Below, one piece after another: positions 1 through 51,918 of a DNA stretch of 51,918 nt. Source of the stretch: a bacterium (lineage in GTDB: Bacteria > Muiribacteriota > UBA9980); NCBI GenBank assembly GCA_029571125.1, contig JAKPTH010000325.1:1-51918 (forward strand), given 5' to 3'. How positions within the stretch are numbered: the stretch's first letter is position 1; every line of letters begins with the position of its first letter. The notes beneath the pieces are model-generated. The model was given only the letters and a program-made list of their open reading frames with translations, ran no database searches and was not told where the DNA came from. The position numbers and the translations under genes are program-made.

Positions 1-1
1 A

Positions 2-991
2 TTCCGGAACGAAACTATAAAATCTTTAGTTTCTCGGCTCGCCGGCGAAGACGTTCTCATTGTGACGGACCCTTTTAATTATCCGAAAGTGAGCGGCGCC
101 GGGCGATGCGTGGTTGCGCCGGACAACCGCTGCGAACAGATCCCCGTCATAAAATCGGGACCCGACTACTGCCGGGTCATAGCTGTAGGCGGCTGCGCCG
201 CGCTGGACATAGGCAGGGCTTGCGCCGTAGGCAAATCCATAACGGTAATTCCGGCCATCCTTTCCACTTCATGCATAAGCCTCGACAGGAGCGTAATAAA
301 ATACGGCGGAATAAACAGGCTTGAAAAAACATGGCTGCCAGAAAAAGTCATAATCTGCATGCCGGATCTTATGAATATGCCGCCCGCGGAGCTTGCAAAG
401 TGGTGCCAGTCAGGATTCGGCGACTTATTCACCATGGCCGCCGCTTCCATAGACCTTCAGTACAAAAAAGGCGATCTTTCCATAGACGCCGTTATCGGTA
501 ATGTCGGCGAATGCTTCGAAGCGGTAAACTGGGTAATAAACGAATTCGACGGTTATAACGAAACTTCGGTAAAAGCCCTGGCGCGCTTTCTGCACGACTC
601 TTCGCTGGTGGTGGTCATACGCGACGACAGCAATTTAAACGCGGCGGGCGAACATCTTTTATACCACTCGCTGCTGCGTCTCAACCCGCAATATACCAGT
701 TCGAAACCCACTCACGGACAGATAGTGGCGGCGGGAACCATTATAGCCGCGGCGATTTACCGCGAGCAAACCGGAAACGCTCTAATACTTGAAACGATTT
801 CAAAGGCTTTCAAGAAATTGGGCCTGCCGCTGACTTACGATGAATTATCAAAAGCCGGAATCGAAAAGCGTCATCTGGAAGAAGGCCTTTGCGATATAAA
901 ACACCTCGGAAGCCATCTGGGAGATTATTTTAAAACAAACGATTTCGGGATACTCGACAGAATTTTTTCGGCGCAATCCCCCGCGCTTTGA
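2..991 (+). CDS. Fe-ADH / glycerol(-1-phosphate) dehydrogenase / DHQS-like superfamily oxidoreductase, 5' end outside window
   Basis: The frame of ORF 62..991 stays open back to nt 2 (FRNETIKSLVSRLAGEDVLIVTD...). It has a GGG-x-x-D-x-x-K-like stretch VIAVGGCAALDIGRA followed by VIPAILST, and a later H-x4-H (GEHLLYHS) resembling the metal site of this superfamily. Confidence 0.5.
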   Translation, partial: FRNETIKSLVSRLAGEDVLIVTDPFNYPKVSGAGRCVVAPDNRCEQIPVIKSGPDYCRVIAVGGCAALDIGRACAVGKSITVIPAILSTSCISLDRSVIKYGGINRLEKTWLPEKVIICMPDLMNMPPAELAKWCQSGFGDLFTMAAASIDLQYKKGDLSIDAVIGNVGECFEAVNWVINEFDGYNETSVKALARFLHDSSLVVVIRDDSNLNAAGEHLLYHSLLRLNPQYTSSKPTHGQIVAAGTIIAAAIYREQTGNALILETISKAFKKLGLPLTYDELSKAGIEKRHLEEGLCDIKHLGSHLGDYFKTNDFGILDRIFSAQSPAL

Positions 992-999
992 GATTCGCG

Positions 1000-3501
1000 C
1001 TAACCCTTTAAATTCCGGCACATTTCAATGAAACAAGATTTAAGAGGCTCGTATTCGATAGATTCGAGGAGCTCGAGCGCCATGTCGGCCCTGACCGGAT
1101 CTTTCGATCCAGCGTTTTCGAATATGGCCATGGCCCTTTCCATGTCGTTTAAATAAACGCCGAGGACCGAAAAGCACGAACGCGCAAAAGCGTTTCCGCC
1201 CGAGGCCGCGGCGCCGCGAACCGCGGCCGAGAATTCTTCTTCGAAACTGCTTCTGTGAAATAAAGAAACGGCTTTCAAAAGTTCGTCCCCGCATTCGTAA
1301 TTTTTTTCTTCAAAAATAACGGCATTTAAAAAGCTGCGGACCGGAAATTTTTTGTCGCGGATATAATCTTCAGCCAGCTTTAAAAGTTCGTTTCCGCGCG
1401 AACTTCCGGAAAAAATTTCGGCGAATTTAAGCGAAAAGCCGTCGGGCGAGGCGTTTAAAATTTTTATCAGAATATCTACGGACCGGTTGTCGCCGGCATT
1501 TTTAAGAAGAGCCGATATTTTGCGTTTTTCATCGTTCGGATACGCGTTTAAGACCATCGAAATTTTTGCAAAAACGCCGTTTTCAATCCTGGATATGGCG
1601 CGCGAGGCCAGAAACGATATTTTTTCATTTTCGGCGAGCGCTTTCATCCTTTCGAGCGCGGAAATCAATTTTTGCGATCCGTTTTTTTCGCAGGCCGAAA
1701 CGGCCGACTTTCTGACCTTGAAATCGCCGTCAAAAAGAAGCTTTTCGAGCGCGCCGGCGAAGCATTCGAGCCCCAGTTCCCCCATTACCGCGGCGGCGCT
1801 GACACGGCATCCGGAATCGGCGGACGAGCTCATCTTATAAAGAGATTCCACGGCAAGGCGAAGGGATGATTCTTCGCCGCAAAGCTTTACGGCCGCGAGT
1901 ATGGCGTTAGCCCTGACGCGGTTATCCGGATGCTGCAGGTAAGGGGCTATATACGGTATGAGCCGTGAATCGCCCTGCATAGCGGAAGCTTCTATGAAGT
2001 TGGCGGTGACGCGGTTGTCATTCATGTCAGAAACCGTCCGCCACAGTTCGGTTCTGACTTCATCGCTTTTCTGGCGGCAGGCCGTTTTAACTATCGAAGC
2101 CATTATGAATTTATCTTTTTCGCCGCGAAGGAGTTTGAGTATTATGCCCGAAGATATTACAGGCGAAAGCTTTTCAAGCTCGAAAACCATATCCAGACGG
2201 CCCGCTCTTTCGCTAGCCAGGTAATATTCTATGTCAAAACTTCCGTCCATCGGCATTTTTCTAACGGCTTTTTCGGCCCCGCCGGCAGCGCCGTTTCTCA
2301 GCCCGTCGGCTATGGTGTCCATATAAGCCTCGTTAAGCTTCAAAGTAGAGATATAATAGCAAATTCCGGTTATAAATAGAAAAAGGAAAAAGTAGCGCGG
2401 CTCTATGGAATTTTTAAAGCAGGCTATAAAAATACCCACGAATATGCTCGTAAGCGGAAACACCATGCCTTCCACCATAAATTTCATCTGGTTTTTTATA
2501 TCGCGCGCGAACACGTTAAAAAGAGTATTGGCGACGTTTTGCTCTATAAGTTTTACGAAAAGCTGGAAATAAAACTGAAAAGCTATCATCACCCAGAAGG
2601 ACTTCATAAAAAAAAGTATAAGCGAAAGCCCTATAATTCCCGACTGATAAAAAAGCAAATTGGCGCTGAGCGAAAAATTTTTTAGAAGCTTTTTAGCGGC
2701 GAGTATTTGAGAAATAAAAATAGATATTTTAACCGCCGAGTCGAACAGCCCGATAAATCCCGCCAGGCTTTTCTCGTCGGTGAATCTGGCCGCCACGGCC
2801 GTTCCGTACTGAAAGCCCACTATATATCTTACGAACGAAGAAAAGACGAAAATCAGCATGATTATCTTCAAAAGCCTCGAGCCGGAGATCTGACGCATGG
2901 CCATGTCGGCGAACCCGGCGCGGAAAAAAGATTCTCTTTCCTGAGGCGATTCTACATGCAATAAAGTTACCAGCGGCAATAAAAGATGAGCGGCGCCGCA
3001 CATTATAAAGGCGGATTTCATGGAAATATAGCCCAGAAGCAGCTTTGTAAATAAGCCCGCGAGTATGCCGCCGAAAAAGCTGACGCCGGAAATCAGGCCG
3101 ACATAGCTTTTCATTTCCTTGATGGTGAGGCACTGGTTGATATGCGTCCAGAAAAGTATGTTCGCGTATATGTCATAAATAGAAGTGAGCGTATATAAAA
3201 CTATCACGCCGGCGGACGCCGCGGAGTCCATCACGGAAGAAAACCATATAAGATAAACGCCTATAACCGAGCTCAAATAGACGGGAAACCTGAAGTCGCG
3301 TATGTTTTTCACGGCCAGGGTGGTGCCTGCGCTTATGGAAAGGATGTTAAGTATTATATAGTACAGCGGAAGCTTTTCGGCGCCTGCGGTTTTTAAAAAA
3401 GACGTGCAGGAGAGTATAAGCGAAACGGTAGTGGCGAATTTTAAAAAAAATCCGGTAACGTTGAGATATATGATTTTCTTAGGGATGCGCTTTTCAGTCA
3501 T
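1000..3501 (-). CDS. Polytopic membrane protein (transporter-like N-terminal half) fused to a HEAT-repeat C-terminal half
   Basis: 833-aa ORF. The first ~400 aa form ~10-12 hydrophobic helices. The C-terminal half has repeated HEAT-like motifs (DNRVRANAILAAVKL, CRVSAAAVMGELG, DFKVRKSAVSACEK). It overlaps the upstream gene by 8 nt (3494..3501), implying an operon. Confidence 0.6.
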   Translation of the reverse strand: MTEKRIPKKIIYLNVTGFFLKFATTVSLILSCTSFLKTAGAEKLPLYYIILNILSISAGTTLAVKNIRDFRFPVYLSSVIGVYLIWFSSVMDSAASAGVIVLYTLTSIYDIYANILFWTHINQCLTIKEMKSYVGLISGVSFFGGILAGLFTKLLLGYISMKSAFIMCGAAHLLLPLVTLLHVESPQERESFFRAGFADMAMRQISGSRLLKIIMLIFVFSSFVRYIVGFQYGTAVAARFTDEKSLAGFIGLFDSAVKISIFISQILAAKKLLKNFSLSANLLFYQSGIIGLSLILFFMKSFWVMIAFQFYFQLFVKLIEQNVANTLFNVFARDIKNQMKFMVEGMVFPLTSIFVGIFIACFKNSIEPRYFFLFLFITGICYYISTLKLNEAYMDTIADGLRNGAAGGAEKAVRKMPMDGSFDIEYYLASERAGRLDMVFELEKLSPVISSGIILKLLRGEKDKFIMASIVKTACRQKSDEVRTELWRTVSDMNDNRVTANFIEASAMQGDSRLIPYIAPYLQHPDNRVRANAILAAVKLCGEESSLRLAVESLYKMSSSADSGCRVSAAAVMGELGLECFAGALEKLLFDGDFKVRKSAVSACEKNGSQKLISALERMKALAENEKISFLASRAISRIENGVFAKISMVLNAYPNDEKRKISALLKNAGDNRSVDILIKILNASPDGFSLKFAEIFSGSSRGNELLKLAEDYIRDKKFPVRSFLNAVIFEEKNYECGDELLKAVSLFHRSSFEEEFSAAVRGAAASGGNAFARSCFSVLGVYLNDMERAMAIFENAGSKDPVRADMALELLESIEYEPLKSCFIEMCRNLKG

Positions 3502-4606
3502 TCCAGCGCTCGTTCCATAAAGTTTCTATCACTCTGGTCTTATGTAATTTTTCGTTCATTTTATTGAAGGCGGCTATGGCTTCGTCTATTTCGCCGGCGC
3601 CTTCCGAATCGATCCGGTGGGTATAGACGCCTTCGTCCACTCTTTTAAGTCCGTCCACAAGGGCTTTTACCGGTCTTATCAAAGCGCGCGCGAATAAGAT
3701 GCTTATAAAAATGACCGCGGCTATAGCCAGAAGAGTATATGAAATAATTTTCGACCTGAGATTAGCCATGGTATTTTTCACGGCGCGCGCGCCGACGCCG
3801 GTAAGCGTGGATATGCAGGCGCCGGGCTCCTTGACCTTTACCAGAAGGCAGGCTTCGGTGCCTTCCGCGGCCGGGTTCCATAAAATCTTTCCCGTTTCGA
3901 GCGATGCGTAGCGCGAGCAATGCGACGCCATGTCCCCGCCGGTAGAGGCTATCAGGCGGTCCTCCGAATCGAACAGGCATATAAACTGGTCCGGATGGGA
4001 TTTAAGCGCCGTTATAAAATTCTGGAAATTTTTGTCGTTTGCGTAAATAGCCGCGCTCAATAAGCCGCCGGCTTTGCCCCCGCTTATTACCGGCGCTATA
4101 TAGGTAAAAAGAAGCTTTTTCGCCGGCGAATAAAAGGTGCCTGAAAATAAAGGCGATTTAAGCTCTATAGATTTAAGCGCGGAAGCGCGGAAACCCTTCA
4201 TATTGGCGTCTCCGGCGAACCCGTTATAATCGAGCCCGATATAAGGCTTAACGTCGCGGTTATCGGAATAAGCCGCTGCGGATAGTTTTGCGTCGGAAGA
4301 AAAATAATATATGTTATAAAAGAAATCCGATAGCTCTACGGCGTTTTTAAGGTAGCGCTCGATTTCGGCGGTGTCGCCGGCGGCCATGAACTCTTTTTTC
4401 GAGGCGGCGCGAATCACTCCGGCGGCCGAACCGACGCGGCCCGCTATAACTTCGTTTATCGACCTTGCGCTTTCTCCGATAAAGTTTGAAAGCTGCGCAT
4501 TCAATAAGGCTTCGCATTCGTAATAGCACACGAAGCCTATCAGCGAACCGCTGAGAACCGTTATAGCCGTAAAAACAGATAAAAACCTGAAATATAAACT
4601 TTTCAT
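3494..4606 (-). CDS. Membrane sensor with periplasmic Cache-like region and C-terminal HAMP domain, no output domain
   Basis: N-terminal TM helix (FLSVFTAITVLSGSLIGFVCYY), a ~250-aa extracytoplasmic segment, a second TM helix (LLAIAAVIFISILFA), then a HAMP-like stretch RALIRPVKALVDGLKRVDEGVYTHRIDSEGAGEIDEAIAAFNKMNEKL. The protein ends right after it. Confidence 0.6.
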   Translation of the reverse strand: MKSLYFRFLSVFTAITVLSGSLIGFVCYYECEALLNAQLSNFIGESARSINEVIAGRVGSAAGVIRAASKKEFMAAGDTAEIERYLKNAVELSDFFYNIYYFSSDAKLSAAAYSDNRDVKPYIGLDYNGFAGDANMKGFRASALKSIELKSPLFSGTFYSPAKKLLFTYIAPVISGGKAGGLLSAAIYANDKNFQNFITALKSHPDQFICLFDSEDRLIASTGGDMASHCSRYASLETGKILWNPAAEGTEACLLVKVKEPGACISTLTGVGARAVKNTMANLRSKIISYTLLAIAAVIFISILFARALIRPVKALVDGLKRVDEGVYTHRIDSEGAGEIDEAIAAFNKMNEKLHKTRVIETLWNERWND

Positions 4607-4628
4607 AATATTATAGCCGCCGTTTTTT

Positions 4629-5510
4629 TTATTTGTTTATAAGCGCGGCGATCTTTTTTAAATCGACCGATTTAATCAGCAGGTCGGTAATATCAGGCGA
4701 AGCGTCGATATGCACCGCCGCGCACATTATTTTATCGTAAGCCGCGCCTTCGGCGTACGGCGATTTAATATCGAGCCCGCCGTCGGCTTTTTTAGATACC
4801 TTCCAGGGCCCCACGAGAATGAGGGTTTTAACTTTATCGTCGTAATCGGCGTTTTCGGGTTTTTCGCGGAGCGCGATGCAGCCGCCGATTTCAGGAAGCA
4901 GGGAAGGTTCGGTTATATAAACCTCCGAAGGATTGATCTGGACGCTCGCGTTAGCGCTCGTACTTTTCAAAAGATTTCCGCTCTTCGAAGAGCGCATATC
5001 ATCGGTCATCGAAGCGTTTATTTTTTCGGCCTCGGCCGCTATGATTTCGGATTCTTTCTGCAGCTTTTCGACTTCCTTCATGTCCATTTTTTCGGCCGCT
5101 TTAGCCAGCTTAACCGACAATTCGTCCTGCTTTTTCATAAGCATATCTATGGCGGACTTGTTTTTTTCTCCTATTTCAGCTATGGCTTTGCTTTTCGCTT
5201 CGTTTTCCGCCTCCGTTTCGTTTTTAGAATATGACGCGCCGACGTTCATCGTCAAAGGAAATTTTTCAAACCCGACGGCCACTTCTTCGAATACGCGCGC
5301 CTCTTCGGCTTCGCCGCTCCAGCCGGCGGGCGCTTTTGGAAGCGAGGCGCGCAGCTCGGCGTGAACGGTTTCCATAAATTTTTTCTCGGCCGGCGAAATT
5401 TTTCGGGATTCGCCGCCGTCGGCCATAGCCGCGGAGCATGCCAGGCAAATTCCCGCGAAAGAAATTATAAACGCTTTAGCGAACGAGCTATGATTAAAGA
5501 TATTTTTCAT
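4629..5510 (-). CDS. Secreted or lipoprotein-like hypothetical protein with a Lys/Glu-rich coiled-coil middle
   Basis: Signal-peptide-like N-terminus (FAKAFIISFAGICLACSAAMA). The centre is charged and coiled-coil-like (EAENEAKSKAIAEIGEKNKSAIDMLMKKQDELSVKLAKAAEKMDMKEVEKLQKESE). No recognisable catalytic motif. Confidence 0.5.
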   Translation of the reverse strand: MKNIFNHSSFAKAFIISFAGICLACSAAMADGGESRKISPAEKKFMETVHAELRASLPKAPAGWSGEAEEARVFEEVAVGFEKFPLTMNVGASYSKNETEAENEAKSKAIAEIGEKNKSAIDMLMKKQDELSVKLAKAAEKMDMKEVEKLQKESEIIAAEAEKINASMTDDMRSSKSGNLLKSTSANASVQINPSEVYITEPSLLPEIGGCIALREKPENADYDDKVKTLILVGPWKVSKKADGGLDIKSPYAEGAAYDKIMCAAVHIDASPDITDLLIKSVDLKKIAALINK

Positions 5511-5600
5511 AAGATTCTCCCGTAAATTTATTTTTTATGCAGCTATTTTACCACAAGACGTTAAACTAATGCAAAGAAGATTTCCAAAGGATTTTTTAAA

Positions 5601-5630
5601 TTGACAAGAAGGGGCATAATTTGATAAGAT
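5601..5630 (+). promoter_or_regulatory. Putative sigma-70 promoter for thrS
   Basis: TTGACA at 5601-5606, then 18 nt, then TAAGAT at 5625-5630, preceded by TG (extended -10). Confidence 0.4.
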
Positions 5631-5690
5631 ATATCGATTTAATTAATATTTGCACACAGCAATTAAAAAGAGATTGGAAGGGATTTTACC

Positions 5691-7505
5691 ATGGAACATA
5701 AAATGGAAAAGCAGCATAACGCGGAGCTCGAAACCGCCCGCCACTCGGCCGCTCACATTCTCGCGCAGGCCGTATTGAAAGTCAGGCCGGGCGCCAAGCT
5801 CGGATTCGGTCCGGCCATAGAAGACGGCTTTTACTACGACTTTATACTGCCCGAACCCATAGGCGAAGAAGATTTAAAATCTATCGAAAAAGAAATGAAA
5901 AAAATCGTATCGTCTAACCAGAAATTCGAGCGCGAGGAGCTGCCGCTTGAAAAAGCCGTAGAGCGTCTTCGCGAAATGGGCCAGGAATTCAAGATCGAAT
6001 ATCTCAACGATCTGGCCAAAGAACGCAATATAAGCACTTTTTCTTTTTATAAAAACGGGCCGTTCATAGACATGTGTGAAGGCCCGCACGTCGAAGCCAC
6101 GAATAAAATCAAAGCCGACAGCTTTAAGCTCGACAGAATCGCAGGCGCTTACTGGCGCGGCTCCGAAAAAAACCCTATGATGACGCGCATTTATGCGCTC
6201 ATGTTCGAAACCAGGGAAGCGCTCGACGATTTTTTAAAACGCCGCGAGCTCGCGCTTCAGCGCGACCATAAAAAACTCGGCCACGAGCTTGAAATTTTCG
6301 CCATAGCCGAAGAAATAGGCGTTGGGCTCCCTCTGTGGCTGCCGAACGGCACCGTAATCCGCGAGGAACTCGAAAAACTCGCTAAAGAGATGGAATTCAA
6401 ACACGGCTATAAGCGCGTGGTAACGCCTCAGATAACCAAGGAAGGCCTCTATCACACTTCCGGCCATCTTCCTTATTACAAGGACGCGATGTTCCCTCCG
6501 ATGGTCGGCGACGAAAACGAAAAGTATTATTTAAAGCCGATGAACTGCCCGCATCATCACATGATATTCAAATCGATCCCGAAAAGCTACCGCGACCTGC
6601 CTTACAGGCTCGCCGAATACGGCAACAACTACCGCTACGAAAAATCGGGACAGGTATCGGGCCTGCTTCGCGTGCGCGGAATGTGCATGAACGACGCGCA
6701 CATATACTGCACGAACGAACAGGTAAAACAGGAATTCAAAAGCGTTCTCGAACTGCATAAATTTTATTACGAACTTTTCAGGATGGGCGAATTCTGGATA
6801 AGGCTTTCCATGCACTCTAAAGACAAGCCCGAAAAATTCGTCAATAACGAAGAACTCTGGGAACATTCGGAAAAAGCCGTCCGCGACATAGTCAACGAGC
6901 TCGGAATCGCATACGAAGAGCGCGAAGGCGAAGCCGCGTTCTACGGCCCAAAGATAGATTTCCAGGTAAAAAACGTAATAGGCCGCGAGGAAACCGCCTC
7001 CACGACGCAGCTGGATTTCGCGGTAGCGGAGCGCTTCGGCCTTGAATTCACCGACAACAACGGCGTAAAGCAGAGGCCTTATATCATACACCGCGCGCCG
7101 CTCGGAACACACGAAAGATTTATAGCGTTTTTAATAGAGCTGTTCGGCGGAGCTTTTCCGACCTGGCTTTCGCCGGTCCAGGCCACCATCATACCGGTGT
7201 CCGATAAATTTCTCGATTACTGCCATAAAATAAGCGACGTTCTTAAAAACGATTTCGTAAGAGTCGAAATCGACGATTCTACTGATTCGTTCAATAAAAA
7301 GATAAGGATACACGCCAAGAAAAAATGCCCGAACCTGCTTATAGTAGGCGGAAAAGAAGCCGAAGAATCGCTGGTCACATGGAGAAGGTACTGCACGCCG
7401 GAACAAAAAACCATGAGTTTCGACCAGTTCCATGGAATCATAAAAACCATGATATCCAGGCGCATCATGGATAATTTCACCGACACGATAATCCCGGGCG
7501 CGTAA
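5691..7505 (+). CDS. thrS: Threonine--tRNA ligase (short form starting in the editing/SAD domain, no TGS domain)
   Basis: HSAAHILAQAV editing-domain motif, class II core motifs (YLKPMNCPHHHMIF, FRVRGMCMNDAHIY, GPKIDF, QRPYIIHRAPLGTHERFIAFLIE) and a C-terminal anticodon-binding domain. An alternative start lies at ATG 5703. Confidence 0.95.
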   Translation: MEHKMEKQHNAELETARHSAAHILAQAVLKVRPGAKLGFGPAIEDGFYYDFILPEPIGEEDLKSIEKEMKKIVSSNQKFEREELPLEKAVERLREMGQEFKIEYLNDLAKERNISTFSFYKNGPFIDMCEGPHVEATNKIKADSFKLDRIAGAYWRGSEKNPMMTRIYALMFETREALDDFLKRRELALQRDHKKLGHELEIFAIAEEIGVGLPLWLPNGTVIREELEKLAKEMEFKHGYKRVVTPQITKEGLYHTSGHLPYYKDAMFPPMVGDENEKYYLKPMNCPHHHMIFKSIPKSYRDLPYRLAEYGNNYRYEKSGQVSGLLRVRGMCMNDAHIYCTNEQVKQEFKSVLELHKFYYELFRMGEFWIRLSMHSKDKPEKFVNNEELWEHSEKAVRDIVNELGIAYEEREGEAAFYGPKIDFQVKNVIGREETASTTQLDFAVAERFGLEFTDNNGVKQRPYIIHRAPLGTHERFIAFLIELFGGAFPTWLSPVQATIIPVSDKFLDYCHKISDVLKNDFVRVEIDDSTDSFNKKIRIHAKKKCPNLLIVGGKEAEESLVTWRRYCTPEQKTMSFDQFHGIIKTMISRRIMDNFTDTIIPGA

Positions 7506-7535
7506 TTAATCAGATAATAGAGAACAGATAACAGG

Positions 7536-7600
7536 AAATAGAGAATAGTTATGGAATTTTTTATTTTAAAACATTCTTCCACGGCTATTCTCTATTTTTA
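7536..7600 (+). terminator. Long hairpin downstream of thrS, probable intrinsic terminator
   Basis: Perfect 13-nt arms AAATAGAGAATAG (7536-7548) and CTATTCTCTATTT (7585-7597), an inner TGGAA/TTCCA pairing (7552-7556 / 7577-7581), then a T-rich tail. Confidence 0.5.
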
Positions 7601-7637
7601 TTGAGCGTAATAGAAATCGGAAAGGGGAGCATGAAAA

Positions 7638-7946
7638 ATGGTCATCGACGATAAGATTAAATTCAAAAGGCACATCATAATCTGCACCAACGTTAAAGAA
7701 GATCCGGCGGCGCCCTGCTGCGGGCGTAGCGGCGAAAGTCAGGCCCTGTATAAAAAATTGAAGGAATACATCAAATCGAATAACATAAAAGACACCGTAA
7801 AAGTTACACAGGCCAGATGCTTTTCGATGTGCGCCGAAGGGCCGAATATGGTGGTCTATCCGGAACAGATATGGCACCATCATGTAGAACCTGGCGATTT
7901 CGACGAAATAATCGAAAAATACATCAGGCCGTTCGAAGTTAAATGA
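7638..7946 (+). CDS. Thioredoxin-like [2Fe-2S] ferredoxin
   Basis: 102 aa with the Cys pattern ICTN...PCCG...CFSMCAEGPNMVVYP typical of (2Fe-2S) ferredoxin-domain proteins. RBS GGAAAGGGGAG lies upstream. Confidence 0.7.
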   Translation: MVIDDKIKFKRHIIICTNVKEDPAAPCCGRSGESQALYKKLKEYIKSNNIKDTVKVTQARCFSMCAEGPNMVVYPEQIWHHHVEPGDFDEIIEKYIRPFEVK

Positions 7947-8470
7947 GCGGGGCCATAAATACGATATACGACTATATAGATTCTCTCAGCGTAATGGTAT
8001 TGTCGACGGCCGGTTTCAACGAGGCCGAATGCGAAGCGGCTAAAGACACGCCCGCCGGCGGCGGTCTTTCGTTTCCAGCCGGCGCGCGGCCGCCCGCTTT
8101 AAGATCTACGCCGGTTTTTTTCGCCCGCAAAAACAATAGCTTTTACTTCATTTCAGTGGCTAAAACGGTTCACGCGCGAAACATATCACAAAATCCTTAT
8201 ATATCGGCCGCGCTCACCAAAAACTACCGCAACTACCGCGACATAAAGGGCGTTCAGCTGTTCGGCCATTGCAGTGAGATAGAAGGCTTAACCGGCATAG
8301 CGAGGGCGGCCATGGTATATTTTTCTAAATTTTCCGACCTGAAAAGTTTTATGCAGATGGATCTCTTGAAATCCGCCGTGGACGTCAAATGGTACGAACT
8401 CGCCGCAGAAAAGCTTATATATACCGATAACACCATAAGATTCGGCTACAAGGAAGAAGTGGAATTATAG
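7943..8470 (+). CDS. Pyridoxamine 5'-phosphate oxidase-like FMN-binding family protein
   Basis: ATGA overlap with the preceding gene. The pattern MVLSTAG...PVFFARKNNSFYFISVAKTVHARNISQNPYISAAL matches the split-barrel PNPOx-like layout. Confidence 0.55.
   Translation: MSGAINTIYDYIDSLSVMVLSTAGFNEAECEAAKDTPAGGGLSFPAGARPPALRSTPVFFARKNNSFYFISVAKTVHARNISQNPYISAALTKNYRNYRDIKGVQLFGHCSEIEGLTGIARAAMVYFSKFSDLKSFMQMDLLKSAVDVKWYELAAEKLIYTDNTIRFGYKEEVEL
8203..8460. repeat. Left copy of a ~245-bp direct repeat (3' end of the PNPOx-like gene); partner at 35028..35271
   Basis: By-eye alignment of GCGCTCAC..CTACCGCGACATAAAGGGCGTTCAGCT..GCAGTGAGATAGAAGGCTTAACCGGCATAG..AAGGAAGAAGT with 35028-35271. There are a handful of substitutions plus 9-nt and 11-nt deletions in the right copy. 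Confidence 0.9.
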
Positions 8471-8547
8471 TTCCTTTTCATTTTGTATAGGTAATATTAT
8501 TGGGTTCCTAATTTTTTTCGGGGATGCGTACGAAAATCGCGCCGGTA

Positions 8548-10083
8548 TTATCGATCGAATGAATCTATCGCCGAAAGCGCCTGCCAGTCAGTCGAAGACG
8601 CCTCGGATAAAGTTTTCAATGACGCCGCGACCTTCGCGACGTAATCCGGCGTTCTCATGCCGACCAGCACCGCGCTCACGCCGCCGCTGGCCGCCAGAGC
8701 CCTTACCGCTATATCGGACAGATCGGCCGCGGCCGAATAAATTGGCGAGATAGCAGCCAGTTTTTCTTTAATTTTTAAAACCGTCTTTAAATGCTCCGAC
8801 CTGAAATGCTTTCCTATAAGCTCAAAAACGGCATAAGCCTCGTTTATATAAACCGATATTTCAGCTTCGGCTTTTTTATCTTTCAAAACGCCTTTTTTCA
8901 AATTATCGAGAAAATATTGCGCGCGCGGCGAAAAATAGCCGCTCATGAAAGATTCGAAATTCGAAATATTAGCGAATTCTTTCCACTTCGAATTAAGCTG
9001 CCCGTGGACGAACACATTTTCGAAAATTATCTCAGCCTTCCCGCGGGCGCTTTCAGACAGCCTTTCGATCGAATCCAGAAGGTTCTCTTCGAGTATGCCG
9101 ATGTCGCGTACCGCGGAATTTATGGCGTTTTCGGCATTTTTGAAATCGTATCCGGCGTGACCCGCGACGCGCGGATCGGCGAGCCGTATGTGCGAGCCTT
9201 TAAAGAAAGCGTTCAGCGGCCTGTTTATAAGAACGCCGATATTTTTCGACCGGGCGAGTTCTAAAAGCGTCAGGCCGTTATCCTGATTTTTTTCAGAAGC
9301 CGCGCCGCGCTCGAATAAATTCATCGGAAATTCGATAACGCCGAAATGATTATCTGGCGATATATTTTCAGCGATCGAAATAACGCGGCCGAGCGGTGTA
9401 AAATTATAAGCGGCGCTAGCAGCAGGAAATGTGTTCGAGCTAATGCCGTAATATTTTATGCGCCCTTTTTTAACTTCGGTTTCGAGGTACAGGAAAGCTT
9501 TTTCGATCCGCGAATAATATTCGCGACGCGCCGTTTCCATATTCATTCCGTCTTTTTCAGCACGCATAAGGTAATATTCGGGATTATGCAGAAGGTAAAT
9601 ATCTATGGCTTCCAGATCAAGTCTGGCAAGGCTTCCTGCGATCTGGTCCTCTAAAAAATCCGGATGGATGCAGTGCTCGAGGCCGTCCGCGTATTCGACA
9701 AGATCCGGCCATGGCGCGCCTTCTTTTTTTCTGGCGGCGCTGGCGTCATAATTTTTACCCTGAATGTAGCCGCCCTTGGTTACAACGACGATATCGCCGC
9801 GCTTCATTTCGCCGCTTCCGATCAATTCGCGCATGACGCTTCCGGCCAGAAGCTCCGAACCGCCGTCCATGTAGTTGGCGCTCGTGTCAATTAAGTTGAT
9901 CCCGGCGCGCAAAGCTTTGATCATAGCGTCTCTGTGGGTTTGAGACGCCGCATCGACTCTGTAGCAGCCAAATCCGGCGGCCGACACCGAATAACCGGTT
10001 TTACCCAGGGCGCGGGAGTTTATTAAGTTGCGGGCCGATAAATCGAGGGCTGGTTTAGTATCTATGTTATTAATAATTTTCAC
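8548..10083 (-). CDS. Aldo/keto reductase family oxidoreductase with a ~180-aa C-terminal extension
   Basis: LGKTGYSVSAAGFGCYRV...ALRAGINLIDTSANYMDGGSE...IDIYLLHNP...YYGISSN are classic AKR motifs. The C-terminal third has no motif I recognise. Confidence 0.8.
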   Translation of the reverse strand: MKIINNIDTKPALDLSARNLINSRALGKTGYSVSAAGFGCYRVDAASQTHRDAMIKALRAGINLIDTSANYMDGGSELLAGSVMRELIGSGEMKRGDIVVVTKGGYIQGKNYDASAARKKEGAPWPDLVEYADGLEHCIHPDFLEDQIAGSLARLDLEAIDIYLLHNPEYYLMRAEKDGMNMETARREYYSRIEKAFLYLETEVKKGRIKYYGISSNTFPAASAAYNFTPLGRVISIAENISPDNHFGVIEFPMNLFERGAASEKNQDNGLTLLELARSKNIGVLINRPLNAFFKGSHIRLADPRVAGHAGYDFKNAENAINSAVRDIGILEENLLDSIERLSESARGKAEIIFENVFVHGQLNSKWKEFANISNFESFMSGYFSPRAQYFLDNLKKGVLKDKKAEAEISVYINEAYAVFELIGKHFRSEHLKTVLKIKEKLAAISPIYSAAADLSDIAVRALAASGGVSAVLVGMRTPDYVAKVAASLKTLSEASSTDWQALSAIDSFDR

Positions 10084-10251
10084 GGGGAGATTATAACATA
10101 TTAACGGGACGGCGTAAAGGAATGAAAAATACTTGGAAACGATTTATTCGAAAATATTTTCGATAATTTTATAAAATTTATTGACATCAAACTCTAAAAA
10201 TGCCATTATATATTGTGGTATTAAAAAAACCACACAAAGGAGTGAATTGCC

Positions 10252-10614
10252 ATGTTCGGAGAATTTGTAAAGCAAAAGCGTATTGAATGCGAACTTTCGC
10301 TCAGGGAATTCTGCCGCCGCCTCAACGAGGACGCCAGCAACTGGAGCAAAATAGAACGCGGAAAGCTCCCGCCGCCTCAAGATATTGAAAAAATCGAAAT
10401 GATCTCCGGCATCTTAAACATAAAAAAAGACTCTCAAGAGTGGAATAATCTGTTAGACTACGCCAGAATTGACGCCGGCATCATACCTGATTACGTTATG
10501 AAAGACAGTGAATTAATGGCGGTCCTGCCTCTTTTTTTTAGGACCGTCGACAACATTAAACCTACCCGCGAAGAACTTCTGAAAATCATCGAAGCCATAA
10601 AAAAAGGAAAATGA
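10252..10614 (+). CDS. XRE-family helix-turn-helix transcriptional regulator
   Basis: FGEFVKQKRIECELSLREFCRRLNEDASNWSKIERGK is a Cro/C1-type HTH. TTGACA at 10181 lies upstream. The region is AT-rich. Confidence 0.8.
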   Translation: MFGEFVKQKRIECELSLREFCRRLNEDASNWSKIERGKLPPPQDIEKIEMISGILNIKKDSQEWNNLLDYARIDAGIIPDYVMKDSELMAVLPLFFRTVDNIKPTREELLKIIEAIKKGK

Positions 10615-10669
10615 TCATGGCAGATTTTTTATCGTTCAAATGTCCTTATATCAGTAAAGCGCAAATAAT

Positions 10670-11014
10670 TTGCAGCATGTTCTACATAAAAAAATATATG
10701 AAGAAATGAATTTTAACAATGAATACGAATACATAGATTTTATTCAAGGCATCGACGAAAAAGAATACAAATTTTTTGAATGGCAGGCTAATTATTTCGC
10801 TGGAAATCTACTTGTGCCCCGCTATGAACTCTCGCTTGAAATAAATAAGATCATGTCAATTTTTGAGATCGATCCTGTATTATCGGGAATTCTCATTGAA
10901 AACCCGGTACAGGTTCTTGAAGGGATTTCTTCTTCAATATCTAAAAAATTCGGCGTATCGGACGAAGTCATAATTCGAAGAGCCAACGATGAAAAGCTCT
11001 GGCCTCCTACATAG
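10670..11014 (+). pseudogene. ImmA/IrrE-family metallopeptidase remnant (N-terminus and HExxH lost)
   Basis: It retains the family C-terminal motif FFEWQANYFAGNLLVPR. Where HExxH is expected, the frame reads stop-SANNLQHVLH (stop at 10655-10657). A separate 33-codon ORF (10611..10712) in another frame looks like the detached N-terminus (ADFLSFKCPYISKAQI). Confidence 0.45.
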
Positions 11015-11082
11015 ACTAATTTCTTTCAAATCAATCTTTTTCAACTTCCGAACAAATTAAAATTAAACTTCCAATCTCATAT

Positions 11083-11120
11083 ATACAAAAATATTTGTAT
11101 ATTTAAAATATTTTTGTATA
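11083..11120 (+). promoter_or_regulatory. Putative enhancer (UAS): two TTTGTATA boxes 19 bp apart
   Basis: TATACAAAAATATTTGTATA (inverted arms TATACAAA/TTTGTATA) with TTTGTATA at 11094-11101 and again at 11113-11120. The same two-box unit recurs at 15656/15675 and 33407/33426. Confidence 0.55.
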
Positions 11121-11228
11121 TTTAACCTGCTTCATTTTCTGTTTTCTCCGCTTGTTTTATCGTATCAAAACTCCCATATAGCTTATGACAGTCCCGTTTG
11201 AAGGAATTTCAGCCGCGGCAGCGGCGCA

Positions 11229-11244
11229 TGGCATAACACTTGCT
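11229..11244 (+). promoter_or_regulatory. Sigma-54 (-24/-12) promoter
   Basis: TGGCATAACACTTGCT matches TGGCACG-N4-TTGCW with correct GG/GC spacing. It lies 43 nt upstream of ATG 11287 and inside the 5' extension of the tracked ORF, which argues for the downstream start. Confidence 0.6.
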
Positions 11245-11286
11245 CATACGTTAGCATCCGTTTTATTTTTATACGGGGGCGATATA

Positions 11287-13941
11287 ATGAAAATCATCGA
11301 GAAGTTATTGTTTAATATTTTTCTTATAGCGATTTTTTCGGTTTCCATTCTTTTTAACACAACGGCCGGCGCAGCCGAACAGACGATTCAGCTTCGCGAC
11401 GGCTTCAACTTCGCGGCGGTTACCGTCACGCCGGATTCAGCAACGCAGGCCATCATGACCGCGAACCCGTCGATAAAAGAAATATATTTATACTCGGCTG
11501 CGGCAGGAAATTTTTTAAGTGCCGCGGCAGGCGATTTTTCTTCACTCGCCCCGGGCCGCGGCTATATAATCATAAGCAAAGGCGCGGCGGTGTTAAAGCT
11601 TCAGGGCACTGAGATCACGCAGGCCGGCGACATCAAATTAAAAGCCGGCTTCAATCTGAGCGGGTTCTCAAAAACTATCGTGCCCATAAAATTCAGCGAG
11701 TTGATATCCGCGAACCCCGCCGTCAAAGGCATTTACAAATGGAGCGCCGCGGCGGGCGGATTCGTGCAGGTGCTTCGCGTAAACGGCCTTCCGGCGGCCA
11801 TCGACGGGGCAGACCCTGAAATTATCTCTGGTCAATCATATTTTATAAATATGGCGGCGGATGCCATTTTAAATTACGACTCGGGCTCGATCAAAATAAC
11901 TGCTGGCGGGACCGAACCGCAGCCTCCGATCACGCCTTCGCCTTTATCGCTGGCGCTGTCGATAACCGAAATTTCCGTCGAGCAGGGCGGCGTTTACGAT
12001 CTGTCGCGAATAAAGGCGGCCGTCAAATATTCCGACGGCTCGACCAGGGAAGTTTCGGCAGTTTATACCTGCGATTCCGGCGCGATATTTGGAAACTTAT
12101 ACCAGGCGCCGGCCTCGCCCGGGACGGCGTCCATAACGGCGTCATATACTGAGGGCTCCTCGGCGCTCAAATGCGTTTTGAAACTAAACATAATCGAAAA
12201 ACCTCTGGACATAGCCGATTATTTCCCGCTGCGCCGAGAAGACCTTTATTACTACTCAAACGGCCAAGATGTCATCGACTACCGAATAACCGGCGAATAT
12301 TACGCGGCCGGAGTTCTGGCGACCAAATTCGCTTCGACCAACGGGACTTACGATCACTACAGGCTCGACGAAACCGGGCTTTATTACTGCGACACCGCGG
12401 CCGACAGGCCGACGAAACTATGCAATAAAAATCCGAAATTAAACGAAAGCTGCTTCAGTTACGTTAAAAACTCTCTCGGGCAGGCCGTATATACAAGCAC
12501 TCTCCTCTCGCGCGACGCTTACAGCGTTCACGGCGGATTGTTCGATGACGTGCTGGTAATAGAAAACAAAATGACGATGAACGGCGTAACGTCATCGATG
12601 TATTTCTTTTTCGCCAGGGGCGTCGGGCTGATAAGATACGCCACCAGTTTGATGCAGTTCGAATTCGCCGGCGGCCTCGTCGGCGGCCGTTCATACGCGC
12701 CCGTAAAGAAGAAATGGACGTTTTTGATATACTCGTGCGGCGACAACGATCGCGGCGACATAAGCCCCACTCTTATCAACGAGATAAAGGGCTATCGGAA
12801 CACAGATATCGAAAACGACGCCAACATAGTGGTACAGCTGTCGCCGTCTAAAAGTTATTACTCAAATATTTACAACTCCGAATTTTACAATATAACCGCG
12901 TCGCGTTATTATTTAAAAGACGGCGTGTTCTACCGAAATTACTCCAGGACTGGAGTGCATACCAATAACGGCGACCCGAACGACATTTACGGCTTTTTAA
13001 ACTGGGGCGCGACCGTTTTTCCCGCGGAGCATTACGCTATATTCATTTCGGCTCATGGCAGCGGGATCATATCGTGGACCGGATTCAGCGCGGCGGGGCC
13101 GAAACGCTCGATAGCCTATGACGACCATCCATACAATTACCTGAGCGCGGCCGAATATAAGAACGTGTTCAGTTCGATCAAGAACAAAATAGGCAAAAAG
13201 ATCGACATAATAACATTCGATTCGTGCGTAATGGGCATGCTCGAGGTCGCCTATCAGCTAAGGGACTGCGCCGATCATTTCGTAGCGTCCGAGGCGGTGG
13301 CGCTCGAGCGCGACACGGCGATGTTTTCGCAAAAATTCATGGCGCTCGCCGATAAATCGCCTCTCGCGGTATCGAAAGCGATAGTGGACTCATATATCGA
13401 TTCGGCAAAGCTCGCCGGAAAAAGCCTTACCATGTCCGCGGTCGATCTTGCAAAAGTATCCGCCATGGGTGGTTTTATAAGCTCGATAGCCTCGATGTGG
13501 CTTTCAAAATCAATGAATGAGAGCGAGATAGCGGCGTTCGTAAACGCCATCTATAAATCGCAGCGGTTCGGACCTGCGCCGTATAACGAATCCGCGGCGA
13601 CCATGCTGTATGATTTCTCGACGAGCTATATCGACGTCTTCGATTTCGCCGCGCAATTATCTCTGAACTCCGGAGCGGGCGATCTCAAAAATTACGCCGA
13701 TTCGATCTTAAATTATAAAAACACCTTGATAACCCACAGCCGGGCCACCGGCATTTATTATCCGCGCGCCGCGGGGCTCACGATATTCATTCCGAAGTTT
13801 TCGACGCAGTGGTATAACAGCGATATGACAAGCAACTACATCCGGGAGCAGTATATGTATTTAACCGACTTCGGCTCCTCGACGATGTGGGGTTCTTTCC
13901 TGGACGACTGGTCGGGGTTTCTTTACAGGAACGGGTGGTAA
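11287..13941 (+). CDS. Secreted clostripain-like (peptidase family C11) cysteine protease with N-terminal Ig-like (Big_2-type) domains
   Basis: Start moved to M35 of ORF 11185..13941 (GGGGG RBS 7 nt upstream). Signal peptide MKIIEKLLFNIFLIAIFSVSILFNTTAGAAE. C11 hallmarks are WTFLIYSCGDND, YAIFISAHGSG (His-Gly) and ITFDSCVMGMLEVAYQLRD (catalytic Cys). An Ig-like segment is ISVEQGGVYDLSRIKAAVKYSDGSTREVSAVYTC. Confidence 0.75.
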   Translation: MKIIEKLLFNIFLIAIFSVSILFNTTAGAAEQTIQLRDGFNFAAVTVTPDSATQAIMTANPSIKEIYLYSAAAGNFLSAAAGDFSSLAPGRGYIIISKGAAVLKLQGTEITQAGDIKLKAGFNLSGFSKTIVPIKFSELISANPAVKGIYKWSAAAGGFVQVLRVNGLPAAIDGADPEIISGQSYFINMAADAILNYDSGSIKITAGGTEPQPPITPSPLSLALSITEISVEQGGVYDLSRIKAAVKYSDGSTREVSAVYTCDSGAIFGNLYQAPASPGTASITASYTEGSSALKCVLKLNIIEKPLDIADYFPLRREDLYYYSNGQDVIDYRITGEYYAAGVLATKFASTNGTYDHYRLDETGLYYCDTAADRPTKLCNKNPKLNESCFSYVKNSLGQAVYTSTLLSRDAYSVHGGLFDDVLVIENKMTMNGVTSSMYFFFARGVGLIRYATSLMQFEFAGGLVGGRSYAPVKKKWTFLIYSCGDNDRGDISPTLINEIKGYRNTDIENDANIVVQLSPSKSYYSNIYNSEFYNITASRYYLKDGVFYRNYSRTGVHTNNGDPNDIYGFLNWGATVFPAEHYAIFISAHGSGIISWTGFSAAGPKRSIAYDDHPYNYLSAAEYKNVFSSIKNKIGKKIDIITFDSCVMGMLEVAYQLRDCADHFVASEAVALERDTAMFSQKFMALADKSPLAVSKAIVDSYIDSAKLAGKSLTMSAVDLAKVSAMGGFISSIASMWLSKSMNESEIAAFVNAIYKSQRFGPAPYNESAATMLYDFSTSYIDVFDFAAQLSLNSGAGDLKNYADSILNYKNTLITHSRATGIYYPRAAGLTIFIPKFSTQWYNSDMTSNYIREQYMYLTDFGSSTMWGSFLDDWSGFLYRNGW

Positions 13942-14016
13942 CATAATAAAATAAGGAGGTGAAAAACTCTAAATAAATCAAAAATATTACCAAAACTCTA
14001 AATATTAATTTGAAAG

Positions 14017-15567
14017 GTGACCATGATGAAATTAATAAAAGCGCAGTTAATAATTTTAATTCTTTTTTTGATGTTCGCTTCGAGCGCCGCAGCGGGCGAA
14101 ATAAAAGACGTCGTCAAAGGCATGGAAAATTCAGTCGTATCGGTAAAAGTCACGAACGAAAAAGGCCAAAAGATATCAGGAAGCGGGTTTTGCTACATAT
14201 CATCTCAATATATCGTAACTAATTATCATGTAATCGAAGACGCGGTTAAAATAACGGTAAGTTTGAAAAGCGGCAAAACGTATAACGTCAAAGACATTTA
14301 TAAATCCGACAAAGAAAGAGATATAGCCATTTTAAAGATCGCCGGCTCGGAGCTCACCCCTATAGAAAGATCAGAAGGTGTCGAAGTCGGCGAAAAAATC
14401 ATCGTAATAGGTAATCCTCTCGGACTTTCGTTTTCTGTGTCAGACGGAATAGTAAGTTCTTTCAGGGGCAAGGAAGCGAGTTTCGACAGGGCGATACAGA
14501 TAACCGCGCCCATTTCTCCGGGAAACAGCGGCGGCCCGCTGCTAGATGAGAACGCGAAATTGCTCGGAATAACGACTTATTCATTCAAGGACGGCCAGAA
14601 TTTGAACTTCGCCGTCCCGGCCGAATATATTGAAAAAATGATCAACCCTCAAAAAGTTGAAACGGTTAAATTAACCAGCGCCCAGGCCCAGTGCGCTGAT
14701 TGCAAAAAAGAAATCAAAAATTACGATGAAATGAAATTCTGTCCTTACTGCGGCGCAAAACTTGATAAAGCGGACGTCAAAATTGAAAATTCATCGGTCA
14801 GCGTAAACGACAGAAAAAAACTATTCGATAAACTTTTAAACCTGTGCCGCAAAAACATATCTGGAATGACGAATTTCTTTACCGTGCGCGACGCCGTAAA
14901 AATTATCAGAACTCTGAACGAGATCAACGAAAATAATTATATAGTGGAGTCGATGCTCTCTATAGCCTATACTATCGACGGAGACAAAAAATTATCAAAA
15001 AAATATCTGGATAAGGCCGTTTTAAATCAAAAAAGAAGCGCTTCAGGCTCGGACGAAATTTTGCTCAGGGCGCAGATATTATACGAACACACATTCGGCG
15101 ACGACACGGCGGCACAGAATAAAATGTCGGCGGCCAAAAACCGGGAAGGCGATCTCAAGAAATTTTATGAAAATTTATCGGAACATGGAAAAGACGGCCA
15201 TATAGTTTCGCCGCTCAGTTTTGAAAAAGTATCGAAATTAAAGGGAGAGCCTAAATACAAGACCGCAATGATAATCGGAGATTATAACTTCGAACTGTCA
15301 ATTTACGAAAGATACAACGAGTTCGAAGAATATTACAGATACCTGGTGCTGATATTTTTGAAGGATGTTTACATAGGGCAGATAAACTTTATCAGAATGC
15401 TGCCAAGCGAGCTTATCATCAGAGGCGAGGCCATAAAAGCCCTTAACAGGAACCACCAGGAAGCCGTAACCGCCTGGAAAAAATTTAAAGAAGATCCCGA
15501 ATATAAGGCCATCGAAAGGTTTTTTCCTGAATTTGACGGTTTGGGATGGATAATAGAATTAAAATAA
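14017..15567 (+). CDS. Secreted trypsin-like (S1C/HtrA-like) serine protease fused to a zinc ribbon and an unknown C-terminal domain
   Basis: Signal peptide KLIKAQLIILILFLMFASSAAAGE. Catalytic triad context is IVTNYHVIEDA / DIAILKI / GNSGGPLLD. The zinc ribbon is CADCKKEIKNYDEMKFCPYCGAKL. About 250 aa at the C-terminus have no recognisable motif. The true start is probably ATG 14023 or 14026. Confidence 0.75.
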   Translation: MTMMKLIKAQLIILILFLMFASSAAAGEIKDVVKGMENSVVSVKVTNEKGQKISGSGFCYISSQYIVTNYHVIEDAVKITVSLKSGKTYNVKDIYKSDKERDIAILKIAGSELTPIERSEGVEVGEKIIVIGNPLGLSFSVSDGIVSSFRGKEASFDRAIQITAPISPGNSGGPLLDENAKLLGITTYSFKDGQNLNFAVPAEYIEKMINPQKVETVKLTSAQAQCADCKKEIKNYDEMKFCPYCGAKLDKADVKIENSSVSVNDRKKLFDKLLNLCRKNISGMTNFFTVRDAVKIIRTLNEINENNYIVESMLSIAYTIDGDKKLSKKYLDKAVLNQKRSASGSDEILLRAQILYEHTFGDDTAAQNKMSAAKNREGDLKKFYENLSEHGKDGHIVSPLSFEKVSKLKGEPKYKTAMIIGDYNFELSIYERYNEFEEYYRYLVLIFLKDVYIGQINFIRMLPSELIIRGEAIKALNRNHQEAVTAWKKFKEDPEYKAIERFFPEFDGLGWIIELK

Positions 15568-15586
15568 AAACTTTAATAATTCTTTA

Positions 15587-15640
15587 AAACCGCTTTTTAA
15601 GGCCAGTATTCAAAAGCCTTATGAAGCGGTTTTTCTTTTC
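15587..15640 (+). terminator. Probable intrinsic terminator of the protease operon
   Basis: AAAACCGCTT (15587-15596) pairs with AAGCGGTTTT (15624-15633), with an inner AAGGC/GCCTT pairing, followed by TTTTCTTTTC. Confidence 0.5.
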
Positions 15641-15648
15641 TTCATTAT

Positions 15649-15682
15649 AAAAATATTTGTATACATCAAAAAAATTTGTATA
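15649..15682 (+). promoter_or_regulatory. Putative enhancer (UAS): two TTTGTATA boxes 19 bp apart
   Basis: AAAAATATTTGTATA...AAAAAATTTGTATA with TTTGTATA at 15656-15663 and 15675-15682. Confidence 0.55.
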
Positions 15683-15811
15683 ATAATTCTGATTTTATTA
15701 TTCTTTCTTAACTTATCAAGTGTTTTAACTTGATCTTAAAACAGCTCTTATTATTAGATTTTTTCGTTTAAATTCGATTATCAGCAGTGCTTTTATTAAC
15801 AATATAAAAAT

Positions 15812-15827
15812 CGGCACGCTAAATGCT
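15812..15827 (+). promoter_or_regulatory. Sigma-54 (-24/-12) promoter
   Basis: CGGCACGCTAAATGCT has GGCACG-N4-xTGCT with correct spacing. It lies 131 bp downstream of the UAS and 76 nt upstream of ATG 15903. Confidence 0.6.
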
Positions 15828-15902
15828 TTGTTAACTGCATGACGTTATTAAGCGGCCGCTGAAGTATTAATAATCATAATTTTAAATCCAAAGGAGAATT
15901 CT

Positions 15903-17000
15903 ATGAAAAAGCCTGTCAGATTAAATTTCAAACCTGAATTTTTTGTTTTTATTTTCTTTTTCGCCCTGTTCGATCTGAATTTTGCCGCGGCTCAAACGAC
16001 CTTAGAGGTCGCCTTTCAAACAATGGAAGTCCGGGTCAAGCCCGCCGAAAGCACTCTGGAGATAGCACTGATGCCCTTCGACGACCGGCCGAACTCGGCT
16101 GAAATCGAATTTAATTCGGCGCTCGGATACATTAATAAGCAGGAATATACCACGGCTATAGAGCTTCTTAAGAGATCCGCCGATTTCGACCCAGGCTTCG
16201 CGAAGGCGTATTATAACATGGGACTCTGCCTGTACCGGCTCGGCATGAACTATAATGCTTCGGAGCAGTTCGGTTACGCCATCGATAAAAACCCCAATTA
16301 TATAGACGCTTATCACAATAATATCGTAATATTAAGTAAAATCGGAAAAAACAAGGAAGCGGCCGCGCTTGCCGAAATTGCAACCGGCCTTTGCAATAAG
16401 CTTAAGTTATACGAAAGGGCCGAAACCTATAAAAAAATCCTTGAAAGTCTCAAAACCAGATATAAAGAAGAAAGGAAAACTGAGCGTAAAAAAAAGTACG
16501 GCGAAAAAGAGACTGCCGAGATACTCAAAAAGATGAGGACGGAAACCGACGACGTGGCCGATATGACAAGATACACCGATAAAAGCACCACGGCTTATAA
16601 CAACGTGGAGTCCTTTCATTTAACGCTCATCAAACCGAAAGAGTTAGAAAAGCCGTTATTATATTTAAAGATCCAGAGGCGCGGCTCGGAATATCTGGGC
16701 ATTCAAAGCTACACGATAAAAGCGGACGAGAATAAATTCGAAATCACACTGGGCTGGAACGACCTGAAATCCGATTTCAACTACGGCGCCGCGTCCGAAA
16801 ACTATACCATGCACGTTAACAACAGCAATATCGACATGATAAAATCCCTGGCCGGAGCTAAAAAAATTATCATAAGATACCATGGCAGGCAGTTTTACGA
16901 CGACAGAACCGTATCAGCTAAAGAGATCAAGGCCCTGAACAACGTTCTCGAAGCATATGAAGCTTTGGGCGGCGATTTTGAAGATATGGACTTAAATTAA
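15903..17000 (+). CDS. Secreted TPR-repeat protein with an unknown C-terminal domain
   Basis: RBS AAAGGAGAA. Signal peptide FVFIFFFALFDLNFAAAQT. TPR-like repeats (FNSALGYINKQEYTTAIELLKRSADFDPGFAKAYYNMGLCLYRLGMNYNASEQFGYAIDKNPNYIDAYHN). A Lys/Glu-rich linker is followed by a ~150-aa domain I do not recognise. Confidence 0.7.
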   Translation: MKKPVRLNFKPEFFVFIFFFALFDLNFAAAQTTLEVAFQTMEVRVKPAESTLEIALMPFDDRPNSAEIEFNSALGYINKQEYTTAIELLKRSADFDPGFAKAYYNMGLCLYRLGMNYNASEQFGYAIDKNPNYIDAYHNNIVILSKIGKNKEAAALAEIATGLCNKLKLYERAETYKKILESLKTRYKEERKTERKKKYGEKETAEILKKMRTETDDVADMTRYTDKSTTAYNNVESFHLTLIKPKELEKPLLYLKIQRRGSEYLGIQSYTIKADENKFEITLGWNDLKSDFNYGAASENYTMHVNNSNIDMIKSLAGAKKIIIRYHGRQFYDDRTVSAKEIKALNNVLEAYEALGGDFEDMDLN

Positions 17001-17022
17001 AACGAAAAACAAATATATAGGG

Positions 17023-17217
17023 GTGTTTGAAAATCATGAAAAATTTAAATTACTGATTGTATTGGCGATAGGTTCTATGGCCGAGGGCGGCGTCAATCCG
17101 TTCGCTGGTGAATGGATCGGCAACTGGATAACATCGAGCGGCCAGGGCGGAACGGTCACGCTCAATATAACCGGCGCGGGCGTTCTGAGGGGCAACGCGA
17201 ATCTCAACAGGCAATAA
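17023..17217 (+). CDS. Small hypothetical ORF (64 aa, Gly-rich), doubtful
   Basis: GTG start only. A hydrophobic N-terminus is followed by GGVNPFAGEWIGNWITSSGQGGTVTLNITGAG. There is no clear RBS and it may be a fragment. Confidence 0.2.
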   Translation: MFENHEKFKLLIVLAIGSMAEGGVNPFAGEWIGNWITSSGQGGTVTLNITGAGVLRGNANLNRQ

Positions 17218-17243
17218 AACCAATACCTGATAATAACAAACTG

Positions 17244-17299
17244 ATATAAAACGGCAGTCAGAACATTACAATAATCCCGTACTGAATGCTGTTTTATAT
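17244..17299 (+). terminator. Imperfect long hairpin between the TPR operon and BREX
   Basis: ATATAAAACGGCAGTCAG (17244-17261) pairs with CTGAATGCTGTTTTATAT (17282-17299), with 2 mismatches and a 20-nt loop, followed by TTTG. Confidence 0.35.
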
Positions 17300-17324
17300 T
17301 TGCGATTCATTTATTCGCATTCAA

Positions 17325-17353
17325 TTGACAAAATCCATGATATATGATATATT
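17325..17353 (+). promoter_or_regulatory. Near-consensus sigma-70 promoter of the BREX operon
   Basis: TTGACA (17325-17330), 17 nt, TATATT (17348-17353), with TG at -15/-14. A 5-bp inverted repeat TGCGA-N9-TCGCA (17301-17319) abuts the -35 and could be an operator. Confidence 0.6.
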
Positions 17354-17430
17354 TTCTAATGATTTTTCAATAATTTACCGTTTTATATCCGATACTCAAT
17401 AATACTTAAATTTTAAAGGGCATTTTCGCT

Positions 17431-18057
17431 ATGAATAAAAAAAAGTACAAAATGTCGTTCACTACGGGCGGACTTTTTTTCAACGAATCGCTTAAAGCCG
17501 CCGAAATTTATTCGCGCCTTCGCGACTGGGAGGCTGCCCGCGGCGAGATCGAAGATAAAAATACGCTTCAGGCCAACAGGGCGAGCACGCTCAAGCGCGT
17601 CAGCCTGGAGATATGCTCGCGCCTCAAAACTCTCGCAGACAAAGAGGTCGAATATTTATTAACCGCCTGCCCCCACGAGCAGCGGCTTATTTTATGGCTC
17701 GCCGTATGCCGCCGCTACAGGTTCATCGGCCAGTTCGCGGCTGAAATCATACGCGAGCGCTTCCTTTCGATGCGCTACGAGCTCGCGGCCGAGGATTTCG
17801 ACGCCTTTTTCAATTTGAAGGCGCAGTGGAACGACGGTCTTGAAAAGATCAAACCCGCCACGCGCGCGAAACTCCGCCAGGTATTTTTTAAAATTATCCG
17901 CGAGGCCGAGCTGATGGCGCCCGCCGGCGATATCATGCCGCCCATTTTTTCGCGAGGCCTTATCGAACTTTTAAGCGAAACCGCCCCGGCCGACATTTTT
18001 TACTTTCCGACGCACGAAAAGATCGGGGGATTCGAATCAGGAAGGGGCGCGGCATGA
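17431..18057 (+). CDS. brxA: BREX protein BrxA (DUF1819 family)
   Basis: ~200 aa, YKMSFTTGGLFFNESLKAAEIY N-terminus typical of DUF1819. It is the first gene of a brxA-brxB-brxC-pglX-pglZ-brxL array and has an ATGA overlap with the next gene. Confidence 0.8.
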   Translation: MNKKKYKMSFTTGGLFFNESLKAAEIYSRLRDWEAARGEIEDKNTLQANRASTLKRVSLEICSRLKTLADKEVEYLLTACPHEQRLILWLAVCRRYRFIGQFAAEIIRERFLSMRYELAAEDFDAFFNLKAQWNDGLEKIKPATRAKLRQVFFKIIREAELMAPAGDIMPPIFSRGLIELLSETAPADIFYFPTHEKIGGFESGRGAA

Positions 18058-18695
18058 AAAACAATACGAACCACTCCGCCGGTCACGGGACCTGTAATTT
18101 AAATAAAGCTCCCCATATGTTCGCCCACCTGGTGAAGGTTATCTCCAGCGAACGGTTTCTGAAGATGCAGGGCCTCGGCAACGAGATCCCTTTCTTCATA
18201 TGCCCGTTCAAAGCCGAAAATGCTTTCGAAATCGACCAGATGCGCAGGCAGCTGGCCAATAAATTAACTCAGGAAGGCGTTTCGGTGCTCGAGATAGACC
18301 TTTACGACCTGTCGATAAATCTTCTCCGGCAGCGCGGTTTATTCGACAGGCTGATCGGGATGGAGGCGGAGATGCCCAAGGACCATCTTTTAGAAACGCT
18401 CGGCAACGTACTGGACCCGAGGTCATATTTAGTCCCGGAGATCGCAGGAATATCGGAAAGCGCCGGAGATTATGACGTAATGTTCATATGCGGCGTCGGA
18501 GAGGTTTTTCCATACATCAGGTCGCACAACATCCTCGAGGACCTTCAGATAGCGATCAAGAACAGGCCCGTGGTGCTTTTTTTCCCGGGCGATTACACAT
18601 TTTCGATAGAATCGGGATCGTCGCTGAAGCTTTTCGGACGGATGGAGGACAATAAGTACTATAGGGCGCAGAATATCCTCAACTACCAGATATGA
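18054..18695 (+). CDS. brxB: BREX protein BrxB (DUF1788 family)
   Basis: ~210 aa. Its position and the IPFFICPFKAENAFEI...VMFICGVGEVFPYIRSHNIL pattern match DUF1788. Confidence 0.8.
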   Translation: MKNNTNHSAGHGTCNLNKAPHMFAHLVKVISSERFLKMQGLGNEIPFFICPFKAENAFEIDQMRRQLANKLTQEGVSVLEIDLYDLSINLLRQRGLFDRLIGMEAEMPKDHLLETLGNVLDPRSYLVPEIAGISESAGDYDVMFICGVGEVFPYIRSHNILEDLQIAIKNRPVVLFFPGDYTFSIESGSSLKLFGRMEDNKYYRAQNILNYQI

Positions 18696-18810
18696 TCTGA
18701 AAATCGAGCATTTGAATCAATAATAAAATTTTTATAATACTTTGATAATTAACTTAGCAATTAATTAGAACCGATTTTTCGATTATTTTATAAAACACGC
18801 GGGGTCATCA

Positions 18811-21800
18811 ATGAATTTAAAACAGTTATTCGCAAGGCCGGTCGACCGCCCTATAGAGGGCGTAATAAAAGCCGACGACGATGCGCAGTTAAAGCTCGAG
18901 ATAGAAGAATACGTCCTGACGAACGAAGTGTCGAAAAGGCTCGAAAATTTCCTCGACGCCTACCTCAATTACAGCGGCGCGAACGGCGTCTGGGTGTCCG
19001 GCTTTTTCGGCTCCGGTAAATCCCACATGCTCAAGCTGCTCGCCATCCTCCTCGAGAACCGTCAAATAGACGGCGGAAGCGCCCTCGATCTTTTCGTTCC
19101 GAAGTGCTCCGACACGGTGCTCAAGGCCAATCTCAAGCGCGCGGCGGCGATACCGTCGAAAAGCATATTATTCAATATCGACCAGAAGGCCGACGTCATA
19201 AGCAAGACGCAGACCGACGCGCTGCTTTCGGTTTTCATGAAGGTGTTCGACGAATCCTGCGGCTATTACGGCAAGCAGGGATATATCGCGCAGTTCGAAA
19301 GGGAGCTCGACTCCCGCGGCCTGTACGGCAAATTCAGGGAGGCTTTCAGGTCTGTTTCGGGCCTCGACTGGGAAAAAGGCCGCGAGCAGGCTTTATTAGA
19401 ATCGGCTAATATATCGAAGGCCTACGCGGCCGCCACGAATTCTTCCGCGGCCGAAGCCGCCGGAATACTCGAAAAATTCAGGACGCAGTATAAAGTGTCC
19501 ATCGAAGACTTCGCAGAGCTGGTCAAAGCGTATATAGAGTCCAGGCCGGAAGGTTTCCGCCTTAACTTCTTCGTCGACGAGGTGGGCCAGTATATCGCGG
19601 AGAACACGAAACTGATGACCAACCTTCAGACCATAGCCGAAAGCCTCGCCACCAAATGCCGCGGCCGATCGTGGATAATAGTGACGGCGCAGGAGGACAT
19701 GGACACCGTCGTCGGCGAGATGAACAAAAGGCAGTTCAACGATTTTTCCAAGATCCAGGCGCGTTTCGCGACGCGCCTCAAGCTGACGAGCGCCGACGTG
19801 GACGAGGTCATTCAAAGAAGGCTGCTCGAGAAAAACGACGAGGGCGTAAAAGTATTTTCAGAGCTTTTCCACAGGCATTCGAACAATTTCAAGACCTTTT
19901 TCGACTTCGGCGACGGGTCTCAGACCTACCGCAACTTCAGGGACCACGAACATTTTATATCGTGCAGCCCTTTCACGCCCTATCAGTTCAGGCTTTTTCA
20001 GGCTGCCATACAGAGCCTCTCGGCGCACAACGCGTTCGAAGGCCGCCACAGTTCGGTCGGCGAGCGTTCGATGCTCGGCGTGTTCCAGCAGGTGGCTATC
20101 CTGATCGGCGGCCACGAGCCCGGCCAGATAGCCACCTTCGACCTGATGTTCGAAGGCATACGCACCGCGCTCAAATCGGCCGTCCAGAGCTCGATCATTA
20201 ACGCCGAAAAGCAGCTCAACGACAAATTCGCGATCAAATTATTAAAATCGCTTTTCCTGGTCAAGTATATAACGGCGTTTAAGGCATCGGTTCGCAATTT
20301 GTGCATACTGGCGTTCGACGGCTTCGAGCGCGACCTGCCTCGGCTTAAAAAGAGCGTCGAAGAGTCGCTTGCGCTGCTGGAACAGCAGACATATATACAG
20401 CGCAACGGCGATTATTTTGAATTTCTAACCAACGAAGAAAAGGACATCGAGACCGAGATCAAGAACGTCACGGTCGAGGCCAACGAATTGAACTCCGAAC
20501 TTGAAAAGCTGATATTCGACCATGTGATAAAGGACCGCAAGATCAAATTCAAGGATAACGGCCAGGACTTCGCATTTTCGCGCAAGATCGACGATAAGCT
20601 CATCGGGCGCGAGCACGAGCTGGCGATCAACGTCATAACGCCGTTCAAAAGCGACGACGACCGCGAGGAAGCGTTCCGTATGCAGTCGAACTTCCGCGAC
20701 GAGCTCGTCGTTATAATGAGGCTCGATCCAAGATTGAGCATGGACCTTTTAATGTTCAAGCGCACCGAAAAATATATCAAGCAGAATTATTCGAGCGCCC
20801 AGCAGGATACGGTGCGCTCGATACTCGCCGACAAGGGATCGCGCAACAACGACCGATACCGCGAGGTACAGAGGCTCATCAAAGAGTCGCTCGCGGAGGC
20901 TAAACTGATAATAGACGGCGCGGAGGTAAAAACGAACGGTTCCGACCCGCAGTCGCGCATTATCGAAGCGTTCGGCGAGCTTATCACGCGCGTCTATCCC
21001 AACCTCAAGATGCATAAAAACGCCGTTTACGCCGAAAGCGACATCAATAAAATTTTCAGCGAGCCGCGCGCCGATATGTTCCAGACGGCGGCGCAGTCGC
21101 TAGCCGAGCCCGAACAGGAGGTCCTGGCGTTCATCCAGACCTCGAGTCGCGGCGGCGTGCGCACCACGCTCAAGGCGCTGGTCGAAAGATTCGAAAAAAA
21201 GCCCTACGGCTGGCATTATCTGGCGACACTGCACGCGCTGGCCAATCTGTATATGTTCGGCAAGCTCGAGATAAGGTCGGGATCGTCGGTAATAGAGAAC
21301 GATGAAGTGCGCCAGGCGTTTTTCAACTCGAACGGCTATGCGGGCGTCGTCATCGACCCGCAGATCGAGTTCACTCCGGCGCAGGTGCGCGCGCTTAAAT
21401 CGTTTTACGGCGATTTCTTCGACGCGCCACCGGTATCCGGCGAGGCGAAGGCGCTGGCGCAGGAAACGGGCGCGGCCTTCAAAAAATACGCGCAGGAACT
21501 CGATGTCATAATGGCGGCAGGCCGGCAGTTCCCTTTTTTAAGCGCGCTCCAGCCGGTCGTCGAATTATTGAAGACGGTGTGCAACAATCCATACACCTGG
21601 TATCTGACGGAGCTGGCGAAGCAGGCGGACTCGCTTCTGGAGTTAAAGGAGAAAGTGAGCGAGCCCATCATCAAATTCATGAACGGCGCGCATAAAGAGA
21701 TTTTTGAATCGGCGCAGAAATTTTTGCAGGAACAGGAACCTAATTTTCTGTACATAGAAGGCGACGAGCCGAAGCAGGCTGTTGAAATACTGAACGACCC

Positions 21801-22305
21801 GCTATGCTATCGTGGCGGCGGAATGCAGAGATTAAAAACGCTCGTAGAAGGCCTTCAGCGTAAAATAAGCGCAAGGATAGCCGAAGAGATCGCGGCCGCG
21901 GGCGGGAAGATCGACGAATTAAAGTCCGGCGCGGCCTCGCTGCCGGAATTCAAAACTCTCGACGAAACGAAGAAAACTGAAATCTTGAAAAAATTCGACG
22001 ATTTCAGGGGTTCTATCGAAAGGCACAGATTCATAGCCGTAATAAGCGATACGGTAAGGCGGTTCGAAGAAATCGAATACGCGAAGATAGTTCGCGAGAT
22101 CATCCCGATAACGCCGCCAGTCGGACCGACTCCGCCGGGGCCCCAGCCTCCCGTTGCGACCCCTGAAGAAATATCGCTGAGCGCGCTTCGGACCGGTTAT
22201 AAAGATAAAAAGATAGCAAGCAAAAAAGACGCCGAAAAATATATCGAAGCGCTCAAAACCGCAATGGAAGAAGAGATCGCAAAAGGCAAAACCATAATTT
22301 TATAA
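18811..22305 (+). CDS. brxC: BREX P-loop ATPase BrxC/PglY
   Basis: 1164 aa. Walker A is SGFFGSGKSHMLKLLA and Walker B-like is FFVDEVGQY. Size and position are typical of BrxC. Confidence 0.9.
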   Translation: MNLKQLFARPVDRPIEGVIKADDDAQLKLEIEEYVLTNEVSKRLENFLDAYLNYSGANGVWVSGFFGSGKSHMLKLLAILLENRQIDGGSALDLFVPKCSDTVLKANLKRAAAIPSKSILFNIDQKADVISKTQTDALLSVFMKVFDESCGYYGKQGYIAQFERELDSRGLYGKFREAFRSVSGLDWEKGREQALLESANISKAYAAATNSSAAEAAGILEKFRTQYKVSIEDFAELVKAYIESRPEGFRLNFFVDEVGQYIAENTKLMTNLQTIAESLATKCRGRSWIIVTAQEDMDTVVGEMNKRQFNDFSKIQARFATRLKLTSADVDEVIQRRLLEKNDEGVKVFSELFHRHSNNFKTFFDFGDGSQTYRNFRDHEHFISCSPFTPYQFRLFQAAIQSLSAHNAFEGRHSSVGERSMLGVFQQVAILIGGHEPGQIATFDLMFEGIRTALKSAVQSSIINAEKQLNDKFAIKLLKSLFLVKYITAFKASVRNLCILAFDGFERDLPRLKKSVEESLALLEQQTYIQRNGDYFEFLTNEEKDIETEIKNVTVEANELNSELEKLIFDHVIKDRKIKFKDNGQDFAFSRKIDDKLIGREHELAINVITPFKSDDDREEAFRMQSNFRDELVVIMRLDPRLSMDLLMFKRTEKYIKQNYSSAQQDTVRSILADKGSRNNDRYREVQRLIKESLAEAKLIIDGAEVKTNGSDPQSRIIEAFGELITRVYPNLKMHKNAVYAESDINKIFSEPRADMFQTAAQSLAEPEQEVLAFIQTSSRGGVRTTLKALVERFEKKPYGWHYLATLHALANLYMFGKLEIRSGSSVIENDEVRQAFFNSNGYAGVVIDPQIEFTPAQVRALKSFYGDFFDAPPVSGEAKALAQETGAAFKKYAQELDVIMAAGRQFPFLSALQPVVELLKTVCNNPYTWYLTELAKQADSLLELKEKVSEPIIKFMNGAHKEIFESAQKFLQEQEPNFLYIEGDEPKQAVEILNDPLCYRGGGMQRLKTLVEGLQRKISARIAEEIAAAGGKIDELKSGAASLPEFKTLDETKKTEILKKFDDFRGSIERHRFIAVISDTVRRFEEIEYAKIVREIIPITPPVGPTPPGPQPPVATPEEISLSALRTGYKDKKIASKKDAEKYIEALKTAMEEEIAKGKTIIL

Positions 22306-22328
22306 AATTCAGATTTTAAGGAAAATAT

Positions 22329-25300
22329 ATGGATACATCCAGACTCAAAAAATTCGCGCAGTATGCGAGGCGCGCGCTGATCGAGCAGGTGTCATCGAAG
22401 ATGAAACTGGTCCTGGCGGCCGAAGGCCCGGCGCGCCGCGAAAATCCGGCTGCTGTAAGCGAGCTGGAAAAGCGCATCGCCGCAACATCCGCCGATAAAG
22501 TGGTCGAGACCGCCGCCTACACGTGGTTCAACCGGTTCTGCGCGCTCAGGTTCATGGACGCCAACGGCTACAATAAGATCAGCATAGTGTCGCCCCTGCA
22601 GGACCAGACTCAGCCTGAAATACTGGCCGAGGCCAAGGCGGGCCACATCGACGAAGAGATGGTTCCGGACGCCGTCGCGCGCAAGGTGCTGGCGCTTTTG
22701 AGCGGGGCCGCGCCGAGCCGCGAGCCTCAGGCCGAGGCGTACCGGATGATGGTGACCGCCTGCTGCAATTTTTATCACAATACGATGCCGTTCCTGTTCG
22801 AAAAGATAGCGGACTACACCGAGCTTCTGATGCCTGACGACCTGCTGTCCGACAATTCGATACTTGCGGCGGCGCGCGAGGCCATGACGGCTGCGGACTG
22901 CGCAGACGTCGAGATCATCGGCTGGCTCTATCAGTTTTATATTTCCGAAAAAAAGGCCGAAGTGTTCGAAGGCCTCAAGAAGAACAGGAAGATAACGCCC
23001 GAGAACATTCCGGCGGCAACCCAGCTTTTCACGCCGGCGTGGATAGTTAAATATCTGGTCGAGAATTCGCTCGGCCGGCTCTGGATGCTCAACCGTCCGC
23101 AGTCGAAGCTGCGCGGCCGCATGGAGTATTACATCGATGACGGCGGAAAAAACTCGGCGGGCGGCGCCGGTGAAAATAATTTCATAAAGATCGGTTCGCC
23201 GGAAGAAATAAAGATATGCGATCCCGCCTGCGGCTCCGGCCACATGCTGGTTTACGCGTTCGACCTGCTGTACGACATTTACGAGGAGGAGGGCCACGAC
23301 CCTTCGGACATAGTCGAAAAGATATTGAAGAACAATCTTTACGGCGTGGAGATCGACGGCCGCGCGGGAACGCTTGCGTCGTTCGCGCTTGCGATGAAGG
23401 CGCGAGGAAAATATAAACGATACTTCAGAAACCCTATCCAGCCGAATATATGCGTACTGGAGAATATTCGTTTCGATAAGGAAGAGCTCGAAGATTACAT
23501 GAGCGAGGTCGGCCGCGACCTTTTTACCGCGCCTCTTGAAACCACGCTGAGGCAGTTCGAGGAGAGCGATAATTTCGGCTCGTTGATAAGGCCGGCGCTC
23601 ACAAATGTCGGGGACATCCTTCAAACGCTTCGTGCAAGGGGCATCGAAGAAAAATTATTCATATCTAAAACCCATGAAAAAGTCTTAAAAGTATTGAAAC
23701 AGGCCGATTATCTATCTCCGAAATATCATGTCGTCGTGGCCAACCCGCCTTATATGGGCGGGAAGGGTATGAATGACGACATTAAAAAATTCCTGCAGCA
23801 AAATTATGAAGATGTCAAATCAGATTTATTTTCAGCATTTGTTATTCGTAATACCATGCTTTCCCTGAAAAAAGGACTTATTGGAATAATGTGTCCTAAC
23901 GTCTGGATGTATATTTCTTCATACGAAAAATTGCGAAATTATATACTTGAGCAAAAAACATTGACAAATCTCGTAGAACTTCCACTTACCGGTTTTAAAG
24001 GTGCCACCGTACAAATATGTGCTTATAATCTTATCAACGATCATTTTCCTGAATGCAAAGGCAAATATATTCGATTGGTAAGTTTTAAGGGCGGAGACGA
24101 AGAAATGGCATCACACACACTTGATGCTATTAAAGGATTATCCAACAATATTTTTTTTCGCGCCTCATCCTCCGATTTCAAAAAAATTCCGGGAAGTCCT
24201 ATCGCTTATTGGGTAAGTGAAAAAGTAATTGCAAATTTTTCAAAAGGTATTCCTTTATTTGAATATGCTGTCCCCAGACAAGGATTTGCAACAGGAAACA
24301 ATGATTTATTTTTAAAATTTTGGTCTGAAGTATCAATAAACAATATAAAATTTAATTCTAATACTGGCAAAGAAGCCGAATTATCTAATTGCCAATGGTT
24401 TCCATGCAACAAAGGGGGGACTTTTAGAAAATGGTTTGGGAATAATAATATAATTGCTGATTGGAAAAACAATGGACTTAAAATGAAATCTTATATTGGT
24501 TCTGTTATACGTAATCCTGATTATTATTTTAAGGACGGAATGACTTGGTCTACTATCAGTAGTTATAAGTTATCAATGCGATATTCACCAAAAGGTTATT
24601 TATTTGAAACAAAAGGATCCGTGTGTTTTCCACTGAATAATAATCCAATTGAATATTCAATTGGACTAATGAATAGTATAATTATCGAAAAAATTCTGTA
24701 TGTTCTTTCACCAACACTTGATTTTCACGAAGGGCCCATTGGAAAAGTTCCTATAATAATATTTCAAAAAGATTATATAATTATTAATGTAAAAAAACTT
24801 ATTAACATTTCGAAATCCGACTGGGACTCCTACGAAACCTCCTGGGACTTCACCAGATCGCCTTTATTAGATATTTCGAATATATCCGGCGGCGCTCAAG
24901 GTGAATCTTCAGATCTTCCTGATTCTTCGACCTCGCCGTCACTCTCCGCTCTCCGCTCTCCACTGTCCACTATGCACTATGCACTCTCCGACATCTACCC
25001 CCGCCTCCGCTCTCGCTGGCGCGATATGACGCTTGAAATGAAGAGGCTCGAGGAGGAGAACAACCGGATATTCATCGACGCATACGGCCTGTCGGACGAA
25101 CTGACGCCCGACGTGCCGCTGTCGGAGATCACTCTCACATGCAACCCGCACTACCGCTACGGCGGCGATAAAACCGAAGAAGAGCTCGAGGCGCTGCTGC
25201 TCGCCGATACGATGAAGGAGTTCATCTCATATTCCGTCGGCTGCATGTTCGGCCGCTACTCGCTCGACAGGCCCGGGCTGGTCCTCGCCAATCAGGGCGA

Positions 25301-25937
25301 TACCGTCGATGATTACCTCAAACAGATCCCGAATCCGGTATTTCCGCCCGACGCCGACAATGTAATACCCATACTCGACGGAGAATGGTTCCCTGACGAC
25401 ATCACCGAGCGATTCTACAATTTTTTGAGGGCTGCTTTCGGCGCGGAGCATTTCGAGGACAACCTCAAATTCATCGAAACGGCCATCGGCAAGGATATAC
25501 GAAAATACTTCACGAAGGACTTCTACGGCGAGCACATCAAACGCTATAAAAAACGCCCGATCTACTGGCTGTTCACGAGCCCGAAGGGGTCGTTCAACGC
25601 GCTGATCTACATGCACCGCTACCGCCCCGACACCGTCAGCATAGTATTGAACGATTACCTGCGCGAGTTCAAGACTAAACTGGCCTCGCAAAAGAGCAAC
25701 TACGAGCACATAACCATCAGCTCGGCCTCGTCGGCGTCCGAAAAAACAAAAGCCCTCAAAGAGATCGATAAGATCAAAAAGATACTTGCCGAGCTCGACG
25801 AATACGAACGCGATACCCTGTATCCGCTCGCCGCCAGGCAGATCGCGATAGATCTCGACGACGGCGTGAAGGTCAACTACCAGAAATTCGGCGCGGCGCT
25901 GAAGAAGATACCGGGGCTGGAAGACAAAGAGGAATAA
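22329..25937 (+). CDS. pglX: BREX N6-adenine DNA methyltransferase PglX
   Basis: 1202 aa. SAM motif I is ICDPACGSGHMLVYAFD and catalytic motif IV is VVANPPYMGG. The conserved C-terminal block is RPIYWLFTSPKGSFNALIYMHRY. Confidence 0.92.
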   Translation: MDTSRLKKFAQYARRALIEQVSSKMKLVLAAEGPARRENPAAVSELEKRIAATSADKVVETAAYTWFNRFCALRFMDANGYNKISIVSPLQDQTQPEILAEAKAGHIDEEMVPDAVARKVLALLSGAAPSREPQAEAYRMMVTACCNFYHNTMPFLFEKIADYTELLMPDDLLSDNSILAAAREAMTAADCADVEIIGWLYQFYISEKKAEVFEGLKKNRKITPENIPAATQLFTPAWIVKYLVENSLGRLWMLNRPQSKLRGRMEYYIDDGGKNSAGGAGENNFIKIGSPEEIKICDPACGSGHMLVYAFDLLYDIYEEEGHDPSDIVEKILKNNLYGVEIDGRAGTLASFALAMKARGKYKRYFRNPIQPNICVLENIRFDKEELEDYMSEVGRDLFTAPLETTLRQFEESDNFGSLIRPALTNVGDILQTLRARGIEEKLFISKTHEKVLKVLKQADYLSPKYHVVVANPPYMGGKGMNDDIKKFLQQNYEDVKSDLFSAFVIRNTMLSLKKGLIGIMCPNVWMYISSYEKLRNYILEQKTLTNLVELPLTGFKGATVQICAYNLINDHFPECKGKYIRLVSFKGGDEEMASHTLDAIKGLSNNIFFRASSSDFKKIPGSPIAYWVSEKVIANFSKGIPLFEYAVPRQGFATGNNDLFLKFWSEVSINNIKFNSNTGKEAELSNCQWFPCNKGGTFRKWFGNNNIIADWKNNGLKMKSYIGSVIRNPDYYFKDGMTWSTISSYKLSMRYSPKGYLFETKGSVCFPLNNNPIEYSIGLMNSIIIEKILYVLSPTLDFHEGPIGKVPIIIFQKDYIIINVKKLINISKSDWDSYETSWDFTRSPLLDISNISGGAQGESSDLPDSSTSPSLSALRSPLSTMHYALSDIYPRLRSRWRDMTLEMKRLEEENNRIFIDAYGLSDELTPDVPLSEITLTCNPHYRYGGDKTEEELEALLLADTMKEFISYSVGCMFGRYSLDRPGLVLANQGDTVDDYLKQIPNPVFPPDADNVIPILDGEWFPDDITERFYNFLRAAFGAEHFEDNLKFIETAIGKDIRKYFTKDFYGEHIKRYKKRPIYWLFTSPKGSFNALIYMHRYRPDTVSIVLNDYLREFKTKLASQKSNYEHITISSASSASEKTKALKEIDKIKKILAELDEYERDTLYPLAARQIAIDLDDGVKVNYQKFGAALKKIPGLEDKEE

Positions 25938-25974
25938 AATTTGACTCAGCCGTTTAAGGCTAAAAGGAGGCGTA

Positions 25975-26190
25975 ATGGAAGCTATAAGAACTAATATTTT
26001 AGTCAATTCGGAAACGATAACCATTCCTCAGCTGAAAAAATTCATCGGCAAAAAAGTTGAAATTATATGTTTAGGAGAGGAAAAAACGAAAAAATCCCCC
26101 GCCAGATTAAAAAAATTCTTCAGTCTCGCCGGTAAGATCAAAATGAGCGCAAAAAAAATTAACGAGTTAAGAGAGTTGAGCAAAATATGA
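25975..26190 (+). CDS. Putative antitoxin (AbrB/SpoVT-like swapped-hairpin type)
   Basis: 71 aa with RBS AAAAGGAGG. It has an ATGA overlap with the downstream PIN gene. The N-terminus is ITIPQLKKFIGKKVEIICLGEE-like. Confidence 0.55.
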   Translation: MEAIRTNILVNSETITIPQLKKFIGKKVEIICLGEEKTKKSPARLKKFFSLAGKIKMSAKKINELRELSKI

Positions 26191-26570
26191 TCCTCGTTGA
26201 TACTAATGTTATAATCAACTACTGGCGCAGGCCAACCCAAAAAATTGAAAAATTTTTTTTATCCGACGACATCGCAATTTGCGGAGTCACTAAATCCGAA
26301 TTAATTTACGGCGCAAAAAACGAAAAAGAAATCGAATCTATTTCAGAAGCGCTTTCTGATTTCATATATATCGAAATCGATGATATATGGGAAGATGTCG
26401 GTCGTCTATTGTTCGAACTTAAAACTAAAGGGGTGACCATACCTTTTCAGGACGCCATAATTTGCTCTCTGGCCTTGAAGAACGACCTTAAGATATGGAG
26501 CGATGACAAGCATTTCAAACTGGTTAAAAAAGTCATACCTGAGTTAGAATTATTTGAAGAAACCCGTTAG
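26187..26570 (+). CDS. vapC: PIN-domain toxin (VapC-like ribonuclease)
   Basis: MILVDTNVIINYW N-terminus. The acidic quartet is in the expected spacing (D5 in LVDTN, E in TKSELIYG, D in FQDAIICSLA, D in IWSDDKHF). 127 aa. Confidence 0.8.
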   Translation: MILVDTNVIINYWRRPTQKIEKFFLSDDIAICGVTKSELIYGAKNEKEIESISEALSDFIYIEIDDIWEDVGRLLFELKTKGVTIPFQDAIICSLALKNDLKIWSDDKHFKLVKKVIPELELFEETR

Positions 26571-26587
26571 TAACAAAAGGCTGAATT

Positions 26588-29089
26588 ATGAACGACAGAA
26601 TAATACAGGCGCTCAACAGGCTGTTCGAGCGCTCGCGCATAGTCTTCTGGAACGACGCCAGGCGCGAGCTGCGCGCCGAATTCGACGCGGTCGAGATAGC
26701 GGGAGTCAGCAAAGCCGAGATCAAAAACAACGAGTTCGGCCTTAAATACAGGATACTGCGCGAGGAGCCGGCGTCTAAATTCCTGCTGTACCGCGAAGGA
26801 CCTCCGCCCGCCGCCGACAGGGACAACTGGCTGCTCGACCTCGAGCTCGCCGGATGCGAGTTCCGCGCCGACCAGGCGTCGCTGTGGCTCGACGAGATCG
26901 GGCTCGGACAGGCGTTCGCCGGGCTCGTCGAAAGCCACGCTTTCTTCTTCAATTCGGCGAAGAGACGAGACTCGCTTAAAAACTCCGTCAGCCAGGCCGA
27001 CTCGCCGGGCGCAGTCCGGCTTAAAATGCTCGCCGTGTGCGCCGCGTGCGACGCCGACATCGAGGAGATCGCGCTCGCGCTTTTAAACGAATCGGCGCTC
27101 GCGCAGGAAGATAAATTCAACCTGATCAAAAAATCAGCGCTGGACGGGTTCCTGTTCGAAACGCTCGGCAGGATATTCGCCTATTCATCGCCGGAGCCCG
27201 GAATAAAGGACTTCGGCATCGAGCTGTTCAAATCGTGCTACGCAATGGCGTGCGGCCGCAAATACAGCCTTAACGCCGACGCGCTCGTCCTGTTCAAAAG
27301 ATGGAAGGATGACCGCAGATACTCGGAAGCGTTCGAAACGTTCTCGGCGGAATGCGGCGAAATAATCAATATAGCTCAGGAGCTGGCCGGAAAAGACCTC
27401 AGACCGCTGATAGAAGTCGATTACTTCAGGCAGATCGACGAAAAGATCGTCGGCGACCTTATCGGAATAACCGTACAGAGGTCGGCCTCGGCCGCGGATG
27501 TCGCCGGCTGGTGCAGGGCGCGCCGCTGCTGCCGGTGGTATGATAATTACAGGCATCTTTACGAGGCGGTCAGCCACGCCGCTCAGTTCATGAGCGCGCT
27601 CGACTCCGCCGATATAAGCGTCGGCTCGATGGAAAGCGCCGTCACGCGCTACTGCAGCCACTGGTTCAAGATCGACCAGCACTACCGCAAGTTCATACAT
27701 AACGCCAGGCAGTCCGGCGAAATAACCATGCTGGAGCCGCTGCTCGACCTGGTCGAAAACCTTTACACCAATAATTTCCTGCTCAGGCTCAACGACCACT
27801 GGCAGGAGGCTTTCGACGCCGCCGCCGGACGGGCCGCGGGCCAGATCACTCCGCAGCGAAACTTTTTCGATAAATTCATAAAGCCTTTCCTGGACCGCGA
27901 AAATAAAATCTTCGTGATAATATCCGACGCGATGCGATACGAGATCGGCGAGGAACTGGCGTGCCTTATCAATAACGAGGACCGCTACGACGCGTCCGTC
28001 GAGCCCGTGCTCGCCATGACGCCCAGCTGCACACAGCTTTGCATGGGCGCGCTCCTTCCGAACAAAACGCTCGAGATAGCGCCGGACGACACCGGAACGG
28101 TGATGGTGGATTCGCAGAACTCCCAGGGCACGCAGAACCGCTCCAGGATACTGGCCGCAGCGGTGCCGGACGGGGCGGCGGCGGTGCGCGCCGAGGACGT
28201 TCTCAATATGAATAAAACCGCCTGCGCCTCGCTCATACGCGACAACAAAGTGGTCTATATATACCATAACGTCATCGACAGCACCGGCGACAAGCGCGAA
28301 AGCGAAGATAAGGTCTTCGACGCCGCCGAGGACGCGCTTAAAGAACTGGTGCGGCTGGTCAAAAAACTGACCGCGGGCAACGCAAATAATATTATCGTGA
28401 CCGCCGACCACGGCTTTATTTATCAGCACCGGCCGGTCGGCGAGGCGGATTTTACTGAATGCGATCTCTCCGCCGATACGGTCTATTACCGCGACAGGAG
28501 GTTCATAGTCGGCAAAAACCTCACGGAGCGGCCGGGCTTGAAAAAATTCAGCGCGGCGGCGCTAGGGCTGGCCGGCGAAAGCGACATACTGCTTCCCAGG
28601 TCCATAGGCAGGCTGAGGCTCAAGGGCGGCGGCAGCCGGTTCGTCCACGGCGGTGCCTCGCTGCAGGAGATAACCGTGCCGGTGGTCAGGATAAATAAAA
28701 AACGCCAGAGCGACGTCTCGCAGGTCGAAGTGCAGATCATCGGCGGCGCGGACTCGGTTATAACCTCCGGCCAGCTCGCCGTCGTATTCTACCAGAAACA
28801 GCCGGTCAGCGAAAAGGTAAAAGCCAGAAAGTTAATGGCGGGCATATATAACGGGGCGGGCGAGCTCATCTCCAACAGCCGCGAGATCGATTTCGACCTG
28901 GCCCACGAAAACAGCCGCAGCCGAGAAATAACGGTCAATTTCATACTCACGCGCAAGGCCGACGAGGCGAATAACCAGCAGGTGACGCTCAGGCTCGACG
29001 AAAAACATTCGGCCACTTCGCATTACAAGGAATACTGCTCGCGCGCCTACACCGTGCGGCGCGCATTTACAAGCGATTTTGATCTTTAG
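26588..29089 (+). CDS. pglZ: BREX alkaline-phosphatase-superfamily protein PglZ
   Basis: 833 aa. The PglZ-domain core is IFVIISDAMRYEIGEEL ... IIVTADHGFIY ... FVHGGASLQEITVPVV. Confidence 0.9.
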   Translation: MNDRIIQALNRLFERSRIVFWNDARRELRAEFDAVEIAGVSKAEIKNNEFGLKYRILREEPASKFLLYREGPPPAADRDNWLLDLELAGCEFRADQASLWLDEIGLGQAFAGLVESHAFFFNSAKRRDSLKNSVSQADSPGAVRLKMLAVCAACDADIEEIALALLNESALAQEDKFNLIKKSALDGFLFETLGRIFAYSSPEPGIKDFGIELFKSCYAMACGRKYSLNADALVLFKRWKDDRRYSEAFETFSAECGEIINIAQELAGKDLRPLIEVDYFRQIDEKIVGDLIGITVQRSASAADVAGWCRARRCCRWYDNYRHLYEAVSHAAQFMSALDSADISVGSMESAVTRYCSHWFKIDQHYRKFIHNARQSGEITMLEPLLDLVENLYTNNFLLRLNDHWQEAFDAAAGRAAGQITPQRNFFDKFIKPFLDRENKIFVIISDAMRYEIGEELACLINNEDRYDASVEPVLAMTPSCTQLCMGALLPNKTLEIAPDDTGTVMVDSQNSQGTQNRSRILAAAVPDGAAAVRAEDVLNMNKTACASLIRDNKVVYIYHNVIDSTGDKRESEDKVFDAAEDALKELVRLVKKLTAGNANNIIVTADHGFIYQHRPVGEADFTECDLSADTVYYRDRRFIVGKNLTERPGLKKFSAAALGLAGESDILLPRSIGRLRLKGGGSRFVHGGASLQEITVPVVRINKKRQSDVSQVEVQIIGGADSVITSGQLAVVFYQKQPVSEKVKARKLMAGIYNGAGELISNSREIDFDLAHENSRSREITVNFILTRKADEANNQQVTLRLDEKHSATSHYKEYCSRAYTVRRAFTSDFDL

Positions 29090-29109
29090 AACAAGGAAGG
29101 TCGGAAGTT

Positions 29110-31185
29110 ATGAACGCGCTCGATACCAAGATAAATCAACATTTCCAGGGGCTAGTGGTCCGCAAGGACCTGGTCAAGCAGGTCAAGGGCAACGCCATAG
29201 TGCCCTCATACGTGCTCGAGTACCTGCTCGGCCAGTACTGCGCGACCAGCGACGAGGCCAGCATCCAGTCAGGGATCCAGACCGTCAAGGAGATCCTCAA
29301 GAACCATTACGTGCACCGTAATGAAAGCGGCCTGGTGCGCTCGCTTATCAAGGAAAAAGGCCGCTACAAGGTCATCGACAAGATCAGCGTCTCGCTCAAC
29401 GACAAGACCGACGCCTACGAAGCAGACTTCGCCAATCTCGGCATAAGCAAGGTGCTGGTGGATTCCGCCACCGTCAAGGCGCACCCGCGCCTCCTGGTCA
29501 GCGGCGTATGGTGCATATCCGACATCGAATACGACTTCAGGGAGGACAAGAACATATGCCCCTGGGTCCTTTCGACGATCAAGCCGATACAGCTTTCGCA
29601 GTTCGACATGAACGCGTATATCGACGCGCGAGCTAAATTCACCACCGACGAGTGGATAGATATTTTGATCCAGAGCATAGGGTTCAATCCGGAACTGTTC
29701 GGCAGGAGAAGCAAATTAAGCCAGCTGGTGCGGCTGATCCCATACTGCGAGAGAAATTACAACCTGATGGAGCTCGGGCCGAAGGGCACCGGCAAATCCC
29801 ACATTTATTCTGAATTTTCGCCGCACGGCATACTCATTTCAGGCGGCGAGGTCACCGTGCCGAAATTATTCGTCAACAACAGCACCGGCCGAATCGGCCT
29901 GGTTGGCTACTGGGACGCCGTGGCTTTCGACGAGTTCGCCGGAAAGCAGAAAAAGGTCGACAAGGCGCTTGTCGATATCATGAAAAACTACATGGCGAAT
30001 AAATCTTTCTCGCGCGGCGTCGAAATGCTCGGCGCCGAGGCGTCGATGGTCTTCGTGGGCAACACGCAGCATACGGTCCCTTATATGCTCAAACACTCCG
30101 ACCTGTTCGACGACCTTCCTGAAAAATATCATGATTCGGCATTTTTAGACCGCGTCCATTTTTACATACCCGGCTGGGAGGTCGATATCATACGCGGCGA
30201 AATGTTCTCCGACGGCTACGGCTTCGTCGTCGACTACCTCGCCGAAGTGCTGCGCTCGCTCAGAAATCACGATTTTTCCGACCGGTATCAAAAGCACTTC
30301 TCGCTTTCGGCCGACATCTCGACGCGCGACCGCGACGGCATCAATAAAACCTTCTCCGGCATGATGAAGTTATTATTCCCCAACGGCGAGGCGGCGCCGG
30401 CGGAGATCGAAGAAATACTCAGATTCTCCATCGAAGGCCGCAAACGCGTCAAGGACCAGCTGATGAGGATCGATTCCACTTACGCGGCGGTCCGGTTCGC
30501 TTATCTGAACAACGCGACCGGTGACGAAAAACCAGTCAAAACGCTCGAGGAGGAAGAGTATCCGAATTTTTACCACATGAAGGCGCACTCGGGCAACGAA
30601 AGGGAGAAATTCGAAAAAGCCGGCGGCGGCGATCACGCCGACGAAGCGGCCGCGCAATCCGCGGGCAGATACGAACCGAAACAGCTGGCCGAAAAACATA
30701 TCGTTTTCAACGAAAACCAGCGAGGCCTTTCATTCGACGAACTTTTGTGGCCTTATATTAAGGGCGCGAAGAAAATAACCATAACGGACGCCTATCTGCG
30801 CGCGTTTTACCAGATCAAGAACCTTATGGAATTGATGGAGACCATAGCCAGAAACAAGCCCGAAGATGAGGAAATGGCCGTGCACGTCATAACTTCGCCG
30901 AGCGATTTCAGCGACTCTCAGCAGATCGAATTTTTCGAGAAAATAATGAATTCATGCTCAGGCGTCGGAATAGATTTCACATACGAGCTCGACGACAACA
31001 AGGCCATACACGCCCGGCACATAATAACCGACCACGGCTGGAAGATACTTCTCGACCGCGGCCTCGACGTCTTTCAATACTATGACGCCAAAGACGCCTT
31101 CATTTTCATGAACCGCCTGCAGAAAATGCGTCCCTGCAAAGCGTTCGAGGTTACTTTCATCAAGGTTAAAAACGACCAGAAGTAA
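29110..31185 (+). CDS. brxL: BREX AAA+ protein BrxL (Lon-like ATPase family) with an atypical C-terminal domain
   Basis: The conserved BrxL N-terminus is NAIVPSYVLEYLLGQYC. Walker A is ELGPKGTGKSHIY and Walker B is VAFDEFAG. The last ~165 aa (from 30691) resemble an MITD1-type MIT_C/PLD-fold domain (AIHARHIITDHGWKILLDRGLDVFQ) rather than Lon S16. Confidence 0.85.
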   Translation: MNALDTKINQHFQGLVVRKDLVKQVKGNAIVPSYVLEYLLGQYCATSDEASIQSGIQTVKEILKNHYVHRNESGLVRSLIKEKGRYKVIDKISVSLNDKTDAYEADFANLGISKVLVDSATVKAHPRLLVSGVWCISDIEYDFREDKNICPWVLSTIKPIQLSQFDMNAYIDARAKFTTDEWIDILIQSIGFNPELFGRRSKLSQLVRLIPYCERNYNLMELGPKGTGKSHIYSEFSPHGILISGGEVTVPKLFVNNSTGRIGLVGYWDAVAFDEFAGKQKKVDKALVDIMKNYMANKSFSRGVEMLGAEASMVFVGNTQHTVPYMLKHSDLFDDLPEKYHDSAFLDRVHFYIPGWEVDIIRGEMFSDGYGFVVDYLAEVLRSLRNHDFSDRYQKHFSLSADISTRDRDGINKTFSGMMKLLFPNGEAAPAEIEEILRFSIEGRKRVKDQLMRIDSTYAAVRFAYLNNATGDEKPVKTLEEEEYPNFYHMKAHSGNEREKFEKAGGGDHADEAAAQSAGRYEPKQLAEKHIVFNENQRGLSFDELLWPYIKGAKKITITDAYLRAFYQIKNLMELMETIARNKPEDEEMAVHVITSPSDFSDSQQIEFFEKIMNSCSGVGIDFTYELDDNKAIHARHIITDHGWKILLDRGLDVFQYYDAKDAFIFMNRLQKMRPCKAFEVTFIKVKNDQK

Positions 31186-31275
31186 AAAGTCATTAATAAA
31201 GTTCACTATAAAACGAGAAAACCTTTGTAATATTAGTAATTCGATTAAGTAATACATTTTAACCTGATTTATTAT

Positions 31276-31758
31276 ATGCCGGACCGTAAAAAAACAACCG
31301 AATATATTCTTCGACTTGCTCGCGGCGTTTTCATTACGATTGCGGTCCTGTGGTGCTGCGGAGCAACGGCTTCGCTTTTCGCTCGGTTTCATTTAGTTTT
31401 TGAACTGAGCTGCCAATTCTATATTCAATATTTTGCATTTACTTCGGTCGCGGCGCTTATTTTCGCTTTCGGGCGTGAATGGAAAAAAAACTCTGCAATG
31501 GCTGTTTTTGCATTTTATTGCGGCGCGGCGCTCGCGCCTTTTATGCCTTATAAAGCGCCGGTAACCGCCGCGGCCTGCCTTAAAAATTCCGCGGAAGGTT
31601 TTGGGCTCTTTCCGAGCTGGCCTTCGCACATGCCGCCGCTGCGGATTCCGATCGACCATTGCCTTTACTCAGCAGGCGTCACTATCCTGAAAGTTTTCAA
31701 GGGCCGGTTCATCGGGTCGGACCATTTTCCGATAATTGTCGATTTTATGGTTGAATGA
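31276..31758 (+). pseudogene. Endonuclease/exonuclease/phosphatase (EEP) family membrane protein with the catalytic core deleted
   Basis: About 100 aa of TM helices are joined directly to the last ~45 aa of an EEP domain (PLRIPIDHCLYSAGVTILKVFKGRFIGSDHFPIIVDF). The ~200-aa middle of the domain is absent. Confidence 0.5.
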
Positions 31759-31809
31759 AAATTACAACGCTTCAAAGATAATTTAATCAAATATCAGAAA
31801 GGCGAAATC

Positions 31810-33345
<1,536 letters not shown>

Positions 33346-33399
33346 GACGGGCTGGCAGCAGGCCTCATAATAACAACAGACGGATTTCTCTGAATACAT

Positions 33400-33433
33400 A
33401 AAAATATTTGAGTCATATAAATATTTTTGTATA
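33400..33433 (+). promoter_or_regulatory. Putative enhancer (UAS): two-box unit, first box degenerate
   Basis: AAAAATATTTGAGTCATATAAATATTTTTGTATA with TTTGAGTC at 33407-33414 and TTTGTATA at 33426-33433, the same 19-bp phasing as the other two loci. Confidence 0.5.
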
Positions 33434-33537
33434 TAACAACCGGCTTTTTTAAGTTTTTTTAATATAAACTCAATATAATCTAAAATATTATCCCGCCCGG
33501 GCGAACAAATCGCCCGCTGCGCGGCCTCTAACAAAAA

Positions 33538-33553
33538 CGGCATGCAAATTGCA
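33538..33553 (+). promoter_or_regulatory. Sigma-54 (-24/-12) promoter
   Basis: CGGCATGCAAATTGCA has GGCATG-N4-TTGCA with correct spacing. It lies 106 bp downstream of the UAS and about 250 nt upstream of ATG 33807. Confidence 0.55.
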
Positions 33554-33806
33554 TTTGAGTTAGCGGCCGCGTTTGTTATTTTCATCTATTAAAAATAATA
33601 AGTTTTTAATGCTTCGCATAGTATAACAAAGCCGTTTAAAAACTAATTGTTCACTCGACACTTCGTTTAACGGCGCCGTAAACGGTCAAAACATTTAATT
33701 TCGGAAATTTTTGATTCAAGCGCATACGCGGAGTTGTTCACTGTTTTTTCTCGCCGGCTTGAGTTAAAATTAAATCAGAGCAGATAATAAGGAAGTTGTG
33801 ATTTTT

Positions 33807-34745
33807 ATGAAATTTTCTAAAAAATTCAAAATCCAAAATTATTCAATCGACGCTTCGCTCGACGGCACCGCGCTTTCGATCAGCAGCGGAGCGCGGGCGT
33901 TAACGGCATTGAAAAGATCGCTAATCAACATTATCGAACTGATCGAAAACATAATGCGAAGCGCGGCAGACCGGGACATGAGGCTGGAAGTCAAATTCCG
34001 TGTTTTAAAAGACGCGTTCGGGATGTATTTTTCGGATACCGGTATCATAAAGATCGACTCGGCTCTGGTAGGGGCTCCCGGCGAAATGGAAAAGATCATA
34101 TTTCACGAAGCCGTTCATTATATATTCGAAACTTATTATAAAGATAGCTGGTTTTATGAGTTATTCCAGGAGGCCGCGTCCGTATATTTCCAGAATCACT
34201 ATTACAGCGACGATTATATCTTTCATAAACTCGTCGCGGACAGATTCGGTCCCAATCAATTCGCGGCGGCTTACTACATCCTCAATAAATTAAACGAAAC
34301 GCGTGACTACGCTCTCAGCTTAATTTTCCGGGACAACCCGGACGCAAAAACAGTCAGGCGCCAGCGAAAGATCGTCAACGCGCTTATCGACGACGAGTAC
34401 TCAATGACGAAAGCGCTTTACGACCGTCTGATCAAAAGCATCGACATAGTGCTGATAGACGACCGGCCCAGAAAGGGCGGCGGCGGCTACGGAGTCATTT
34501 ACAGAAAAAAGCAGATGTATTCGCCGTTCATAGCGTACCTGCCGCCGCGCAGCCTCAACAATCTCGATTACAAAGATATTTATGTGCATGTAGCAAAAAT
34601 ACCAGAACGCTTCTCGAATAAATTCATACTGCGCGAGCCGGACGACGACTACCTCGAAACACTCGCTACTATATACGCTCAAGCATCGGTGAGCATACCG
34701 GAGATCAAGGAAAAAGTATTTAACTCGAGCCTGTTGTATAGCTGA
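33807..34745 (+). CDS. Hypothetical cytoplasmic protein with an HExxH zinc-metallopeptidase-like motif
   Basis: ATG 33807 is preferred over GTG 33798 (RBS AAGGAAG is 11 nt upstream of the ATG and only 2 nt from the GTG). There is no signal peptide. The motif is EKIIFHEAVHYIFE. I recognise no other family signature. Confidence 0.6.
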   Translation: MKFSKKFKIQNYSIDASLDGTALSISSGARALTALKRSLINIIELIENIMRSAADRDMRLEVKFRVLKDAFGMYFSDTGIIKIDSALVGAPGEMEKIIFHEAVHYIFETYYKDSWFYELFQEAASVYFQNHYYSDDYIFHKLVADRFGPNQFAAAYYILNKLNETRDYALSLIFRDNPDAKTVRRQRKIVNALIDDEYSMTKALYDRLIKSIDIVLIDDRPRKGGGGYGVIYRKKQMYSPFIAYLPPRSLNNLDYKDIYVHVAKIPERFSNKFILREPDDDYLETLATIYAQASVSIPEIKEKVFNSSLLYS

Positions 34746-35027
34746 GCCGCACGGTCTATTTTTTGGGTTTGAATTCAATTTCTATCATAACATATCGGGC
34801 GCTGAAAATCAAAGGAGAAAACAGGCGATAAAATGAACCTAAAATGATGTCCTATCGCTATTTTAATTAAAATAATGAGCCTGACATGAAAAATATAAAA
34901 TCACCTATAACGCTGGCGCAAAACAGAAAAACGGCTGCAATTTTACATTCAACGCGCTTTCTGACAGTTAAACCGGGCACGGTCGCATTTATTTTGTTGC
35001 CAGTCTTAGCTCTGCAGGCGGCGTTTT

Positions 35028-35271
35028 TCATCGGCACGCCGCGCTCACAAAAAACTACCGCGACATAAAGGGCGTTCAGCTATTCGACCATTGCAGTGAG
35101 ATAGAAGGCTTAACCGGCATAGTGAGGGCGGCCATGGTATATTTTTCTAAATTTTCCGACCTGAAAAGTTTTATGCAGATGGATCTCTTGAAATCCGCCG
35201 TGGTACGAACCCGCCGCCGAAAAGCTTATATATACCGATAATACCATAAGATTCGGCTAAAAGGAAGAAGT
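35028..35271 (+). pseudogene. Decayed duplicate of the 3' end of the PNPOx-like gene (right repeat copy)
   Basis: It aligns to 8203-8460. Relative to the intact copy it lacks 9 nt (one AACTACCGC unit) and 11 nt (ACGTCAAATGG), which breaks the frame, and it carries a TAC->TAA change (GGCTACAAGG -> GGCTAAAAGG). Confidence 0.85.
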
Positions 35272-35310
35272 CCGCCAATAGGCCCGCGCAGGCCAAAACC
35301 ATTGAAAAAA

Positions 35311-35772
35311 TCAATTAAGACGCCAGTATTCAAAATTCAAAACGAATGCGAAACTGACCCATAACAAATAAGGAATCAATAATATTCCGGCGGCGCGGGA
35401 TATTTTATAAAATTCCACTATATTGAAAATTATTAAAAGCCATAGCGCGAATATGACCGCAAGGCCCGCGAGCGGCGATCTAAGCCCGAAAAAAGCCGCC
35501 GACCATAATATATTAAAAATAAGCTGGAAGGCGAAAACCGTCAGGGCTTTTTTATTTGCCGCCATTGCGTTATCGGGCTTTATAATGAGATAAAGCGATA
35601 TTCCCATCATAACGAAAATAGTTATCCAGACAGGCGCGAAAAGCCAATTAGGCGGCGCGAACGGCGGCTTTACAAGAGTGCGGTACCATGTCGAAACGGA
35701 AGTTCGCGTAAAGAAAGACCCTAATATACCCGCAGCCTGGCATATAGCTATTGAAATAAATAATTTGGCCAT
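35311..35772 (-). CDS. tspO: TspO/MBR family tryptophan-rich sensory protein
   Basis: 153 aa with five TM helices. WYRTLVKPPFAPPNWLFAPVWITIF and LIFNILWSAAFFG are canonical TspO motifs. Confidence 0.9.
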   Translation of the reverse strand: MAKLFISIAICQAAGILGSFFTRTSVSTWYRTLVKPPFAPPNWLFAPVWITIFVMMGISLYLIIKPDNAMAANKKALTVFAFQLIFNILWSAAFFGLRSPLAGLAVIFALWLLIIFNIVEFYKISRAAGILLIPYLLWVSFAFVLNFEYWRLN

Positions 35773-35913
35773 TTAAAAATACTACCGCCTTTTTATATAA
35801 AGTTTTATAATTTTGCATTTTTGCCTGCCGTTTGTTTTTCAAATTATAAATCAATTCGAACCTAAAGTCAATTTTTTGCCGAGCCGCATTGAAACTTAAG
35901 CCGGATTACAAAA

Positions 35914-35942
35914 TTGACAAAATCCTTTATTTATGATATATT
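35914..35942 (+). promoter_or_regulatory. Near-consensus sigma-70 promoter of the esterase gene
   Basis: TTGACA (35914-35919), 17 nt, TATATT (35937-35942), with TG at -15/-14. Confidence 0.55.
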
Positions 35943-36010
35943 CCATTAAAATTCACGGTAAGGCCATGCTTTTTAGCAACTACGGATAATTTTTAAAACA
36001 AGGATCGATC

Positions 36011-37276
36011 ATGAAAAATATTTCAATCATAAAAATAATAGCAGCCGCGGTAATTTCATTTCTTTTTCTTTCCCCTTTTGCCGCTTTCGGGCAATCATCG
36101 AATGCCGGAAGCTTAATTACGAACGATTCGCGCGCCGCGGACAACTTCATAATCACCGTTAAAATTCCTCAATCCACGCCGGCCGGAGATAAGATCTACA
36201 TATCCGGCGGCCACGAAAAAATGGGCAATTGGAAAGGCGCCGGGGCCGAACTCGTTAAAATTTCCGAATTTACTTACCGCTTCGGCGCGCGCCTTGAAAA
36301 AGACTGTGAGATCGAATTCAAGTTCACGCGCGGCGATTTTTCTAAAGTTGAAAAAGACTTTAAAGGCCATGAAATACCTAACAGAAAGTTATTTTTCAAC
36401 TTCGAAGCCGGCGAAAATAAGATAGACTGCGCGGTAGAGGCCTGGGCCGATATCGGCGGCGCGAGCGGAAACGCTTCACCCGGCACGCCCCAAATAACAG
36501 GCGATTTCGATTTCATCAAAAATTTCAAGTCAAAAATACTCGGCAACGAGCGCGACATTATCGTGCTGCTGCCGCCATCTTATAAATATGAAACCGGGCG
36601 TAAAAAAAGTTTAAAACGCTATCCTGTGCTCTATATGCACGACGGCAACAACCTGTTCGACCCCAACACTTCTTTTCAGGGCGTGGATTGGAGCGTGGAC
36701 GAAGCTTGCGACAAATTATACAAAGAATCCTCAATAAACGAAATGATAGTGGTCGCCGTCTACAACACTTCCGAACGCATGAGCGAGTACACGCCGTTCA
36801 AAGACCCCGTGCACGGCGGCGGCGACGGCGATAAATACCTTGGATTTCTTATAGAAGAGCTCATGCCGCATATCAATTTAAAGTACCGCACGCTAACCGA
36901 CGCTAAAAACACCGCCATCGGCGGATCGTCTCTCGGCGGACTTATTTCGCTCTACGCCTGCGCTAAGCGAAGCGATAAATTCTCCAGGACCATCGTAATG
37001 TCGCCTTCCATATGGTGGGCCGGCGGTAAAATAATAGATTTTGTGGCAAGCGCCAGACTCGATGACTCCAAAACTAAAATATGGCTGGATATGGGCCGTG
37101 CCGAAGGCGAAGAAGGGCTTTCATACGCCCGGCGGTTCAACTCAGAGTTCAACAAAAAATATCCCGGTTTTAAAAGTTACTGCTACAAAGAATTTCCGGA
37201 CGCCCCGCATAACGAAACCGCCTGGCGCGCTCGCATCACGCTTCCGCTGAAGTACATGTTCGCTAAAATTAAATAA
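36011..37276 (+). CDS. Secreted alpha/beta-hydrolase esterase (esterase D/enterochelin-esterase-like) with an N-terminal CBM20-like domain
   Basis: Signal peptide. The CBM-like segment is FIITVKIPQSTPAGDKIYISGGHEKMGNWKG...EFKFTRG. The esterase core is YPVLYMHDGNNLFD and the nucleophile elbow is GGSSLGGLISLY. Confidence 0.75.
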   Translation: MKNISIIKIIAAAVISFLFLSPFAAFGQSSNAGSLITNDSRAADNFIITVKIPQSTPAGDKIYISGGHEKMGNWKGAGAELVKISEFTYRFGARLEKDCEIEFKFTRGDFSKVEKDFKGHEIPNRKLFFNFEAGENKIDCAVEAWADIGGASGNASPGTPQITGDFDFIKNFKSKILGNERDIIVLLPPSYKYETGRKKSLKRYPVLYMHDGNNLFDPNTSFQGVDWSVDEACDKLYKESSINEMIVVAVYNTSERMSEYTPFKDPVHGGGDGDKYLGFLIEELMPHINLKYRTLTDAKNTAIGGSSLGGLISLYACAKRSDKFSRTIVMSPSIWWAGGKIIDFVASARLDDSKTKIWLDMGRAEGEEGLSYARRFNSEFNKKYPGFKSYCYKEFPDAPHNETAWRARITLPLKYMFAKIK

Positions 37277-37375
37277 AAATTATATTGAATTTTTTTATTA
37301 AATCAATTATAATACGCTTATGATTTACTTAACAGCAGCTTCGCTATTTATTTCCTGGACGAGGTTTTAATAGCA

Positions 37376-40300
37376 TTGACGGATACCAAAACTGTTCTTC
37401 TCGTTGAAGATGACAATTCCACACTTCTTCTGCAGTCTCATTTGATCGAAAAATTGGGATTTACTCTCGTATCCGTTTCCAGCGGAGAAAAAGCCATCGA
37501 GCTCGCCGCGCGCGGTGAAAAAATGGACCTCGTGCTTCTCGATATTTACCTCGGCCCGGGAATGGACGGAATCGAAACCGCCAGAAGACTTCTTGAATTA
37601 CGCAAACTCCCGATAATATTTTTTACCTCACATTCAGAGCAGGAGGTAGTCGAAAAGGTTCGAGGAATCCCTCACCAGGGTTATATAACAAAAAACTCGG
37701 GATATTTCGTGTTAAAATCCGCGATTGAAAACGCCATCGAGCTTTTCGAAACCAACCGTAATAACGAAATCAACCTCAACGCTCTGCGCGAGCTGAATAA
37801 CCGTCAGGAAGACCTGCTTCAGGCAATCGACAACAGCGGCGCGTTTATTTTCACCAAAGACTCTTCGGGCCGATACACTTACGCCAACCGCCAGGTGAGG
37901 AATTTTTTTGCGGCCTCGCTCGAAGACATTATCGGCAAAACCGACGCCGATTTTTTCGATACTGTCACGGCTTCCGCTCTTAGCAAAAGCGACCGCAGCG
38001 TCCTTGAAGGCGAAAGAGCCGAAGGCGAAGAAGTGCTCATTTCAAACCGGAACGGCCGTGCCAGAACTTTTCTTACGACGAAGATACCGCTTTTTTCACA
38101 GGACGGAAAAGTGCGCGGACTTTGCGGAACTTCGGCGGATATAACCGAACGCAAACTCGAAGAAGAGCAAAAGCAATTAACTAATGACGTGCTTAATCTT
38201 CTTAACAGTCCCGCCGATATCGAAAAAACTATCAATGACATCCTGACAATACTTAAAAATTTTTCAAAAGTAGAAGCCGTAGGTATCAGACTCCGTGAAG
38301 GCAACGATTTTCCTTATTTTCAAACCAGCGGATTTCCCGACCACTTCATCAAACTCGAAAATTTTCTTTGCGCACGCGATGAAAGCGGCGACGTTCTTTT
38401 TGACGGCGAGGGCATGGCGATATGCGAATGCATGTGCGGCTGCATATTAAACGGATATTCCGACGAAACTGCTACTTTTTTCACCGATTACGGCAGCTTC
38501 TGGACAAACAGCACCTCCGATTTTTTAGAAGCACAGGCGGCCGCCGGAAAGCTTCAACGCTATCCCAGAAACCGCTGCAACCGAGAAGGTTACGAATCAG
38601 TGGCTCTCATTCCTTTACGCATGGGCAAAGAAATAATCGGACTGCTCCAATTCAACGACCGCAGACGTGACGCGTTCACGCCCGAAACAATAAAACTTTT
38701 TGAAAAACTCGGTTCGAGCGTAGCCGTTTCCATTTCATACAAGCAGGCCGAGCAGAAGCTAAAATTAGGCGAAATCCGCTTTTCATCGCTGCTAAATACC
38801 GTTAAAAACGGCTTTTTCATTCTTGATTCAAAATTTAAAATAATAGAAACAAACGATGCTTTCTGTCTGATGAGCGGGTATTCAAAAAAAGAGCTTTTCG
38901 AGCTAGAGCTCGCCGATATAGAATACTGCGAAAGCCCTGAACAATCTCATAAACATGCGCAAAAGGTAATGCGTGAAGGCTTCGACCGGTTCGAAACAAC
39001 TCACAGGCGCAAAGACGGAAGCGTTTACGACGCCGAGATAAACGTCACATACGAACCTAAAAGCCGTCAATTTCTTATATTCGTTACAGACATAACCGGA
39101 CGCAAGGCTGCGGAGAAAAAACTCGCCGCGAATAACGCCATACTTAAGCTGCTGCATGACATATCAAAACTCTTGCTTAAAGACCTCGATTGGCGAAAGA
39201 ACGTCGATAAGATACTCACGTGGCTGGGCCGTTCGGCCGGCGCTTCACACGCTTATATTTTCGAACTATTCGACGGACATAACGGCATATGGCTTGCAGA
39301 CAGGTTCTGCGAATGGCCGGGAGGCAAATTATCTTCAGGCCAGGGCCCTTTCCAGGAGCTTTCTTTCGATCAGTACCAATTCGGCAGCAGGTTCGAAGAC
39401 ATTCTCGACGGCGTTACATTTTCCATGAATTATTCAGAGCTGCCTGGTTATATTAAAACAATCTTCGAAGATCGCGGAAGCAAATCTTTTATTATTATTC
39501 CGATCGTCATTGAAAACATGACATGGGGGTTTTTAAAATTTGACGACCGGAATTCAGGCCGCAGGTGGGATGAAACGGAAATAGATCTTTTTAAATCTGT
39601 AGCTTCGCTAATTGGAATGGCTATACTTCACGAACGTGGAAAAATAAAATTATTGAATAACGAAAAAAAATATCAGCAGCTGGTTGAAAATTCATTTGAA
39701 GGATACTGGATGCTGAATAAAGAGGGCACGATAACCTATGCGAACCCCAAAACAGCTGAAATAACAGGGTTTTCAGTCAAAGAACTTCCGGGCATGGCGC
39801 CCGGGCAGCTCATAGACCCATCGAATTCGGATTTATTCACAAGGCATCTGGATACCGTTAAAAATCACGGGCGAAAAATCGACAACATCGAACTAATCGG
39901 CAAAAACGGACTTAAAAGATATGTGCAGATATCTTCGACAAGAATCGATTCGGCCGGCCGCTACGATGGTTTATATTCACTGATAACCGACCGTACGCGA
40001 TATTTCGAACTTGAAGAACAGATAAAGCAGACACGGCAGGAAATAAAAGAAAAATATTCATTCCGAAATATAGTCGGCAAAAGCGACCGTATGAAAAGAA
40101 TATTCGCGATTCTCGAAACGGCGGCGGGCTCGGATTGCAATATTCTTATAGAAGGACCCTCGGGCACCGGAAAAAGCATAATGGCCAGAGCGATACACGA
40201 ACATTCGGCACGGGCCGACGGCCCCTTCGTCATAGTCAACTGTTCGGCCCTTCCAGAACATCTCCTCGAATCGGAATTATTCGGATATGTAAAAGGCGCC

Positions 40301-41098
40301 TTTACCGACGCCAGAGCTAATAAACCTGGAAAATTCGCGGCGGCAAACGGAGGTACTATCTTTCTCGACGAAATAGCCGAAATGCCGGTACACTTACAGG
40401 CTAAATTCCTGACGGTAATAGAAGAAAGGCTTTTCGAACCGCTCGGTTCCAACGCTCCGATAAAAGCCAACATCAGAATAATAGCGGCCACAAACTGCAA
40501 CATAGAAAACCGCATCAGCGAAGGCGGCTTCCGCACGGACCTTTATCATCGTCTCAAGGTCGTTCATATAAAAATACCTCCGTTGGCTGGAAGAAATGAG
40601 GACATTGAAGTTCTGATAGAAGAATTCATCGAAAAATTAAACGCTAAATATAATAAAACAGTCAAAGGCGTTTCAAGAAAGTTATATCAATTTCTGATGA
40701 ACTATGACTATCCCTGTAATGTCAGAGAACTCTTAAACATGTTCGAATACGCTTATATGTTTTGCGATAGAGAAGAACTAGGCGTAGAATACCTTTCAGG
40801 CGATTACCAGTCAAAATTCGAAAAATTTATTTTACCTTCTACTGCAAAAACTCCTGCCGGCGGCGATAATATAACTATGCAAAACGGCGGCGGCCAGCCA
40901 AAAAGCGATGCTAATTCAAACGAAATCGAAAACACAGGTAACGATTACGATACAATGATTTTTAAAAAAGACCTTTCAAAAGCAATCGTAGTAGAAACGC
41001 TTACAAAATATGGCGGCAGCCGTATAAAAACCGCTGCTGCCCTGGGCATAAGCCGAGTGCAACTATGGCGTAAAATGAAAGAGTATAAATTAATTTAA
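37376..41098 (+). CDS. Multidomain sigma-54-dependent response regulator (REC-PAS-GAF-PAS-GAF-PAS-AAA+-HTH)
   Basis: TTG start. REC domain is VLLVEDDNSTLLL...DLVLLDIYLGPGMDG. It has several PAS/GAF blocks. AAA+ is ILIEGPSGTGKSIMARAIH, GYVKGAFTDA (GAFTGA variant), GGTIFLDEIAEM, FRTDLYHRLKV. C-terminal HTH is IKTAAALGISRVQLWRKMKE. Confidence 0.85.
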   Translation: MTDTKTVLLVEDDNSTLLLQSHLIEKLGFTLVSVSSGEKAIELAARGEKMDLVLLDIYLGPGMDGIETARRLLELRKLPIIFFTSHSEQEVVEKVRGIPHQGYITKNSGYFVLKSAIENAIELFETNRNNEINLNALRELNNRQEDLLQAIDNSGAFIFTKDSSGRYTYANRQVRNFFAASLEDIIGKTDADFFDTVTASALSKSDRSVLEGERAEGEEVLISNRNGRARTFLTTKIPLFSQDGKVRGLCGTSADITERKLEEEQKQLTNDVLNLLNSPADIEKTINDILTILKNFSKVEAVGIRLREGNDFPYFQTSGFPDHFIKLENFLCARDESGDVLFDGEGMAICECMCGCILNGYSDETATFFTDYGSFWTNSTSDFLEAQAAAGKLQRYPRNRCNREGYESVALIPLRMGKEIIGLLQFNDRRRDAFTPETIKLFEKLGSSVAVSISYKQAEQKLKLGEIRFSSLLNTVKNGFFILDSKFKIIETNDAFCLMSGYSKKELFELELADIEYCESPEQSHKHAQKVMREGFDRFETTHRRKDGSVYDAEINVTYEPKSRQFLIFVTDITGRKAAEKKLAANNAILKLLHDISKLLLKDLDWRKNVDKILTWLGRSAGASHAYIFELFDGHNGIWLADRFCEWPGGKLSSGQGPFQELSFDQYQFGSRFEDILDGVTFSMNYSELPGYIKTIFEDRGSKSFIIIPIVIENMTWGFLKFDDRNSGRRWDETEIDLFKSVASLIGMAILHERGKIKLLNNEKKYQQLVENSFEGYWMLNKEGTITYANPKTAEITGFSVKELPGMAPGQLIDPSNSDLFTRHLDTVKNHGRKIDNIELIGKNGLKRYVQISSTRIDSAGRYDGLYSLITDRTRYFELEEQIKQTRQEIKEKYSFRNIVGKSDRMKRIFAILETAAGSDCNILIEGPSGTGKSIMARAIHEHSARADGPFVIVNCSALPEHLLESELFGYVKGAFTDARANKPGKFAAANGGTIFLDEIAEMPVHLQAKFLTVIEERLFEPLGSNAPIKANIRIIAATNCNIENRISEGGFRTDLYHRLKVVHIKIPPLAGRNEDIEVLIEEFIEKLNAKYNKTVKGVSRKLYQFLMNYDYPCNVRELLNMFEYAYMFCDREELGVEYLSGDYQSKFEKFILPSTAKTPAGGDNITMQNGGGQPKSDANSNEIENTGNDYDTMIFKKDLSKAIVVETLTKYGGSRIKTAAALGISRVQLWRKMKEYKLI

Positions 41099-41134
41099 CC
41101 GCCACCGCTCAAACTCCCGACGCAACCGCTCACC

Positions 41135-41187
41135 GTTACATATGTTTCTTTAGTTACATATTATGTTTCTCTCGTTACAATTGTAAC
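41135..41187 (+). promoter_or_regulatory. Three GTTACA-containing repeats, candidate enhancer for the downstream sigma-54 promoter
   Basis: GTTACATATGTTTCT (41135-41149), GTTACATATTATGTTTCT (41153-41170) and the perfect palindrome GTTACAATTGTAAC (41174-41187), about 260 bp upstream of the -24 element. Confidence 0.4.
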
Positions 41188-41445
41188 TTTTGTTTCAAAA
41201 ACAATATTTCAACTACAAAATCAACATAATTACCTAATATCAACTAACTTTCAAGCTAATCAATATATTGATTTCTTCACTGCTGTATTAATTTTAAACA
41301 GCACTCCGGCGACCATTTTATAAAATTTATGTGTGTCGTCATATTTTTTATTTTTATTTTTTTGGCAATAATCAGGCATTTTATCTTACATTTAGTGAAT
41401 TATTCATCTATTTACTATGCACTGATTGTTATTTTACTCTTTACA

Positions 41446-41461
41446 TGGCATGATTTATGCA
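41446..41461 (+). promoter_or_regulatory. Sigma-54 (-24/-12) promoter
   Basis: TGGCATGATTTATGCA has TGGCATG-N4-xTGCA with correct spacing, in a 570-bp AT-rich intergenic region upstream of the CheA-like gene. Confidence 0.55.
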
Positions 41462-41672
41462 AAACATTAATAAATGAAAAAAGCGCTTAAAAATATTTAT
41501 TTGTTGATTAGAGGGTTATTTTATCGGCTGAAATATTTAACAAAAATTAACATATAAATGTGGATGTTTAAAAAATAATAAGTATGACAGTAATAAAATT
41601 CTCATATTTTATTTAACCGTTTTATTTTAAATAATACCGCTTAATAAATTTAAGTCGTTTGCAGGATAAAAT

Positions 41673-44153
41673 ATGGAAGAAACTATACAGGTAAAAATGT
41701 CATATCTTAATAAACTGCTCGATCAGACCGGCGAAGTAATAATCGCCGGCACCAGGCACAATATTCTCGAAAAGGCGATAGAAGATATATTTATACATCA
41801 GAAACCGCCCGACGAATCTATTGTGAACTTAGCCAAGCAAATATCACATTCTTCAAGGCAAACTGTCGATCATCTCCACGAAAACGTCATGAAGATACGT
41901 CAGGTCGAGCTCAAAGACACTATAACCACTCTTCAGCGCCTCGTAAGAGAGCTTTCAAAATCACAGGGCAAGCGTATAAAATTCACCGCCGCCGGACATG
42001 AAACTTTAGTCGATAAAACCATAGTCGAAGAATTGTCCGGCGCTCTCATACACGTTATCAGAAATGCCGTAGACCATGGCATCGAGACGCCAGCCATACG
42101 AGAGGCCGCCGGCAAAAACGCCGAAGGCGCCATATCCATAAACGCATATATAAATGACGGCTTCACATTTATCGAAATCGAAGACGACGGCGGCGGGCTG
42201 GATATCGAAAAAATCTGCGCCAGGGCGCTCGAACGCGGCCTGACAACCTGTGAAAAGCTCGAAAAAATGTCCGTAGAAGAAAAATATAGTTTCGTTTTTT
42301 TACCGGGTTTTTCCACCCGGGAAACAGTTTCTGAAATATCCGGGCGCGGAGTCGGAATGGATGTCGTTAAGACCAGCGTAGATAAGTTAAACGGGAGCAT
42401 AGGCATAAATTCAAAGCGCGGCGACGGCACAAAATTCTTATTTAAAATACCTGTAATATCTGCCGTAAATATCACGGATGCGCTCATGGCCGAAATCGAC
42501 GGCGCCGTTTACGCTTTTCCTCTGGATACCGTGGTATCCGTTTCCGCGGTTACCCCGGAAAATCTTTTTCGCGTTTCAGGCAATCGCGCCATTGTTTTCA
42601 GACAGGAAACTCTTATAATATACGATCTCGGACTCCTGTGGAAAAAACGCATGAACGAAAAAACCGACGAATCGCTAAAGTGCATTGTAGTAATAAAAGA
42701 TCGCGAAGATATGATCGGCATTTGCGTCGACGATTTTCTGCCGCCCCAGAAAATAGTTATTAAAACCCTCGACAATCGCTTCGGCGGAGCGCGCGGCATC
42801 GCCGGCACCACCTTTCTCGACGGCAATAATATCGCGCTTATAATCGACGCTCACGAAATTATAGGCCTTGCTACAGGCCGCGAACCGGCCGTTCCCGTTC
42901 AAACGCAAGAAGCGCCTGACCGGGCGGCGCCGTTATTCGAACCGGAGGCTTTTGCGGCCGCAGCCAAATCCGCAGCCAATATCGCTTCTAAAAAATATAA
43001 AGTAGAAATAGATTCCGATATCAATCGAGATACGATGCTGGAAATAGCTTTATGTTCGCAAGGCAAGCTGATCGACGCTTTCAACAACAACAAACCTGTT
43101 TACGAAATCGGATTGATGCTCGATAAAGACATCATTAAATCGCAAAAATCGCGTTTCGATATTTATCAAAACGTCAAATCCTGCGGCGAACTTATTTTTA
43201 TAATACCGATGACCGCGGCCGTGCCTAAAAACCTTCGCGATTTTTCGCCGGAAACATTTGATATGTGCGTTAAATTCTTTCTTATATCAAATATGACTCA
43301 AGCCGAAATCGCAAAAAAACTCAACATCGACGATACGCAAATCCACGCGGTAGGAATAACGGTAAAAGAAGAGCCAGGTCGCGCCCCGGCCGAAACGCCT
43401 GTGTTCGATGAAATAGAACTCCTCGAAGATTACGAAACATTCGCCATGGACACGCAAAAAAATATCTCGGCGATGTCGCATTCCATTATGACCCTCGAAG
43501 AAAACCGCTCCGACACAGAGGCTATTAACGAAATCTTCAGAGCCGTTCATACGCTTAAAAGCGCCACCGCCATGCTCGGCATTAAAAATATGTCCGATGT
43601 GGCTCATATACTCGAATCGATGCTCGACAGAGTCAGAAACGGTCTCGAAATAATTGACGAGGAGCGCATCGACCTGCTTTTTGAAGTCTTAAAATTTTTC
43701 GAAGAATGCCTGAAATCTATTAAAAACGGAATAAAACCAACTCTGAGTAATTCCGCTGTAAAAGAAAGGATTAACAAGTTAAAATATGACGCTCCTGAAA
43801 AAAAACTTATAAGAACCGTCGATGTCAAAACCGAAAAGTTTCACGTTACCTCATACGAAAATCTGGTTATAAAAGAAAAGATCGCCGGCGGCATGAAACC
43901 TTATACCATACTGGTCGAATTCGTCGCAGACCTTCCCATGAAGATGGTAAACGCGTTTCTTCTTTTTAAAAACCTTAAAGACTACGGAGAAGTCGTAAAG
44001 ACCATACCCACCATGGAAGAAATCGACAACGGCAATTTCGAAATGCATTTTAAAATACTTTACCTGGCGTCGTATATGGAAGACGAGTTCCGCAAAGCGT
44101 TAGCGAGTGAAGAAATAAAAAATTACGTAGTCTCCGTTTACGATGAAATTTAA
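41673..44153 (+). CDS. CheA-like histidine kinase with permuted domain order (dimerisation-HATPase-CheW ... Hpt-unknown)
   Basis: N-box is IHVIRNAVDHGIE, G1 is EDDGGGLD, G2 is GRGVGMDVV. The CheW-like domain is ALMAEIDGAVYAFPLDTVVSV...GNNIALIIDAHEI. An Hpt motif EIFRAVHTLKSATAMLG (His codon at 43548-43550) lies C-terminal to all of these. Confidence 0.75.
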   Translation: MEETIQVKMSYLNKLLDQTGEVIIAGTRHNILEKAIEDIFIHQKPPDESIVNLAKQISHSSRQTVDHLHENVMKIRQVELKDTITTLQRLVRELSKSQGKRIKFTAAGHETLVDKTIVEELSGALIHVIRNAVDHGIETPAIREAAGKNAEGAISINAYINDGFTFIEIEDDGGGLDIEKICARALERGLTTCEKLEKMSVEEKYSFVFLPGFSTRETVSEISGRGVGMDVVKTSVDKLNGSIGINSKRGDGTKFLFKIPVISAVNITDALMAEIDGAVYAFPLDTVVSVSAVTPENLFRVSGNRAIVFRQETLIIYDLGLLWKKRMNEKTDESLKCIVVIKDREDMIGICVDDFLPPQKIVIKTLDNRFGGARGIAGTTFLDGNNIALIIDAHEIIGLATGREPAVPVQTQEAPDRAAPLFEPEAFAAAAKSAANIASKKYKVEIDSDINRDTMLEIALCSQGKLIDAFNNNKPVYEIGLMLDKDIIKSQKSRFDIYQNVKSCGELIFIIPMTAAVPKNLRDFSPETFDMCVKFFLISNMTQAEIAKKLNIDDTQIHAVGITVKEEPGRAPAETPVFDEIELLEDYETFAMDTQKNISAMSHSIMTLEENRSDTEAINEIFRAVHTLKSATAMLGIKNMSDVAHILESMLDRVRNGLEIIDEERIDLLFEVLKFFEECLKSIKNGIKPTLSNSAVKERINKLKYDAPEKKLIRTVDVKTEKFHVTSYENLVIKEKIAGGMKPYTILVEFVADLPMKMVNAFLLFKNLKDYGEVVKTIPTMEEIDNGNFEMHFKILYLASYMEDEFRKALASEEIKNYVVSVYDEI

Positions 44154-44239
44154 TGTATTTATATTTTTGATAACAGGATAATTTTTAACGGTTATCGCAA
44201 CCGGCAATTTTTGAGTACGTTTATTAAAGGGGGATATTT

Positions 44240-44671
44240 ATGGATATTAGCATCGTAAAGAATAACGATAAACTGATAATAGCACTGGCGGGTATTTTAG
44301 ATATGTTCAGCGCGGTTGAACTTAAAAATATCCTTATCGACGAGTTTTCAATTACTGACGCAATACCTTCCGACATCGAGCACATGATAATCGACCTTTC
44401 ATCGCTCGAATCCATCTCCGCGGCCGGTATCGGCATATTCGCTGCGCTGCAGAGCGCGTTTAACAATTCCAATAAAACGCTTTCATTCGTAAGCGTTCCG
44501 CAACCGCTTAGCAGGTTATTTGAAATAACCAATCTTTACGACCATTTTTCAGTGTACGGCTCTCTCAAAGACGTCGAAAACTCAACCGGCCGCTGCGGCT
44601 ACTCCATAGGGGCGGAAAACCTCCGCGGAAACCGCACAACCGGTTTTACCGAAAGCGCATGGAAGAATTAG
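44240..44671 (+). CDS. STAS-domain protein (anti-sigma-factor antagonist family)
   Basis: LIIALAGILDMFSAVELKNIL...IIDLSSLESISAAGIGIFAAL has the SpoIIAA/STAS layout, with the conserved Ser in SISAAG. Confidence 0.65.
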   Translation: MDISIVKNNDKLIIALAGILDMFSAVELKNILIDEFSITDAIPSDIEHMIIDLSSLESISAAGIGIFAALQSAFNNSNKTLSFVSVPQPLSRLFEITNLYDHFSVYGSLKDVENSTGRCGYSIGAENLRGNRTTGFTESAWKN

Positions 44672-44726
44672 CCGTATAACTCATTAATATTATTTTTTCG
44701 CTTTTATTTTATTTTGTTAATTAAAG

Positions 44727-44770
44727 AAGGGGAAGGAAAAGGGCCGTCAGCCCTTTTCCTTCCCCTTTTT
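44727..44770. terminator. Bidirectional intrinsic terminator between convergent genes
   Basis: Perfect 18-bp stem AAGGGGAAGGAAAAGGGC / GCCCTTTTCCTTCCCCTT with a 5-nt loop (CGTCA). It is flanked by A-rich sequence on one side and T-rich sequence on the other. Confidence 0.85.
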
Positions 44771-44830
44771 CTTATGTCAGCGGCACCTTCGAACCCGCTA
44801 TAAATTAAAGTTTTTTATCGGCCGTGCCGT

Positions 44831-46477
44831 TTATTTTTTGAGTATGGCTTTAAGGTCTGCTTCGGCCGTAGTCGTTGGGGCTATATTGAATTTCTCGACG
44901 AGCACGCTGAGGACGGCAGGCGTTACGAACGCCGGCAGCGAAGGTCCGAGTTTTATATTCTTGATTCCGAGGTGCAGAAGTGTAAGCAGTATGCATACCG
45001 CTTTCTGCTCGTACCATGAAAGTATTAAAGAGAGGGGCAGTTCGTTTACGCCGCATTTGAAAGCGCCGGCGAGGGCGAGCGCGATCTGGATGGCGGAATA
45101 AGCGTCGTTGCACTGGCCCACGTCGAGCAGTCTCGGTATGCCGCCTATATCGCCGAATTCGAGTTTATTGAAGCGGAATTTGCCGCAGGCGAGTGTGAGG
45201 ATAACGGTGTCTTTAGGGGCCTGTTCGGCGAATTCGGTGTAGTAGTTGCGTCCGGGTTTAGCGCCGTCGCAGCCGCCTATCAGGAAGAAATGCTTTATAG
45301 CTCCGGCTTTGACGCCTTCGATCACTTTATCGGCCACGCCGAGAACCGCGTTATGGCCGAATCCGACCATAATTTCCTTGCCGTCGCCGTCGGCGGCGAA
45401 GCCGGGAGCGTCCAGGGCGGCTTTAATTACGGGCGAAAAATCGCGGTTATTTATATGCGTAACGCCGGGCCATGCCACGAGGCCGCATGTAAATATTCTG
45501 GCTTTATAGGTGTCCTGGGGTTTTTGTATGCAGTTTGTGGTCATGAGGATGGCGCCGGGGAATTCGTCGAATTCCTTGCGCTGGTCCTGCCATGCGCCGC
45601 CGTAGTTGCCGGCGAGGTGTTTATATTTTTTAAGGCCGGGATAACCATGCGCGGGTAGCATTTCGCCGTGCGTATAAATGTTTATGCCTTTGCCTTCGGT
45701 TTGTTTAAGAAGTTCTTCGAGATCTTTAAGATCGTGGCCGGAAACGAGTATGGCTTTGCCTTTTAACGGGTTGATGCGAACTTTGGTGGGAACGGGGTTG
45801 CCGTAGGTTCCGGTGTTGGCTTCGCAGAGAAGCCCCATGACCTTGAAGTTTACTTCGCCGCATTTGAGGTTAAGGCCGAGAAGTTCGTCTACCGTGGGAT
45901 TTTCTTTAGTTAAAAAATCGAGCGCTTCGTGGAAAAAACCGTAAATGGAATCGTCGTCTTTATTGAGTATGTGGGCGTGATCCGCGTAAGCGGCGGTTCC
46001 TTTTACGCCGTAGGTGAGCAATTCCTGTAATCCGGTTATATCGTCGCCGAGTTTCGCTTTTCTTTTTTCGATGGATATGTCTTCGCCCTGTTTGACCATT
46101 TCGGCTTTATTCGAGGCTATTTTAACCGAGGCGGGGCCTGCGAGCGTTTCGGGGGTTTTGCCGTTTTTAGCGCATACGCCTTCGTATAATTTTTTTGCTT
46201 TTTCGCGCATATCGGCGGCGGCTTTGATTAAATTAGCGAGTTTATCGGCGTCGAAGTTGACGTTGGTAACGGTCGTGAATAAATATTCTGTGACGGCGAC
46301 GTCGATAGGCCTGTCGGTTACGCCCATTTTCCTGAGGCGGTTAGCGTACATTGAAACGCCTTTAGCCACATATAATAATAAATCCTGTAAAGAAGCGGTT
46401 TCGTGATCCTTACCGCACACGCCTACTTTAACGCAACCTTTTCCGCTGAGAGCCTGTTCACATTGATAACAAAACAT
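44831..46477 (-). CDS. hcp: Hybrid-cluster protein (hydroxylamine reductase/NO reductase)
   Basis: MFCYQCEQALSGKGCVKVGVCGK N-terminal Cys motif. 548 aa. Conserved blocks include GHDLKDLEELLKQTEGKGINIYTHGEMLPAHGYP and LACGKFRF. Confidence 0.95.
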   Translation of the reverse strand: MFCYQCEQALSGKGCVKVGVCGKDHETASLQDLLLYVAKGVSMYANRLRKMGVTDRPIDVAVTEYLFTTVTNVNFDADKLANLIKAAADMREKAKKLYEGVCAKNGKTPETLAGPASVKIASNKAEMVKQGEDISIEKRKAKLGDDITGLQELLTYGVKGTAAYADHAHILNKDDDSIYGFFHEALDFLTKENPTVDELLGLNLKCGEVNFKVMGLLCEANTGTYGNPVPTKVRINPLKGKAILVSGHDLKDLEELLKQTEGKGINIYTHGEMLPAHGYPGLKKYKHLAGNYGGAWQDQRKEFDEFPGAILMTTNCIQKPQDTYKARIFTCGLVAWPGVTHINNRDFSPVIKAALDAPGFAADGDGKEIMVGFGHNAVLGVADKVIEGVKAGAIKHFFLIGGCDGAKPGRNYYTEFAEQAPKDTVILTLACGKFRFNKLEFGDIGGIPRLLDVGQCNDAYSAIQIALALAGAFKCGVNELPLSLILSWYEQKAVCILLTLLHLGIKNIKLGPSLPAFVTPAVLSVLVEKFNIAPTTTAEADLKAILKK

Positions 46478-46619
46478 TAAAACTCCTCCTTATTTTTTTT
46501 ACTTTTAAGTTTTTTCGATCGAGTATTTTCAAGTAATATTTACGGCTGATTAATTTTGATCCGTGAAATAATTTGTGGTGTATATGAGCATATTATAAAC
46601 CATTTTTATTTTTATTGAA

Positions 46620-46633
46620 TTGACTTACGTCAA
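46620..46633. promoter_or_regulatory. CRP/FNR-family-type palindrome upstream of hcp
   Basis: TTGACTTACGTCAA (TTGAC-N4-GTCAA), about 145 bp upstream of the hcp start, flanked by TTTTTATTTTTATT tracts. Confidence 0.55.
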
Positions 46634-46730
46634 TTTTTAATTTTTTTTATTTTTATTTTACCCGCTTATAATATAAACATTTATTTTACATATAATCAAG
46701 ATTTTTTTCAAACGATTTTAGGTCGGGCGG

Positions 46731-47531
46731 TCATATCGAAAGGTCTTTAACGCTGCCGTCAACTCCTATTGTAATGGTTTTAAGAGGTATTTCGGCGCCG
46801 CTTTCGGCCAGGGCCGTTTTAACGATCCTTAAAAGGCCCGAACAGCATGGAACTTCCATAATGGCGCAGGTGACGCTTTTAACGTTATTATATTTGAATA
46901 TTTCGGTTAATTTTTCTACGTATCCGTCGGTATCGTCTAGTTTAGGGCATGCTATGGCCAGTGTTTTGCCTTTAAGAAGCTTGCGGTGGAAATCGCCGAA
47001 AGTGAAGGCCACGCAATCCGCGGCTATAAGTATATCGGTATTTTCGAACGCCGGATGTTTCGGCGAAACGAGATGAAGCTGCACCGGCCACTGGCGGAGC
47101 TCCGAATTTATGACTCCGGCTTCGGAACCGGAGGCGTTTGAAGCCCTGGCGTTATTATCTCCCTTGAAGTTCATGAAGCGGGCCGACGGGCAGCCGCCGT
47201 GGGCGTGATGATGGGCCGGTTCTTTATTTTCCGAGCCGTGGGCGTGTTTTTTTTGAGCTTCTTTCATTTTATTGACCGCATCCTCGCCGAAATTTTTTCT
47301 AAGATGATCCACTACGGCGTTTTCGTCAAACTCGACGGTATCGCGTTCGACTATTTTAAGCGCTCCGGTAGGGCAGTGACCTATGCAATCTCCGAAGCCG
47401 TCGCAAAATTTCTCGTTTACGACCTTAGCCTTGCCGTCTATTATTTTCAAGGCGCCTTCGGAGCATCCGGTAACGCAGTTGCCGCAGCCGTTGCAGAGTT
47501 CTTCGTTGATTTCGATTATCTTTCTTTTCAT
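46731..47531 (-). CDS. 4Fe-4S dicluster ferredoxin-domain protein with a Cys-rich C-terminal domain
   Basis: CNGCGNCVTGCSEGAL and CDGFGDCIGHCPTGAL cluster motifs. The C-terminal part has WPVQLHLV...AADCVAF...IACPKLDD...VPCCSG. Confidence 0.75.
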   Translation of the reverse strand: MKRKIIEINEELCNGCGNCVTGCSEGALKIIDGKAKVVNEKFCDGFGDCIGHCPTGALKIVERDTVEFDENAVVDHLRKNFGEDAVNKMKEAQKKHAHGSENKEPAHHHAHGGCPSARFMNFKGDNNARASNASGSEAGVINSELRQWPVQLHLVSPKHPAFENTDILIAADCVAFTFGDFHRKLLKGKTLAIACPKLDDTDGYVEKLTEIFKYNNVKSVTCAIMEVPCCSGLLRIVKTALAESGAEIPLKTITIGVDGSVKDLSI

Positions 47532-47606
47532 ATCATTACCTCCGTAAATTTTAATTTTTCAATTCATCTTATACTCCCATTATAATGCATTTAAGAATTT
47601 AAGTAA

Positions 47607-47620
47607 TTGACTTAAGTCAA
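47607..47620. promoter_or_regulatory. Second CRP/FNR-family-type palindrome in the divergent ferredoxin/flavoprotein intergenic region
   Basis: TTGACTTAAGTCAA (TTGAC-N4-GTCAA), again next to TTTTTTTATTTTTATTTT tracts. Confidence 0.55.
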
Positions 47621-47716
47621 CGGGTCCATTTTTTTATTTTTATTTTATTTTTAATGTGGTATAATAAAATTTGAAGAATATATATTAAATAAACTATATT
47701 ATTCAAGGAGTTAATT

Positions 47717-48292
47717 ATGAAATTAGTCGCTTTCAACGGCAGCGCGAGATTAAACGGCAACACGGCCATCATGATAGAAACCGTTTTAAACGAAGTAAGA
47801 GCCGAAGGGATCGAATGCGAAGTGATAAATCTCTGTCAGAAGAAGATCCGCGGCTGCACGGCCTGCGGAAAATGTTATGAAAATAAGGACTTAAAGTGCG
47901 TCGTAAACGACGATCTGAATTTCTGCTTTCAGAAGATGCTTGAATCCGATGCGGTATTGCTCGGTTCGCCCACTTATTTCACCGACGTTTCCACCGAAAT
48001 GAAAGCGCTTATAGACCGCGCCGGGTATCTCGCGAAAGCGAACCGGGAAGTCTTAAAATATAAAGTAGGAGCGGCCGTGGTGGCAGTAAGACGCGGAGGC
48101 GCCATACACGCTTTCGACACGATGAACCATTTCTTTCTTATAAGCCAGATGATAGTGCCCGGCTCTTCTTACTGGAACGACGGATTCGGCCGCGAAAAAG
48201 GCGAAGTAGCCGACGACGCGGAAGGAAAACAGACGATGGTAAACCTCGGCCGCAATATGGCGTGGCTTTTAAAGAAGATAAACGGCAAATAA
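47717..48292 (+). CDS. Flavodoxin-like fold FMN reductase / iron-sulfur flavoprotein family
   Basis: MKLVAFNGSARLNGNT N-terminus, a CxxCxxC-type stretch (RGCTACGKCYE) and LLGSPTYF. Confidence 0.75.
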   Translation: MKLVAFNGSARLNGNTAIMIETVLNEVRAEGIECEVINLCQKKIRGCTACGKCYENKDLKCVVNDDLNFCFQKMLESDAVLLGSPTYFTDVSTEMKALIDRAGYLAKANREVLKYKVGAAVVAVRRGGAIHAFDTMNHFFLISQMIVPGSSYWNDGFGREKGEVADDAEGKQTMVNLGRNMAWLLKKINGK

Positions 48293-48320
48293 CGAAGCAT
48301 GAATTTATAATTAGCCGCAA

Positions 48321-49034
48321 TCACAGGCCCGAAGTGCTTTTCAGCGCGCCGTGCTTCGAGCAGCTGATTTCGCAGGTGCCTGAATTGTGCGGGTAACTGA
48401 CCGAGACGCGATATTTTCCGCCGTCGGCGCATTTGGGCGCGCTCCTTAAATATCCTCTCATAACCAGAGTCTCGAGGCCGTTTTCAGAAGGCAGCCGCCC
48501 AGCTTCCGGGCTATTTTCCATAAAATAAAGCTCCGCGGCGCCGTCTATGGTTTTCATGTTTGAAACGCACATTTTAGTCCGCATGCCGACCAGCGACTGG
48601 CGCTCTTCACGTTTCAAAAACGGCACCAGTATAAAAGTTACAATGATAAGCCCAATCAGTATCCGGCCCGTAAGCGGCCGGGACCTTTTCCGGCGTGGCG
48701 CTTCATGGCTCGCGCCGGGACAGCTTTGATAATAATTATCGTTATTCAAATCAGAACCGGGTTCGAGCGAATTTCCGGCCCCGCCGGAACCGCAGGCGCC
48801 GGCCGAGCTCGTAAAAGCGCTTTTTTTAGAGGAACTACCGGGGCCCTGAATATATTCATTATTATGAATATTGCCGCCGGCTAAGTGTTTTTGGGTTTCG
48901 GCCTGATTATAGGCGGCGTCCGGCAGTTCGACGCCGGAACCGCAGACGCCGCATCTGACCTCGTCGCCTCTATTTACCGGCGCCGATATGATATTTTCCG
49001 AGCCGCATGAAGGGCATAAAAACTTAAAAGACAA
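48321..49034 (-). CDS. Zinc-ribbon / single-TM protein with a pilin-like C-terminal fold, hypothetical
   Basis: N-terminal CPSCGS...CGVCGS ribbon, a Gly/Ser-rich linker, a TM helix (ILIGLIIVTFILVPF), then CVSNMKTIDGAAELYFMEN...GYLRSAPKCADGGKY, which resembles pseudopilin body motifs. Confidence 0.45.
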   Translation of the reverse strand: MSFKFLCPSCGSENIISAPVNRGDEVRCGVCGSGVELPDAAYNQAETQKHLAGGNIHNNEYIQGPGSSSKKSAFTSSAGACGSGGAGNSLEPGSDLNNDNYYQSCPGASHEAPRRKRSRPLTGRILIGLIIVTFILVPFLKREERQSLVGMRTKMCVSNMKTIDGAAELYFMENSPEAGRLPSENGLETLVMRGYLRSAPKCADGGKYRVSVSYPHNSGTCEISCSKHGALKSTSGL

Positions 49035-49050
49035 TCACGGCCTCCGTTTA

Positions 49051-50391
49051 TTAATAGCGTCTTAAAAGAAGTTTTCTTTCGCGGTCGATGGAAAACGTTT
49101 TCATGTAATTCCATTCGGTTTTTTTGACCGCCGAATACGCTCTATAAAAATCCGCTCCCATAGAGGTTTTAATTACTTCGTCCTTTTCGAGCTCTTCGAG
49201 CGCCGAACCGAGATCCTGCGGCAGGAGCCTTATATTTTTATCCGCGAGAGTTTTCGCGTCGTAATTGCCGGGATCGCAATCCACCGGCGCGGGCAGTTCA
49301 AGGTTGTTTTTAACGCCGTCGAGCCCGGCGAAAATGACCGAAGCCAGAGCCACGTAAGGATTAGCCGAAGCGTCGCACGATTTGAGTTCGAAATGCGAAA
49401 CGCTTTTCGCGTCGGGCGAAGTTATGACGCGCACGGCCGCTTCGCGGTTATCGTAGCCCCAGCAGTTGAAAGCGCCGCTCCACATGTGCGGCTTGATGCG
49501 CTTATACGAATTCGTGCTCGGCATGCTGGCGGCGCAGAGGGCCGGAAGGCGCTTCATGACTCCGGCTATGAAACTTTCTACGGCGGCGGGCATATTATAT
49601 TTCCCGAATGAAGCGTGGGCGTTCCCGTCGGTTTTTTCAAGGCTTATATGAAGGTGGCAGCCGCTTCCGGCGGCCTCCTCGAAAATTTTTGGCATGAAGC
49701 TGGCGACCAGGTTATTTGCCATGGTAACCCCGTGAACCGTCTGGCGGAATATAACCTGGTTATCGGCCGCGCGCAGCGCGTTATCGTATTTAACGGTAAG
49801 CTCCTGCTGGCCGTTTCCGCCCTCGGGATAATAACGTTCGACTACTATGCCCTGCTGATTGAGGCTTCTGGCAATCTGCCCGATCACGGGGCCGCTGACG
49901 TTCATGGAAGCCGCCATGGCGAAAGGCGATTCATCCACGGGCAACGGCCTGGCATCGTCGTCCGTAGGCTTGAATAAATAAAATTCGTTTTCGAATCCGG
50001 CGTTTATCTTATAACCTATGGCGGCGGCCGCCGCTATGGCCTTTTTTAAATAATTTCTCGGGCAGCATTGCCAGACTTCGCCTTTAAAAGTCATATCGCC
50101 TATAACCGAAGCGTGCCCCTGGCAGTAATTAAGCAGTGAAAGGGTATTGTAATCCGGCTTCAGATGAACTTCGCCTACCGGGCCGAGACCGGCGTTATTG
50201 ACTACGCCGTCGAACATAACAGGGACCGCCTGCTGAGCGGCCGAAATGCTGACGGGATATTCGTAATTATCGTTTAAAACGGCCGTGGAAATGGCTTTGG
50301 ACCTTATGACATTGGCGTTGTCGCACCATAAAACTCTCAAAAAATTAACGCCCGACTCGTTTAATAAGGATATTACCTCTTCTTTTCTCAT
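49051..50391 (-). CDS. Glutamine synthetase family protein (type I / gamma-glutamyl-amine ligase-like)
   Basis: 446 aa. It has GFENEFYLF, GGNGQQELTV and GSGCHLHISL motifs and the C-terminal catalytic-domain layout of GS. Confidence 0.8.
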   Translation of the reverse strand: MRKEEVISLLNESGVNFLRVLWCDNANVIRSKAISTAVLNDNYEYPVSISAAQQAVPVMFDGVVNNAGLGPVGEVHLKPDYNTLSLLNYCQGHASVIGDMTFKGEVWQCCPRNYLKKAIAAAAAIGYKINAGFENEFYLFKPTDDDARPLPVDESPFAMAASMNVSGPVIGQIARSLNQQGIVVERYYPEGGNGQQELTVKYDNALRAADNQVIFRQTVHGVTMANNLVASFMPKIFEEAAGSGCHLHISLEKTDGNAHASFGKYNMPAAVESFIAGVMKRLPALCAASMPSTNSYKRIKPHMWSGAFNCWGYDNREAAVRVITSPDAKSVSHFELKSCDASANPYVALASVIFAGLDGVKNNLELPAPVDCDPGNYDAKTLADKNIRLLPQDLGSALEELEKDEVIKTSMGADFYRAYSAVKKTEWNYMKTFSIDRERKLLLRRY

Positions 50392-50407
50392 AAAGCTCCT
50401 CTATTTT

Positions 50408-51676
50408 TTAATGCTTGCCGGATGCGCGGCCAGCCAGGCCTTCGGCGGCGAGTTTTTTCAGTTCGCCCGACGCCACTTCGACCATGGCGTCGACGGCGTC
50501 CGCGTCGAACAGTATATTTTTCTGGGCGGTTATGTAATCGACCGCCTCTTCACGGCTGATATATTTCTGGTAACGCCGCCCGGAGGTCATGGCGTCAAAA
50601 ACGTCCGCAACCATTACGATCCTGGCGAGAAACGGTATGCTTTCGGCTGGAAGTCCGTTAGGATATCCCGATCCGTTAAGTCTTTCGTGATGGTACCCGG
50701 CGATTTCGACTATGTCGTTAAAAACGCTCATTTTCTTTAAAATATCCATGGTGAGAACGGCGTGGCCTTTTATTACGTGCAGTTCGAACGGCGAAAGGTT
50801 GTCCGACTTATTGAGAATGGTGCGCGGTATGGCGGCTTTTCCGATATCATGCATAAAGCCGGCCAGCTTGACTTTCATTATTTCTTTAGGGTTCAATTTC
50901 AGCATTTCGGCGATATGCCGGGAGTAAGCGGCCACGCGGCCAGAATGGCCGAGGGTTTCTTCGTGCTTGGCGTCGATTATATCGGCGAAAACGGTGGTTA
51001 TTTTTTCGATAAGGTCGGTGCCGATGAACATTTTATAATTCGGCAGCGAGTTCAATATATCGTTGACTACGACGGGAATGCGAGCGCCGATCTCTATTTC
51101 GTCGAAAAAATTGTCTTTATCGAGAGTTTCCAGCAGCAGGGAAACCATTTCGGGCGAATATTCGCTGTTTATATTGCGGTTGAACATGCCGTAAATATCT
51201 TTTTTGGCGATTTCGGGTATCATCCTTAAAGCGGTGTCGCAATCGTCGGCAAGTTTTATTATCTGCGAGCATATCGGAATGTCGTTTCCGGCCAGGCCTT
51301 CGGGAAAACCCGTGCCGTCGAATTTTTCGTGATGATACTTGACGAAGTCGGCTATCGCCGAAACTTCTCCGGGAAGGTCTTTGAGTATGATATTGGCAGA
51401 TTTTATGGTGTGATTGAGTATTTTATCTTTTTCGAGAACCGAAATGGATTCCGAAGTGGAAACGGTAAAATCGTTATATCCGAAAGCGCCTATATCGTGC
51501 AAAAGGCCGCTCCAGAAAATCTCCTGAAGGTTGGTGGAGTTGAGGAGCTTTCCCATTTTATAGGCTATGGCGGCGACGCGCCAGCTATGATAGGTCTGCC
51601 TGTGCTCGTCTAAGTCGAGCACGTTGGCCAGCTGCATGAAGCATTCGGTATAAGCTTTAGAGTTGGTTATAATCAT
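50408..51676 (-). CDS. Tandem HD-GYP domain protein (putative c-di-GMP phosphodiesterase)
   Basis: Two HD modules (HSWRVA...LLHDIGAFG...HHEKFDGTGFPEGL and HSGRVA...MHDIGKAAIP...HHERLNGSGYPNGL). Confidence 0.8.
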   Translation of the reverse strand: MIITNSKAYTECFMQLANVLDLDEHRQTYHSWRVAAIAYKMGKLLNSTNLQEIFWSGLLHDIGAFGYNDFTVSTSESISVLEKDKILNHTIKSANIILKDLPGEVSAIADFVKYHHEKFDGTGFPEGLAGNDIPICSQIIKLADDCDTALRMIPEIAKKDIYGMFNRNINSEYSPEMVSLLLETLDKDNFFDEIEIGARIPVVVNDILNSLPNYKMFIGTDLIEKITTVFADIIDAKHEETLGHSGRVAAYSRHIAEMLKLNPKEIMKVKLAGFMHDIGKAAIPRTILNKSDNLSPFELHVIKGHAVLTMDILKKMSVFNDIVEIAGYHHERLNGSGYPNGLPAESIPFLARIVMVADVFDAMTSGRRYQKYISREEAVDYITAQKNILFDADAVDAMVEVASGELKKLAAEGLAGRASGKH

Positions 51677-51918
51677 AAAACACCTTTTTTTGATTTTCTG
51701 CCGCTTTTATATCCCGTATTTCTTCTTCCGTGCGGCGTTTCTATGCCTTCGAGCTTTCCTCCGAGCGAAAGGATCTTATCGCGGCACGCCGAGGCTTCTT
51801 CGAAATTAAGCGCCATGGCGGCGTCATACATTTTTTTCTCCAGATCGGCTATAAGTTCGGCTATTTTTTCGGGGCTTTCACCGGAGCCTATAAGCTCTGC
51901 GCCGTCGTATCCTATGGT
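51673..51918 (-). CDS. uvrB: Excinuclease ABC subunit B, C-terminal UVR-domain end (5' part outside window)
   Basis: My own minus-strand translation gives ...KIAELIADLEKKMYDAAMALNFEEASACRDKILSLGGKLEG..., the UvrB C-terminal UVR motif. Its stop TGA overlaps the ATG of the HD-GYP gene (ATGA). It is absent from the ORF track because it is open-ended. Confidence 0.7.
   Translation of the reverse strand, partial: TIGYDGAELIGSGESPEKIAELIADLEKKMYDAAMALNFEEASACRDKILSLGGKLEGIETPHGRRNTGYKSGRKSKKGVL

Follow-up and report, generated by a model that had tools for sequence, protein, structure and literature searches.

The locus described here is best read as a rearrangement-prone, variable hotspot of the chromosome that carries a recombination relic and a complete type I BREX system, and not as an integrated mobile island. 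It lies in a stretch of 51,918 nucleotides (the window, 52 kb) in which the 3' part of a PNPOx-like gene occurs twice; a sequence-only reading had taken the segment between the two copies for an island integrated at the 3' end of this gene. The comparative data are metagenome contigs throughout, from few relatives.

The right copy is a decayed fragment of the PNPOx-like gene

When the window was compared with itself, the segment at 8203-8460 was found again at 35028-35271 in direct orientation. The repeat search divided this pair into a block of 151 nt with 98% identity (8231-8381 / 35053-35203) and a block of 71 nt with 94% identity (8390-8460 / 35201-35271), and gave no other long repeats in the 52 kb window. 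The left copy (8203..8460, plus strand), functional according to self-comparison, repeat search and alignment with orthologues, belongs to an intact PNPOx-like gene of 175 aa (7943..8470, plus strand), which has a weak Pfam PNPOx_N match and is syntenic in L001-L005 and L023-L028. This gene closes a conserved block of ThrRS, ferredoxin-like and PNPOx-like genes. Its family is small (16 homologues), and nearly all members have an EEV[E/D]L-like C-terminus, as the left copy does, while none has an RQ end.

The right copy (35028..35271, maybe to ~35285 through an in-frame TAG; plus strand) was delimited by repeat search, alignments, translation and the independent assembly L008, which crosses it in the same context with 99.8% identity; several other assemblies end inside the repeat, among them L006 and L007, which stop at 35155/6. 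It lacks 9 nt, one unit of a tandem ACTACCGC motif, and 11 nt between 35200 and 35201. The orthologues of L001 and L002 have both stretches, which shows that the right copy has lost them. The reading frame shifts at the 11-nt gap, and at position 35260 a TAC codon is changed to the stop TAA. The sequence-only reading had already described a repeated 3' end whose right copy is frame-broken by losses of 9 and 11 nt and is the decaying one, and our alignments agree with it on both points.

Beyond 8460 and 35271 the copies differ for 7 bases and then both read ATAG, a stop in the same frame. The following bases of the right copy (GGCCCGCG) resemble the post-stop bases of L001/L004 (GGCCGGCG), so the copied piece may extend ~25 nt further, through the stop codon. 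Nothing resembling the 5' half of the gene was found upstream of 35028, indicating that the right copy is a fragment and not a decayed paralogue. Its identity is 95% to the left copy vs 85% to L001/L004, and it shares derived states of the species' own PNPOx-like gene. It thus arose within the lineage, after the linkage of AKR, XRE, ImmA and C11 genes that is seen in L004.

Most genes between the copies are conserved neighbours

The gene list of the sequence-only reading turned out to be correct, from the aldo/keto reductase (AKR), the XRE/ImmA remnant and the proteases to type I BREX, the PIN toxin-antitoxin pair, the gutted EEP gene, the CARF-type activator and the HExxH protein. It had considered all of them accessory, which does not hold for the AKR, EEP, activator, C11 and HExxH genes. 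The AKR gene (8548..10083, minus strand; Pfam) adjoins the PNPOx-like gene in 7 related loci (L001, L003, L004, L005, L024, L025, L028), and is a conserved neighbour rather than island cargo. L001 is collinear with positions 1-10122 of the window at 86% identity, and then again from 36129. The PNPOx-like 3' end of the window is closest to L001/L004 (88-89%) and its AKR to L025 (87% aa vs 78-80%).

Next to the AKR gene, an XRE-type HTH gene (10252-10614, plus strand) and a truncated ImmA/IrrE-like gene (10670-11014, plus strand) were identified by Pfam, and this pair (10252..11014) is collinear with AKR in L004 at ~82% identity. The protease/TPR stretch on the plus strand (11185..17000; Pfam) contains a C11 clostripain-like protease (from 11185, likely true start 11288), a trypsin-like protease (14017-15567) and a TPR protein (15903-17000). 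After BREX follow three more plus-strand genes. The EEP-family gene (31276..31758; Pfam) has an internal deletion of ~450 nt and encodes 160 aa vs 323 aa in relatives, with split tblastn matches to the intact genes of L005, L024, L025 and L023. The RtcR-like CARF-AAA+-HTH sigma-54 activator (31810..33345; Pfam, and PADLOC RtcR_PspF2 with E = 1.4e-153) has orthologues in L023, L024, L005 and L028. The HExxH protein (33798..34745), a conserved partner of the C11 protease, had no family match in Pfam or PADLOC. For instance, in L023 the C11 homologue lies beside RtcR-like and HExxH genes, the HExxH orthologue (57% identical) directly follows the C11 gene, and the order is PNPOx-EEP-RtcR-like-C11-HExxH without AKR. 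Together with XRE/ImmA, these genes are syntenic across L004, L005, L023, L024, L025 and L028. To judge from the gene order in the distant relative, the ancestral neighbours of the PNPOx-like gene include EEP, the RtcR-like activator, the C11 protease and the HExxH gene.

The 52 kb window was found to contain no gene for an integrase or recombinase and no tRNA gene. Every major ORF was scanned with Pfam, as were both flanks and four long antisense ORFs; the result agrees with the sequence-only reading, which had seen no integrase or recombinase inside. The gaps in 8471-35310 are all <= 565 nt.

A complete type I BREX system

Type I BREX is defined by six conserved core genes (PMC9240713, PMC13326643). 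All six were found in one plus-strand cluster (17431..31185) with full-length PADLOC matches (E values 3e-60 to 0) and Pfam support: brxA (17431-18057; BrxA), brxB (18054-18695; BrxB), brxC (18811-22305; BrxC domains), pglX (22329-25937; Eco57I/N6_Mtase), pglZ (26588-29089; PglZ) and brxL (29110-31185; BrxL_N/BrxL_ATPase). Between pglX and pglZ lie a low-GC antitoxin-like ORF and a PIN toxin (25975..26570, plus strand; Pfam PIN, ORFs, GC 33-37%).

The sequence-only reading had proposed comparing composition inside and outside the copies, and it turned out that only BREX deviates (GC 51.5%; tetranucleotide correlation 0.84 vs >= 0.92 elsewhere). Its slot and promoter are those of the AlbA_2 gene in L024/L005, and strain X24, ~97% identical to the window, also has BREX. 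From these comparisons we infer that BREX is a separate, older horizontal acquisition, filling a pre-existing promoter-plus-gene slot. This phage-defence system would be an ordinary swapped-in cassette.

Presence and absence among strains, and the variable hotspot

By comparing empty and filled forms, we delimited a segment of 25,080 bp (10121..35200) that some strains ~99% identical to the window carry and others lack. Its limits are not those of the repeat: it stops at the AKR promoter on one side and within the right copy on the other. L019-L022, X1-X3, X5 and X24 have the filled form. In the empty forms L015 and L010, 10120 is joined to the PNPOx fragment and both PNPOx-like pieces are kept; in L015, with flanks of 99.2% identity, the joint is to PNPOx nt 8378. 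This empty junction is also present in runs X8, X9 and X10, and the runs come from two studies. There are two empty haplotypes, E and E2; the fragment begins at the identical base in both (8378 equivalent), next to unrelated sequence on the left, and no more than 3 nt separate this edge from the 11-nt gap of the filled form. The 25-kb polymorphism, which has other end points, is an event separate from the origin of the repeat. Of the proposal that a BREX-bearing segment was inserted between the repeats, the presence or absence of a large segment in near-identical strains is retained, and the limits must be moved to 10121-35200.

The left seam of the variable region is hard. It coincides with a nearly invariant 37-nt element upstream of AKR (10084..10120, minus strand), a probable promoter read by eye as TTTACG, 17 nt and TGTTATAAT on the minus strand, with no hairpin and no second copy in the window; six different right-hand contexts begin within 10119-10126. 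The region is anchored on the left by the conserved AKR promoter (~10120) and on the right by the conserved mature esterase part (~36130); between these, the content is very different in relatives, and BREX and the AlbA_2 gene share one slot, as is expected of a hotspot. The defence-like cargo seen in ~12 related loci in the collections searched comprises BREX, HicAB and DUF433/DUF5615 toxin-antitoxin pairs, and the AlbA_2 gene.

Two seams are sharp: one after ...CGGCGTAAAG at 10119-10126 in at least six haplotypes, the other between PNPOx nt 8377 and 8378 in both empty haplotypes, beside the 11-nt gap of the filled form. They might be target sites of a recombinase encoded elsewhere, so that the locus would be an integron-like cassette-exchange site with cargo beside the AKR promoter and no linked mobility gene, which we consider very unlikely. 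If it were true, defence and other cargo would be loaded without a linked mobility gene.

Origin of the right copy

At the right side, upstream of the fragment, there is a 5'-end remnant of an esterase gene (34835..35027, plus strand), identified by alignment with the L001 esterase and consisting of the upstream region and ~47 leader codons (ORF 34886-35068). Aligned start to start, it matches the N-terminal end of the L001 esterase at 39% identity over 49 aa (score 66 vs 24 +/- 4.6, maximum 60, in 5000 shuffles), and the DNA alignment reaches 35027, exactly where the right copy starts. Downstream of the fragment lies a TspO/MBR gene (35311..35772, minus strand; Pfam), whose homology to relatives covers only ~35313-35796; its relatives (82-85% identity) sit elsewhere, in a Macro-TspO locus, and the gene is a translocated patch. 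Then follows the intact CBM20-esterase (36011..37276, plus strand; Pfam), whose mature part (from ~36130) is the conserved right flank, with homology starting at 36129 with L001 and at 36140 with L025. The esterase leader varies between haplotypes, and that of the intact gene is of another type than the remnant's.

Thus, between 35027 and 35028, the esterase 5' remnant is fused head to tail with the PNPOx-like 3' fragment, and the intact PNPOx-like gene (7943) lies upstream and the intact esterase (36011) downstream. This arrangement, in which the distal gene contributes a 5' piece, the proximal gene a 3' piece and the intact parents lie outside, is the geometry of a tandem-duplication-type joint. 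From the anatomy, synteny, empty forms, composition and absence of a recombinase we infer an order of events and a mechanism, in which the right copy is probably a non-functional relic of illegitimate recombination in a chromosomal variable region rather than an attachment site. The duplication unit would run from PNPOx nt 8203 to esterase codon ~47, copy 1 being 8203-35027 and copy 2 35028 to ~36150. Such a joint could have formed by unequal exchange, after which most of copy 2 was lost and replaced; alternatively, two different haplotypes of the locus may have been joined by one illegitimate crossover (or by Campbell-type insertion of a circularised fragment). Most genes between the copies (the sigma-54/RtcR-like protease module, EEP and AKR) would be old residents. 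Several observations sit uneasily with this explanation. Apart from the PNPOx fragment, the repeat search of the window gave no second copy of 8471-35027, so copy 2 is without any copy 1 gene, and the esterase leader type differs from the remnant; a same-chromosome tandem duplication therefore needs extra deletion and replacement steps. The PNPOx-TspO-esterase haplotype needed by the two-haplotype crossover was not found in the loci and runs examined. Besides, random breakage does not account for the shared 8378-equivalent start in E/E2 near the 11-nt gap, and at least five haplotypes break within 10119-10126, hinting at a site preference.

The integrase-free version of the island idea, structurally a special case of the relic explanation, is a Campbell-type insertion in which a fragment of a related strain, from PNPOx nt 8203 through AKR and cargo to esterase codon ~47, was circularised and entered the recipient's PNPOx-like 3' end by a single RecA crossover. 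The recipient would have had the PNPOx-like gene followed by TspO-esterase, and the right copy would be its displaced 3' end. One event would cover the joint of esterase remnant and PNPOx together with the differing leader types, and would account for the differing post-stop sequence (TTCC... vs GGCCCGCG, the latter like L001/L004) and for the TAG that the right copy has in frame at the same position. The different closest relatives of the PNPOx-like 3' end (L001/L004) and AKR (L025) also point to a recombination breakpoint near the stop codon. We nevertheless regard it as unlikely, because PNPOx-TspO adjacency was seen in 0 of ~20 loci and in none of the sequencing runs examined, the RQ end in 0/16 homologues, the relatives' TspO is in a different locus, and both copies carry the species' own derived substitutions. 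A two-stage origin is still less probable: an old PNPOx fragment of 83 nt (8378-8460 equivalent) would have lain next to TspO, the arrangement of the empty haplotypes, and would have grown leftwards by ~175 nt in the filled haplotype, through break repair or gene conversion off the intact gene, end-joined to the esterase remnant, with the 11-nt gap as the invasion point. It fits the common left edge of E and E2 with unrelated sequence beyond it, the 11-nt gap within 3 nt of that edge, and the left part of the right copy being nearer the intact gene (~4 differences/164 nt vs 7/85 nt for the empty-form fragment, by hand count), a marginal difference in divergence. However, templated extension should restore the 11 nt, not delete them, and a filled haplotype with the 83-nt fragment alone was not seen. 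Outside transformation, there is little record in bacteria of one-sided conversion in which the second joint is illegitimate.

Classic site-specific integration, in which an integrase-encoding island entered the PNPOx-like 3' end, left the 245-bp repeat as attL/attR and subsequently lost its integrase, would explain a direct repeat of a gene 3' part with one decaying copy, and the presence inside of BREX and of an XRE/ImmA pair, typical of mobile elements. We hold it to be highly improbable. The integrase is absent, with no room for a remnant; usual att cores are ~5-10 times shorter than this repeat; the content is mostly ancestral, syntenic in relatives without the repeat, and host-like in composition except BREX; and the repeat plays no part in the naturally occurring empty form. 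The polarity is also reversed relative to a scar of 3'-end integration, since the native downstream neighbour follows the intact copy and the translocated TspO gene follows the fragment, where only ~10 nt past the stop resemble a native downstream sequence. An uninterrupted flank-to-flank junction, which the sequence-only reading had proposed to look for in relatives, was never found, and the right copy lies at a local duplication-type joint, both of which that reading had named as counting against it. Four defining features are contradicted, and a site-specific integrative island with integrase and att sites was rejected, as a recombinase is missing, the segment has other limits than the repeat, AKR is native after the intact gene, and the cargo is syntenic.

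Comparison with known systems

Like integrase/att islands and ICEs in the 3' ends of tRNA or protein genes, the locus has a direct repeat of a 3' part that brackets ~27 kb with defence genes and an XRE/ImmA pair, one repeat copy being in an intact gene and the other decaying. It differs in that it is without a recombinase, the repeat is ~245 bp, the bracketed genes are mostly ancestral neighbours, the fragment does not precede the gene's native downstream DNA, and the empty site has other end points.

As in other type I BREX systems, the canonical order brxA-brxB-brxC-pglX-pglZ-brxL is kept, with full-length PADLOC and Pfam matches. Here, however, pglX and pglZ are separated by an inserted PIN toxin-antitoxin pair, a central patch of pglX has 30-40% GC, an adjacent BrxR-type regulator is absent, and the promoter in front of the system is one that precedes an unrelated gene in relatives.

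For the novel joint, homology-facilitated illegitimate recombination is one comparison system. With the join points of tandem duplications in the bacterial amplification literature (such as PMC9997567) the locus shares a distal 5' fragment fused to a proximal 3' fragment in the same orientation, with intact parent genes outside, whereas its "copies" now have only the PNPOx-like fragment in common and copy 2, 1.1 kb long, has an esterase leader of another type and a TspO gene that was translocated.

Hotspots of defence genes that lie between core genes of the chromosome are known as core defence hotspots in P. aeruginosa (PMC10250203) and as defence-island hotspots in E. coli (PMC10121019). Compared with these, the present locus is represented by about a dozen metagenomic relatives, too few for hotspot statistics, much of its cargo is non-defence, and the seam on its right falls within coding sequence, that of the esterase signal peptide. 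It resembles them in having conserved anchors, no linked mobility genes, a defence cassette that differs in composition, and a cargo that varies between BREX, the AlbA_2 gene, an ankyrin protein, HicAB, a serpin, or nothing.

The repeat and its right copy

The last third of the PNPOx-like gene (8203-8460) is found again in direct orientation at 35028-35271, and a repeat search of the window gave two blocks between the copies, 151 nt at 98% identity and 71 nt at 94%, and no other long repeat. Stretches of 9 nt and 11 nt are missing from the right copy, and since both are kept in the orthologues of two related loci (L001 and L002), these gaps are deletions in the right copy. The 11-nt gap shifts its reading frame, and at 35260 TAC is changed to TAA. 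The duplication, first noticed by eye, is real: both copies could be aligned, and the same right copy occurs in the same context in an independent assembly (L008, 99.8% identity). Several assemblies end within the repeat. The right copy shares 95% identity with the left copy versus 85% with L001/L004 and has derived states of its own species' PNPOx-like gene, so that it originated within this lineage, after the AKR-XRE-ImmA-C11 linkage. A decayed full PNPOx-like paralogue beside TspO was ruled out, as 34746-35027 resembles the 5' half of the gene neither in DNA nor in protein.

A fragment displaced by integration would retain the gene's original downstream DNA. The sequence-only reading had taken the right copy for such a fragment, and it turned out that the polarity is opposite, with the native neighbour, the conserved AKR gene, following the intact left copy. 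This copy ends in ...GAAGAAGTGGAATTATAG, as in every close relative, and the C-termini of nearly all 16 homologues are EEV[E/D]L-like as in the left copy, with RQ in 0 of 16. The right copy ends in ...GTCCGCCAATAG, and TspO comes next; the native-looking sequence after this copy is limited to the in-frame TAG and about 8 nt beyond it (GGCCCGCG versus GGCCGGCG in L001/L004). TspO of relatives (82-85% identity) lies in a Macro-TspO locus with DNA homology confined to 35313-35796, and none of the contexts retrieved has PNPOx next to TspO. The repeat, though genuine, is no att site.

The TspO ORF with about 25 nt upstream is the sole part common to the relatives (35313-35796; contigs L029-L031), where it lies after a Macro-domain gene. 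In this species, TspO apparently reached the hotspot as a copy of the gene alone.

Gene content of the bracketed DNA

Pfam and PADLOC bore out the gene list read from the sequence. The DNA between the copies contains an AKR gene (8548-10083, minus strand), an XRE gene (from 10252), a truncated ImmA-like gene (from 10670), genes for a C11 protease, a trypsin-like protease and a TPR protein, a complete type I BREX system (brxA-brxB-brxC-pglX-pglZ-brxL, 17431-31185) with a PIN toxin-antitoxin pair between pglX and pglZ (25975-26570), an internally deleted EEP gene, an RtcR-like CARF-AAA+-HTH sigma-54 activator (31810-33345) and an HExxH protein. Exact-protein look-ups of AKR and HExxH gave no match, probably because start codons differ between gene callers. 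As had been noted by eye, no integrase is present: no window ORF on either strand matched a recombinase family, and intergenic gaps within the bracket are at most 565 nt. No tRNA gene or Rfam match was found in the window, so integration into the gene of a tRNA, a tmRNA or a structured RNA was dropped as a reading.

The locus in related genomes

The PNPOx-like family is small, with 16 homologues among 5.8 billion proteins, and the gene is always preceded by ThrRS and a ferredoxin-like gene. L001 (MAG ADurb.Bin243) is collinear with the window from 1 to 10122, through AKR, at 86% identity; then come 2.2 kb encoding an ankyrin protein, and homology is found again from 36129, inside the esterase gene. 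AKR comes after the PNPOx-like gene in L001, L003, L004, L005, L024, L025 and the distant L028, which refutes its assignment to the island cargo. Besides, L004 has the order AKR-XRE-ImmA-C11, matching the window, L023 has PNPOx-EEP-RtcR-like-C11-HExxH without AKR, and L005 and L024 contain AKR, ImmA and C11 remnants, an AlbA_2 gene, an intact EEP gene, a serpin gene and the RtcR-like gene, with no BREX. This synteny shows that most of the supposedly accessory genes are old residents, so the view that everything between the copies is accessory does not hold. For annotation, AKR and the RtcR-like and protease genes belong to the host locus.

Toxin-antitoxin pairs occur elsewhere in the same locus of relatives (L005 705-1314; L024 1952-2528; L028 5324-5921), where HicAB separates the PNPOx-like gene from AKR and DUF433/DUF5615 lies beyond AKR. 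The PNPOx-like 3' end of the window (8203-8470) is closest to L001/L004 (88-89% nt), while AKR (within 8471-10120) is closest to L025 (87% aa versus 78-80% for L001/L004). These differing closest relatives imply that an old recombination event had its breakpoint close to the PNPOx-like stop codon, and that ancestry is mosaic across the PNPOx-like 3' end and AKR.

Strain variation and its seams

A contig of the empty form (L015, 4992 nt) encodes a PNPOx-like protein identical to that of the window and matches the window at 7889-10120 (99.2% identity) and 35203-37947 (99.1%), the two parts being joined as ...GGCGTAAAGG / GTGGCCGTCAAACTGTACGAACC... This junction was also found in L010 and in sequencing runs X8, X9 and X10, from two studies, and the filled form in L019-L022, X1-X3, X5 and X24. 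The junction defines the strain-variable DNA as 10121-35200 (25,080 bp), which ends on the left at the AKR upstream element and on the right inside the right repeat copy. A second empty form (X12/X13) departs from the window at 10126, carries a 101-nt filler and rejoins at the same base of the PNPOx fragment as the first. The junction of 8470 to 35272 that the sequence-only reading had foretold was not seen; the empty forms join 10120 to a point inside the right copy, so the repeat copies are not the segment boundaries, and the bracket is no mobile unit.

The filler shares 8-mers by eye with PNPOx or the esterase leader. A remnant of either was dropped, as local alignment scores did not exceed the background in the rest of the window and an aligner set to 80% likeness stopped short of the filler.

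Six different right-hand contexts start within 10119-10126, straight after a 37-nt element that lies upstream of AKR and hardly varies. The PNPOx fragments of both empty forms start at the identical base with unrelated sequence to the left, and no more than 3 nt separate this start from the 11-nt gap in the filled form. The left part of the right copy seems slightly nearer to the intact gene than its right part, with about 4 differences in 164 nt versus 7 in 85 nt in the empty form by a hand count, a marginal contrast. These points may leave room for a two-stage origin or for a preferred site. If anything here leads to something new, it would be the sharp recurrent seams.

Among genomes sharing about 80% identity with the window, conservation is higher in the 37-nt element (10084-10120, ATTATAACATATTAnCGGGnCGGCGTAAAG) than in the AKR coding sequence. 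The element has a nucleotide-sharp end and, judged by eye, resembles a promoter of AKR. No stable hairpin was found at the 10120 seam (z = 0.85), and the window has no second copy of the 27-nt seam element. A likeness of this seam to Xer/dif or an integron core was unconvincing by eye, and we make no such claim.

The 60-codon ORF at 34886-35068 ends inside the right copy and can be aligned with the N-terminal leader of the L001 esterase, the two starts coinciding (39% identity, 49 aa; score 66 versus 24 +/- 4.6, maximum 60, in 5000 shuffles). The DNA alignment with this esterase, upstream region included, reaches 35027, so the joint at 35027/35028 connects an esterase 5' remnant to the PNPOx-like 3' fragment. 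The intact parents lie outside the joint, the PNPOx-like gene upstream and the esterase downstream, an arrangement like that at the join point of a tandem duplication. In the intact esterase, the leader is of another type than the remnant's, L025-like, and the second copy holds only the fragment, the translocated TspO gene, divergent promoters and this leader. Either most of the second copy would have been lost and replaced, or the joint would have formed between two haplotypes of the locus. On balance we lean towards the right copy being a recombination relic.

The esterase promoter and signal-peptide region is wholly different between haplotypes (window 36011-36140; L001 14200-14386; L025 3876-3972) and the mature part is kept, which places the right seam of the variable region inside coding sequence.

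The BREX cassette

Foreign composition, which had been proposed as a check on the island, is found for BREX only (GC 51.5%; tetranucleotide correlation with the flanks 0.84); the other parts of the bracket are flank-like (GC 43-49%; 0.92-0.94). The window and L024 have in common a promoter-like region (17320-17446) and the sequence from 31198 on, between which L024 has the AlbA_2 gene and the window brxA-brxL. BREX, a canonical type I system (PMC9240713), is a cassette swapped into a pre-existing promoter slot. Its acquisition is not recent, since it is also present in X24, from a strain about 97% identical to the window. X5, X22 and X24 all contain BREX, and no filled haplotype without it was seen within the species in these runs, of which X22 and X24 have patchy coverage. 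Joints reported in the search for BREX-less forms were 21-23-nt side matches of unrelated contigs.

The central patch of pglX (23500-24700) has a GC of 30-40% (52-61% in the rest of the gene), which suggests that the target-recognition region has been exchanged. With a GC of 33-37%, the PIN toxin-antitoxin pair seems to have entered the BREX operon later. A near-consensus sigma-70 promoter-like 31-mer (TTGACA, 17 nt, TATATT with TG) lies upstream of brxA (17323-17353) and of the esterase (35912-35942), and in L024 (4799-4840) and L005 upstream of the AlbA_2 gene.

Putative regulatory sites

An AT-rich palindromic motif (TACAAAAATATTTGTATA...) occurs three times (11084-11132, 15646-15694, 33397-33445), ahead of the genes for the C11 protease, the TPR protein and the HExxH protein. 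Each copy is followed, 93-118 nt downstream, by a sigma-54-like -24/-12 element (TGGCAT-N5-TTGCT and similar; 11229-11244, 15812-15827, 33538-33553). These sites and the RtcR-like activator look like one regulon; in L023, the EEP, RtcR-like, C11 and HExxH genes are contiguous. The C11 gene probably starts at 11288 rather than 11185. Besides, a 69-nt direct repeat (74% identity; 46592-46660 and 47579-47647) containing the palindrome TTGACTTAnGTCAA flanks the ferredoxin gene beside the hybrid-cluster-protein (prismane) gene, and may be a Crp/Fnr-type (HcpR-like) operator.

A variable hotspot

A duplicated gene end alone is poor ground for inferring a mobile island: here the repeat coincides neither with the ends of the strain-variable DNA nor with BREX, the horizontally acquired part, and these two are distinct as well. 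RecA could still delete 26.8 kb between the 151-nt stretches, with loss of AKR and BREX and a frame-broken PNPOx-like gene as the product; this form was not observed. In conclusion, the locus of this uncultured sludge bacterium is a chromosomal variable hotspot, probably of the kind known for defence islands, which have been described as hotspots between core genes (PMC10250203, PMC10121019).

Follow-up and report, generated by a model that had tools for sequence, protein, structure and literature searches.

Within the window, by which the whole stretch of 51,918 nucleotides analysed here is meant, a type 1 BREX system lies among genes for exported proteases, a TPR-repeat protein and a rare HExxH protein (Table 1). 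Three intergenic regions, named P1, P2 and P3, each contain a pair of boxes followed by a predicted sigma-54 −24/−12 element. P1 stands before the operon of the C11 and S1 proteases, P2 before the TPR gene, and P3 between the gene of a 511-aa CARF-AAA+-HTH protein and the HExxH gene.

Table 1. Genes and predicted regulatory features of the window, in order of position.
Feature	Position	Strand	Basis or remark
ThrRS	5691		
Aldo/keto reductase (AKR)	8548-10083	-	
XRE-family HTH repressor	10252-10614		strong sigma-70-like promoter at 10181-10209
ImmA-like ORF	10670		without HExxH part, looks truncated
P1 distal enhancer box, near-perfect 20-bp palindrome TATACAAA-AATA-TTTGTATA	11082..11101	.	sequence; PWM 25.6
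P1 proximal enhancer box ATTTAAAATATTTTTGTATA	11101..11120	+	core 117 bp before GG; sequence, repeat test, PWM
P1 predicted sigma-54 −24/−12 element TGGCAT-N5-TTGCT	11229..11244	+	110 bp past second box
C11 (clostripain-family) protease, first P1 gene	11287..13941	+	Pfam PF03415, E=1.5e-32; signal peptide in translation
HtrA-like S1 serine protease with zinc ribbon and signal peptide, second P1 gene	14017..15567	+	Pfam Trypsin_2, NCBIfam DegP-like
Intrinsic terminator of C11-S1 operon	15586..15645	+	hairpin −22 kcal/mol, z=−6.1, then U-rich run
P2 enhancer, boxes ATTATAAAAATATTTGTATA and ACATCAAAAAAATTTGTATA, cores 19 bp apart	15644..15682	+	PWM 25.6 and 19.8
P2 predicted sigma-54 −24/−12 element CGGCAC-N5-ATGCT	15812..15827	+	76 nt before TPR gene
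TPR-repeat protein with signal peptide, P2 cargo	15903..17000	+	Pfam TPR families; translation
Sigma-70-type promoter	17325-17353		strong, 11/12 with TG
Type 1 BREX: BrxA, BrxB, BrxC, PglX, PIN gene, PglZ, BrxL	17431-31185		
Endonuclease/exonuclease/phosphatase (EEP) gene	31276		internally deleted
CARF-AAA+-HTH sigma-54 activator (predicted), 511 aa	31810..33345	+	PADLOC RtcR_PspF2, Pfam Sigma54_activat, HTH_8
P3 enhancer, degenerate distal box TACATAAAAATATTTGAGTC and proximal box CATATAAATATTTTTGTATA	33395..33433	+	sequence, pattern, repeat test, PWM
P3 predicted sigma-54 −24/−12 element CGGCAT-N5-TTGCA	33538..33553	+	conserved in L001, L002, L011, L026, L038, L041
HExxH protein, 312 aa, invariant HExxH...E, P3 cargo	33807..34745	+	translation; alignment
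TspO, then esterase	35311-37276		
Second activator, RR-PAS-GAF-AAA+-HTH	37376-41098		
Sigma-54-like site	41446		
CheA-like gene	41673		

The C11 gene starts with an ATG at 11287, 43 nt past the P1 element and preceded by a GGGGG ribosome-binding site; no good sigma-70-type promoter was found in front of it. The gap of 75 nt between the C11 and S1 genes contains no detectable terminator, and a strong terminator stands between the P1 operon and P2, directly ahead of the P2 boxes. N-terminal signal peptides are present in the translations of the C11, S1 and TPR genes alike. The HExxH protein matched no family in Pfam, NCBIfam or PADLOC, and an AlphaFold model based on seven sequences reached a mean pLDDT of 40, too low for use. 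Only seven homologs of it were found among the sequence clusters, and all those with examined context adjoin an activator gene. The AKR gene was also considered as an activator candidate and was ruled out, as a family search identified its product as an aldo/keto reductase. No rpoN gene was found by family searches within the 52-kb window; its presence in the genome is implied by the two intact bEBP genes that the window encodes.

At P1, TTTGTATA occurs on the plus strand at 11094-11101 and at 11113-11120, so that the cores are spaced by 19 bp. The minus strand holds the same sequence once more at 11082-11089, which completes the inverted repeat TATACAAA-N4-TTTGTATA, so that the plus strand reads TATACAAAAATATTTGTATA at 11082-11101. 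The PWM score of this distal box, obtained with a matrix trained on other genomes, is the joint highest in the window. The element that follows matches TGGCAY-N5-TTGCW at 16 of 16 positions, and transcription from it would start near 11255. Overall, the enhancer consensus is roughly ATAYAAAWATWTTTGTATA and consists of two adjoining 20-bp AT-rich pseudo-palindromes; the core spacing of 19 bp corresponds to about two helical turns, and the proximal box lies ~115 bp upstream of the GG. Inspection by eye for IHF sites between UAS and promoter gave only partial matches to WATCAANNNNTTR, the best of them in P2 (TTATCAAGTGTTTT), together with several T-tracts. The boxes are AT-rich and are situated in AT-rich intergenic DNA.

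The unit recurs twice. P2 has TTTGTATA at 15656 and at 15675, and its −24/−12 element matches 5 of the 7 scored consensus positions; no ortholog in support of P2 was found among the related loci compared. P3 has TTTGTATA at 33426 only. Its distal box at 33407 reads TTTGAGTC, and despite this degeneration neither the 19-bp register nor the flanking AAAAATATTTG has been lost, so that AAAAATATTTG-N15-TTTGTATA is common exactly to P1, P2 and P3. The P3 enhancer is nearly identical in the orthologous loci L011, L026 and L038. The P3 element ends 254 nt before the start codon of the HExxH gene. The 245-nt leader folds no better than its shuffles (z=−0.02), and hence no structured RNA is proposed for it; an Rfam scan of the whole window gave no matches. 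An earlier note on this DNA had described the P1 boxes, the inverted repeat around the first of them and the element 110 bp downstream, 43 nt before the ATG, and all three were found where it had placed them. It had also claimed that the unit recurs at 15656/15675 and 33407/33426 with identical box sequence. The units and their 19-bp register are indeed there, but the identity does not extend to 33407, one of the six boxes. Its distances of 106-131 bp hold if one counts from the last base of box 2 to the GG.

The frequency of these patterns was compared with chance. In the window, TTTGTATA has 8 matches against 1.8 expected, and 6 of the 8 fall inside the three units. For the 34-nt pattern AAAAATATTTG-N15-TTTGTATA there are exactly three perfect plus-strand matches, with an expectation of 0.08 even when up to three mismatches are allowed. 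The direct repeat with an offset of 17-19 bp at each unit was better than in 198-200 of 200 dinucleotide shuffles, a test that the direct repeat at the fourth sigma-54-like site (41446) failed. On its own the −24/−12 motif is weakly enriched (5 matches vs 0.69 expected for the relaxed pattern; the strict one, at ≤1 mismatch, gives 4 vs 1.84). What makes the units significant is therefore that boxes and promoter occur together, where they stand and that they are conserved. Each of the three box pairs lies between genes, points the same way as the gene that follows and has a GG-N10-GC 113-138 bp downstream (box 2 to GG); a rough estimate puts the probability of three such co-localisations by chance at ~1e-7. 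A PWM was then trained on proximal boxes from outside the window only, those of five promoters belonging to other genomes (two of L041 and one each of L043, L001 and L002). Its best seven positions among the ~104,000 in the window all belong to the three enhancers, the next match being clearly lower, and the motif is essentially absent from the rest of the 52 kb and of the related loci of 21, 21 and 11 kb.

The 511-aa protein encoded at 31810-33345 matched the PADLOC model RtcR_PspF2 (CARF_AAA_HTH) over its full length (E=1.4e-153), with a further match to CARF1. The NCBIfam RtcR model spans residues 2-495 at 305 bits; the cut-off being 650, the protein is regarded as an RtcR homolog rather than RtcR itself. 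Matches to PF00158 (E=1.7e-62) and PF02954 identify an NtrC-type AAA+ domain and a C-terminal Fis-type HTH, and the structures of ZraR and NtrC1 match the AAA+ domain with E-values of ~1e-75 to 1e-68. The N-terminus is, by its sequence motifs, a divergent CARF domain. It contains SWIGTHD and HTSPGTGQM, which read SWIGxxD and HTSPGTxQM across 23 aligned proteins, and the basic residue that cOA-binding CARFs typically have is missing throughout this alignment. The RtcR group likewise lacks that residue (Makarova et al.; PMC4012209). The recognition helix of the HTH, LLGYKNYQTL, is highly conserved in the same 23 proteins. The sigma-54 contact loop reads GAWTGA in place of the canonical GAFTGA, with tryptophan where phenylalanine is otherwise invariant. 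Among the window protein and its 22 relatives the loop is GAWTG[SA] in 20 of 23 and GAWTDA or GAWTNS in the other three, and never GAFTGA. No published functional test of GAWTGA or of an F85W exchange was found. The GAWTG[SA] loop is presumably compatible with sigma-54, because family members carry consensus sigma-54 promoters.

Related loci were obtained through metagenome and exact-protein look-ups; the closest activators in the genome collection are 79% identical to the one described here. The bacterium is uncultured and lives in anaerobic digesters; its strain also occurs in JGI 3300010345, 3300009689 and 3300025720, and one protein fragment with 90% identity carries the annotation Candidatus Wallbacteria. 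ThrRS, a ferredoxin-like gene, an ORF of unknown function and AKR on the minus strand form a common backbone, from which AKR is missing in L043. The genes that come after this backbone differ and are given here in their order along the DNA. L011 contains EEP, activator, a TA gene, a 133-aa ORF and HExxH, and L038 contains BREX, EEP, a serpin, activator, RelB/YafQ, a 133-aa ORF and HExxH. In L041 and L042 the activator is accompanied by a 180-aa ORF, HExxH, Fic, C11 and BrxE-BREX, and in L043 EEP, activator, C11 and HExxH are found. L002 has a minus-strand ORF (465 aa) and the activator, with the contig ending in the leader past a P3-type promoter; L001 has activator, TA module, HExxH and the start of a C11-like gene on a contig that stops short of the backbone. 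L016 is a decayed locus, a deletion derivative with fragments of ImmA and C11 and a P1-type promoter with a single box. Judged from these gene orders, the locus in this lineage has two conserved residents, the activator gene and the HExxH gene; the C11/S1, TPR and BREX genes, placed between these two and AKR, are variable cargo.

The promoter units follow their genes through these rearrangements. In L001, L002, L011, L026, L038 and L041, where the activators are 70-88% identical, a box pair and a sigma-54 promoter come after the activator gene and precede the HExxH operon; boxes adjoin the activator in the same loci and in L043. Different gene orders notwithstanding, the C11 orthologs of L041 and L043 (62% and 56% identity) each have in front of them a sigma-54 promoter that matches the consensus at 7/7 positions, along with a box pair in 19-bp phase. 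Thus the order of activator, C11, HExxH and BREX is shuffled among related genomes, and the promoter units stay with C11 and HExxH. ATGGCA and TTGCTC are invariant across the orthologous promoters of L016, L041 and L043, and of all elements in the orthologous C11 promoters the proximal box has been conserved best. Across 11 instances it reads about TA.AAA.ATTTTTGTATAT, with GTGTG replacing GTATA in L001 and L002; its distance to the GG is 113-118 bp in 8 of the 11 and 126-147 bp in the other 3. When all units are aligned, conservation is limited to the boxes and the −24/−12 element, and the DNA between them has diverged.

Taken together, we estimate at about three in four the probability that 11082-11244 functions as an enhancer-dependent sigma-54 promoter and forms, with P2 and P3, a three-promoter regulon of the CARF-AAA+-HTH activator. 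Both the sigma-54 dependence of P1 and the binding of the activator to it are what we infer from the DNA and protein sequences. A small regulon with a shared enhancer and sigma-54 promoter had been suggested in the earlier note. The suggestion gains support from the statistics, from the cross-genome PWM and from the conservation before C11 and HExxH orthologs, and the expectation that three copies would hardly arise by chance is borne out (3 pattern matches vs 0.08 expected, with the shuffle test in agreement). The same note had named a ubiquitous AT-rich repeat as a finding that would speak against it. Since the top seven PWM positions all lie on the enhancers, the box motif is not such a repeat in the DNA available. 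It also spoke of two activators in the window. Two sigma-54 activators were found there, and the comparative evidence favours the CARF-type one, the likely binder of the boxes by its consistent association with them. The BREX genes are probably outside this regulon because of their own sigma-70-type promoter. Transcription of BREX from P2 as the main route was considered and rejected on that ground, and on the finding that no sigma-54 site precedes BREX in L041.

A different protein might bind the boxes even if the sigma-54 promoters are real, namely the second activator (37376-41098) or the XRE repressor (10252-10614), both of which are encoded in the window. The XRE gene lies directly upstream of P1 and is paired with the ImmA-like ORF, as in CapH/CapP-type regulators of defence operons, to which weak PADLOC matches were obtained. 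We consider this unlikely. In every related locus examined the boxes accompany the CARF activator, whereas the XRE/ImmA pair is absent near the boxes of L011, L038, L041 and L043, and L038 has no second activator at the equivalent position. The ImmA-like ORF, lacking HExxH and apparently truncated, does not make up a CapH/CapP-like XRE/ImmA operator arrangement. The second activator, for its part, has its own sigma-54-like site downstream of it, at 41446, which contains different repeats, no TTTGTATA and no significant 17-22-bp repeat.

Somewhat less probable still is that the boxes have no binding function, being a passive AT-rich remnant of a duplicated promoter cassette, or intrinsic bends or UP-like elements, whose likeness reflects common descent. 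P1 and P3 share the sequence just past the −12 element (GTTAGC(G/A)(G/T)CCG...TTT), which suggests that these two units arose by duplication; the boxes are of low complexity, and the decayed L016 has retained one of them. Against this, the units, paralogous and orthologous alike, have diverged beyond alignment between boxes and −24/−12 element, whereas they have retained the boxes, the 19-bp phasing and the spacing from the promoter. The rarity of the motif elsewhere in the window and in the related loci also speaks against a passive remnant, and the palindromic form of the boxes suits binding by a dimeric HTH protein. That the −24/−12 matches are fortuitous and that C11-S1 is transcribed from a sigma-70 promoter, for instance by read-through from the strong site before XRE (10181-10209), would agree with the modest enrichment of the motif alone and with the lack of a detectable terminator between ImmA and the C11 gene, but it is very improbable given the complete consensus match of P1, the invariant ATGGCA...TTGCTC before the C11 orthologs of L041 and L043, neither of which has an XRE gene upstream, the two intact sigma-54 activators encoded in the window, and the consensus sigma-54 promoters that consistently adjoin the activator gene across family members.

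The arrangement resembles that of RtcR and rtcBA in E. coli and Salmonella. In both proteins an NtrC-type AAA+ domain and a Fis-type HTH are joined to a divergent CARF domain in which the basic residue after strand 4 is missing. They would also share the regulatory logic, predicted here, of a UAS combined with a −24/−12 promoter and a CARF domain that is inhibitory until a signal arrives (PMC9650030, PMC7790460). In E. coli RtcR removal of the CARF domain leads to constitutive activity (PMC9650030, PMC7790460). The differences are several. In addition to remaining below the equivalog cut-off (305 vs 650 bits), the 511-aa protein has a GAWTGA loop in contrast to GAFTGA, its gene runs in the same direction as the target and not divergently, and the protein would serve three promoters instead of one. 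The targets are exported C11/S1 proteases, a TPR protein and an HExxH protein; neither rtcA nor rtcB was found in the window or in the related loci, nor was rsr found nearby.

RtcR-like proteins have been noted near defence genes before. CARF-NtrC-HTH proteins of this kind were reported beside R-M systems and proposed to be sigma-54 activators (Makarova et al., 2014; PMC4012209), and RtcR homologs head the CoCoNuT defence superoperons (Bell et al., 2024; PMC11090510); both papers predicted the family to consist of sigma-54 activators of neighbouring defence genes. The protein described here belongs to the same family (RtcR_PspF2), and its gene lies in a variable region with BREX. In contrast to those cases, the enhancer and promoters are readable here and are located on protease and TPR genes, with BREX having a sigma-70-type promoter of its own. 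In the literature searched we found no experiments on RtcR-like homologs and no description of an enhancer or promoter for them.

Classical bEBP enhancers are those of NtrC at glnAp2, of PspF at pspA (UAS I/II) and of NifA (TGT-N10-ACA). The likeness lies in two adjoining dyad sites ~100-150 bp upstream of the −24/−12 element and about two helical turns apart, a spacing that fits dimers assembling into a hexamer, as at the classical enhancers (Bush and Dixon, 2012, cited in PMC9650030). The box consensus itself differs, being extremely AT-rich, and no IHF site was recognisable by eye; also, the sensor is a CARF domain and not a receiver or GAF domain. The regulatory design is a known one; what this locus adds is an enhancer consensus that can be read directly and target genes that are unusual as a set.

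The mechanism proposed is modelled on RtcR, NtrC and PspF. Dimers of the 511-aa activator would bind to the boxes by way of their Fis-type HTH, and while the activator is at rest its N-terminal CARF domain would prevent assembly of the AAA+ domains. A ligand, by analogy a 2',3'-cyclic phosphate RNA end or a cyclic oligonucleotide arising from infection or RNA damage, may relieve this block, upon which the box-bound dimers could form a hexamer that DNA looping brings to the sigma-54 holoenzyme at the −24/−12 element. ATP hydrolysis would then remodel the holoenzyme via the GAWTGA loop and open the promoter for transcription of the C11-S1 operon. P2 and P3 would respond in parallel, giving a three-promoter regulon of C11-S1, TPR and HExxH genes.

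This cargo is unexpected for a CARF-controlled circuit. It is a tentative and rather doubtful suggestion that the CARF sigma-54 activator, its HExxH partner and the exported C11/S1 proteases constitute a previously undescribed inducible module travelling with BREX. If so, the CARF domain would read a nucleotide or RNA alarm and convert it, through transcription, into a sudden rise in protease expression that serves as a second-line or abortive response. The module would then parallel, at the level of transcription, the CARF/SAVED-controlled proteases known from type III CRISPR and from CBASS. Apart from this, the locus supplies a readable enhancer consensus, a fixed geometry, three target promoters and natural rearrangements in which the unit is kept with its genes, and these make the predicted sigma-54 role of RtcR-like CARF activators directly testable.

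More distant family members were also considered. Activators ≤~55% identical to the one described here had no two-box repeat that was individually significant in the shuffle test; the AAATATTTTT-type repeats seen in L006, L020 and L021 fall into this class and were dropped as evidence. Where identity is 40-55%, a consensus sigma-54 promoter is usually located within ~25 bp of the activator stop codon or divergently upstream. The genes downstream of these distant relatives encode Cas6-like proteins, UvrD-/DNA2-like helicases followed by BREX (L007), a 1372-aa NTPase and an ADP-ribosylglycohydrolase. The enhancer consensus would permit regulon prediction for RtcR-like CARF activators in other genomes. 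While a word-indexed search with the CARF domain returned a single match, an exhaustive search was needed to reveal the family and, with the CARF domain alone, recovered 462 representative relatives, mostly of ~500 aa.

The region between the aldo/keto reductase gene (AKR) and the CARF-AAA+-HTH activator, some features of which are listed in the table together with others further downstream, was compared with related loci from other genomes and metagenomes (L-numbers). The ImmA/IrrE-like ORF comprises only the C-terminal part of such a protein, without HExxH, and in the related locus L016 only its last 21 codons are present. The XRE-family and ImmA/IrrE-like genes look like a decaying regulator pair. 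At the other end of the region, the window carries a shortened endonuclease/exonuclease/phosphatase gene, the intact form of which (323-331 aa) is found just upstream of the activator in L016, L038 and L043. In L016, a promoter of the type preceding the C11/S1 protease operon (P1) is followed by a 37-aa ORF consisting of two C11 protein fragments (3183-3356), and the remainder of the C11/S1/TPR/BREX block is absent. Therefore, the region from AKR to the activator is a hotspot of gain and loss.

Features of the window by position
Feature	Position	Remarks
XRE-family HTH gene, then ImmA/IrrE-like ORF	10252-11014	
Type 1 BREX system	17325-31185	complete, including promoter
Endonuclease/exonuclease/phosphatase gene	31276-31758	internally deleted copy, 160 aa
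Second sigma-54 activator	37376-41098	receiver-PAS-GAF-AAA+-HTH
Direct repeats GTTACATAT..TGTTTCT	41136-41190	about 260-300 bp upstream of the 41446-41461 site
Sigma-54-like site TGGCAT-N5-ATGCA	41446-41461	between second activator and CheA-like gene

The genes downstream of homologous activators are very varied (L007, 11544-16343; L013, L019, L025, L029; L014, L017; L018). They encode, for instance, a DNA2-like helicase, after which come BrxA/BrxB, as well as Cas6-like proteins, an ADP-ribosylglycohydrolase and a P-loop protein of 1372 aa. Such diverse cargo is consistent with a general role of the CARF-activator family as a switch for genes of defence type.

In all 23 aligned members of this family (the window's own and those in the L001-L027 range) the conserved phenylalanine of the GAFTGA loop is replaced by tryptophan. 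Most read GAWTG[SA] and three GAWTDA or GAWTNS; in the window activator the loop region lies at 32530-32600 (residues about 243-262). Activators with the tryptophan loop are still accompanied by consensus sigma-54 promoters. In the distant relatives L003-L005, L007, L008, L013, L014, L019 and L029 this promoter begins at most about 25 bp from the activator stop codon. The expected enhancer position then lies inside the activator gene, in its final 150 bp or so, on the codons (AAAAAATATAT) of a conserved KKKYI motif. These codons resemble the core of the enhancer box; the similarity may reflect an enhancer embedded in coding sequence or may be a coincidence.

Directly 3' of the -12 element of P3, the predicted promoter of the HExxH gene, lies a GC-rich palindrome, TTAGCGGCCGC(G)TTT (33560-33575). 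The P3 orthologs L011, L026 and L038 have it too, as does the P1-type promoter of L016; L001 and L002 lack it. Window P1 has a degenerate form (11251-11265), and at P2, before the TPR gene, the element is located farther downstream (15850-15859). Possible roles are a second operator or a conserved transcript 5' end. Two copies of TTGTTCACT (33647-33655 and 33734-33742), spaced 87 bp apart, lie in the 245-nt leader that separates P3 from the HExxH gene. L001, L002 and L041/L042 carry the pair in their leaders too (spacing 87-91 bp). A minus-strand pair is present in the distant relative L018 (2110 and 2197), and L011, L026, L038 and L039 have a single copy. Folding of the 245-nt leader was no better than that of shuffled sequences.

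The direct repeats downstream of the second activator differ from the P1-P3 enhancer boxes and probably form, with the sigma-54-like site, a separate predicted enhancer-promoter pair; the CheA-like gene following this site has an unusual domain order. In the BREX system, pglX and pglZ are separated by an inserted PIN-domain gene and a 71-aa ORF. Its promoter is strong and of sigma-70 type (TTGACA-17-TATATT, with TG); in L016, an almost identical promoter sequence stands in front of an unrelated gene (3541).

Follow-up and report, generated by a model that had tools for sequence, protein, structure and literature searches.

A BrxL protein with an MITD1-like C-terminal domain in an intact type-1 BREX operon: a candidate phosphodiesterase module

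Introduction

The mechanism by which BREX systems arrest phages is unsettled, and all mechanistic and experimental data on BrxL come from proteins of the Lon type; our literature search found no biochemical or genetic test of an MIT_C tail in any BREX system. In the type-1 BREX systems studied so far, all of the Lon type, phage DNA was reported not to be degraded. Lon-type BrxL encircles DNA as a double ring. Its C-terminal domains meet at the equator, mediate the pairing of the rings and modulate the ATPase; in the structure they lie far from the DNA, in a chamber 80 Å wide (Shen 2023). In canonical BrxL, the Lon-like tail has itself no catalytic activity (Shen 2023; NAR 2026, PMC12839542).

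BrxL proteins with an MIT_C domain at their C-terminal end are already known. A BrxL with an "HKD-endoDNase" C-terminus was described by Li et al. (NAR 2025, PMC12065111), with WP_019470419.1 as an example, and a recent survey found BrxL of the MIT_C type in 1030 of 2913 type-1 systems, about a third (NAR 2026, PMC12839542). Both studies name the HxR motif of this tail HDR/HRD and have independently proposed an enzymatic or DNase role for it. PADLOC also holds a full-length HMM for this form (PDLC02508). The only characterised MIT_C domain is that of human MITD1, an ESCRT-associated and interferon-inducible protein. It is a PLD-like module that binds acidic membranes and is needed for abscission in cytokinesis, and no enzymatic activity has been reported for it.

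Here, we analysed a brxL gene carried by a stretch of bacterial DNA of 51,918 nucleotides (the window). This BrxL is an ordinary member of the catalogued subfamily and adds one more example to it. We describe its operon, its C-terminal domain and the residues that this domain shares with MITD1, and we weigh what the tail might do.

Results and Discussion

An intact type-1 BREX operon

All six type-1 BREX genes are present on the + strand between 17431 and 31185, in the order brxA-brxB-brxC-pglX-pglZ-brxL, with brxL last:

17431..18057, + strand: brxA (Pfam BrxA, E = 2.9e-46; PADLOC BrxA)
18054..18695, + strand: brxB (Pfam BrxB, E = 1.1e-36)
18811..22305, + strand: brxC / pglY ATPase (PADLOC PDLC02479, 1649 bits, full length; Pfam BrxC domains)
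22329..25937, + strand: pglX (brxX), N6-adenine methyltransferase (PADLOC PglX, 1415 bits; Pfam Eco57I and N6_Mtase)
26588..29089, + strand: pglZ (Pfam PglZ, E = 2.2e-57; PADLOC, 955 bits)
29110..31185, + strand: brxL, 691 aa (ORF; PADLOC PDLC02508 BrxL and NCBIfam TIGR02688)

A VapBC-like pair sits between pglX and pglZ. Only 20 nt separate pglZ from brxL, and the PglZ-BrxL junction is equally tight in most related loci.

The ORF matches the NCBIfam equivalog TIGR02688 with 641 bits (cut-off 329) and the PADLOC model PDLC02508 with 1161.5 bits over aa 1-687, covering profile positions 1-696 of 698. It is practically certain that its product is the BrxL of this intact type-1 BREX operon and belongs to the widespread subfamily with a single-copy MIT_C or "HKD" C-terminus and the D-P-Y-x-R / H-x-R / R-G-L-D residues described below. 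Its parts are as follows:

29137..29532, + strand: BrxL_N domain, aa 10-141 (Pfam PF20442, E = 4.6e-48)
29563..30498, + strand: BrxL AAA+ ATPase domain, aa 152-463 (Pfam PF13337, E = 8e-129)
29776-29799, + strand: Walker A GPKGTGKS, aa 223-230 (direct reading of the translation)
29929-29934, + strand: Walker B VAFDE, D274/E275 (direct reading of the translation)
30553..30690, + strand: linker of 46 residues, aa 482-527, rich in Ala, Glu, Gly and Lys, between the ATPase part and the MIT_C domain
30691..31170, + strand: MIT_C (PLD-fold) domain, aa 528-687 (Pfam, AF2 model, Foldseek)
30724-31164, + strand: Pfam MIT_C match (PF16565), aa 539-685 (E = 2.2e-36)

Residues 1-481 thus form a normal BrxL N-domain followed by a BrxL-type AAA+ ATPase, in which the Walker A and Walker B motifs are intact and are invariant in the alignment of close homologues. 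The linker is variable and has no consensus among close homologues.

Compared with the BrxL-MIT_C proteins of PDLC02508, Li 2025 and NAR 2026, the locus has the same succession of BrxL_N, AAA+ ATPase, linker and MIT_C, the same position last after pglZ, the HxR motif and an intact PglZ. It differs from the published examples in details only, namely H-A-R and D-A-Y in the motifs and the VapBC-like pair.

The C-terminal domain is MIT_C and not Lon_C

An earlier note, made from the sequence of the window, had proposed that this BrxL ends in an MITD1-like domain instead of a Lon protease domain. The motifs on which it relied (GPKGTGKSH, FDEFAG, ITITDAYL, VHVITS, AIHARHIITDHGWKILLDRGLDVFQ and RPCKAFEVTFIKV) are all found in the 691-aa translation. 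Its coordinates hold as well: position 30577, from which it had counted an acidic, Gly-rich linker, is codon 490 and falls within the linker, and the conserved domain itself extends from codon 528 (nt 30691) to about codon 687 (nt 31170).

Profile searches bear out the assignment. PF16565 matches the full-length protein with 125.3 bits (cut-off 25) over the whole profile (positions 1-142 of 142) and the isolated tail with 129.3 bits. The PADLOC model PDLC02508 also recognises the tail alone (201 bits, profile positions 524-696). In a phmmer search against PDB sequences, BrxL aa 528-681 aligned to human MITD1 (2YMB) with E = 7.8e-10, and the MITD1 strings that the note had given, RPCHETTV among them, can be read in this alignment. 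At the level of sequence, the match of the tail to MIT_C and MITD1 is far beyond chance. The claim that the two domains closely parallel each other stands for motifs and fold; it does not extend to the overall sequence, the identity between MITD1 and the BrxL tail being 24-27%.

Comparison with Lon-type BrxL proteins delimits the exchanged region. E. coli BrxL has a similar length, the same Walker motifs and the same operon position, and is 47% identical over aa 4-481, where the BLASTP alignment ends. The BrxL of Acinetobacter sp. NEB394 (8EMC/8EMH) is alike in its N-terminal DNA-binding region and its MCM-like AAA+ ATPase, and aligns over aa 4-479 only. Neither model protein therefore aligns over the full length: the homology shared with Lon-type BrxL stops at aa 481 (KTLEE), immediately before the linker, and the C-terminal ~200 residues are unrelated, E. 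coli BrxL carrying Lon_C (PF05362, its aa 515-689) where the present protein has an MIT_C/PLD fold.

Could the tail be a divergent Lon-protease-like domain, and the protein an ordinary BrxL? Database names such as "Lon protease-like" or "ATP-dependent Lon protease" would suggest so, but these names stem from models of the ATPase domain. Lon_C gave no Pfam match in the full protein and none at E ≤ 10 with the tail alone, whereas E. coli BrxL does score with this profile. Moreover, TIGR02653, the full-length model of the Lon type, falls short with a score of 606.5 (cut-off 628.25) and aligns to aa 3-480 only, and no Lon protease appeared in the fold search reported below. We give this reading practically no credence. 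The earlier note had also described the canonical tail as a Lon-like protease domain: E. coli BrxL indeed scores as Lon_C, but the domain is catalytically dead, so that the exchange for MIT_C replaces no protease activity.

The predicted fold is that of MITD1, with a weaker link to PLD enzymes

The tail alone was modelled with AF2 at a pLDDT of 91.9. With this predicted structure, Foldseek returned MITD1 (4A5Z/2YMB) as the best match (E = 2.6e-14, probability 1.00, TM 0.76-0.84), followed by PLD2, PLD3, vaccinia F13, Streptomyces PLD and P. aeruginosa PLD (E = 6e-4 to 4e-2, TM 0.38-0.49); Lon protease was absent from the matches of the predicted tail. A structure search of BFVD gave only PLD-type matches, viral PLD proteins among them. 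The modelled tail thus has the fold of the MITD1 C-terminal domain, as the earlier note had anticipated, and the model makes a weak but consistent case for a PLD-type fold. A full-length AF2 model built from 33 close homologues had a pLDDT of 46.8 and a pTM of 0.38, values too low for any conclusion on how the domains pack or whether the linker is disordered; the shallow alignment, at 72-91% identity, is probably the cause.

In sequence searches, the tail gave no match at E ≤ 10 to Pfam PLDc, PLDc_2 or similar families, and a profile of diverse MIT_C domains run against the PDB retrieved only MITD1 and low-complexity noise, with no classical HKD nuclease.

Single-HKD PLD nucleases are well known in restriction and defence, for example Nuc, BfiI, NucT, the nuclease domain of SauUSI and DISARM DrmC. 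Each of their domains provides one half-site, so that a dimer is needed for phosphodiesterase activity, which passes through a phospho-histidine intermediate, and they are often coupled to ATP-dependent DNA motors. The BrxL tail resembles them in its PLD-type alpha/beta fold and its defence context; it differs by having HxR and not HxK, and its TM scores to PLD enzymes are weak, at 0.4-0.5.

Another comparable domain is PB-PLD1 of the Menshen protein NsnC, which combines an MIT_C-like PLD fold, an acidic residue following strand 2 and an HDR motif, and is found in a defence effector context (Li 2025, PMC12065111). Sequence similarity is marginal, the PADLOC NsnC model matching the BrxL tail only weakly (E = 0.008), and NsnC belongs to another system, in which its partner also differs (inactive PIN / ParB-associated).

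A set of residues shared from BrxL to MITD1

Three blocks of the tail stand out by their conservation:

30787..30825, + strand: first signature block, D560-A-Y562-x-R564...Q568...N571, after the second beta strand
31009..31017, + strand: H634-A-R636, the HxR counterpart of the PLD HxK
31036..31068, + strand: G643-W644-K645...R650-G-L-D653 block

The family consensus of the first block is D-P-Y-x-R-x3-Q-x2-N, and the present protein has D-A-Y and not the usual D-P-Y. This block is invariant or nearly so whether one compares 40 close homologues, 14 diverse sequences or 94 loci, human MITD1 included; Y562, R564, Q568 and N571 are each found in 94 of the 94 C-terminal domains. H634 is likewise present in all 94 and R636 in 93, the equivalent in MITD1 being HDR. 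The present protein has H-A-R and the published motif is H-D-R, both sub-variants being common. In the third block, W644 and R650-G-L occur in 94/94 domains and D653 in 92/94, and R-G-L-D is invariant across the diverse sequences, among them MITD1. The protein therefore has the acidic residue after strand 2 (D560), the HxR before strand 5 and the RGLD of the MIT_C family. The signature as a whole (D-P-Y-x-R, Q, N, H-x-R, G-W, R-G-L-D) is almost invariant down to 27% identity, MITD1 included. With MITD1 (2YMB, 4A5Z), BrxL shares the Pfam family, the fold and the residues D-P-Y-x-R, Q, N, T, H-x-R, G-W, R-G-L-D and R-P-C, and the two differ in the fusion partner, an ESCRT-III-binding MIT domain in MITD1 and a DNA motor in BrxL; the known role of the MITD1 domain is in membrane binding and not in nucleic-acid chemistry.

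From its conservation, we regard H634-A-R636 as a putative catalytic or phosphate-binding centre. It is not the classical HxK(x)4D motif: the tail reads H634-A-R636-H-I-I-T-D641, with Arg for Lys, and in many homologues, as in MITD1, Asn takes the place of the final Asp. Since the same change of Lys to Arg in the HKD motif (K898R) is the one routinely used to abolish catalysis by PLD1, it is not safe to call HxR a conservative substitution.

What might the tail do?

The earlier note had put forward, as a hypothesis, that a PLD-fold module on the BREX motor would mean another effector or localisation mechanism. Our best mechanistic guess, drawn by analogy and held at slightly below even confidence, is that BrxL-MIT_C acts as a PLD-type phosphodiesterase with a composite site formed by tail-to-tail ring pairing. 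Two BrxL rings would be loaded on DNA and their MIT_C tails would meet as Lon-type tails do. This pairing would join two H634/R636 half-sites into a composite phosphodiesterase centre, since a PLD-fold active site needs two half-sites. The centre would then nick or cut the enclosed or adjacent DNA and provide BREX with a nuclease arm beside PglZ. Gene, operon, domain, fold and residue conservation come from the analyses above, ring pairing through MIT_C, catalysis and DNA as the substrate are the steps that we infer, and the whole statement, the identity of the protein together with this mechanism, is in our view evenly balanced between right and wrong.

Several observations are in favour of a nuclease. 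The conservation of H634 and R636 down to 27% identity resembles that of an active site, and in Lon-type BrxL the tails of two rings that encircle DNA already meet at the equator (Shen 2023). Other bacterial MIT_C proteins have the domain fused to S1 RNA-binding repeats, a GIY-YIG nuclease or IF2_N, that is, to partners acting on nucleic acids, and PB-PLD1 occupies an effector slot of NsnC in which it is interchangeable with RNases and Toprim nucleases (Li 2025, PMC12065111). However, the arginine in place of the HxK lysine recalls the dead PLD1 allele, the sequence searches yielded no PLDc family and, in the PDB, only MITD1, and Lon-type tails lie far from the DNA in their wide chamber. The type-1 systems reported to spare phage DNA also speak against a nuclease, though they are all of the Lon type.

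The main alternative takes the MIT_C tail as a non-enzymatic module. It could pair the rings or regulate the ATPase, or it could be a ligand or membrane anchor that binds acidic phospholipids or a phosphate-bearing ligand, as in MITD1, and so brings the BrxL motor to the inner membrane, the entry site of phage DNA. The Lon-like domain that it replaces is non-catalytic, pairs rings and modulates the ATPase (Shen 2023), and the MIT_C domain of MITD1 binds membranes, with no catalysis reported. The entire signature, HxR included, is common to MITD1, so that conservation alone does not imply nuclease chemistry; a K-to-R change in the HKD motif kills PLD1; and the bacterial MIT_C protein with a bona fide GIY-YIG nuclease would have little use for a second one. 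Against a non-enzymatic tail, a near-invariant polar set (His, three Arg, Asp, Asn and Gln) kept across phyla and kingdoms is more to be expected of a catalytic centre, or of a pocket for one particular ligand, than of a protein-protein interface, the bacterial fusion partners bind nucleic acids and not membranes, and the related PB-PLD1 domain stands in a nuclease effector slot (Li 2025, PMC12065111). Altogether, we consider a non-enzymatic tail plausible but rather doubtful.

Alternatively, the tail might be an enzyme with a substrate other than phage DNA, for instance a phosphodiesterase or transferase for nucleotides, lipids or adducts of protein and nucleic acid; Tdp1, PPK and cardiolipin synthase are such members of the PLD superfamily. 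The PLD superfamily spans many phosphoryl-transfer chemistries, the Foldseek matches include lipases (PLD1/2, F13) besides the ssDNA exonuclease PLD3, and the motif deviates from the HxK of DNases. Yet the motor to which the domain is fused encircles DNA, in a defence system based on DNA modification, and the operon holds no accessory gene pointing to a small-molecule pathway; we find this option improbable.

The MIT_C type may be the sole form of BrxL with a catalytic tail. Because it is so frequent and its tail is possibly catalytic, this form is well suited to experiments on the role of BrxL once it has loaded on DNA. The shared domain also links a bacterial defence module to human MITD1. 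A more speculative proposal, to which we give low credence, is that the pocket common to the BrxL tail and MITD1 is an unrecognised phosphodiesterase site, active in BrxL only when two DNA-loaded rings pair tail-to-tail. Roughly one type-1 BREX system in three would then be a machine that cuts DNA at the expense of ATP, in contrast to the models from E. coli and Acinetobacter, which do not degrade it, and eukaryotic MITD1 would descend from a prokaryotic defence effector and have a hidden enzymatic activity.

Distribution of BrxL-MIT_C

The earlier note had called for a survey of BrxL homologues with this C-terminal variant. We found BrxL-MIT_C, as the same single ORF, in at least 592 species-level genomes of many phyla and in complete plasmids, where 21 of the 24 matches lie under brxL. 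The best 120 database homologues all combine PF20442, PF13337 and PF16565. These counts also bear on whether an assembly error, a frameshift or faulty gene calling fused BrxL to a downstream gene. A lead in this direction came from database entries for free-standing "MIT C-terminal domain-containing proteins", but those checked were pieces cut off at the end of a contig, BrxL genes broken by a frameshift (Hymenobacter) or, in Vibrio, a remnant truncated by an IS. Moreover, the identical 691-aa protein is encoded on independent JGI and ENA contigs, and we consider an artefact vanishingly improbable. The Vibrio case, P0058, had been followed as a possible studied MIT_C-type BREX and proved to be this IS-truncated BrxL remnant, in an SXT/R391-like element.

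In E. coli, Lon-type BrxL occurs in 308 genomes, and the DNA of the tail matched no E. coli genome. Hundreds of database members are 68-91% identical to the present protein over the full length, and the best identity in a scan of GTDB representatives was 74%. Aromatoleum aromaticum, Bordetella parapertussis, Chlorobium phaeovibrioides and Pseudomonas oleovorans DSM 1045 are among the cultivable bacteria with a homologue. The habitat of the organism from which the window comes is that of sludge, wastewater and digester metagenomes.

BrxL of the BREX operon ends in an MIT_C domain

The window carries a complete type-1 BREX operon, PglZ included, made up of the following genes:

17431-18057, +: brxA (Pfam and PADLOC, very strong scores)
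18054-18695, +: brxB (Pfam and PADLOC, very strong scores)
18811-22305, +: brxC (Pfam and PADLOC, very strong scores)
22329-25937, +: pglX (Pfam and PADLOC, very strong scores)
26588-29089, +: pglZ (Pfam and PADLOC, very strong scores)
29110-31185, +: brxL, sixth and last operon gene, 2076-nt ORF, 691 aa (Pfam and PADLOC, very strong scores)

Both brxL and its ATPase motifs are intact, and every sequence string quoted in the earlier note was found in the translation of the 29110-31185 ORF. The encoded protein is organised as follows:

aa 10-141: BrxL_N (Pfam)
aa 152-463: BrxL_ATPase (Pfam)
aa 482-527, nt 30553-30690, +: variable linker rich in Ala, Glu, Gly and Lys
aa 528 to ~687, nt 30691-31170, +: conserved C-terminal domain
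aa 539-685: MIT_C (PF16565; Pfam E = 2.2e-36, 125 bits against a cut-off of 25, whole 142-position model covered)

The earlier note had read this tail as MITD1-like in place of a Lon protease domain, an observation that we confirm. Indeed, the Lon protease family Lon_C (PF05362) was matched neither by the full protein in Pfam nor, at E <= 10, by the tail alone. In a PDB sequence search, Acinetobacter BrxL (8EMC) aligns with residues 4-479 and human MITD1 (2YMB) with residues 528-681 (E = 8e-10), the latter alignment displaying the MITD1 motifs given in the earlier note. E. coli BrxL, our second canonical control, shows 47% identity over residues 4-481, is unrelated beyond and scores Lon_C at 515-689; thus, neither canonical protein aligns with the tail. 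The ends of these alignments place the swap point at about residue 481 (KTLEE). Consistently, the window protein easily passes TIGR02688, the NCBIfam model of the N-terminal two-thirds, and falls below the cut-off of the full-length Lon-type model TIGR02653, which it matches over residues 3-480 only.

The tail is predicted to adopt an MITD1-like PLD fold

The AlphaFold2 model of residues 521-691, built from an alignment of 40 homologous tails, has high confidence (pLDDT 91.9, pTM 0.87); that of full-length BrxL is poor (pLDDT 46.8). In a Foldseek search of the PDB with the tail model, MITD1 chains come first (E = 2.6e-14 to 3.5e-12, TM 0.75-0.84), followed by PLD2, PLD3, vaccinia F13, Streptomyces PLD and P. 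aeruginosa PLD (E = 6e-4 to 4e-2). Beyond MITD1, the high-probability matches are exclusively PLD-superfamily enzymes, and no Lon protease was found among the PDB matches. A viral structure library gave weak PLD-type matches only. As judged from this predicted structure, the earlier note rightly assigned the tail to an MITD1-like domain with a PLD fold; its structural interpretation is supported.

Occurrence of the MIT_C tail within and outside BrxL

The tail variant is common and already catalogued, and the window BrxL is a typical representative of a subfamily that is widespread and has been published. The variant was described by Li et al. (NAR 2025, PMC12065111), and a BREX survey (NAR 2026, PMC12839542) reported that 1030 of 2913 type-1 systems have, in place of the LonP domain, an “HKD-endoDNase” with an HRD motif. 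The dedicated PADLOC model PDLC02508 matches the window protein end to end (1161 bits, residues 1-687). The same three Pfam domains are present in all of the best 120 matches in a collection of 5.8 billion proteins, whose sources include Chlorobium, Allochromatium, Bordetella parapertussis and Aromatoleum and whose NCBI names include “BREX system Lon protease-like protein BrxL”. Scanning one genome per species returned at least 592 full-length relatives, and the best of the matches listed among GTDB species representatives has 74% identity. Identities are of 68-74% at 80 inspected loci from Pseudomonadota, Desulfobacterota, Chlorobiota, Verrucomicrobiota, Planctomycetota, Cyanobacteria, Chloroflexota, Synergistota, Bacteroidota and further phyla. 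Tail matches on plasmids numbered 24, of which 21 lie under annotated brxL genes, with identity down to 27% (Hymenobacter, Rhodococcus, Tenacibaculum). When 1.84 billion cluster representatives were searched with a profile, 1477 clusters proved to contain the domain. A 100% identical protein occurs on independent metagenome contigs from JGI and ENA, and the sequencing runs containing it are sludge, wastewater and digester metagenomes. We found no experimental study of an MIT_C-type BrxL in the literature and no model BREX system with this type in the collections searched.

RefSeq names track the BrxL type: “protease Lon-related BREX system protein BrxL” (TIGR02653) is the Lon type, found in 308 E. 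coli genomes, and “BREX system Lon protease-like protein BrxL” (TIGR02688) is given to the MIT_C type. For the latter, the word “Lon” misleads, as does the GO term “protein catabolic process”.

Bacterial MIT_C domains also exist outside BREX, on the Paenarthrobacter plasmid pYJN5-1 (locus L084, 8464-9513) and in database proteins P0264 and P0316. The fusions are:

349 aa: IF2_N
790 aa: three S1 RNA-binding domains
652 aa: DUF7669, DUF6884 and GIY-YIG nuclease

The three S1 domains, the GIY-YIG nuclease and IF2_N are all nucleic-acid-related. Elsewhere, in Vibrio (loci L093-L095, 10001-10759), the C-terminal end of a BrxL survives as a 252-aa MIT_C protein (P0058), which is named “MIT C-terminal domain-containing protein” and adjoins an IS3-type transposase and the traF, traH and traG genes of a conjugative element resembling SXT/R391; this BREX system appears to have been destroyed by IS insertion. 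On a plasmid of Hymenobacter sp. BRD67 (locus L085, 7439-9480), brxL is frameshifted or fragmented and annotated as five small CDSs, one bearing the same name as P0058, which explains some free-standing MIT_C database entries.

Conserved polar residues and their possible roles

The polar residues of the tail that presumably line a pocket are strongly conserved. One set of them shows little or no variation in 40 close tails, in 14 diverse sequences (including distant BrxLs, one non-BREX bacterial protein and human MITD1) and in 94 tails from fetched loci, the last giving the counts below:

D560: 92 Asp, 2 Glu
Y562, R564, Q568, N571: each 94/94
T595: invariant or nearly so
H634: 94/94; R636: 93/94
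W644: invariant or nearly so
R650-G-L: 94/94
D653, R674: invariant or nearly so

Two alignments of MIT_C tails reveal two co-varying sub-variants at residues 634-653 and 677-681: HARH...LDRGLD...CKAFE in the window protein and HDRD...LSRGLD...CKEFN in other BrxL tails (e.g. P0062, P0072, P0073). Human MITD1 has a related HDRE...GRGLD. D-P-Y, present in more than 90% of homologues, is D-A-Y in the window protein. H634-A-R636-x4-D641 corresponds to the PLD motif HxK(x)4D, with Arg in place of Lys.

In Lon-type BrxL, hexameric rings encircle dsDNA, and two of them join tail-to-tail via C-terminal domains that also modulate ATPase activity (Shen 2023). A single PLD half-site needs dimerisation to form an active centre, as in Nuc and BfiI. 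For this reason, we propose that two BrxL rings might pair through their MIT_C tails and so build composite H634/R636 sites, which could nick or cut DNA; MIT_C-type BREX systems would thereby gain a second nuclease besides PglZ. We put the prospects of such a nuclease at a little short of even. Residue conservation supports it, as do the nucleic-acid binding or cutting partners of the other bacterial MIT_C fusions and the place that the related PB-PLD1 domain takes as an effector in Menshen (Li et al. 2025, PMC12065111).

Several points count against it. Replacing Lys by Arg in the HxK motif gives the usual dead allele of PLD1, and no profile-level link of the tail to classical HKD nucleases was found (Pfam at E <= 10; PDB profile search). 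MITD1 is known solely as a membrane binder. The C-terminal domains of Lon-type BrxL lie far from the DNA (Shen 2023); moreover, phage DNA is not visibly degraded by BREX in model hosts. Somewhat less likely than the nuclease is a non-catalytic tail with a pairing, regulatory or ligand-binding role. That the tail is an enzyme acting on another substrate, in keeping with the PLD-superfamily enzymes among the structural matches, seems improbable.

Genomic surroundings of the operon

The GC content of the operon (window 17000-31200) is 52-59%, against 35-46% in its flanks, a contrast consistent with horizontal acquisition, to which the 68-74% identity of BrxL across many phyla likewise points. pglX is itself a GC mosaic: about 1.1 kb (window 23700-24850, ~aa 458-840) has 26-39% GC, with 50-60% on both sides. 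By its composition, this segment looks like one swapped in from a low-GC donor and is possibly the target-recognition part. A VapBC-like toxin-antitoxin pair with 35-39% GC is inserted between pglX and pglZ:

25975-26190: first ORF, 71 aa, no Pfam match
26187-26570: second ORF, 127 aa, PIN domain (PF01850, E = 4e-13), 4-nt overlap with the first

An independent JGI contig (L081) has the same PIN gene upstream of pglZ. Immediately downstream of brxL is an RtcR/PspF-like CARF-AAA-HTH sigma-54 activator (31810-33345; PADLOC PDLC01995, 510 bits). It is flanked by an ORF of 160 aa (31276-31758), in which a sub-threshold C-terminal Exo_endo_phos match is the only hit, and by one of 315 aa (33798-34745) that is Pfam-negative but has an HEAVH (HExxH) motif. 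Together, the activator and these two ORFs may constitute a second defence or stress module beside BREX.
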